Of a stretch of 34,901 nt of DNA, positions 1 to 34,901 are shown piece after piece. The stretch covers positions 1 through 34,901 of the forward strand of contig NW_021829926.1 of assembly GCF_006345805.1 (NCBI RefSeq). The letters run 5' to 3'. Numbering within the stretch: the first letter of the stretch is position 1; each line of letters starts with the position of its first letter. The stretch is from Octopus sinensis. Taxonomy: Eukaryota. The translations under genes and the position numbers were made by a program. The notes beneath the pieces were generated by a model. It had not been told where the DNA came from and made no database searches. It was given only the letters and a program-made list of their open reading frames with translations.

Positions 1-149
1 GCAGGGATCACCACCATCCTGCCAGAGCCTCGTGGAGCTCTTTAGGTGTTTTCCTCAATACCAACTCACAACGCCCGGTCTGGGAATCGAAACCGCGATC
101 CTACGAGCGCGAGTCCGCTGCCCTAACCACTGGGCCATTGCGCCTCCAC
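1..149 (-). mobile_element. tRNA-derived SINE (family C), 5' part, cut by window edge
   Basis: The minus strand reads GGAGGCGCAATGGCCCAGTGGTTAGGGCAGCGGACTCGCG...GGTTTCGATTCCC, giving Pol III A and B boxes. A non-tRNA body follows (GTTGTGAG..TTGAGGAAAACACCTAA). Confidence 0.85.
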
Positions 150-150
150 A

Positions 151-342
151 TGTAGTATATAAATGTGAGTGTGTATATGTTTTTTATATGTCTGTAAATA
201 TCTATATATATATGTATATATATATGTATGTAATGATATATATGTATATATATATATATATATATCTATATATATATATATATGTATATATATATGTATA
301 TATATATATATATATATATAGATATATGTATATATATACATA
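151..342. repeat. (TA)n/(TATG)n microsatellite
   Basis: Read directly from the sequence. Confidence 0.95.
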
Positions 343-465
343 CGGTCTCCCAACCATGATGCTCCGGAATCATTCACATTGCCTGACACACGGGGCAAGT
401 TTCTTCTAGTATAGCTACGTACGACCAAAGTGAGTCGATTAGACAACTCAAAGAAGCCAGTCCGT
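343..465 (+). mobile_element. Degenerate SINE family A head; the start of its tail reappears near 936-970
   Basis: Diverged match to the copy at 18825-18985 (GGGCAAGT.TCTTCTA.TATAGC...AAAGAAGCC). GTGTCTGTGTTTGTCCC near 950 is the family tail start. Confidence 0.65.
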
Positions 466-469
466 TGTG

Positions 470-680
470 GTGTGTCATCATGTTAGACCGCTGAACTCTA
501 TACATTTCTTTCATTCTCTTTCTGTCTAGTTCCACTTATTCCTTTCCGTTTAAGAGCATAGGCTCGAAACGTAAAAGACGTTTTGCTTTTTGCCCGAGCG
601 TCAACTAATGCACATGCTTGTCGTTCCTATATTTATCTTCGCTTTTGTTCTCTTTATTTTTCTATAAATTAGAACTATAT
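470..680 (+). mobile_element. Short PLE-associated unit with a degenerate hammerhead-like motif (541-577)
   Basis: TTTAAGAGCATAGGCTCGAAACGTAAAAG at 549-577. Homologous to 7808-7997. Confidence 0.55.
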
Positions 681-1055
681 ATATATAAAGAATATGAGAT
701 TTTAGTTCACTGGTGATGTCAACGAATAGGGACGCTAAGTGCTATAATTGGTCATCCGTCAGGTGCAAAGTTCACAGCCGAGGATGGAGCTAGGAATCCG
801 TATTAGGGCTATGTGTTAGCAGGTATATATTAGGGGAGGAGGACAACAAAAACTAAGGCAGGGGGACTATCACAAGCTATTTATAATAATTTAATTAGGG
901 TAAGGTGAGTTTGAAGTCTTACATGCATATATGGGCGTGTGTCTTTGTGTCTGTGTTTGTCCCGTACCACGTGGCCGAACTGAGTGGTTCATAAGCAGTA
1001 ATATAATGCTTTAGAATATATATACATATATATTTAGATATATAGATAGATACAG

Positions 1056-1102
<47 letters not shown>

Positions 1103-1140
1103 TCAGACGGGGTGGTAGAGAGATAAATATATAGATATTC

Positions 1141-1327
1141 CTTTCTGCTATAAGTACAAGGCCTGAAATTTTGGGGAAGCGGGTAAGTTGATTACTTAAT
1201 TTATCGACTCCAAATGGATGAAAGACATAGTTGACCTCCGGCAGCATTTGAACTCAGAACGAGAAGATAGACGAAATACCGCAAAGCATTTCACCCCGGG
1301 TGCTAACGATTCTGCCAGCTCGCCGTC
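1141..1327 (-). mobile_element. tRNA-derived SINE family B (internally deleted)
   Basis: Minus-strand head GGCGAGCTGGCAGAATCGTTAGCA, B box GAGTTCAAAT, and core TTTCATCC..GGAGTCGATAAATTAAGTA. Confidence 0.85.
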
Positions 1328-1393
1328 TCTGTAAATATAATGAAATTGGTATATATACACATATACATATGCTTGTACATAAATATAAATGAA

Positions 1394-1662
1394 ATGGCCA
1401 CTAAGTGGACATCCATTACGCTAGAGGTAGACGCCCATATGGTCTGACCGCTAAGAAAAGATTGTTCTCAAGAAAATTCAACAAACGTTAGAACGTAAGC
1501 CAGCAAGACAAATGTGATTAATCTTTATATTTTGTATCTTTTCATTTGTCTTGCTGGCTTACGTTCTGACGTTTGCTGAATTTTCTTGAGAACAATATTT
1601 TCTTAGTGGTCACACCATATGGGGTCTATCTCTAGCATAATGGATGTCCACTTAGTGGTCAT
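1394..1662. repeat. Fold-back inverted repeat: ~120-bp arms (1394-1514 and 1543-1662) with a 28-bp spacer
   Basis: ATGGCCACTAAGTGGACATCCATTA...CCAGCAAGACAAATG is mirrored by CATTTGTCTTGCTGG...TAATGGATGTCCACTTAGTGGTCAT, with about 9 differences. Confidence 0.95.
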
Positions 1663-1893
1663 CCCTCTTATATGCATGTAATTTATATATTTTTTAATCT
1701 CCAGATTTTTCAATATGCTAGGCCTCTGGTTTTAAATTGATATTAATCAAATTAATATTCAATGTTTCAACCTTATTTAAAATCTTGTACTATATATATA
1801 TATTCTATATATGTTAATAAAATAGAACATATGCATATATATAAACATATATGTACGTACCACCTCTACATGTACATATACACGCATATATGT

Positions 1894-2070
1894 GTACAGG
1901 ACACCAAAAAAGACGTCGAAACCCATAGAGACGGACGAAACACATAGACACAAACCAAGGAACAAGACAAGCAAAAAAAAAAAGAGAGAGAACAGGACAA
2001 TAAGCAACGAAAAATCCCCTTCTTCAGTCGCTAAGGTTTCATCTACTAAACGTTTCGAAGGATAAAAGGA
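1894..2070 (-). mobile_element. Short TA-flanked repeat unit with permuted hammerhead-like boxes (2014-2063)
   Basis: Minus strand: ATCCTTC-GAAACGTT...GA-CTGAAGA-AGGGGAT, followed by a pyrimidine-rich tail like that of 28231-28352. Confidence 0.4.
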
Positions 2071-2104
2071 TATATATATGTGCGTTGTGTGTGTATATAT
2101 GTAA

Positions 2105-2518
2105 TTCTTTATTGCCCACGAGGGGCTAAACATAGAGGGGACAAACAAGGACAGATAAACGGATTACGTCGATTATATTGACCCCAGTGCGTAACTGGTA
2201 CTTATTTAATCGACCCCGAAAGGATGAAAAGCAAAGTCGACCTCGGCGGAATTTGAACTCAGAACATAGCGACAGACGAAATACCTATTTCTTTATTACC
2301 CACAAGGGGCTAAACATAGAGGGGACAAACAAGGACAGACATAGGTATTAAGTCGATTACATCGACCCCAGTGCGTAACTGGTACTTATTTAATCGACCC
2401 CGAAAGGGTGAAAGGCAAAGTCGACCTCGGCGGAACTTGAACTCAGAATATAGCGACAGACGAAATACCGCTAAGTATTTCACCCGACATGCTAACGCTT
2501 CTGCCATGTCACCGCCTT
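2105..2518 (-). mobile_element. SINE family B dimer (full monomer 2287-2518 plus 5'-truncated monomer 2105-2285)
   Basis: Two ~180-bp near-identical tandem copies of GGGGCTAAACATAGAGGGGACAAAC...GTCGACCTCGGCGGAA.TTGAACTCAGAA...GACGAAATACC. Confidence 0.92.
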
Positions 2519-3649
2519 CATGTGTATGTATATATGTATTACGTATGTATCTATATGTATAGGTATTTACGCTTTTATGTATGTATCTGTCTATCCCTCT
2601 TTCTATCTATCGTTTCTAAAGAGGAAAGGACTTAAAGGGAAAACTACGTTTCAGTGTAGAATAGAGGCAGAAACTATAAAACCAGAGAAATGCTGGAGTT
2701 AAGTTATCATGGATTCTACGTGTATGTAGGGAAATGGTTAAGTGTATGTGAATAGTGAACGTGGTCTAAATTGTTACGGGTTTGGGAAGGGAGTAGTAGA
2801 AGACTTCGATCGAGTTTCGTGTTCAATGGAAATTAAAAATATGTCGTGTATAACATGGCAGGCTTGGAAGGAGAAGGGCATTTGATATTGATACACCTGC
2901 AGCTAACTCGCAACTGACTAACAGGAAGTCTGCAGATGTCCACCAGGCATTAAGGCTTGATAGTGCTGTTATCGTTGCTGTCGTAGTTATTGGTAATGAT
3001 TGTGGTGGTGGAGGTGTTGGTGGTGGTGGTGTGGTGGTGGTGGTTGTTAAGTTGGAGGTGGTGCTTATGATGGTACTGATTATAATAGAGTACATAAGCA
3101 TTCCTTGGCCGGTTGATTTGGTCGGAATGGAGATGTTTGTGAGATGTTCATGTGTATGAGTTTATACATACATACATACATACATACATATAAAGACAAG
3201 CTAACAGCAGACAAGTTGCACACATATATACACAGACACACATAGGTATATGTGTTGTGTATACATACATACATATATATATATATATAGGAGAGGAAAA
3301 ATTATAGTAAGGCAGCGTGCTAAATTGAAAGTAAATTTCGATAGAAATGGGTGTATGGAAAATTAAAAAAGAAAAAATAATAAATTATGTCGGTTTTTAT
3401 TGCAAGGCAAATTTTCAAGATTTGGAAGGAGAAAAGAAATTATTTTCAAATTGAGGAAGGGGAAAAAATAAATTTACAATGTTTTTTTCAAAAAAAAATA
3501 ATACATATATACAAAAATTAATAAATAAGTATACCAATCCATTGTAGATTCTTTATGCTTTTAGAGTTCAGTAATAGTCCTTGGAAAAACTTCTTTGGAG
3601 GATTAGGATGCATGTGCTTAAATGTAGTGTTTAGTTTCAAGGGTTGGGT

Positions 3650-3685
<36 letters not shown>

Positions 3686-3699
3686 CATATATACATATA

Positions 3700-3942
3700 C
3701 ATCCAACCATTTTGACGTCACTCCTTATAAAGGAATTTTTAAAGAAACACTCATTATCACTATGGGCTCCGTGTGAGCAGTCATCGAAAAGTTTTTGTGC
3801 ATCTTGATGTTGACATAAGTTCCTTGCTTTTCCTGATGAGAAAGCGGCATAATATACTCCTTATTCCTTCGCAATTAGGAATATGCAGCCTTCGAAACAA
3901 TAAAGGAATTTTGTTAATTCGTCGTTCAACTCCATTCTTTCA
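3700..3942 (+). mobile_element. PLE 3'-end (pseudo-LTR-like) fragment between TA tracts
   Basis: It carries an HHR. The upstream frame reads GIFKETLII, resembling the GIY-YIG C-terminal KExLxI motif. The 3' motif CGTTCAACTCCATTCTTTCA resembles 19559-19578. Confidence 0.6.
3820..3908 (+). ncRNA. Type I hammerhead ribozyme motif with long stem II (stems I and III imperfect)
   Basis: CTGATGA at 3833-3839 and GAAAC at 3894-3898. Stem II GAAAGCGGCATA/TATGCAGCCTTC pairs 10 of 12 positions. TTCCTT/AAGGAA flanks can pair. Confidence 0.7.
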
Positions 3943-4299
3943 TATATATATATATATATCTTTTATTTATACATATACATACATACATGCATACATATAC
4001 ACACATATGCACACGCACATATATTTAATCACAATTTCTGGATTCAAGAAATCCGTTAGGACTCATAATAAATGCTCCTTAATGTATCATTGTACAAAGC
4101 ATGTTGAATATAGAGTAATATACAAGAAAAAATATAAGGAGTGTATAAAGTCATTAATGACAGAGAAATAATATGATAAACTTTTATTTAGCAAAAGAGA
4201 AATCCTAATATCACGACAAATTTCTTTCATAACTAAAAAAACATGGAAATAACTTTAAATCATATTTAATAGTGATTAAATAACTTACATTTCTATATT

Positions 4300-4497
4300 T
4301 AAGAGATGAGGAATTATCTACATTATTTACATTATTTACATTTGACGGATATTTGTCATTATCTTGTTTGTTGCTAACACAACGTTTCGGGTGATATACC
4401 CTCCAGCCTTCATCAGGTGTCTTGGAGAAATTTCAAACCTAGGTTCTCATTCCTAAGGTATTTTTCGATGTTGTTGTTGTTATTATTATTATTAATC

Positions 4498-4561
<64 letters not shown>

Positions 4562-4612
4562 CCAAGATTCCGAGTTCGATTCCAGGCAATGACATGAATA
4601 ACAACAACAACA
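4300..4612 (-). mobile_element. HHR-bearing element with an inverted tRNA B-box fragment (4562-4612, + strand)
   Basis: GAGTTCGATTCC at 4572-4583. The 16-mer AATAACAACAACAACA occurs both after the B box (4597-4612, +) and upstream of the HHR body (4469-4484, -). Confidence 0.6.
4376..4421 (-). ncRNA. Minimal type I hammerhead ribozyme
   Basis: Minus strand: GACAC-CUGAUGA-A-GGCUG-gaggguauau-CACCC-GAAACGUU-GUGUU. Stem I is GACAC/GUGUU, stem II has one mismatch, and stem III is the palindrome ACGU typical of PLE minimal HHRs. Confidence 0.8.
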
Positions 4613-4617
4613 AGAAT

Positions 4618-4660
<43 letters not shown>

Positions 4661-4668
4661 TAATAATA

Positions 4669-4699
<31 letters not shown>

Positions 4700-4709
4700 T
4701 ATAATAATA

Positions 4710-4745
<36 letters not shown>

Positions 4746-4753
4746 CAATAATG

Positions 4754-4801
<48 letters not shown>

Positions 4802-4805
4802 ATAT
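4469..4805. repeat. (TTA)n and (AAT)n inverted microsatellite pair, then (TA)n
   Basis: Read directly from the sequence. Confidence 0.95.
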
Positions 4806-5318
4806 AAGCATACACATCTACATATGCATAGATGTGTGTGAAAGTATGTGCTGTGTTGGCACTTATGTGGTGAGTTTGTTTCTATATATGTTTGTTTTCA
4901 AGTATGTACAGACAAAATTATACTTTTATATATATGCGAGAGTCAGAAATGGTTCAGACCTCACCAGTATAAATGCAAATCGATTTATACAAATTTCCTA
5001 TCTTCTCCGATACATTTCACATATTAAATATAGTCTACCACCTGCTTTGAAGTATATTGAATCTATTCTTCAATAAGGGAATCCCTAACACAACATATTA
5101 GGCGTTGTACATATGTATATGTATGTAGACTGTGTATATATGAACCTGTGTGTGTATATGTGTGTGTGTGGGTGTGTTTGTGCGTGTGTGCTCATGTACT
5201 TTTCAATGCAGCGGTATTTGTAAGCGTCGGTATTTTCCGCCAGGTATCATGAACTATTGTCTCCTCACACACCTACATGTAAAACACAGAGGCACACAAA
5301 CACACACACACACGCACG

Positions 5319-5378
<60 letters not shown>

Positions 5379-5672
5379 TTCACCTAAAGAGTTGATGCTT
5401 TTAAATTATGCATATTCTGACGTATGTGCAGCTGTATACATTTCGGTAATCACCGGTGGAATCAGGCATATATTGCTTTCGTATTGCTCAGGACAGGATG
5501 TTCCTCATAGACATATTACACACGCATCCGCAAACGCAAATATACACAGGCTAATAGACAGACAGACACGTTCAAACAATGGCACGGAAATAGACTTGCA
5601 GATAAAAAACAAACATACATACATATACACACACAGAATATATATATATATATTTCTATGTATATATTTTTT

Positions 5673-6075
5673 ATTCCTTTATTCTTTTACTTGTTTCAGT
5701 CATTTGACTGCTGCCATGCTGAAGCACCACCTTTAGACGAGCAAATCGACCCGAGGACTTCTTTGTAAGTCTAGTACTTATTCTATCGGACTCTTGTGCC
5801 GAACCGCTAAGTTGCGGTGGTGTAAGCACACCAGTACCCGTTGTCAAGCGATGTTGGAGCGAGGGGACAAACAGACACACACACACACAACACACACACA
5901 TATATATATACAACGGGCTTCTTTCACCTTCCATCTACCAAATCTACTAACAAGGCTTTGTTCAGCCCTAGACTATAGTAGAAGATACTTGCCCAAGGTG
6001 CCACGCGATAGGACTGAACCCGGAACCATGATGTTGGAAAGCAAGCCACTAACCACACAGCGACTCCTGCACCTA
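5673..6075 (-). mobile_element. Full-length SINE family A (tRNA head, central TA/TG microsatellite, tail ending GACTGAAACAAGTAAAAGA)
   Basis: Minus-strand head AGGTGCAGGAGTCGCTGTGTGGTTAG...CCGGGTTCAGTCC. Colinear with the copy at 18825-19860. Confidence 0.92.
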
Positions 6076-6102
6076 TAACGTTAGGTCTAACATATACGTA
6101 CA

Positions 6103-6133
<31 letters not shown>

Positions 6134-6233
6134 GAAAATCCCGATATAAGAAATAGGTGTTGATGACATGTTTGCACGTCATCAGGTTCTAAAACGCATT
6201 TAGACACTATAAATGTATAAATATACTTCTATG

Positions 6234-6310
<77 letters not shown>

Positions 6311-6446
6311 TCATATTCATGCATACATGTTTCTTTTCCTTGTAGATATATATTTACATATATACATACATGTAAGCATGTCTCTGCATATATCCATCTG
6401 TGCATATATAAACATATCTATATACATAGACGCGGGCATATATCCT

Positions 6447-6503
<57 letters not shown>

Positions 6504-6709
6504 ATATAATGTACACATATACCCACAAATACGCATGAATATACAGAAACACAATTCCTCATAATTATAGACTCTCATGCATGCAGTGATATGGCCTTTC
6601 AGCGCTACCGACCCGTCAATCATCCCAGCCAGTAGACGAGTAATTACGACTCATCCGTACTCCCCGCTGCATAAATACATAACTATACATACATACATAC
6701 ATACATACA

Positions 6710-6745
<36 letters not shown>

Positions 6746-7034
6746 TAATGTATAATTATACATATGTGCATGCATTTGTATAATTACCGTTGGCGGATTA
6801 ATTTCAATTGATGACGATGCCACAGCAAGCCACCAACATCCAATTGGCTGGAACGAGCAATAACCGAGTAATATAAAAGACGTGGTATTTATGCAGGTGT
6901 TTGCAACTGTTGACAATTTCCCCTCCACTTGACGCTCAATTGACCTCGCATGTGTATAAATCGTGCTAATTTATCGATTACGTGATCGGTGTTGTGTTGT
7001 TATTGCTGTCTCGAATGGTTTTGGTGTTGTCGCT

Positions 7035-7297
7035 CTTTTGGTTGGTGGTGATGAAGGTTGTTGCTGTTGTTGTTGTTGCTGAAGATAGTGATGATGTTTG
7101 TGATAATGATGATGATGTTGAGGAGGTGTAGGAGGAGGAGGAAAAATGAGGGTGATGATGTTCTTGATGATAGTGATGCTGATGCTGATGATAATGACGA
7201 TGATGTTAGTGATGATAGCGACCGTGATGATGATGGTGATTATGAGGATGATCATGATCATGATGACGATGACGATGACGATGATGAAGTCGACGAT
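7035..7297. repeat. (GTT)/(GAT)/(GAC) trinucleotide low-complexity tract
   Basis: Read directly; it explains the poly-M/D/I ORFs. Confidence 0.9.
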
Positions 7298-7588
7298 AAG
7301 GGGGGGTGGACCCACCCGCCCCAGACTATTGTATAAACGTAAAGTCGGACGAAATGCCTCTGAGTATTTTAACCGTGCGGTAGCAATTCCACCAGCTCAC
7401 CGCGTTCTCCCATAGTTATCATATTGAGAACATTATTGTTAAACTTATCAACGTTGTTTTTGTTTAGCCCCAGGTCAGTAATAAGTGAAAAAAGCCTTTG
7501 ATCAAAGTTATTGCAACCACGACCATCTGGTATTTCTGTTATAAGTTTGGACACGGTATGTTCAAGACGATATTATACAATGCTGGAC

Positions 7589-7749
7589 AGGCGCAGGCGT
7601 GGCTGTGTGGTAAAAAGCTTGCTTCTCAGCCACATGGTTCCGGGTTCAGTCCTACAGTATGTCACCGTGGGCAAGTCTCTTCTACTATAGCCTCGGGCCG
7701 ACCAAAAGCATGTGGGTGGATATGGTAGACAGAAACTGAAAGAAGCTCG

Positions 7750-7750
<1 letters not shown>
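7589..7750 (+). mobile_element. SINE family A head
   Basis: AGGCGCAGGCGTGGCTGTGTGGTAAAAAGCTTGCTTC...GGTTCCGGGTTCAGTCC...GAAACTGAAAGAAGC. Confidence 0.9.
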
Positions 7751-7788
<38 letters not shown>

Positions 7789-7807
7789 TACGCATATATA
7801 TATTTAG

Positions 7808-7994
7808 ATCGCCATGACAGATCGTTAGCCACTACACACATTTTTTCTCTCTTTGTTTTTCTGTGTCCCTTTCTGTAGAAGAGCGTAGGCTCGAAACGTA
7901 AAAGACTTTTTCTATTCGTGAGCGTTATACTAATACATGTGTTTGTTTTGTGCACCACCTGTCTTCGTCTTTTGTTTTTTTTCGTAAACTTTCC

Positions 7995-7997
<3 letters not shown>
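7808..7997 (+). mobile_element. Short PLE-associated unit with a degenerate hammerhead-like motif (7868-7904)
   Basis: TAGAAGA-GCGTAGGCTC-GAAACGTA-AAAG. The CUGA box is altered, while the palindromic ACGU and GUA triplet are retained. Homolog of 470-680. Confidence 0.6.
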
Positions 7998-8083
<86 letters not shown>

Positions 8084-8668
8084 TGTGTATGTGTGCGTGT
8101 GGTGTGTGTGTGTGTGTGTGTGTGTGCGTGTGTGTGTGTGTGCGTGCGTGTGTGTACAGCAGATAAACCGACAAACCGGTCCTATGCAAATTACGAAGTA
8201 ATGTGGACAAACCATTCAGACGTTTAGCTGCAATTTCCAGGAAATCAAAAATCCACATGTAAGAAGAAACTCCCATCTTGGCTTATGTTGCTAGTGCTGT
8301 CTTTTATATTTACTGTATTGCTTAATAGTATTGTTGCTATTGTTGCTATAGCGACTGCGTAAATTTAGTTTGACTGTTGCTATTGTTGGACAGTCGATAC
8401 CCCTTGACACGACGTCGTCGGAAGCATTGCTGTTTGAAAGCGAAGAGACGGGTCGGACACTGAAATACTTCGTATTTGGCACCCTACCAGTTCCATCAAT
8501 TCACCGTCTTGGATTTAATCTGTGTACAGTGAATGTACTTTTTATTAATTATATGTCTAGCTTGCATGTATGTTGTGCAGGCGCATGTATGTGTTTGTGT
8601 GCATATGTGTCTGTGTGTTTCATTCCATATAGTGTCTTATTAAAGCGGTGAGATGAGAGAATTTTAAA

Positions 8669-9695
8669 CACGTCGAGCAATGCTGCTATCAGTATTGTTT
8701 TTCGGCTCCTTACGTTCTAGGTTTCGGGACCGATAAAATAAAGTACCAGTAATATAATCGACTTAACCGCTTCCCCTAGAATGTACTAAACTTTGAAATC
8801 TTAACTTAGCGTCATAAAGGCGGCGAACCGATAGAATCGTTATTGTGCCAACGCGGCCACCTAACAGAAACGTTAGCAGGCCGGGCGAAATACTTTGTGG
8901 CATTTCGTCTGCCGTTACGTTGTGAGTTCAAATTCTGCCGAGGTCGACTTTACCTTTCATCCTTTCGGGGTCGATAAATTAAGTAGCAGTTACGCACTGG
9001 GGTCGATGTAATCGACTTAATCCCTTTGTCTGTCCTTGTTTGTCCCCTCTATGTTTAGCTCGTTGTGGGCAATAAAGAAATAAAAAAACGTTAGCACGCT
9101 GGGCGAAATGCTTCGCGGTATTTCCTCTGCCGCTACGTTCTGAATTCAAATTCCGCCGAGGTCTACTTTGCTTTTCATCCTTTGGGGGGTCGATTAAATA
9201 AGTACCAGTTACACATTGGGGTCGATATAATCGACTTAATCCGTTTGTCTGTCCTTATTTGTCTCCTCTATGTTTAGCCCCTTGCGGGCAATAAACAAAT
9301 AAGAATCGTTATTGTGCTAGACAGAATTCTTTACTGCATCTCTTCTGGTTTTAGTTTCTGAGTTCAAATACCGCTGAGATCGACATTATGCAGCATCCTT
9401 TCGGGGTCGCTAAAATGATTCCCAGTTCATCTCTGAGGGTCAATGCAATCTGCTAACTACCTCCTCCATAATTTCAGGTCCTCCATATTTTCTGGGTGGT
9501 GAGATGGACAAAATGCTTAGGCGGCATTTCTTCCGGCTTTGACGTTGTAAGATCAAATCCCACCGAGGTCGAATTTGGTTTCTATGACTTCGGTGCCGGT
9601 AAAATAAAGAACCAGTCATGTAGTGAGGTCGATGCAGCTGACATGGACCCTTTTTTACTAAAATTGCTAACTTTGTGCAAAAATTAGCAGGAATT
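8669..9695 (+). mobile_element. Head-to-tail cluster of five SINE family B copies, including a nested dimer (8849-9301)
   Basis: Young monomers at 8849-9085 and 9086-9301 are flanked by the 16-bp duplication AGAATCGTTATTGTGC (8833-8848, 9302-9317). Older copies lie at 8669-8800, 8818-9480 (host) and 9503-9695. Confidence 0.88.
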
Positions 9696-10642
9696 GTATG
9701 TTTGTACAAGTTGTGTGCAGATATGTGTGTGTGTGTATGTGTACGTGCGCGTTCGAGTATGTGTATGCGTGTGCGTTCGTGTGTGTATATTTGTGCGTGC
9801 GTGTATATTTGTTTGCTTGTGTGTGTGAGTTTGTGTACGTGCGTTTCATTCCATTCCATATGTCTATTTAATTACTGTGTCTTATTTCTTTTCAACACTG
9901 ACACGCTATTATATAAAACAAATGCCGTGATAGAACATGAAATCACGTTTTTTTCCTCCACCACACAAAAAATCTCCTTCATTCTCTTCTTACTCCACTG
10001 TTTGCTATTACCCTCTTTGTTTCACAACGAAATATAAACCTCTAAAAACTTCGTCTCTGTACTTCCTTTTACATGTTGACATAATACAAGTAATATGCCT
10101 ACAAATAACATGGCTACATTTTTCTTTCCCAATACATAAAGACAGACAAATTCTGCCACAGTAATTGTTCTGAACATTGCTCATCTTACCCATATTGTTT
10201 TTCTTATAATTCTTCATTTTCGTTTTTCTTTACGTTAGTACCATTACTATTGTTTTAGTAACTTCCTACCCGTTATCTCTACTGCCTCCTCTTCTCTCTC
10301 CTCTGTTCTAATTTCCACGGTAACCAACCATAAAATATGGGTTTTTTTGTTGTTATTACGAGCATTCGCCTCCGCCGCACTTGCTTCACATTCACATATC
10401 TCCTTCCATATTTTTCGCACATAATCATAGAGTCATTAATCTTCATGTCTTCCTCACTACCGCTGTAGGTAAATGAAGGCCTTAATGCTTTTATACACAG
10501 CTCGTAACACACAAACAGATCTAACTATATATCCATTTACATACAAATATATGTGCGTGTTAATACAGATATATATATATATACACACGCATATAGATAT
10601 AGATATACATACATATATACATACATACATACATACATATAT

Positions 10643-10681
<39 letters not shown>

Positions 10682-10823
10682 TATATATATGTATATATAC
10701 ACACGCGCACACGCACTGATTCAAACATACACTCATAAATAGGCAATGGCCTCTCACCTTTCTGCGTTGGTATTTCATGTACCACAGCCGTTACATGTAC
10801 ATATTACATATATATATATATAT

Positions 10824-10859
<36 letters not shown>

Positions 10860-11345
10860 CATACATATTTCTCTGTGTGGGTGTATGTATATGACTACAT
10901 ACAAGCATATATGCATGAATACATGTATATATATATGTGTATGTATACGTATATATATATATATATATACGTATGTGTATATATGTTTGTGTTTGAACAC
11001 AATGTATTTAAACAGCTTTGATTGTATAGTTGGCTAAACGCACATAAAGACACACAAACAGACACGCACACACATGCACACAAACACATGAACACACACA
11101 CAGACACACACGAATACAGATAATTATGTATATAACCGAACTAACAATAACATAGAGGAACCATAAATAGAAAGATAAAGCGAAGTCGTAGGTGTGTCTG
11201 TGTTTTGTGAATGTATCTTCATAAGAAGAATTCTTATAAAAACAAATGAGCATAAGCAGTCACATACCCGTGCAGATATAAAACTGCACATTTGTACGAA
11301 CACGTATATGTATTGTGAGATCATTATGCGCTTTTGAGTGTGAGC

Positions 11346-11381
11346 ATATATATATATATATATGTAGATATAGATAGATAG

Positions 11382-11430
<49 letters not shown>

Positions 11431-11468
11431 CACACACATATATATATGTATATATGTATGTATATATG

Positions 11469-11515
<47 letters not shown>

Positions 11516-11720
11516 ATATGTATACATATATATGTATGTATATATATATATAATGTATATATGTATGTATATACATATATATATATATGTATATATATAT
11601 ATGTATGTATGTATATATATGTATATGTATGTACATATGTTTGTATGTATATATATATATATGCATGTATGTATATATGTATCTATGTAAGTATATATAT
11701 GTATGTGTATATATATATGT

Positions 11721-11751
<31 letters not shown>

Positions 11752-11810
11752 ATACATATATATATGTATGTATTTATATATGTATATGTATATATATGTA
11801 TATATATATG

Positions 11811-11855
<45 letters not shown>

Positions 11856-11858
11856 TAT
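11346..11858. repeat. ~510-bp (TA)n/(TATG)n microsatellite
   Basis: Read directly from the sequence. Confidence 0.95.
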
Positions 11859-12405
11859 AAGAGAGTGGTCACTATATGATCACTCTAGCACCAGTTAATC
11901 CAAAAGGTTTCAACCACGAAAATACATGTTTCCCATGAAAGCCAAGTACGACTGTTAGCTCACACGGACAGGGCAAATAAAAAATAACAAAATACAGATT
12001 ATTTTGGGACAGGCATACACATGCATAACGATGTGTATCTGTGTGTATGCGTGTGTGAATATGTCTTTCCAACTTCGTGTTTACGCGTTGATGTGCTTGA
12101 CACGATATAGACAAAAAACCTAGATAATTCGCAGTCAAAATGATAATTTAGTCGATCAGTAAAATATAGATTAATGCAGAAGTACCAGACTGCGATAAGT
12201 AGAGGCGTCTTGTAAGAATTATAAAATAAAACTTTGAACATTGTGCTCGAGCTTTTCTGCACAATGGTGACTAAAATTAGCGGAAGCATAAAACTATAAG
12301 TATGTGCGTTTGTTTGTGCATACATCACACATATACACATACACACAAACACACACACACACACACACACACGTACACACACCTATGGATGTGTATGTAT
12401 GTATG

Positions 12406-12454
<49 letters not shown>

Positions 12455-12612
12455 ATATATATGTATGTATATCCATTGTCGTTAGTCCGACAAAATTATT
12501 TTGTTTCGCTTATATGGTTAGGTACATAACGCAGGTTCTTTGAACATTTCTCCCACTAGGATATATATATGTGTGTTTGTGTGCGTGTGTGCGTGTGTGT
12601 GTGTGTGTGTGT

Positions 12613-12656
<44 letters not shown>

Positions 12657-13454
12657 ACAAACATATGCATATACAAGCACGCAAACATACGTACGTATAT
12701 GACTGTGTATCTTTCAGAGAGTGAAAGGTTTTGCCATTGTTATGTTTGTCACAAATCTGATGATTGCAGTTTTTTTTAAAGTTAGGTGTTCAAATTATTA
12801 TCCCAGCTATTTTGATTTACTTTGCTGCATTGTGTTTAATGAGACCAGATTGGTCTCATTTCATTCATCTCAACACAAATTGTGCTTGAAAGGAACTAAG
12901 AGAAACCTTGTTCTGTGTAATCCCGACTACTCAGTGTTTCGTGATATCGTGAGGATTTGTGGTCACATTGCGTAATCGTTGCAGTGAATTAGGAAGCATC
13001 GCACCTCAATCTATTTTCCTTTTAATTCAGAGGATTGGTTGCAGGCTGAATATTTGTTTTAATACGACGAAAAAAGAAATGAAAAATAACTTGAAGTAGC
13101 ATATGTACAATACATTTTGTTTTGTCAGATGTATTGAAACCATTTCCATGGAATAGATATAAAAAAAAAATAAAACAGAAATAGAAACAACGATGGTACC
13201 TCTTCGTTTGATCCTGATCTGGTACTCTTGCACATTTGAATCTCCTTCAAATACGAAAAGCTTACACTCGATAAAATAGAAACAGAATAGTCATACCTAG
13301 GAGGCTTTTGATCATAGCTTTGGTCGATCGCGCCTAAACAACAACGATAGACACACACACACAACCCTACCTAAATGCCCCCAATGTTTCCACCTACACT
13401 GATGTGGCTCTTGCTTCCTCATCCTTTACCGGTATGCTCTCAATTGTGATTCTT

Positions 13455-13645
13455 TCAGCACCAGGCTAGACATTTAAGGCAAAGAGTAGACGATTATATC
13501 GAACCAAGAACCTATCCGGTATTGATTTCATCGACCCAAGAATAATAAATGGTAAAAATGACTTCGATGAAATTCGAACTCAGTTCACACAGTGACCTAA
13601 CTAAATACCGTAATTCGTTTGCCCATTGTTAGATAACAATTCTAA
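13455..13645 (-). mobile_element. Old SINE family B copy
   Basis: Diverged CGATTATATCGA...ATCGACCC...TTCGAACTCAG...AAATACCG, in the same order as 2287-2518. Confidence 0.65.
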
Positions 13646-14667
13646 CTATAAAATACCAGAATCGATAATTATTTTGCAACCGCATAACTGTGAACTAAAA
13701 TACCGCTGGAGAAACTATGTCACTCATAGACGTTACAATTGACTTTAGCTAGAAAAAGAACCAACGATGCTATGTTGCTCTGTGTAACACACGCGAGCTC
13801 CAGCAGGCTATGTTATTCTATTTTAAAGTCCTTCCTTTTATTTCACTTAAGCGAGCTGGTAACCGGTGATCTAGAGTACACTAATTTCGGGATATGAAGC
13901 AAAATATTCAGTGATACGTATCCCTCTTATGGATTACGAAAAGCAAAATCAAAAAATTTTTCAGGCGGTTTTTATCTTTTTCCCTTTTCGCCCCCTTCTT
14001 TTGTCTAAGATCTTATACTTTCTATACTTTCTTTTACAGAAATGTTTTGAGAAATTTATTTCATTTCCAAATTGATAATTTAAATGAATAATTAATTTAG
14101 ATTGGGTTAAATGGCATCGTTTTAATGACATCCAAACTTTAAAAAATAATTCTCATAAATTGAAGCTAAATATAATCTATAATTCTTTTTTTCTTCTCTT
14201 TGTACTGGTTAATGAAGAGGTTGAAGGTGTCACACGCAGAGCAACAATTAAAAGAATTACCGAATTTTCTTCATAAAACCTGTATGAATTTTGACAAATT
14301 GTTCAAGAGATCGCACGCATAAAACAAATGTGTATGAGAGTACTTTAAGTCTAATACACAAAATTATGTGTGTGTAATGGTGTTGAATTACGCCCCGCTT
14401 TTCTCTTTTTGAATTTAATTTTGTTGTAGAGCAACTGATTATTCATGATCGATATCAAACCAAAGATAAAATTTTAAAATAACACGTTCTAAAGTGAACG
14501 CTTAAAGGTTTCACCACGATCTATAAACAAGAGATTGACTTTACACCTCACCGTTCACTGTAGAAATAGACGCCACAAGCCCTATTACCACCTTAAAATC
14601 TCCGAGATTAACACATTATATTGTAGGCGAGCAAAAGAAAAATAATGAATCAACAACTTTTCGGTTA

Positions 14668-14736
14668 ACTGCGTACAAGATCCTGTTTCAAGCTTAAAGT
14701 AAAAACATATTACTCATTGCTCTCATCAGCGACAGT
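14668..14736 (-). ncRNA. Type I hammerhead ribozyme
   Basis: Minus strand: ACUGUCG-CUGAUGA-GAGC..AGUAA..UUACU..GCUU-GAA-ACAG(GAUC)UUGU-A-CGCAGU. All three stems form. The GUA triplet predicts a cut between 14674 and 14673. Confidence 0.82.
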
Positions 14737-14949
14737 ATTCCATAGCATAAATTTACGAATATCTCAAAATATGCATGCGAGCTGCGACGTCGCGTAAACA
14801 TTATCCATCCACACTCGTAGAAATATACTGCACAGAAGAATTCACATCTTTCTTTTATACCCACGTGTAGTGTGTCAAGATCTAGGCGACAGTTCATATA
14901 GTTTCGATCAGGGAGTAAATATTTCAAATATCAATTATAATAAAAGGTA

Positions 14950-16190
14950 AAAATCATTAATAATTTTACCCTAAACCTCTAAAATCATTAATAATTTTAC
15001 TCTAAACCTATCTATCACACTCGAAAACGCTCACAAAACTGCTAACCTTCTTGACGCAACTTTAAACTTATCAATCTCCCAATACTCTCCGTACCACAAA
15101 CCTAACCAATATCTTAAATAGCTTAACATTCACTCCAGTTACCACAAATCCACTTTCGATAACATAATTAAGGGCATCTCAACCCGCACATCCGACCTCT
15201 CTTCCACTGAGTAAATTTTCAATAATCCCGCACCATATTATTATCAAACACTCGCCACTAGCAGCTTTTCCCAACAAATAGAATACATCCATAACACCAG
15301 GCTCAAAAAATACATATCACAAATCACATCTCAAACACGCACCAACCATCATAATCGCAACCAACCACACACATTCGTCGATGGAACTCTGGAAGGATTT
15401 AAACATAGGCTACCTAGACTACCCCCCCACACACACTTTCATTTAACACTATGTGAAAAACGAAAGCAGCAACAGGCCTCACCACTCATATATTCTCCAA
15501 CAATATAGATAGCACTCCTTTATCGAAAAACTTACATAGTGCTGCTCCCAGATCCCCTAAAAAAGCAGCAGACGCTCTATTCTGTGGTACGCACCCCCAT
15601 GCTCACTTAACGTTAAGAACTTAGCTAAATCCTTCTTTAAAATACTAGACTCTAACTTCCCTCGGCAACATAAATATCATTCTATCTTTAATTGATCCAC
15701 TCTGAAACTATCTTCTACCCCACCCAACTTCGAATCTATTGTAGCAGCCTCTAATAAGCAAAAGCTTTCTCTTTGCTCTCAAAACTCACATAATTACAAC
15801 TCTAGTCATACGAACACTCAACACACACACAGCTCCAGCACAGATACCCTTACATTAGACCATAACCACAGCTCAACCCATCCTACTGACACTGTCCGGA
15901 ACACCATCACAATCTCTACCACCCTTAATAGTAATAATAACAACAATGTTAATGATAACGTTAATAATACTAATAATCTAAAATCTTCTATCCCCTTCTC
16001 TAACCTCTCCTCTGACGCTATTACCTCCGCTATTCCTGAACACATTCCCCAAAATTCACCAAACTGTAATTGCCGTGTGGAACCACCTGCCCGTTACAAA
16101 TCTATTGCAGAATAATAATGTAATTTACAAATGCACTGTCCTTAATCTATTACACAACTCTACAGTCATATACATAGGATCAACCATAAG
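14950..16190 (+). mobile_element. Decayed Penelope-like retroelement (Naiad-type): RT C-terminus/thumb, linker and start of GIY-YIG endonuclease
   Basis: Manual translation gives LSITLENAHKTANLLDATLNL..YSPYHKPN (from 15008), ILWYAPPCSLNVKNLAKSFFKILDSNFPRQHKYHSIFN*STLKLS (~15580-15715) and CNCR..TCPL..C..NVIYKCTV...IYIGST (~16065-16185). It contains stops and frameshifts. Confidence 0.88.
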
Positions 16191-17179
16191 TATGAAAAAC
16201 ACCAGGTTGACCTACTAACATGAGAGTTTACTGAGGACATCCCTGCTACAGTGAAAACAAGCTGAGAAACAAAACCCCTCGTCGATCACGCATGTGAGCT
16301 ATTGTAATACAGCTGACTACATACCAAAGCCAAAGGAAGGGGGAAAATATTTATAATAAGGTTTCAGGCTTAAAGTCTTGCTTTGAAAGTGGAGTGAAAG
16401 GTAATTCACCTACGAGAAAATAAGAAGAACATAGAAAATGAAGAGCATTGGATATTTCTACATAGTAGTCCAATATCATGGCATGAAGGCTCTTGAGATT
16501 GAGGCTAAGTTGAGACAAGGACTAACTTTCATTGGCAAAAGAGTTAGCGGAAAGTTTATGTTTATTCTTAGGAACTTGGTCCCTTGCCTGAGCTGTTACA
16601 GCAACTCCCAGTGTATGGAAAAAACGTAAGCAATACTGGAAAGACTCGGAAGTTACGTGAGTAGTCTGACGGACCTCCATCCTTTTGAGTTATTGTGCTG
16701 TATAGTGCAATAGGAGAACTTTAGCCGTGGTAATCTTCGGTTGCGAAGGAATTGAAAGATTCAAGAAGCCCGATACCACATGATGCTTCGGGATTCGACA
16801 TCTCTTGGTGTTAACGTGCCCCAACTAACAGAGTTGACAGGAAGAGAAAAGACAGTGAGAAAGGTGGTGAGCTACCGCCATTTCCACCACATCATTTAAT
16901 TTAATTAAATGATCTATGCCGGTTTGATTAGAACATGCGAGAATATGATTACTTTCAATTCTAAAACCATTATGAAGACAAGTGGTTTTCATGCGATATT
17001 CTATAAAAAGCAAACCACAAAGAAAGCCAACACACACGCATACACGCACACGTACACACACATACATGGGTACACACATGCACAGACACACATATGCACA
17101 CTTGCATATACACATGAACATAGATGGGTATGTATATGTATAAAACCTTGTACGCTTATATGAGTGTATGTACCGATAT

Positions 17180-17352
17180 TTGTGCGCACACACACATACG
17201 CACACGCACACACACACACACAAACATGCACACGCACACACACACACGCACACGCACACGCACGCACACACATGCAAACGCATGCACGCACACACGCACA
17301 CGCACGCACACACATGCACACGCACACACACACACGCACACGCACACACACA
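17180..17352. repeat. (CA)/(CACG) alternating purine-pyrimidine microsatellite
   Basis: Read directly from the sequence. Confidence 0.92.
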
Positions 17353-18046
17353 TATATACATTCATATAATGCAATATATATTCAGTGATTCTGTGAGTTC
17401 ATGGAGGGGTGTCTGTAGAAGGTGTTGCTATATGTGTGTGGGGTGTGTGTGAGTATGTATGTGTATGTGTGTGTGTGTGTGTATCTGGCTATGCATGTGT
17501 ATGTATCTGTGTGTTTATCCATATATGTGCATGCTATAAAAATCATCTGCTTGTTCATTATAATTTCGTTTGAAATAATGACAAAGACACCACTTCGAAA
17601 TACATTTAGCTTCTTTTTTTTTTCTTCCTAAAGCCTGTTAAAATCTGATGTTGAGAATAGCTATCACATCTTGATTACATCATATCAATAGGAGACGAGT
17701 GACAAGGAAAGATTATAAAAATAATCTTAGAATCGGAAGAAGATATGATTTAACGATTAGTCACTCTCTTATCCCAATTCATATTTGCGTAGCATTTTTC
17801 TTTCTTTCTTTTACGTTTTGTTATCGAAAGAAAGTTGGATATTTGAGGCTGGAAACAAGTTTCTAAACGCATGTCAAACATAGCGATGGCTTTTGTATAT
17901 CATGAATAATAAGGGCTTATAAATTTATTGTTATATCAGTAGATTGATAGATCTATGCTCACAAACATGTTTCGGTGAGGTCTTGGTTATGTCCGTTAAA
18001 ACAAACTGATGAACATACGTAAAAACACATTCTTGCATATATTATA

Positions 18047-18445
18047 CTAGCAGTATCGCCCGGCGTTGCTCGGGTTTGTAAGGGAAATAACTATATAAGC
18101 ATTTTTAGAGATGTAAAGTATAATAGCCATCTCAATATGGCTAACCACAAAGGGGGTGGGGTGTTACTGTAGCTTTTTACGTTCTGAGATTTAATAATAA
18201 ATTTTTAGAGAGTTACTTCCCTTATATATGCCAAAAATGCATTAAAAATGGGAAAAATTGATGGTAATTTTTTTTTTAAATCGTAGACTCATCGTAGACG
18301 CGCGCTAATACGCAGAAGGGCTCGATATGAATCACGGCTATAAGATACCCGGTTTTGGTTAAACTGCACCACAAAATGTGGGAGTAGTTAGGAATCTAAA
18401 TCGTAGGAGACAGACAGCACACAACCTCACTTTTATATATAAAGA
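18047..18445 (-). mobile_element. Non-autonomous Helitron
   Basis: The minus strand starts TCTTTATATATAAAAG and ends with the hairpin CCCG-AGCAACGC-CGGG followed by CGATACTG-CTAG. It is inserted between A and T with no TSD. Confidence 0.88.
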
Positions 18446-18516
18446 TATACTCTACTTTATATGCATAGATACATAAAAAAGAACATACATGCATACGTAT
18501 GTTTGTGTAGGGGATT

Positions 18517-18762
18517 AGGTGCGTGCCCTAGTGGTTAGGCTATTGCAGTGATGATCGTAAAATCGTGGGTTCCATTCGTGTACTGGGTGAAGAGTTGTGT
18601 CCTTGACCAAAACATTTCATTTTGGCGTTGCTCCAGTCCATTCAGCAGGTAAAAATGAGTAAGTAATCCTTCGACAGATCAGCATCCTGTCCAGCCGAAA
18701 AATATATACACCACACGGAATCCGGAGACCGACCTTATTTGCTCATGGCTCGCGAAGGAACA
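18517..18762 (+). mobile_element. tRNA-derived SINE (family C-related), diverged
   Basis: Head GTGCGTGCCCTAGTGGTTAGG..GGGTTCCATTC, then GTTGTGTCCTTGACCAAAACATTTCA..GTTGCTCCAGTCCA.TCAGC. Confidence 0.75.
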
Positions 18763-19251
18763 CTATGTTATATTAAATTCCTACTTTTATTTACAATATT
18801 AACATATTTATTTACGATATTAACAGGCGTAGGAGAGGCTGTGTGGTAAGTAGCTTGCTTACCAACCACATGCTTCCGGGTTCAGTCCCACTGCGTGGCA
18901 CCTTGGGCAAGTGTCTTCTACTATAGCCTCGGGTCGACCTTGTGAGTGGATTTGGTAGACGGAAACTGAAAGAAGCCCGTCGTATATATGTGTATATATA
19001 TATATATATATAACTATTTATATATATATATATATATATTATGTGAAATAGAAAGATGAATAATCTTGTAGTAGATTAATCAAAAGTTTAACCGATACCT
19101 TAGTAGCAAAAATCACAGCAGTAAACAGCACGGTTGGAGGTACAACCATCTGGCGTAGCAACCGTGCGTTGGTGCGGATAATTGAAATTAAAACATTATT
19201 GGTGAATTGAAGAAATGGAGCTGAACGCAGATTGAACAGAAATCGTTTTAT

Positions 19252-19337
19252 TTCATTCTACACGTGTTTCGAAAGGCACAAATACCAAAATCCGATTGAA
19301 TAATGGGACCATATTGTGTCTTTCTCTTCAGGAAGAA
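19252..19337 (-). ncRNA. Type I hammerhead ribozyme (left arm of palindrome)
   Basis: Reverse complement of 19448-19534. Confidence 0.85.
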
Positions 19338-19447
19338 AAAAGAAATCCGTTGGAAAAACAAAAACAGAACAGATGCGGAGCAAAAACAAATCGATTTGTT
19401 TTTGCTCCGCATCTGTTCTGTTTTTGTTTTCCAACGGATTTCCTTTT

Positions 19448-19534
19448 TTCTTCCTGAAGAGAAAGACACAATATGGTCCCATTATTCAATCGGATTTTGG
19501 TAATTTGTGCCTTTCGAAACACGTGTAGAATGAA
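19448..19534 (+). ncRNA. Type I hammerhead ribozyme (right arm of palindrome)
   Basis: UUCUUC-CUGAAGA(19454-60)-GAAAGaCACAA..UUGUGcCUUUC-GAA-ACACGUGU-A(19527)-GAAuGAA. Stem II pairs 10 of 11 positions, stem III is palindromic and the cleavage triplet is GUA. Confidence 0.87.
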
Positions 19535-21537
19535 ATAAAACGATTTCTGTTCAATCTGCGTTCAGCTCCATTTCTTCAATTCACCAATAATGTTTTATAT
19601 ATATATATATATATTATATATATATATATATATGTGTGTGTGTATGTTTGTGTGTTGTATTTGTTCCCCATAACATCGCTTGACAACCGATGCTGGTGTG
19701 TTTATGTCCCCGTAACTTAGCGGTTCGGCAAAAAGAGAACCGATAGAATAAGTACTAGGCTTACAAAGAATAAGTCCTGGGGTCGATTTGCTCGACTAAA
19801 GGCGGTGCTCCAGCATGGCCTCAGTCAAATGACTGAAACAAGTAAAAGAGTAAAAGAGTATATATTTATAAGCTGTTATAAAATTTAGCTTACATTTACG
19901 ATAAGGTTACAAAGATAATAGATGTGATATAGGGGAATACATCTGTGACCACGTTGTAGATAGAAGCACGGTGAACATTTTTAGCGATTCATAGTGTATA
20001 GAACTATTCGGAAATGGAGCAATCAATAGGATACATGTATTTTAAGTAGCTGATATTTAGTAGCAAAATTGATCTGACATAAATATACTGTACTATAACG
20101 ATATAGAGGTGGCTTTTGTCACTACATGTGCAATCGCTTTATATTTTCTTTGTTTAAAATAGAATTATTTAAATTTTCAAAGAATTCTTTCTTGTAATTA
20201 GTTTTCAGAAGTATCTAGCTATTTTTATACTAACTCCAGTTTCCAGTTTCTTTTTTGGTTTTTGTACCAAAATGCCTAATAAATAGTTAAATAAGGCCTT
20301 ACACATATTGTAAAGTGGTGATCAATGGGGATAGTAGAATATCACTTGTTAGTAGAGTATCCAGGCCTAGACTGGATCGGTCTAGTTTATATATGCATGT
20401 TCGAATATATCTCGAAGCACACACACATAAAGCTGATAACGACAGACTGTAGAAATTGAGCTGAAAATCCCTCTTGGATAGAAAAAGAAGGAGGCTGTCT
20501 TTCTATTGAAAATGTGTTTCAACTCAGTATTTACACGTATTTGCTTATAGCTTTATGTGTGTGCTTCGAAATATACTATTCCAAAATCAAATACGTTATG
20601 CTCTCCTAGAAGTTAAGAAAATTCTTGTGACGTCAACTGTATATGTTTTTGTGTACTTATGTATGTATGTGTGCATTTGTGTGTGGTGTGTATGTATGTA
20701 CGTACGTGTATGTATGTACGTACGTGTATGTACGGGTGTGTGAATGTGTTTTCTGAAGGACTGAGAAGAATTCTGTAGTTCTAATACTTTATTACATTCA
20801 TGATTGCAGAATGAATTCTTTGCAAAAAGCGATGGCGTTTGTTTACATTTAAGGTATTTCTGTGCCGAAGAAAGAATCAATATTTAATAAGATAAAAATG
20901 TAAAAAAAACATAGGGTGCTGAACAATGTATAAGGAATACCCCCGTAAGATGTCAACCCGGGGAGAAGGAAAGTAAATTAAACAGATGATTTAGAAAGAT
21001 CGCAAATGAAAAGATAGGGGATGCAGACAAGTTACAAGAAGCGATGATGAAATAAAATATATGTTAACGCACGGAGCGCACGGAGATGTAAAAAGACTTA
21101 AACCGTATATGTGGTTATCAAACATAGCCACAACAAACTAATTCATTTGGAAAATATAAATAAGCGTAAAGAGAGCGGAACGGAGAAAATATAAACATTG
21201 AGTTTGACAAAGAAGTCAGTAAAGTTTCAGAACATGAGAGTTTGAGTAAATGAGGAAATGATTTTGAAGTATATTCTGCCAGTTTAATAATAATAAGTAT
21301 GGAGATGTAATTATTAAACATGGCTCCCGCTGAACCACAAGCAACGCTGTAACCAATGAGAAAGCTTTATTTAGGCTTGCGATATGGTTCAGGCATTTTT
21401 AGCTGTATTCTCTATTTAACGTGAGCTTAAATGTAATTTGTTGGATATTATTAGAGATGAAGGAAAAAAAATAAAACAAAATGGAAAGAAAAATGAACTA
21501 TAAATGAAACACAAATAAAAATCAATTATGTGAAAGA

Positions 21538-21549
21538 ATAATAATAATG

Positions 21550-21583
<34 letters not shown>

Positions 21584-21877
21584 GAGAAGAGAAGAAGAAG
21601 AAGAAGAAGAAGAAGAAGAAAAGAAGAAGAAGAAAAAATAGAAGAGGAAAAGAAGAAGAAGAAGAAGAAGAAGAAGAAAAGAAGAAGAAGAAAAAATAGA
21701 AGAGGAAAAGAAGAAAAAGAAGAAGAAGAAGAAGAAGAAATAGAAGACGAAGAAGAAGAAGAAGAAGAAGAAGCCGAAGAAGAAGAAGTAGAAAAGAAGA
21801 AGAAGAAGAAAAGAAGAAGAAGAAGAAAAGAAGAAGAAGAAGAAAAGAAGAAGAAGAAGGAGAAGGAGGAAGAGAAG
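21538..21877. repeat. (AAT)n followed by a ~295-bp (GAA)n purine tract
   Basis: Read directly from the sequence. Confidence 0.95.
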
Positions 21878-22439
21878 TAGTACAAAAATAAATAAAGTGA
21901 AGGGTGTTGCTGAAGCTCTAGTTTATATTTGTTGACCGGTCATTGAGCAAAAAGTAGTGAATGCCGAAATTGTTGAAATTTATCTTTGTAGACGATGTGT
22001 GTAACTAGCTCATTGATTGACGTCTAATGAATTAACCAGCCAAAGAGATGATGTGTCAGAATCTCAACTTTACACTGTATTGAAAAGTTAGATTATCAGA
22101 AAAGAAAGAAAGAGTAGCATTGAACTAAACAAAGGGTAAAGGAATTAAATGAATGGACATGTGTGGATTCGCTTCAGTAATACCGGATATACAATCTGAG
22201 ATCCCTTTCCAGTGACTACATAGCGTTAAAATTGCTTGAGAAGTATTAAATATAAGCCAATAGGTACTAAACATAACCGTAAACATATAGCGCCTTAAAT
22301 TAAAATACGGGATGTATCAAATTATTTTACTTTTTCTCCCGCTATTTGTTTTTTATTTTCTTTTTCGCAATTTATTGAGAAATTCGGTATATGCATTTAA
22401 ATTGTAAACATAGGGAATTTTGAAGATATTTAAAAATCA

Positions 22440-22868
22440 GGATCTTTTCGTTTTGAACGGCAGTTTTTAACATAATTTCTAGGTAACTAAAAAGTTTTAA
22501 ACTTCGTATACTGGTAGAATGTGTTTATAAAACATCTTTTTCTCTTGGCTTTATTGAGAAAATTCTGTAGTTTGTAAGATATTTGTTGTTTCTTTTCTTC
22601 AATTCCTGCAATTTCAACCAATCAATTACGTCCATTGAGGTAAAAAACATTCTGTGCCGTATGAATATGTCCCTCGTTTAAGAAACAGATTGGGTTTATT
22701 TAAATTTGTGAAGAAAAAAAGATATCCTTCCCTCCAACCCTAACCCTAACCCTAACCCTAACCCTAAAACAGATTAAAATGCAATAGATCGATACTAGGG
22801 TGATAATTATGGGTGACAATTTCATATGACACCGCTAGAAAAAACTGCCGTTCAAACCGAAAAGATCC
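22440..22868. mobile_element. Non-autonomous inverted-repeat element (MITE-like) with internal (CCCTAA)5
   Basis: 29-bp TIRs GGATCTTTTCG(T/G)TTTGAACGGCAGTTTTT with one mismatch. Telomeric hexamers at 22738-22767. Confidence 0.85.
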
Positions 22869-23557
22869 AAAAGTTGTATTAATTTTTCGGTAATTCATTC
22901 AAAAGAAATATGTCCGATTAGTGCGGATGATGTATGTTGAAATTAGTCCGCAGTATACGAAAATAGACATACACGGAAGATCTATATCTAGACATAATGT
23001 TAAATTTTCTGGTACGCATTACAGAAAAAGAAAAGACCGCAGGAAAATCGTCATGAACGAAGAAGAAATAATTGACTTTCTCATAGTTTTTATATCATGT
23101 TTTTTTATTGACTTACATCAGCATAAACAATATATAATTATATGATTTTACAGAGAGTCGTTTTTAAATATTATAAAATGAATGTTAATTCCGATTAATA
23201 TATATTTTCAACTAGTCATTTCTGACTTGCAATGTCATCTCTGCATTGAAGTCTGCATCTGTTTCCATCTCCGGTTACTTGTAAAATTCTAACGATATTA
23301 TCGAGTTCTTTATTTATCTTGTACTCTGCCTTGTACCTCAGTTTCCTCACACTCATGTTCCTCGTCTTAATTCTAACGGTGTTCATTAATGAACCCCACA
23401 TTATATGATTCAGGAAGTTCGCTGACATTACTGCCGTTTATTTGGGATATTCGGAGGAGTCAAACAAATTGGGTAATTTCTGGGTTGAAATTTAAGTACC
23501 ATGTTATAGCCCTTGTTTTAGAGTACCGTAGAGATTACTATATTTTACAATATAGTA

Positions 23558-24037
23558 AGGTCATCTGGTCATCAAATCTAAGTAGAGACTTCAAACTTGA
23601 AATCTTCAAAGCCACAGTCGAACCAATTCTACTATATGGTTCAGAAACCTGGACGTTATCAAAGAAGCTTGAGAGGTGGTTGGATGGAACCTACACTCGC
23701 CTCCTTATGAGAGCTCAAAATCTCTTGTGGAAGCGTCATCCAACCAAAATGCAAATATATGGGAAACTACCACCTGTGTCATCTCTTGTGAAAGGTACGA
23801 GAGTCCAGTTTGCTGGACATTGGTGTAGAGCTGAAAACGAGGCAAGTTCTACTCTTCTCCCCTGGAAGCCATCTGATCGCAATACCAGAGGGCGCACACT
23901 CTCCTACCCTGATGTAATCTCCAGGGATACAGGCATCCAGCAACAGGACCTCCGTAATGCTATGATGGACCGTGAAGTCTGGCGTAGCATTGTAAATTCC
24001 ATTGTCTCGACCACGGTCGAACAATGATGATGATGAT
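23558..24037 (+). mobile_element. 5'-truncated RTE-type LINE: C-terminal part of the RT ORF plus (TGA)n tail
   Basis: ORF 23389..24027 contains IFKATVEPILLYGSETWTL...FAGH..R...AMMDREVWR. The stop codon runs into TGATGATGATGA. A hairpin TCGACC-AC-GGTCGA lies at 24007-24020. Confidence 0.9.
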
Positions 24038-24049
24038 TTTTTACAAACT

Positions 24050-24560
24050 TTTACAGACTGACTGTAAGTGTCTGACTTTCCTATGCGTACTGAAGCTGGA
24101 GGAAGGACAAACACCTGTGGTCATTGCAGGCGTTCGAAGAGTGGTGAGATTGATATTCTTTTTAAAATGCTGCAGGTCAACAGCTGAAGGAAAGACATCA
24201 GTGGGGAGAAGATTCCAGAAGGCAAATGATCCGAAAATAAGAGTTTGTGTTCATTGGTAAAAGCGAAGAATTGCGTGCAGGATGTCCTAGATGTACCAGG
24301 TTTAAAGAAACGTATATATGTGAGTGGTTCGGGAGCTTGAGTGGCTGCGGTAGGAGACCAGCCCGCCCCTATGACCTGTAGAAAAGTAATGATAGGAAAG
24401 ACACAAGAAAGAGAAAATACCCGTGGGCGGGAAACAGGAATCTGCCCGTTAAGTATCGAATGCCAATCCACTTAATGAATGCTATTTGAATAAGGTCCAA
24501 TATCTCAGATTGCATAGCATCAGTAGTATCAGAGATATGAGGCGCTGTACTAAAGTGTGA
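24050..24560 (-). mobile_element. Decayed CR1/Jockey-group LINE 3' end
   Basis: Minus-strand frames give ILDLIQIAFIKWIG, LLFYR and FWNLLPTDVFPSAVDLQHFKKNIN, matching the WNxLP...FK C-terminal motif. Confidence 0.75.
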
Positions 24561-24821
24561 TTTTTCCTTTGAGATACGTGGATTGTCGATAGTTGGAATA
24601 ACTCTTTGAAATACGCTACTAGAATACAAAAGTGCTGTTGATTGGCAAAATATTCGATGATAGGGAAGCTCTGCAATTTAAGAAATTGTGAGGTGACTAA
24701 CAACACTATTAGGATCTTTTTCTTTCTCTCATACTATCTCTGTACACACACACACAACACTCACTCTCTCTCTCACATAATTTTATACAGAAAGAGAAAG
24801 AAAGAGAGAGAGAGAGAGTCA

Positions 24822-24907
24822 GACAGATAGATAGGTAGGTAAGTAGGTAGGTAGAAAGATAGACATATAGGTAGATAGATATATAGATAGATAGGGAGAC
24901 ATATACG

Positions 24908-24983
<76 letters not shown>

Positions 24984-25115
24984 AAGAAAAATATAGAGAC
25001 ATGTAGCAGATAAATAGATAGAAAGATTGAGAGATAGGTAGACAGATAGAGAGATAAACAGGTATATAGATAGACAAATAGATAGACAGACAGATAGAAC
25101 GTTAGATAGATAGAC
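24822..25115. repeat. (GATA)n microsatellite
   Basis: Read directly from the sequence. Confidence 0.95.
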
Positions 25116-25374
25116 ATGACATAATTTAAAAGATCTTTGATGCAATTGTTGTAGTTACAAGGTACACTCTGACAATCAGTAATAGCATGCACATTGCTCC
25201 TGGTTCAATTCCATATTATTACATATTTGAGGTATATATCATTTATCAAAATCTTCTCAAAATAGAAAAGGATCCAATGTCCTTCTTGATCCTTAGAATC
25301 TTAAGCCCATTTTTTCGGATTCTGTGGTGCATATATATTTCCATGTAACCTGGACAAGACGCTGGGTCGTTGTA

Positions 25375-25503
25375 GGATTGCTCAATTATGTGTGATAAGT
25401 GTATTGGAGGAAGTATTTTGCGCAAGGATGCAACATAGCCCGTCCAGGAATCGAAACAGCAATCTTCCAATCAAAAGTGCAAAATATCAATCGTTAAGCC
25501 AAG
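25375..25503 (-). mobile_element. Old SINE family C head
   Basis: Minus strand GGCTTAACGATTGAT...GCTGTTTCGATTCCTGGAC..GTTGCATCCTTGCGCAAAATACTT. Confidence 0.6.
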
Positions 25504-25643
25504 TTCCGCTACCAAATTCTTTTATCACACATGTATGCCATTATTAATGGTTTCTCCTGCAGCTGACTTCCTGATATAACGTCCGGTATTTATATTTATT
25601 TAAGAATATATGTCCTTGCATTGATACGTGCGTATATTTATCA

Positions 25644-26098
25644 ATGTATATACATGTATATACTGTGTACACATATATATTATATATATATGTATATGCT
25701 GTGTATATATATATATTATATATATATGTATATGTGTATATATATACGTATGTATATATATGCATATATATATGTGTATACGTATGTATATATGTATGTA
25801 TATGGATATCTATATGTGTATGTATATGTATATATATATAAATATGGATATATGTATGTATATGTATGTATATATGTATATGTATATATATATTTATATG
25901 TATACATATGTATATGTATGTATATATATGTATATTTATATGTATATATGTATATATATGTTTATGTATATATATGTATATAATATATACTACATATACA
26001 TATGCATATATATATATATATATGTATATATATGTATATATACATATGCATATATATGTACATATATATATGTATATGTATATCAACATACATATACA
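25644..26098. repeat. (TA)n/(TATG)n microsatellite
   Basis: Read directly from the sequence. Confidence 0.95.
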
Positions 26099-26350
26099 CA
26101 ACCTCGCAACGGTATCAATCTGTGTACAGTAATTAAGTAACAACGATCGTAGATATTTGCTATTAAGAATTTCCATGGGCGTCGCTTGTGTACGGAAGTT
26201 GATATACGTGTGCAGCTGATGGAAATAGCAAGACACATGATATAACGTATATGTGTACATGCATATATATCTGTATCTACATCCATATCAATATGAATGT
26301 GTGTATGTATACATACATACATACATACATACATTATATATATGTAATAT

Positions 26351-26385
<35 letters not shown>

Positions 26386-26405
26386 ACACACACACACATA
26401 TATAT

Positions 26406-26444
<39 letters not shown>

Positions 26445-27258
26445 TATATATATATATGATGTTATCAGATGATTAAGAAAATATTACATCTTGACTGATT
26501 TTGAGGAATACCAGGATGGGTGGCCGATCAGATCTTTTGCTAGCCAGATTAACATCAGTAAATTTCTTTCTGGCCCCTCTCCATGGGTCTTTGTTTATTA
26601 TATCTATATCATATATATTATACATGTGTTCGTGTGTGTTTATACACACACATTCGCACACATACACGCTTAAGAGTGAGGAGATTATATTTCCTTGCTG
26701 CCTCTGAGTTTACACATGCACGTACATGCGTACATAAATATCTATTATATAACAGTAATTTAATAGATTCCTCCGTTTTTAGAAAACATTAGCAGAAATT
26801 CAAGTGACAGGTGTTGCGGCTGGACCAAAATTTATAGCTAAAACAATTCTCAATTTGTTGGTAAATATTTATCCACTGGCTGAACTTGGCTGGCATAAAC
26901 AAAAGAGAGAGCTTTTTTTTAATATATATATATAATATAAATGATTAAGTAACGTTAAACATCATTTTAGTTTATTCATTGCTTGTTTGGTTTCAGACAT
27001 CCATGCTGGAAAAATGCCTTCATAGACATAAAAAGGCGTACGTCTCTGCCTTTATTCGTTCTGAGAGAAAATGTTTAAAAGTATAAATGTTCTATAATTC
27101 ACTTCAAAATATTTCAGATGTAAATCAAATAAGAGACATATGAAGCAGTTACGTTTTTAAAATGTTCTTCGTATTGAGTCGATTTTCGAGACAAGTGTCA
27201 AGTGTTCTAGAATTAATAACTGATGTAAGTTAAGGTACGACTGGGCATGTCTGTAGTA

Positions 27259-27290
<32 letters not shown>

Positions 27291-27341
27291 CTACACATAC
27301 ACACCACACACCACACACACATACATTATAATATATATATA

Positions 27342-27380
<39 letters not shown>

Positions 27381-27472
27381 CACATATATATCAAAGTGGA
27401 GTTGTAGGGTACCGCACGAGTGGAATTATATACGAAAGAAGGTTTTAAAATGCAATTTTAACAGATGTTTAT

Positions 27473-27517
27473 TTACTTTACCGGTTTCACTCTTTAGAAA
27501 AAGTTTGTCAAAAGTAA
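27473..27517 (-). ncRNA. Decayed minimal type I hammerhead within a TA-flanked unit (~27392-27650)
   Basis: Minus strand: UUACUU-UUGACAA-ACUUUU(UCUA)AAGAGU-GAAACCGGUA-AAGUAA. It has 6-bp stems I and II and the palindrome ACCGGU. The core has two substitutions relative to CUGACGA. Confidence 0.7.
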
Positions 27518-27748
27518 CATGTAGAAGTTTGGTTGCGTTAATTATTGGTTGTTACAAATTGCTACATTACATATATACAGTCTTTGGTAACAAGGACATG
27601 TTAAGGACATAAAAAAGTTTAACAAGTTCATAAAAATATGGCGCAAAAAATTATATATATATATATATATATGTGGTGGTGTATATATATATGTATATAT
27701 ATATTATGTATATATGTATAATATATATATATATATATATAATATATA

Positions 27749-27816
<68 letters not shown>

Positions 27817-28194
27817 GTATATATATTTTAAACCATGGTTTACCTTTAAATTACCAACTACTGTATGCCTTATAACAGGACTATACATTTTGAGGTAATA
27901 CACCATTAGTGCCTACGGGTACATTTAGACAGTTGCATAACCTCTTACACTTTTCATATATATATATATATATATATATAAATATCGGGAAGTATATTCG
28001 TCGCCTAAATATGGCTTTCCCATATAGGACGATGCTACTGTATTTTATAGCCCTAGGAAGACATCTCCAGTTGGCTGTTGACACACTGCCCTATCAGTAT
28101 TTGTTAATGGAAATCATCCTTTCCATCTCCAGCCTGATTACAAATAATGTGCCTGTTAAAAACTAAGGATGCTTTTTAAAAATTAGTACGATAT

Positions 28195-28216
<22 letters not shown>

Positions 28217-28233
<17 letters not shown>

Positions 28234-29184
28234 GAAAAGTACAAACTGGGACAAGAACGTAAAACATTTAGAAGACGATACAAAAACACGGACGGGACAT
28301 TCGAAGCCTTCAATCTTCAGTCAAGAACCGGATCATCCTAGCAATTTCGGCTGATTAATCTTGAGATCGCTCCGATCCGGCCAGCTCCAAGGAAAAACTA
28401 AGCTACGAGCATTAGATTTCTTGGAAGAAGGATCGAATGTATACGAAACAGGGACAGAAAAACGGACGATGCCCACACGAATATAAAATACAAAAAAAAA
28501 TAATGGTAAAAACAGGACAAAAACAGGCGGGTGTCTTACGACTAATAACAGTACAAGTTTAGCTGGCGTATTTAGAAAAAATGCTTTTATCGGCAGACGA
28601 AGACAACGATGTTCTCACGGCAGTGGTCGGAGGCCAAAAGGCTGATTTTGAACAGCGGTCACGCAAGAGAAGAGAGAGAAAAGAAAGGGGGAAAAGGAAG
28701 CAAAGAGAGAGAGAGAGAGAGAAAGAGGGAAGAAGGCAAACAAAGGAAGAAGAGAGAGAAAGAAGGAATTAAAGAGGGGAGAAGAAAGAGTGCGTGCCAA
28801 GGATTGGCTTGTGAGTGCAAAGTGAGAAAGACAAAGAAATGTGAGAGAGTGGAGGAAGAGTAGACCAAAGAATCAGAGGCAAGAAAAGAGAAAAGGAGGA
28901 GAAGTAGAGAGAGAGAAGAGGACAGATCAAAGTAGAGTGCAAAGTGTGAAAGGCAGAGAAATGTAGGAGAGAGAGACAGTGTGTAGAGTCGTACCAAATT
29001 TACAGGAATATGTACTTACATAAGGCCAACGAGGGTACGGACGTCGCTATATATATTATACGTAGAAAAATACAAACTGGGACAAGAACGTAAAACATTT
29101 AGAAAACGATACAAAAAACACGGACGGGGCATTCGAAGCCTTCAATCTTCAGTCAAGAACTGGATCATCCTAGCAATTTCGGCT
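28217..29184 (-). mobile_element. Non-coding partial-tandem element with ~135-bp direct repeats (28217-28352, 29048-29184); period ~831 bp
   Basis: GTAGAAAA.TACAAACTGGGACAAGAACG...TCTTCAGTCAAGAAC..GCAATTTCGGCT is repeated with few differences. The interior is GA-rich and the element is flanked by TA. Confidence 0.85.
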
Positions 29185-29262
29185 TTTAAATTCCTATTAT
29201 TTGGAGGAATGAAAAAAAATGGAGAAAGAGATAGGGACAAAAATGTGGATGGGGGGGGGATG

Positions 29263-29289
<27 letters not shown>

Positions 29290-29293
<4 letters not shown>

Positions 29294-30010
29294 TTAAAGA
29301 CTAAATAAATATAAATTAATATAAATCGCTAAAAATATAACGTGTTATGTGAGTCACCAATCTAGCTTTAAAGTGAATATATTATAGAGGATTCTATGCC
29401 CTGGTGTACAACGTAGAATTATAAATAGATAGTTCGGTTAATCGGAGTATTTTAATTAAAAATTGTGATGTGATGTTAAATTATGCTCTGTGGTAAGTGT
29501 GATGGTTAGGGGAGATAATATGATGTTAGGCTGGTCAGCAAGTAACCTATAATGTAGGTATTAGCAGTATTTAGAGAATAATAATTTATCTTTATGCAAT
29601 CATGTTCTATTTTTCTCGTCTCGTTCATTAATTAATAATGATTTGGCCATTAAAATGAAGAATTTCTCATTTGTGCATAAATTACACCGTTTTTTTAAGG
29701 TTATATGGAGATGTTTTGGGTAGGATATGCCATTCTAATCTATAATTTAGGTTTTTGTCTTTCAGTTCCCAGATTTAACTATTTAGTCCCTAGAGATGTC
29801 TTTACCTCTATTTCTGAAATCTGAGCGATGGGAATTATATCTAAGTTTCATTTCATTTTTAGTTGCTCCAATATAAGTTTTCTTGTAATTATTTGCGAGT
29901 ACATCACATTGGTAGATTACGTTTTTAGTTTTACATTCATTTAATAATTCACAAGTATTTTTATCTCTGCAGCAACACAGGTTAGTAAGATTATCTGTGC
30001 CTATGATATA
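29290..30010 (-). mobile_element. Decayed Naiad-type PLE: GIY-YIG endonuclease (30010-29561) plus 3' region
   Basis: Manual translation: CCCRDKNTCELLNECKTKNVIYQCDV..KTYIGATKNEMKLRYNSHRSDFRN /fs/ IWELKDKNLNYRLEWHIL..SPYN /fs/ RCNLCTNEKFFIL..LINERDEKNRT*LHKDKLLFSKYC*. Confidence 0.92.
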
Positions 30011-30210
30011 TTAGGGGTATTTAGAGAATAAGAAGTTTCGTCCAGCTAATACAACATTGGACTCTGGTACATTTGTTTTCATATTGGCTTTATACAGTCT
30101 CCGTGAAGTTAAAATCTTCAAGTGGCAGCTGAATGATATCTTGGTTGTATGGTAAGCTAGGAAACAATCTGGCCACAAGGTTTCTGGCAGAGTGAGGCAC
30201 AGGTTAGAGG

Positions 30211-30727
30211 GGATGTTACTGATGATGATAATGATGATGATGATGACGTTGTTGTTGATAATGATGATGATGATGATAGTAACAATGAGGACAACGATGA
30301 CGATGACAACGACAACGACGACGTTGCTGCTGCTGCTGAAAATGCTGACGATATTGATGCTGCCGCTACTGTTATTGGTGCAGCTGGTGTTATGATTGGC
30401 CATATTGTTGCTGTGGTTGTTGCTGATGTTAATGGTGATGATGGTGGTGGTTATTACGATAATGGCGATAATGATGATGCTGTTGCTGCTGATAGGTCCT
30501 AGCTATTGTTGTTGATGAAGATGAATCGTTATGGTAGTAGCTGTGGTGTTGGTGTTGTTGTTGGTGGTGATGCTGGTATTAATGATGATGGTGATGATGA
30601 TGAGGATGATGATGATGAAGACGATGATGATTTTTATAGCGGCAATGACGATGATGATGATGAGTACGATGACGATTAAAGGTGATGATATGTGTGATGA
30701 GGATGGTATTGATGATGGTGATGACGG
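30211..30727. repeat. (GAT)/(GTT)/(GCT) trinucleotide low-complexity tract
   Basis: Read directly from the sequence. Confidence 0.9.
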
Positions 30728-31355
30728 TATAAGTTTAAGTAATGTTAATCTCTTTCACAGTTAATCTCTAAATTTCTAATTCATATTCAATTCGCTCCGA
30801 TTTTTTTTGTGTGTGTGTGCGACCAAATATATAACACAAGCATACATACATACGAACATATCTACAATCACACACACACACACACTTAGGCACACAGACG
30901 GTACACATACACCTGTGGACACATACGCGAACGTGAACACAAATACACTCATCTGAATGGACACACATTCATACCTGTGAAAATATACACCTACTTGGGG
31001 ACATATACACACATGGACACATATACGTACATCTAAACTTACATATACACATCTGCACAAACAAAGGCTCTCAAACAGAAGCACATGCTGAGTATTGATA
31101 GCAGCTTATATACTCTTATATCTATCAAAATCGTATCTTATAAAATTTCCATTATTATGACCCTTTCCACGGCATATGTTACTCATAAAATATATGCATA
31201 TGTATATGAAGGTATGAACGTATGTATGTACACGTATGTACGTGTGTGTGTTTGCGTGTGTACCTTAGTGTGTGCGTAAATATAAAAATATATATCACAT
31301 GCATATTAAAAATATGTGTGTATGCTTATGCGCATTTACATGTATATACATACGC

Positions 31356-31434
31356 ATTCTTTTATTCTTTTATGTTTCCACATAAGTCTGTGGCCATGCT
31401 AGGGCACCGCAAATGATATGCTTCTCTATATAAT

Positions 31435-31476
<42 letters not shown>

Positions 31477-31695
31477 TATATATATATATATATATATATA
31501 TTATTATATATATATATATATATATACGATGGGCTTCTTTCTGTTTACGTCCCCCATTCCACTCACCCCCAAAAGGCTTTCATCGGCCCGAGTCTATTGT
31601 AGAAGACAACCGCACAAGGTGCCACGCAGTGGGACTGAACGCGGAACCATATAGCTGGAAAGCATGCTTATTACCACACTGCCACTCCTGCACCT
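31356..31695 (-). mobile_element. SINE family A with most of its tail deleted
   Basis: Head at 31527-31695 (CAAGGTGCCACGCAGTGGGACTGAAC on +) and tail end at 31356-31410. Confidence 0.82.
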
Positions 31696-31710
31696 ATTTA
31701 TATATATATA

Positions 31711-32333
31711 TTCTTTTATTCTTTTACTTGTTTCAGTCATTAAACTGTGGCCAAGCTGGGGCACTGTCTTGAAGAACTTTTAGTCGAATGAATCGACAGC
31801 AATGCTTTTTATTGTTTTAAGCCTGGTACTTACTCAACCGGGCTTTTGCCGAACCGTTAAGTTACAAGGACGTAAACACACTAACGCCGGTTGTCAATGG
31901 TGGGTGGAGACAAACACACACACACAAACATGCACAAACACACGCACACTTATATACACTGATGTACGTATATATATGTATTATATGTATATAATACATT
32001 ATACATGCATATGTATATATATATATATATATATATATTTGCGTGTGTGTGTATGTGTGTAGGTGCAGGAGTTGCTGTGTGACAAGAACCTTGATTCCCA
32101 ACCACATTCTGGGTTCAGTCCCACTGCGTGGCAACTTAGGCAAGTGTCTTCTACTATAGCCTCGGGCCGACCAAGACCTTGTGAGTGAACTTGATAGACG
32201 GAAACATAAAGAAGCCCGTTGTGTATATATATTCTATAGTAGAAGACACTTCCCCAAGGTGCCACGCAGTGGGACTGAACCCAGAATGTTGTTGAGAAGC
32301 AAACTTCTTGTCACACAGCAACTCCTGCACCTA
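31711..32333 (-). mobile_element. Rearranged SINE family A: tail 31711-31925 (-), head 32060-32221 (+), head 32234-32333 (-)
   Basis: The two heads are inverted copies sharing private variants (GTTGCTGTGTGACAAG and the deletion form CATTCTGGG). Confidence 0.85.
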
Positions 32334-32467
32334 CACACACACACACCACACACACCACACACACACAACACACACACACACACACACCCACCACTATATA
32401 TATATATATATATATATATATGCATGTATAATGTATTATATATGTGTATGTATAATGCATTATATAC

Positions 32468-32498
<31 letters not shown>

Positions 32499-32730
32499 TA
32501 TATACATATATATATTATATACATATATACTCACACACAACGCACACGCATATGTATCTTTATCATCAATATTCTATATACGTATACTTATATATACATA
32601 CCATAGATACATGCGTATAGTCTTATATACAGAACTGTCAGCGTGTTTACATATTATTCATATGTATTTACGCACACATACAAAAACTTTCATATATATA
32701 ATTACAGAACTCAGATCCAATGGCGTATTG

Positions 32731-32762
<32 letters not shown>

Positions 32763-33523
32763 ACGCACACACACACACACACACACAACACACACGTATG
32801 TGCGCACGCACACATACATACACGTCTGTGTCTATAGACATCTACATGTACATCCATATACTCACACGCGCACATTTACTTCAAGCCATCTCTTTCTCTC
32901 ATTGTCACACACATAAATATCTTCTTGAGAATCCACGTTTCTGTATCTATGTTTATAATCTCCACACATGCATGCAATTATCCTACAGAACCATAAATGG
33001 AAAGAGAGCTCAATTACTCACATATTTCAATCGATGATATAGTCTGCCATTGTGATTCACAGCTACATCCGGTCAGTAGATTACACTTCCTCTTCAAACC
33101 AACCTTTATCTTACCAAATAACCCCACCGCTTTCTTTCCTCGTGTATTCCCTTGATATTGCCTGAAGACCCTGCAGTTGCACACTTCAGCTCTAATGCTA
33201 GCTCGCTGCTAAACTTTCTCTGACCTTTCATTGGACGGCCAACGTTAATGCACAGCCTCTATATTTCACTAATGCAACGTTAGTTCAAGCGCTATAAGAG
33301 GCACGTTTCGAAATAGCAAGATCTACAACAACAACAACAATAACAGCAGAAACAACAACAACAACAACAACAACAATAACTACACCAAGAACAGCTACAG
33401 CAACAGCACAAAGTAATTCTCATAGCAATATAACAGGAACTCTTAAAAGAGACGATCAACAACAACAAATGTATTAACATCATGGGTAATTAATTGGTAA
33501 CATTAAACGTAAAAAAAAAATAA

Positions 33524-33950
33524 CAGTTTCAAATTTTGGCAGACGATCAGGAATTTTAGAGGAAGAAGGTTATTCGATTACATTGACCCCTGTCCTTAAA
33601 TCATACTTACTGAACGACTCAGAAACGATAAAAGGCAAAGTCGAACTCGGCAGCATTTGAAATCAAAACGGAAAGCTATAGAAATGTCGCAAAACCTTTC
33701 AGCGACTCTGTAACGTTTCCGCCATCTCACCTTATTACCATTGAGGTTGCGAGCTGGCAGAATCTTACATACCCCAGGAAAAGTGCTTAGCAAGTATTTC
33801 GTCCATTTTAACGTTCTGTGTTCAAATTTCGTCAAGGTCAACTTTGTCCTTTCTGCTTTCGGGGTCGTAAAAATAAGTACCAGTCGATAGAATCGACTTC
33901 GCTCCTCTCCCGAAATTGCTGGGCTTGTAGCCAAACTTAAAATGATTATA
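33524..33950. mobile_element. Head-to-head pair of old SINE family B copies (33524-33733 -, 33744-33950 +)
   Basis: AAAGGCAAAGTCGAACTCGGCAGCATTTGAA on the left; GCGAGCTGGCAGAATC...TTTCGGGGTCG.AAAAATAAGTACCAG on the right. Confidence 0.75.
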
Positions 33951-34901
33951 TTCATTGTAGCTATTGATAAATCGGAGCAACACCAGGCACAGCTATTGGC
34001 TTTGCATAAGAGACAAACGCCTTTTTACAAATGAGTTTAATGAAAACTCTTGTAGGAATAAAGCAACGTAAAGTATAAAAAGACAGGTTTACAACGAACC
34101 GAGACCGCGTTACCGTTTCGTTTCACATTTGAAAACATCCTTTTTAATTGAAGCGGTTAAACACTTGAGAAATACATGTGTGTCACAAACATCCATTTCC
34201 TTGCAATTATAAAATGTTGGACCTTAATGCGTATCAAGAGAAACCAATGAAAGTATTATATATCACGTTGATATAAAACAGCTGAAGTAAAGCTGCTTAA
34301 AAGAAGCAAAGCTTATATATAGAAAATATAGAACAATTAATCAACATTTGAGTGGTGTAAGTGGAAATAATATTCAAGAAACGTTAGCCCACACAATGTG
34401 AGAACGAGGAACGTTTTGCTTTCTCTTTGCTTGTATGTGTGTTTGTATGTGTGTCAGCTTGTATGTATATTTGCTTGTATGTGAGTCTGCGTATGTCTTA
34501 GTGAGTTTAACTCTGTGTTTGTGCGTATCTCTATCTAGAAATGGAGCTACACATGCTAACACGTATGTAAGTATGTATGTATCTATGTGTATATTTGTAT
34601 GTATGTATGTATGTATGTAGTATGTATGTATGTATGTGTGTGTGTATATGTGTGTATGATTGTACATATATATATGTGTGTATATATATATATATATTAT
34701 ATATATATATATGTGTGTGTGTGTGTTTGTATGTCCGTATCTATGTATGTATGTATGTATGTATGTCTATGTAATAAGAGAGAATGTGAGGAGGAGAAAT
34801 TTTGTGATGATTAAAAGAGAGTGAGATATTAAGAAGGACAGTAGAGGTTCATAAAGACAAAGCGATAATGCTATATACGCATATACACAGTCATAACTCT
34901 C

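What the first reader, a model, noticed from the sequence alone, without database searches (positions are those of the whole stretch)
470..29184. High density of diverse hammerhead-bearing non-coding mini-elements
Seen: intact-core HHRs at 3820, 4376, 14668, 19252 and 19448; decayed ones at 541, 7868 and 27473; and permuted-order motifs at 2014, 28305 and 29137. They belong to several sequence-distinct units, mostly 150-560 bp and embedded in TA tracts, and lie near two Naiad-type PLE relics. Palindromic stem III variants ACGU, ACCGGU and ACACGUGU, plus near-palindromic ACAGGAUCUUGU, form a length series. Inference: a set of non-autonomous, retrozyme-like ribozyme elements mobilised in trans by PLE RT/GIY-YIG, possibly at very high genomic copy number.
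Basis: partly seen in the sequence, partly recalled or inferred. Interest (0 to 1): 0.75.

Follow-up and report, generated by a model that had tools for sequence, protein, structure and literature searches.

The report
Hammerhead-bearing Penelope retrotransposon fragments
This repeat-rich stretch of an animal genome holds broken-off end pieces of Penelope-like jumping genes, plus two kinds of short non-coding elements, all carrying the small hammerhead ribozyme motif already known from such elements and predicted to cut their RNA, so it is a rich example of a known system and not a new one.

Summary
Partly confirmed. Five sites have the CUGANGA…GAAA core. Three (14729-, 19331-, 19454+) pass a full Penelope-type hammerhead descriptor, against 0 hits in 500 shuffles. 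The 4416 copy has a mutated helix II. The 3833 copy lacks helix III and the cleavage site through a 12-nt deletion. The "decayed" (541, 7868, 27473) and "permuted" (2014, 28305, 29137) sites belong to repeat families whose other copies also lack a complete core, so they are not hammerheads. Rfam support is weak (14.9 bits against a cut-off of 34).

The motifs lie in four high-copy families:
- A and D are terminal repeats of autonomous PLEs with ORFs up to 923 aa and at least 8042 first-look candidates.
- C is a tRNA-headed SINE-like element.
- B is a roughly 500-bp non-coding unit inserted as more-than-unit-length copies.

The PLEs and both coding relics in the window are Hydra-type (C-terminal GIY-YIG, DKT, no CCHH), not Naiad.

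All of this matches published PLE biology. This scan has already noted a tRNA-headed hammerhead SINE on other DNA (e1-9536931). Self-cleavage and trans-mobilisation remain untested.

The parts
19394..19597 (+). Family A: 5'-truncated copy of the terminal repeat (pLTR/3' tail) of an abundant autonomous Hydra-type PLE. It is the right arm of the head-to-head pair and ends in a (TA)n tract.
   Evidence: 43 genomic matches at 97-100% identity, at least 866 first-look candidates. Longer copies extend upstream into the ORF. All 6 copies that end at this point abut (TA)n.
18983..19391 (-). Family A: inverted 5'-truncated copy, the left arm, with a longer tail reaching about +410.
   Evidence: 412-bp inverted self-match at 98.5%. 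Extent taken from L003 against L001.
19442..19541 (+). Hammerhead motif of family A. Order: helix I 5' strand, CUGAAGA (19454-19460), helix II GAAAGACAC...GUGCCUUUC with a ~40-nt loop, GAAA (19516-19519), palindromic helix III ACACGUGU (19519-19526), H17 = A (19527). Predicted cleavage after 19527.
   Evidence: Sequence. Hammerhead_1 14.8 bits, below cut-off. Passes both descriptors. MFE fold forms helices I and II, z = -0.10.
19245..19343 (-). Mirror-image hammerhead motif of family A on the minus strand. C3 at 19331, helix III 19267-19260, H17 at 19259.
   Evidence: (14.9 bits).
14526..14970 (-). Family B: 5'-truncated copy of a ~500-bp non-coding hammerhead unit. It abuts relic 1 head-to-head.
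   Evidence: At least 328 first-look candidates at 73-93% identity. Nine different 5' ends and a shared 3' end. X-B5'-HHR-X organisation with a period of about 500 bp. Absent from the relic-1 family tail.
14664..14741 (-). Hammerhead motif of family B. CUGAUGA (C3 at 14729), helix II GAGC/GCUU, GAAA, near-palindromic helix III ACAGGAUCUUGU (14686-14675), H17 = A (14674), helix I with one bulge.
   Evidence: In a 10-copy alignment GAAA is invariant and 3 of 10 copies have first-box mutations. MFE fold forms helices I and II, z = -1.12.
4288..4561 (-). Family C: 5'-truncated copy of a tRNA-headed SINE-like element, holding the (AAT)n tract, hammerhead body and tail but no head.
   Evidence: 94% identical to L059 positions 90-364. 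At least 4986 first-look candidates. Structure of full copies.
4374..4425 (-). Hammerhead motif of family C. CUGAUGA (C3 at 4416), an extra A, helix II (GGCUG/CAGCC in other copies, CACCC here so weakened), GAAA, helix III ACGU (4385-4382), H17 = U (4381), helix I ACAC/GUGU.
   Evidence: The window copy fails the descriptor, the L059 copy passes on both arms, and L057 fails. No Rfam hit.
4562..4600 (+). Partial tRNA-like head of a second family C copy, joined head-to-head to the first and followed by (AAT)n at 4597-4759.
3699..3955 (+). Family D: 5'-truncated copy of the terminal repeat of a second autonomous PLE, sister to family A.
   Evidence: At least 2339 first-look candidates at 92-95% identity. 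3 of 10 loci carry the PLE endonuclease coding region at -905 to -555. Tail is 71-78% identical to the family A tail.
3820..3898 (+). Broken hammerhead of family D. CUGAUGA (3833-3839), helix II and GAAA (3894-3897) are present, but a 12-nt deletion removes helix III (ACAUAUGU or ACAUGU in other copies), the cleavage site and the start of helix I.
   Evidence: Alignment of 10 D copies and 4 A copies.
14975..15821 (+). Relic 1: decayed C-terminal part of a PLE reverse transcriptase, with internal stops.
   Evidence: tblastn with L041 ORF and 31 homologues, 26-49% identity. Stops shown. Own family has at least 332 candidates at 80-87% identity.
29567..29998 (-). Relic 2: decayed Hydra-type GIY-YIG endonuclease domain (CxCX5C linker, VIYQCDV...YIGAT, CNLC..E), with stops and frameshifts.
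7752..8078 (+). Family E copy (a second copy lies at 541-621): CUGUAGAAGA-GC-GUAG-GC-UC-GAAACGUA. The first box is non-canonical in every copy examined, so this is not a canonical hammerhead.
   Evidence: At least 762 first-look candidates at 94-97% identity, 16 of 16 copies identical in this box. No Rfam hit.
27396..27671 (-). Family F copy: GAAACCGGUA half-motif only, with no CUGANGA box.
   Evidence: At least 2287 first-look candidates at 94-98% identity, 6 copies displayed and none with the box.
28217..28400 (-). Family H copy (a second copy lies at 29048-29184): a satellite-like ~140-bp unit with GAAA 24 nt upstream of a single CUGAAGA. Not a hammerhead.
   Evidence: 95.6% direct repeat. 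At least 1548 first-look candidates. 324-bp tandem array of 3.8 copies elsewhere. No Rfam hit.
2021..2027 (-). Isolated CUGAAGA at the '2014' site, with no downstream GAAA. Not a hammerhead.

Best explanation
The hammerhead motifs in this window sit in 5'-truncated copies of four repeat families: two are the terminal repeats of autonomous Hydra-type Penelope-like retrotransposons (PLEs), one is a tRNA-headed SINE-like element and one is a ~500-bp non-coding unit, and the last two are likely copied in trans by the PLE enzymes.

Shown by calls or sequence:
1. Families A and D continue upstream, in longer copies, into an ORF of about 850-920 aa with reverse-transcriptase motifs followed by a C-terminal GIY-YIG-like domain. 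The hammerhead lies about 600-680 nt after the ORF end.
2. The segment that follows the hammerhead recurs directly upstream of the ORF, which is the pseudo-LTR arrangement.
3. Copies are heavily 5'-truncated, share their 3' ends, and are often joined head-to-head at variable points. That produces the 19189-19597 palindrome, with one hammerhead on each strand.
4. Families B and C show the same truncation and head-to-head signatures but have no coding capacity.

Inferred from published PLE biology:
- Transcripts that run through tandem or pseudo-LTR copies are predicted to be cut after H17 by the hammerhead. Because helix III is a short palindrome, cutting would work best when two ribozymes pair as a dimer.
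- The unit-length (possibly circularised) RNA would then be copied at (TA)n-rich targets by the PLE reverse transcriptase and GIY-YIG nuclease.
- Incomplete copying and strand switching would give the truncated and inverted copies.
- B and C would use the same enzymes through their hammerhead-bearing 3' modules.

Most individual copies, including 3833 and 4416 in the window, are dead debris.
For: Parent elements:
- The A tail has 43 matches at 97-100% identity and at least 866 candidates.
- 5' truncation points run from -33 to -2159.
- ORF pieces carry FDIASFYPSI, VPMGSS and YRDD, followed by VYQCKV..YVGAS..CNLC..E.
- At least 8042 candidates match the RT fragment, with open frames up to 923 aa. 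An 846-aa open frame is in L041.
- D: the endonuclease coding region lies at -905 to -555 in 3 of 10 loci.
- pLTR: in L040 tail +90..+355 lies directly upstream of the ORF on the same strand. L030 and L039 have inverted truncated copies at the 5' end.

[quoted passage not shown] These match the clade description in PMC8557442 (passages). An AF2 model of the C-terminal domain has pLDDT 82, and its best Foldseek rows are GIY-YIG nucleases.

Hammerheads:
- Descriptor hits are 3 against 0 in 500 shuffles.
- The A and D tails are 71-78% identical.
- Between A and D the core differs only at the free position N7. H17 changes A to C, both allowed. Helix III changes ACACGUGU to ACAUAUGU or ACAUGU and stays self-complementary.
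- Family C has the extra nucleotide after A9, G10.1-C11.1 and a palindromic 15.2-16.2, all listed as PLE min-HHR hallmarks in PMC4209133 (passages).
- The same paper reports dual hammerheads 100-700 bp apart on opposite strands.

Non-autonomous families:
- C: the head homology starts at one place in 18 of 24 rows. GCCCACGGGCAT precedes it in 4 of 8 copies. One copy has a 10-bp target-site duplication, and there is no poly(A).
- B: X abuts B5' in 7 distinct places, and L106 and L107 read X-B5'-HHR-X.

Targets: 6 of 6 family A copies that end at +204 abut (TA)n.
Against: - Rfam scores are far below the family cut-off, and only family A aligns at all.
- Thermodynamic folding gives no signal above shuffles: z = -0.10, -1.12, -1.52 and -2.14. 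For C and D the MFE fold is not the hammerhead.
- Pfam does not recognise the L041 ORF. RVT_1 scores only 13.9 bits on a fragment. A profile search against PDB sequences found nothing.
- Foldseek matches to GIY-YIG enzymes are not significant: best E = 0.064, TM 0.40-0.45.
- Apparent compensatory changes in helix I of family B sit at CpG sites and may be plain decay.
- Family D's helix II has two mismatches, and its copies fail the descriptor.
- No tail homology was found between B or C and the autonomous tails A and D, or between B and the relic-1 family tail. No partner PLE is identified.
- The tail of the relic-1 PLE family shows no CUGANGA box in the first ~850 nt after its ORF, so a hammerhead is not universal here.
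- The tRNA nature of C's head is not confirmed by ARAGORN or Rfam.
Confidence: 0.8

Rival explanations
1. All hammerhead-bearing units form a separate, retrozyme-like system of non-autonomous mini-elements. They would propagate as small self-cleaved circular RNAs and use PLE enzymes only in trans.
For: B and C are short, non-coding and very abundant. B occurs as more-than-unit-length copies with a period of about 500 bp, as a circular or multimeric template would give. Retrozymes as pLTR-derived PLE dependants are published (PMC7229834 passages; preprint 10.64898/2026.07.22.740005, abstract and section 14).
Against: A and D continue into intact PLE ORFs. The window has no direct tandem array of hammerhead units. 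The only tandem arrays seen (184/219-bp units, and the 324-bp family H) lack a hammerhead core. No circular RNA evidence could be obtained. The hammerheads are of the minimal PLE type, not the canonical type I with loop-loop contacts that defines retrozymes.
Confidence: 0.1
2. Family B is not an independent non-coding element. It would be the pseudo-LTR of an autonomous PLE whose ORF-bearing copies are rare or were not sampled, and X-B5'-HHR-X copies would be solo or partial-tandem pLTRs.
For: Family A shows the same circular permutation: tail +90..+355 lies upstream of the ORF. B copies show a 5'-truncation gradient, with candidates falling from at least 328 at the hammerhead to 99 at the 5' part. 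Only the 40 best candidates per search are scored, so rare long copies could be missed. The window copy abuts a PLE RT relic head-to-head.
Against: In 7 distinct places X is directly joined to B5' with no intervening sequence. There is no PLE coding sequence in the right orientation within 1.5 kb upstream in any of the 38 B-family locus records (32 distinct places) apart from the window's inverted relic. B is absent from the full ~1.3-kb tail of the relic-1 family.
Confidence: 0.25
3. The motifs are chance or vestigial sequence matches with no ribozyme activity, carried along passively in transposon tails.
For: Rfam scores are below cut-off. Folding z-scores are unremarkable. Families E and F amplified to hundreds or thousands of candidates with only half-motifs. 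The relic-1 PLE tail shows no first box in ~850 nt. PLE min-HHRs cleave poorly in vitro (PMC4209133 passage). Naiads proliferate without hammerheads (PMC8557442 passage).
Against: The full descriptor gives 3 hits against 0 in 500 shuffles. The core is preserved between A and D, which are only 71-78% identical, with changes only at the permitted positions and a palindrome-preserving double change in helix III. The same architecture appears in four unrelated tails. The motifs lie where the literature places them.
Confidence: 0.08

Closest known systems
Minimal type I hammerheads in the pseudo-LTRs of metazoan Penelope-like elements (Cervera & de la Pena 2014, PMC4209133; passages read)
   Same: They lie in the terminal repeat of PLEs. 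Helix II is long and helix I short. There is an unpaired nucleotide after A9 (family C), a G10.1-C11.1 pair (A, C, D) and a short palindromic helix III that implies dimers. Motif copy number is very high, pairs occur on opposite strands 100-700 bp apart, and most copies are dispersed single motifs.
   Different: Helix II carries unusually large loops of about 25-40 nt in A, B and D. Helix III ranges up to 8-12 nt of self-complementary sequence. Family B has G10.1-U11.1. Activity was not tested here.
Hydra clade of C-terminal EN+ PLEs (Craig et al. 2021, PMC8557442; passages read)
   Same: A single ORF with the RT followed by a C-terminal GIY-YIG domain. DKT in place of DKG. An RWK-type N-terminal motif. 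A CxCX5C linker (homologues and relic 2). [quoted passage not shown] CxxC and CxH around the catalytic E and N. Canonical-core hammerheads, (TA)n insertion, 5' truncation, and partial tandem or inverted copies.
   Different: The abundant L041 family has RWL instead of RWK. It has replaced the CxCX5C linker with a long S/N-rich insert and has one cysteine in the GIY strand (VYQCKV). No phylogeny with reference Hydra sequences was made.
Metazoan non-LTR retrozymes (Cervera & de la Pena 2020, PMC7229834, passages; preprint 10.64898/2026.07.22.740005, abstract and section 14)
   Same: Non-coding, low-GC, hammerhead-bearing units of a few hundred bp that co-occur with PLEs and are thought to depend on them. 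Family B's more-than-unit-length copies fit a multimeric or circular template.
   Different: No multimeric direct arrays were seen for B or C. At most about 1.35 units were observed for B. The hammerheads are of the minimal PLE type, not canonical with loop 1-loop 2 contacts. Circular RNA was not tested.
tRNA-headed, hammerhead-tailed Penelope-dependent SINE noted earlier in this scan (e1-9536931, another genome), and the hammerhead-bearing SINE-like repeats of Schistosoma (recalled from memory; the 2014 paper cites Ferbeyre et al. 1998 for thousands of canonical hammerheads there)
   Same: A composite of a tRNA-like head with Pol III box-like strings and a hammerhead-bearing 3' module. Very abundant, with target-site duplication and PLE-style inverted pairs.
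   Different: There is no sequence match between my family C unit and any earlier noted window. Family C carries an internal (AAT)n tract. The partner PLE is not identified.

Membership tests
Hammerhead ribozyme, type I (Rfam RF00163) | Conserved core CUGANGA ... GAAA, with H17 after helix III | tested here: met
   Present at 4416-, 14729-, 19331- and 19454+. At 3833+ both boxes are present but H17 and helix III are deleted.
Hammerhead ribozyme, type I (Rfam RF00163) | Score at or above the curated covariance-model cut-off (34 bits) | tested here: not met
   14.9 and 14.8 bits for the two family A motifs. No hit for the others.
Hammerhead ribozyme, type I (Rfam RF00163) | Helices I and II flanking the core | tested here: met
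   Three window motifs pass a descriptor requiring helix II of at least 4 bp and helix I of at least 5 bp with one bulge, against 0 hits in 500 shuffles. The 4416 and 3833 window copies fail.
Hammerhead ribozyme, type I (Rfam RF00163) | Self-cleavage after H17 | not testable with these tools
   No run is on record as RNA, and only contigs were available.
PLE minimal hammerhead (PMC4209133) | Located in the pseudo-LTR of a PLE | tested here: met
   Families A and D: the ORF lies upstream, and the tail segment is repeated upstream of the ORF. Not shown for B and C.
PLE minimal hammerhead (PMC4209133) | Palindromic 15.2-16.2 / loop 3 | tested here: met
   ACGU (C), ACACGUGU (A), ACAUAUGU or ACAUGU (D, other copies), ACAGGAUCUUGU with one G-U (B).
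PLE minimal hammerhead (PMC4209133) | Unpaired nucleotide between A9 and 10.1, and a G10.1-C11.1 pair | tested here: inconclusive
   Both are present in family C. A and D have G10.1-C11.1 without the extra nucleotide. B has G-U.
Hydra-clade PLE (PMC8557442) | C-terminal GIY-YIG endonuclease after the RT in one ORF | tested here: met
   Motif order in L030 and L041 and in 14 homologues. In the AF2 model of the C-terminal domain, Foldseek rows 1-8, 11 and 12 are GIY-YIG enzymes, but the best E is 0.064.
Hydra-clade PLE (PMC8557442) | DKG motif changed to DKT; RWK N-terminal motif | tested here: met
   DKT in L041 and most homologues (DKS in some). RWK, RWR or RWE in homologues and RWL in L041.
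Hydra-clade PLE (PMC8557442) | [quoted passage not shown] | tested here: met
   Alignments A1 and A3, and relic 2. Exception: L041 lacks the CxCX5C linker and has one Cys in the GIY strand.
Hydra-clade PLE (PMC8557442) | Clusters with reference Hydra RT/EN sequences in a phylogeny | not tested
   No reference sequences were at hand.
Naiad PLE (PMC8557442) | N-terminal GIY-YIG endonuclease, CxC linker, DKA motif, no canonical hammerhead | tested here: not met
   The endonuclease is C-terminal, the motif is DKT, and hammerhead cores are present. Relic 2 aligns to the C-terminal domain of the homologues.
Non-LTR retrozyme (PMC7229834) | Direct tandem repeats (dimers to multimers) of 150-450-bp units, each with a type I hammerhead | tested here: not met
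   None in the window. Family B reaches about 1.35 units. Tandem arrays found for other families lack a hammerhead core.
Non-LTR retrozyme (PMC7229834) | Expressed as small circular RNAs | not testable with these tools
   Searches gave no RNA-labelled run.
tRNA-derived SINE | tRNA-related 5' head with Pol III A and B boxes | tested here: inconclusive
   TGGTGTAGTGG and AGTTCGATTCC each match 10 of 11 positions of the box consensus as I recall it. ARAGORN found 0 genes, and Rfam gave no tRNA hit at E <= 10.
tRNA-derived SINE | Defined 5' end, no coding capacity, target-site duplication | tested here: met
   Head homology starts at query position 26-32 in 18 of 24 rows. Length is 304-400 bp in 7 of 8 copies. 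A 10-bp duplication was seen in 1 of 8 copies examined.
tRNA-derived SINE | 3' tail shared with its autonomous partner | tested here: not met
   No similarity to the A, B or D tails beyond TA repeats. Other PLE tails were not surveyed.

The most novel reading that the evidence does not exclude
Hydra-clade Penelope elements in this genome support two independent lineages of non-coding hammerhead parasites: a tRNA-headed SINE with at least 5000 copies and a ~500-bp circularly permuted unit. The hammerhead-plus-palindrome module, not any shared tail sequence, would be what the Penelope machinery recognises. That would make the ribozyme the portable ticket for trans-mobilisation.
Probability: 0.3. 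Interest if true: 0.5.

Novelty: new member of a known kind. Interest (0 to 1): 0.3.

Why it matters
Hammerheads in Penelope-like elements, Hydra-clade PLEs and PLE-dependent retrozymes are all in print, so the system itself is not new.

The locus is useful in two ways. First, it shows side by side the tails of two sister autonomous PLEs, whose ribozyme differs only at permitted positions and keeps a self-complementary helix III. That is modest comparative support for the dimer model. Second, it shows two non-coding families that carry the same kind of module without detectable tail homology to those PLEs.

If the module alone proved sufficient for trans-mobilisation, it would say how PLE enzymes pick their template, which is still unclear. 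The very young, intact, multi-thousand-copy PLE family is also a practical system for testing hammerhead function in PLE retrotransposition.

Tried and rejected
- Rfam at a permissive threshold on the whole window returned 321 matches. The 150 listed are microsatellite or hairpin look-alikes of miRNA families and hold no hammerhead; the other 171 were not shown.
- The repeat finder on the whole window was swamped by microsatellites. A dust-masked self-BLAST replaced it.
- Pfam on 111 window ORFs of at least 70 aa found no RT or GIY-YIG.
- Pfam on L013 ORFs found an RVT_1 fragment about 8 kb from the family A tail. I judged it a different element.
- Pfam on the L041 ORF and on six homologues found nothing usable. 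PHROGs found nothing meaningful. A profile search against PDB sequences gave 0 hits, as did phmmer of the endonuclease fragment.
- ARAGORN and Rfam on the SINE-like head gave no tRNA.
- Family B as the tail of the relic-1 PLE lineage is rejected: 0 of 9 loci, and 0 of 4 extended tails.
- The first apparent 5' extension of family C turned out to be an inverted copy of itself.
- Sequencing runs: no RNA holder is listed and all runs are kept as contigs. Laying four runs gave short repeat fragments, no pile-up of ends and only weak joints, so there is no evidence either way on expression or cleavage.
- The A/D alignment made for pair counting was misregistered for two rows, so I did not use it.
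- Earlier-findings look-ups by place and by sequence returned nothing.

Full report
**Setting.** The window is a whole 34,901-base contig of a 2.72-Gb animal genome. GC runs at 23-42%, and the sequence is crowded with TA, TG, AAT, GAA and GAT microsatellites. After masking, a self-comparison shows several dispersed repeat families and three palindromes.

**Are the hammerheads there?**
- The first box, CUGANGA, is not enriched by itself: 17 found against 11.3 +/- 3.2 expected.
- Five sites join it to a downstream GAAA: 3833+, 4416-, 14729-, 19331- and 19454+.
- Rfam finds nothing at gathering score.
- When the eleven listed sites are cut out and searched alone, only the two arms of the 19189-19597 palindrome align to Hammerhead_1, at 14.9 and 14.8 bits against a cut-off of 34. 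A 50-nt insert in helix II costs most of the score.
- A strict descriptor of my own found nothing.
- A descriptor allowing only contiguous pairs found the palindrome pair, against a mean of 0.043 hits in 300 shuffles.
- A descriptor built from the published features of Penelope hammerheads found 14729-, 19331- and 19454+. It allows an optional nucleotide after A9, requires helix II of at least 4 bp, a fully self-complementary helix III and H17, and lets helix I carry one bulge. None of 500 shuffles gave a hit.
- Folding energies alone are unremarkable, with z between -0.10 and -2.14.

**Family A (19189-19597).**
- One 204-bp arm has at least 866 first-look candidates in the genome, and all 43 scored matches are 97-100% identical.
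- In other loci the two arms keep the same inverted arrangement but meet at different points.
- Upstream homology stops at points from -33 to at least -2159.
- Long copies carry frameshifted ORF pieces with RT motifs followed by a GIY-YIG-like domain that ends 541 nt before the arm.
- Searching the genome with the RT piece gave at least 8042 candidates. All 150 scored matched, many with open frames of 860-923 aa. L041 holds an 846-aa open frame.
- In L040 the segment that follows the hammerhead (tail +90 to +355) lies directly upstream of the ORF on the same strand. In L030 and L039 an inverted truncated copy abuts the 5' end.
- This is the pseudo-LTR, partial-tandem and inverted-copy architecture described for PLEs (PMC8557442, passages).
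- The window therefore holds two extreme 5' truncations of this element joined head-to-head, each with a hammerhead about 600 nt downstream of where the ORF would end.

**Family D (3833).**
- It has at least 2339 candidates at 92-95% identity.
- 5' ends run from -13 (the window copy) to -1210. Three of ten loci carry the PLE endonuclease region at -905 to -555.
- Its tail is 71-78% identical to that of family A, so the two hammerheads are homologous.
- In the joint alignment nine of ten D copies read CUGAUGA, helix II, GAAAC(AU)AUGU, C, then GAAAAUAAAGGAA, which pairs with the upstream UUCCUUGCUUUUC.
- The window copy has a 12-nt deletion that takes away helix III, the cleavage site and the start of helix I. 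It is a dead ribozyme.
- Between A and D the core differs only at N7. H17 is A in one and C in the other. The helix III palindrome changes from ACACGUGU to ACAUAUGU or ACAUGU and remains self-complementary. This is the best comparative support for the fold available here.

**Which kind of PLE?**
- Pfam does not recognise the ORF, and profile searches of PDB sequences are empty.
- The large protein database gave 31 unnamed homologues of about 520-820 aa.
- The alignments show RWK/RWR near the N-terminus, DKT, a CxCX5C linker, no cysteines between the two halves of the GIY-YIG core, CxLC before the catalytic E and CxH after the N.
- That is the published signature of the Hydra clade, which also has canonical hammerheads and inserts into (TA)n (PMC8557442, passage).
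- The abundant L041 family departs in having RWL and an S/N-rich insert in place of the linker.
- An AlphaFold model of the C-terminal domain (pLDDT 82) has T4 EndoII, Hpy188I, the UvrC N-domain and I-TevI among its best Foldseek rows, but with E no better than 0.064. This counts as a consistent hint only.
- With these proteins as queries the window shows two coding relics: an RT C-terminal part at 14975-15821 (+) and an endonuclease domain at 29567-29998 (-). Both have stops. Relic 2 carries the Hydra linker and core.
- Neither relic is Naiad-type. Naiads have an N-terminal endonuclease and DKA, and lack canonical hammerheads.

**Family C (4416).**
- It has at least 4986 candidates at 91-95% identity and a fixed 3' end.
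- What first looked like an upstream extension was an inverted copy of itself.
- Full copies read, in order: a head with A-box- and B-box-like strings, an (AAT)n tract, the hammerhead body, and a tail without poly(A). The box consensus is recalled from memory.
- The head homology starts at one place in 18 of 24 rows, and a conserved GCCCACGGGCAT precedes it in 4 of 8 copies. One clean copy has a 10-bp target-site duplication.
- ARAGORN and Rfam do not call a tRNA.
- In other copies the hammerhead has an extra A after A9, a GGCUG/CAGCC helix II starting with G10.1-C11.1, and ACGU as helix III. These are the hallmarks listed for PLE minimal hammerheads (PMC4209133, passages).
- The window copy lacks the head, has a weakened helix II, and abuts a partial head on the other strand.
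There is no sequence match to my unit.

**Family B (14729).**
- It has at least 328 candidates at 73-93% identity, with nine different 5' ends and a shared 3' end.
- In ten aligned copies GAAA is invariant and three have first-box mutations, as expected of decaying insertions. The changes in helix I sit at CpG sites, so I do not count them as covariation.
- The window copy abuts relic 1 head-to-head. B is nevertheless absent from the whole ~1.3-kb tail of that relic's family.
- Walking upstream showed that the segment following the hammerhead (X) also lies directly before the 5' part in seven distinct places. L106 and L107 read X-B5'-HHR-X with a period of about 500 bp.
- No PLE coding sequence appears in the right orientation in any of the 38 locus records (32 distinct places).
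- B is therefore best read as a ~500-bp non-coding unit inserted as truncated, more-than-unit-length copies. That is retrozyme-like behaviour, though I saw no array of two or more full units. A rare coding parent is not excluded, because each search scores only 40 candidates.

**The other listed sites.**
- Family E (541, 7868) has at least 762 candidates, and all 16 copies examined share the non-canonical CUGUAGAAGA.
- Family F (27473) has at least 2287 candidates and no first box in the six copies displayed.
- Family H (28305, 29137) has at least 1548 candidates. It forms a 324-bp tandem array elsewhere and has GAAA 24 nt upstream of its only CUGAAGA.
- The 2014 site has no GAAA.
- None of these is a hammerhead.

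**TA tracts.** All six family A copies that end at tail position +204 abut (TA)n (12 copies examined). In the window, 4 of 10 units have a TA-run flank, against 9.3% of random windows.

**Mechanism.**
- Shown: the architecture, the truncation and inversion signatures, the position of the motifs, and their conservation between the A and D families.
- Inferred from the literature: cleavage after H17, preferably by dimers formed through the palindromic helix III; use of the processed RNA as a template by the RT and GIY-YIG nuclease at (TA)n targets; and trans-use of these enzymes by B and C.
- No RNA-labelled run was available, so expression and cleavage could not be examined.

**Verdict.** This is a good, dense example of a known system: PLE pseudo-LTR hammerheads, Hydra clade, with non-autonomous dependants.

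Noticed in passing
window 2105-2469, 8868-9302 (also 1193-1328, 33574-33884): Tandemly duplicated 184/219-bp units of another repeat that carries a B-box-like GTTCAAATTCC on the reverse strand. There is no hammerhead core. It looks like a duplicated tRNA-related SINE.
   Followed up: partly
window 5900-6076, 7587-7809, 18823-19039, 31470-31703, 32061-32333: At least five copies (about 75-83% alike) of a ~175-220-bp repeat whose reverse strand reads like a tRNA-derived SINE head (GGCTGTGTGGTAAG...GGGTTCAGTCCC). It is unrelated to the hammerhead units but often sits beside them.
   Followed up: partly
window 1376-1680 and 20406-20575: Two further palindromes (306 bp at 84% and 175 bp at 71%) with no hammerhead motif. 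The first looks like a foldback or MITE-type element.
   Followed up: no
window 14950-14969 and 14981-15000: A ~20-nt string (aaaatcattaataattttac) is duplicated on either side of the head-to-head junction between family B and relic 1. It may be the short 'tail' extension reported at PLE insertion ends, or a local duplication.
   Followed up: no
L086:2993-3842, L088:1-950, L095:1-500: The PLE lineage of relic 1 has a ~1.3-kb tail with an internal TG/TA microsatellite and no CUGANGA box in the first ~850 nt after the ORF. Not every Hydra-like PLE tail here shows a hammerhead core.
   Followed up: partly
L036:1279 and 1676 (family A tail): In one large run of unknown kind, two contigs join position 1676 to 1279, skipping 396 nt. 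1279 lies within 2-3 nt of the predicted hammerhead cleavage site. Support is weak (side 22 letters), but it would fit copies that begin at a ribozyme-made RNA end.
   Followed up: no
L057:1058-1634, L059:1003-1639, L078:1490-2086: Head-to-head pairs of family C of similar size (~580-640 bp) have arms only ~82% alike, while units from different loci are ~93% alike. L057 and L059 share collinear homology across the whole pair. The pair may itself have been copied as a unit.
   Followed up: partly
window 7050-7300 and 30190-30680: Long imperfect GAT/GAC/GTT triplet tracts that give open reading frames of 90-160 codons on both strands with no family match.
   Followed up: no
L013:9118-9900 (-): An RVT_1 reverse-transcriptase fragment (92.5 bits) about 8 kb from a family A tail. 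It probably belongs to a different retroelement.
   Followed up: no

Follow-up and report, generated by a model that had tools for sequence, protein, structure and literature searches.

A double-hammerhead palindrome in Octopus sinensis as a stump of a Hydra-like Penelope element and its probable origin by twin priming

The stretch of Octopus sinensis DNA analyzed here, referred to as the window, comprises 34,901 nucleotides (contig NW_021829926.1, positions 1 to 34,901). It contains a palindrome with a hammerhead ribozyme motif on each strand, which we are confident represents an insertion, truncated at its 5′ end, of a Hydra-like Penelope element that is young (copies about 99% identical) and targets (TA)n. 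The palindrome probably arose by twin priming, in which one template was primed at two fixed sites and the two cDNAs were joined via microhomology; the paired ribozymes would then be a by-product of joining two cDNA copies of one element head to head. The palindrome is real in the assembly and ordinary in kind, one of hundreds of stumps and not a device. The locus itself is hence of little weight and the family matters more. Papers are cited below by their PMC numbers and are represented by parts of their text, to which our statements about them apply.

The palindrome and its presence in the assembly

Mirror alignment placed the center of the palindrome between positions 19392 and 19393, without any spacer. 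The first-pass annotation had described two head-to-head units of about 204 bp that differ by 1-nt indels alone, and the alignment bears this out, with arms of 204 and 205 nt that show no substitution and three single-base indels. The features are as follows.

18983..19040, (TA)n target, left flank
19041..19392, minus strand, tail-bearing arm, the last ~352 nt of the element (pseudo-LTR end, hammerhead, tail), terminus at family site 2; 98.9% to the full-length relative L039 over 354 nt
19041..19188, minus strand, tail between the two family ends, ~148 nt (family comparison)
19087..19099, minus strand, 5′ half of a predicted 13-bp long-range stem, partner missing in the window copy (fold of L039:2545-2775, z -2.4)
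19128..19167, minus strand, predicted tail hairpin (fold; z -2.2 for 19041-19200)
19189-19392, left arm of the palindrome, 204 nt (arm alignment)
19251..19338, minus strand, type I hammerhead motif of the tail-bearing arm; core 19331-19325, GAAA 19270-19267, predicted cut after 19259
19391..19394, junction TCGA, self-complementary and native to the element; 4-nt microhomology of both arms (arm starts)
19393-19597, right arm of the palindrome, 205 nt (arm alignment)
19393..19597, plus strand, tail-less inverted arm, terminus at family site 1; 99.0% to L039 over 208 nt
19447..19535, plus strand, type I hammerhead motif; core 19454-19460, GAAA 19516-19519, predicted cut after 19527
19598..19633, (TA)n target, right flank

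Both arms of the window copy (L001) start at element position -1 and overlap by the TCGA. A palindrome of such regularity might be suspected to be a fold-back artefact of sequencing or assembly, a reading to which we give very little credence. Its arms differ by just the three indels, the exact 32-nt junction occurs a single time in the 2.7-Gb assembly, the contig is unplaced, and none of the contigs of four public runs, which were compared as assembled contigs and not as raw reads, bridges the center, where a hairpin contig would be short and easily clipped. A fold-back would, however, mirror the tail and the flank, whereas the actual mirror halts exactly at the family's site-1 end and leads into another (TA)n flank, as in 26 of 28 other insertions described below. 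Each of the three indels is a run one base shorter than in the other family copies, as in long-read error, and the public-run contigs cover the unique flanks on both sides of the palindrome. An artefact is thus unlikely because the outer ends differ and each matches an end found throughout the family.

The assembly holds no second copy of the right flank that could represent an empty allele, and any target-site duplication would be masked because the target is itself (TA)n. Very high-copy SINE-like repeats, as judged from contig depth, flank the (TA)n target at 18830-18982 and 19634-19860; similar SINE-like pairs recur around (TA)n runs at other loci.

The parent element

A query with the 352-nt arm yielded 1016 candidates in the genome, and all 40 of those that were scored matched 350-352 of the 352 query bases at 98-100% identity. 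The roughly 150-bp extension of one arm, which had been described as unique and as containing its own hairpin, does contain the hairpin. It is not unique, because the 40 scored candidates carry the same tail near end to end, and it represents the 3′ tail of the family. The terminus of the tail-bearing arm was likewise found in 30 of 30 family loci compared. Genome-wide, the hammerhead motif matched 2,878 times.

The suggestion that the palindrome is linked to Penelope-like elements (PLEs), with hammerheads in pseudo-LTRs and inverted partial copies, proved right and can be followed in L039. This natural copy consists, in order, of an inverted 737-bp arm, a partial pseudo-LTR, an ORF for reverse transcriptase (RT) and GIY-YIG endonuclease, a 3′ pseudo-LTR and the tail, and lies in (TA)n. 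The element unit is about 3.63 kb long. In other copies, the common sequence upstream of the region seen in the window leads to an ORF end with a GIY-YIG-type motif. The ORF of L039 starts about 50 nt after the tail, which forms the 5′ UTR in tandem copies. Pseudo-LTRs derived from partial tandems occur in L039, L094, L133, L134, L158 and L175. An inverted, 5′-truncated arm ending at site 1 adjoins the element at 38 of 50 loci anchored at site 2, five of which were judged by eye.

By motif and homology, the element appears to encode a single ORF with an RT plus, at its C-terminal end, a GIY-YIG endonuclease. P0002 contains DKT (QSDKTRN), FDI and YRDD, and P0003 contains VY..YVG, R, CxxC (CNLC)..E, CxH (CPH) and N. 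Fourteen unnamed homologous proteins are 35-40% identical (E 1e-46 to 1e-68). Searches of Pfam with three ORF pieces and eight aligned proteins, and of PDB by profile, returned no RT or GIY-YIG name; the RT and endonuclease calls rest on motifs and unnamed homologs. The whole frame is open in 0 of 12 long copies. Its breaks vary from copy to copy, a pattern as long-read indel errors would give.

In the L039 ORF, a long Ser/Asn-rich insert (P0003 residues ~270-395) lies where a zinc-finger linker would be expected. It recalls the Asn-rich inserts that exist in rotifer Penelopes (PMC3846280).

Two other element classes were considered and rejected. A non-LTR retrozyme does not fit, since the arms are head to head with no tandem repeat here, and the tandems of the family are 3.6-kb coding units. 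A MITE or foldback DNA transposon does not fit either, since the outer ends differ and the junctions vary between copies.

Two fixed ends, one of each per insertion

Copies of the family have one of two termini. Site 1 lies about 85 nt beyond the GAAA box, at element positions ~192-206, and site 2 lies about 146-148 nt further on. The exact site-1 end followed by (TA)n occurs 553 times in one variant, which equals the end of the tail-less arm in the window. Site-2 ends numbered 1134 on the forward strand alone, the reverse-strand count being inflated by repeated matches, and 70 read-throughs from the tail into the ORF matched an exact pattern.

Insertions were compared in three samples: 60 site-1 ends taken in genome order, to which 13 further site-1 loci were added for replication; the initial 50 non-redundant site-2 ends (40 new, 10 overlapping the other sample); and 28 divergent hammerhead pairs less than 8 kb apart among the first 100 listed of the 2878 motif matches. 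In the last sample, 26 of 28 pairs combined site 1 with site 2, none combined site 2 with site 2, and two combined site 1 with site 1, which speaks against a strict rule. Such a preference for one of each has a probability of 1.5e-6 against the 50% ceiling for independent choice. A tail was present at one end only in 26/28, and 55 of the 56 outer ends ran into (TA)n. The window copy shows the same one-of-each design with both arms short. Solo site-1 arms also occur, at 9 of 60 site-1-anchored loci as judged by eye.

Site 2 is enclosed by a predicted 13-bp stem (L039:2657-2669 with 2740-2752) that exists in tandem context only and ends 5 nt before the start codon. Both halves of this stem are retained in a sister family. 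The stem may couple priming or translation to tandem transcripts.

Arm relations and junctions

In total, 97 junctions were found. The 24 junctions of the biased first sample, the window copy included, were excluded from the position and overlap tests, which hence rest on 73. At 64 family-polymorphic columns across the 97 junctions, a minor letter was common to both arms 88 times and discordant 10 times (90%), compared with 9% sharing between loci. Of the changes private to a locus, 23 were present in both arms and 60 in one arm only. Variants shared by the arms point to a common source but not to a single molecule, since the same signal would come from two RNAs of an active locus, from tandem units or from gene conversion between arms at a later time.

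Overlaps of at least 3 nt were present at 34 of the 73 pattern-anchored junctions versus 6.5% for random joins, with lengths derived from BLAST ends, which can over-extend. In 31/73 insertions the inverted arm reached more than 30 nt further 5′ than the tailed arm, and 18 of these lacked any overlap; site 1 must therefore prime independently. Tailed arms accumulated at the 3′ foot of the tail hairpin, with 10/73 starting at element positions 264-275 and three at 207-263. At L185, a long inverted arm stops at this hairpin foot after traversing a whole unit.

Both arms share a truncation hot spot at element positions -37 to -25 (L039:5958-5970), which holds 20 of 166 arm ends versus 4.2 expected. 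It coincides with a pair of short near-palindromes, some 90 nt upstream of the ribozyme core, and may reflect the 5′ end of an RNA, a stop of the RT or a favored annealing site. Arm starts within 10 nt of each other, which lead to spacerless palindromes, were found in 13 of 83 insertions versus 2.7 by permutation (P 5e-5); with the hot spot removed, starts within 20 nt numbered 15/67 versus 2.9.

These near-equal starts bear on the main rival of twin priming, fold-back self-priming. Here, the site-2 cDNA would have bent back at its TCGA end to serve as its own template, and the resulting strand would have been cut or captured at site 1; alternatively, self-priming would have occurred on an antisense template (PMC3846280). 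For the window copy with its equal starts, fold-back of one cDNA gives an identical sequence. Across the family, the roughly fivefold enrichment of equal starts is in agreement with it, several junctions center on short palindromes of the element (L001, L022, L097, L223, L227, L231), variants shared by the arms follow automatically from self-copying, and junction palindromes were read as self-priming in PMC3846280. We nevertheless regard self-priming as unlikely. It cannot yield the 31/73 insertions whose inverted arm contains sequence that the tailed arm never copied, nor can it yield solo site-1 arms. As a site-1 end is still required, self-priming could at most form one branch of a process that uses two sites.

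The hammerhead motifs

Both arms contain CUGAAGA, a long stem II closed by G-C, GAAA, ACACGUGU and a GUA triplet. The core CUGANGA, GAAA, A15.1-U16.1, H17 and G10.1-C11.1 are present and invariant in 11/11 aligned sequences, and stem I consists of 3 bp, a bulge and 4 bp. An intact hammerhead on each strand had been claimed. This holds for the motifs of both arms only: the Rfam Hammerhead_1 check (RF00163) that the first-pass annotation had proposed aligned the motif at 14.8 bits, under the gathering score of 34, with the model skipping the long stem II, and the predicted fold is weak. Across the whole window, Rfam returned hairpin look-alikes only, all under their gathering scores.

In an isolated 106-nt piece, the hammerhead fold lies 3.4 kcal/mol above the minimum free energy, and monomer self-cleavage is predicted to be weak, with a hammerhead fold share of 1e-3. 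This agrees with reports that animal PLE ribozymes cleave poorly alone (PMC4209133); PLE ribozymes are also described as needing protein (PMC11167929). The palindromic stem III had rightly been considered fit for dimer cleavage, and the palindrome pairs between molecules in co-folding.

In a covariation test, four pairs change on both sides, three in stem II and one at the palindrome center, while the 3 bp of stem I are invariant. Of the cells, 91.6% were paired versus 27-49% in slid controls; this counts as one comparison because the sequences are in effect two families. Taken from the alignment, the ribozyme appears to be under structural constraint between families.

Is the window locus then a selected RNA device, either a self-cleavage/dsRNA switch, as had been proposed, or a source of small RNAs? 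Both hammerhead motifs are complete, the ribozyme is constrained as just described, and read-through RNA would fold into a hairpin of about 200 bp with about -370 kcal/mol. Such structures are, however, routinely left by the family: 37 of 83 two-armed insertions share double whole hammerheads, 11 of them nearly spacerless. Folding predicted the hairpin alone at every length tested, and in read-through folds ending at 19470-19545, 96-97% of the bases were paired into it, with a hammerhead share of ~1e-85. The ribozyme is predicted to be locked off because transcription of either strand reaches the antisense arm before the ribozyme, so that in these models the window ribozyme would be in an off state without balance or switch. 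We found no gene or long ORF around the palindrome in the window and no locus-specific RNA support. The window ORF list contains no frame of at least 100 aa overlapping the palindrome, as its reported absence of coding capacity implied. The window copy is too young to reveal selection, being about 99% identical to the family. Selection for a device hence seems scarcely credible. The palindrome may possibly act as an ADAR or Dicer substrate or form a cruciform, but the same holds for several hundred sister loci.

The predicted cut site is not a truncation point of the family. Among 114 arms that reach it, three end there, as compared with 2.2 expected, and 111 pass; this led us to reject ribozyme cutting as the source of truncation and argues that templates were uncut when copied. 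Arm starts at the 5′ edge of stem I (7 observed versus 4.2 expected) were not significantly enriched (P 0.13).

A twin-priming model

For the family we observed the identity of copies, two fixed ends, one of each per insertion, variants shared between arms, microhomology at junctions and (TA)n targeting. With these features, twin priming on one template could proceed as follows. The GIY-YIG endonuclease would cut both strands of (TA)n. One target 3′ end would prime at site 2, in the loop of the 13-bp stem, and the other at site 1. The hammerhead would be the normal pseudo-LTR ribozyme of a template that is uncut at the time of copying. If the polymerase starting at site 2 is halted at the foot of the tail hairpin, the arms would not overlap, as in L1 twin priming. 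Alternatively, this polymerase may pass site 1, either by pushing the first cDNA aside or by copying the following unit of a tandem RNA, and the overlapping arms would then form a palindrome. In the window copy, both cDNAs would have ended at the same base inside the TCGA of the element. Their 3′ ends would have annealed without spacer, each serving as template for the second strand of the other.

As a more general proposal, PLEs may integrate by programmed twin priming: a protein dimer and an uncut RNA, two strands primed at different fixed sites, and between these sites an unusually long, structured tail with a hairpin at which the outer polymerase stalls, so that a single rule would yield tail, inverted copy and junction palindrome. 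We give this extension an even chance. Among open-access papers, we found none that proposes twin priming for PLEs.

Comparison with known systems

Inverted pseudo-LTRs, one of which bears the tail, and palindromes at head-to-head junctions have been described, with self-priming proposed as their origin (PMC3846280). The same PLE units appear in PMC8557442, in which Penelope-13_HM is listed with hammerheads on both strands and with an inverted copy. The family studied here shares with these endonuclease-positive insertion units the 5′ truncation, partial tandems, an adjoining inverted 5′-truncated copy, junction palindromes, a tail at one end and microsatellite targets (PMC3846280; PMC8557442). 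In contrast, its tail, which contains a hairpin and measures about 148 nt (in the sister family about 130), is longer than the published PLE tail of 30-40 bp (PMC3846280; PMC8557442 fig. 2 legend), our own comparison of tail length and ribozyme shape being confined to this genome. The tail here is also entirely 5′ UTR and does not extend into the ORF start.

With the Hydra clade, which includes Hydra-1_Obim and Penelope-13_HM, the element has in common DKT instead of DKG, CxxC and CxH around the conserved E and N, (TA)n targets and a canonical type I hammerhead (PMC8557442). The CxCX5C linker is present in 7/7 aligned homologs but missing from P0003, which has the long Ser/Asn-rich stretch instead; because of this missing linker we file the element as Hydra-like and not as a member of Hydra. 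Further differences are RIRWL in P0001, i.e., RWL for RWK, the 3.6 kb unit, and a stem II arm of 55 nt, longer than in any Hydra entry in S2 of PMC8557442. The hammerhead also differs from that of Hydra-1_Obim (PMC8557442).

Like the PLE hammerheads in PMC4209133, the ribozyme predicted here is of type I, with a short stem I, a long stem II, G10.1-C11.1 and a palindromic stem/loop III fit for dimers; it differs in its much longer, bulged stem II. Dual hammerhead motifs on opposite strands, 100-700 bp apart, were reported for Schistosoma in the same paper.

A related biochemical system is Poseidon of Anolis carolinensis. In vitro, both strands were cut and extended there, the tail was delimited by two internal start sites, the template was uncut, and a dimer was predicted (PMC11167929). 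Two tail-bounding start sites, an AT-rich target, an uncut RNA template and a start site in an AC-rich stem-loop are common to both. Here, however, the sites are about 148 nt apart, and genomic insertions use one site per end, which the reported assay did not show. In that assay top and bottom strand showed no difference in start site, and the one-of-each rule is hence unexplained by it. In L1 twin priming, the second target end likewise primes internally on the same RNA and the cDNAs join by microhomology; the internal site of L1 varies and its arms overlap by 1-10 bp, (PMC11702581), whereas the octopus family uses a fixed site and the overlap of most of its arms ranges from tens to thousands of bases.

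Inverted copies, junction palindromes and opposite-strand hammerheads are thus already in print. The new content is limited to the long tail and the countable one-of-each, one-template rule. The family may already be present in Repbase/Dfam or in the supplements of a bioRxiv retrozyme preprint, and recent Penelope families were counted in an octopus, with no mention of hammerheads in the parts of PMC13282606 used here. The formation of tandem and inverted PLE structures was named unsolved in PMC8557442, and the steps after priming were left unvalidated in PMC11167929. The octopus family is young and has thousands of copies, and its start sites, about 148 nt apart, make the two ends distinguishable. 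It gives rules that can be counted and tested in vitro: one end each, one template, joins by microhomology, a stop at the tail hairpin and no stop at a ribozyme cut. Fourteen hammerhead pairs within 500 bp were present among the first 100 listed of 2878 matches; extrapolated from these, about 400 short double-hammerhead hairpins in the genome would be a possible source of dsRNA.

The sister family and other elements in the window

A tail-less arm of the sister Hydra-like family (2370 candidates) lies at 3700-3945 on the plus strand between (TA)n runs; the hammerhead of this copy is missing some 12 nt that span stem III and the cut site. Both ends occur in the sister family too, as do a homologous tail and a predicted long-range stem enclosing site 2. 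Compared with the family of the palindrome, its hammerhead shows three compensatory changes in stem II and a changed loop III that is still palindromic.

Decayed ORF pieces of the same PLE group are present at 15002-15770 (plus strand) and 29567-29992 (minus strand; tblastn E 1e-17 to 1e-6). Hammerhead-like motifs of the form CUGAUGA...GAAA occur on the minus strand at 4416, beside long (TTA)n/(AAT)n runs, and at 14729, which is 270 nt before the decayed ORF at 15002; both probably mark the ends of other PLE families. At 23377-24027 on the plus strand, a 216-aa open frame resembles by eye what we take to be the C-terminal part of a LINE ORF.
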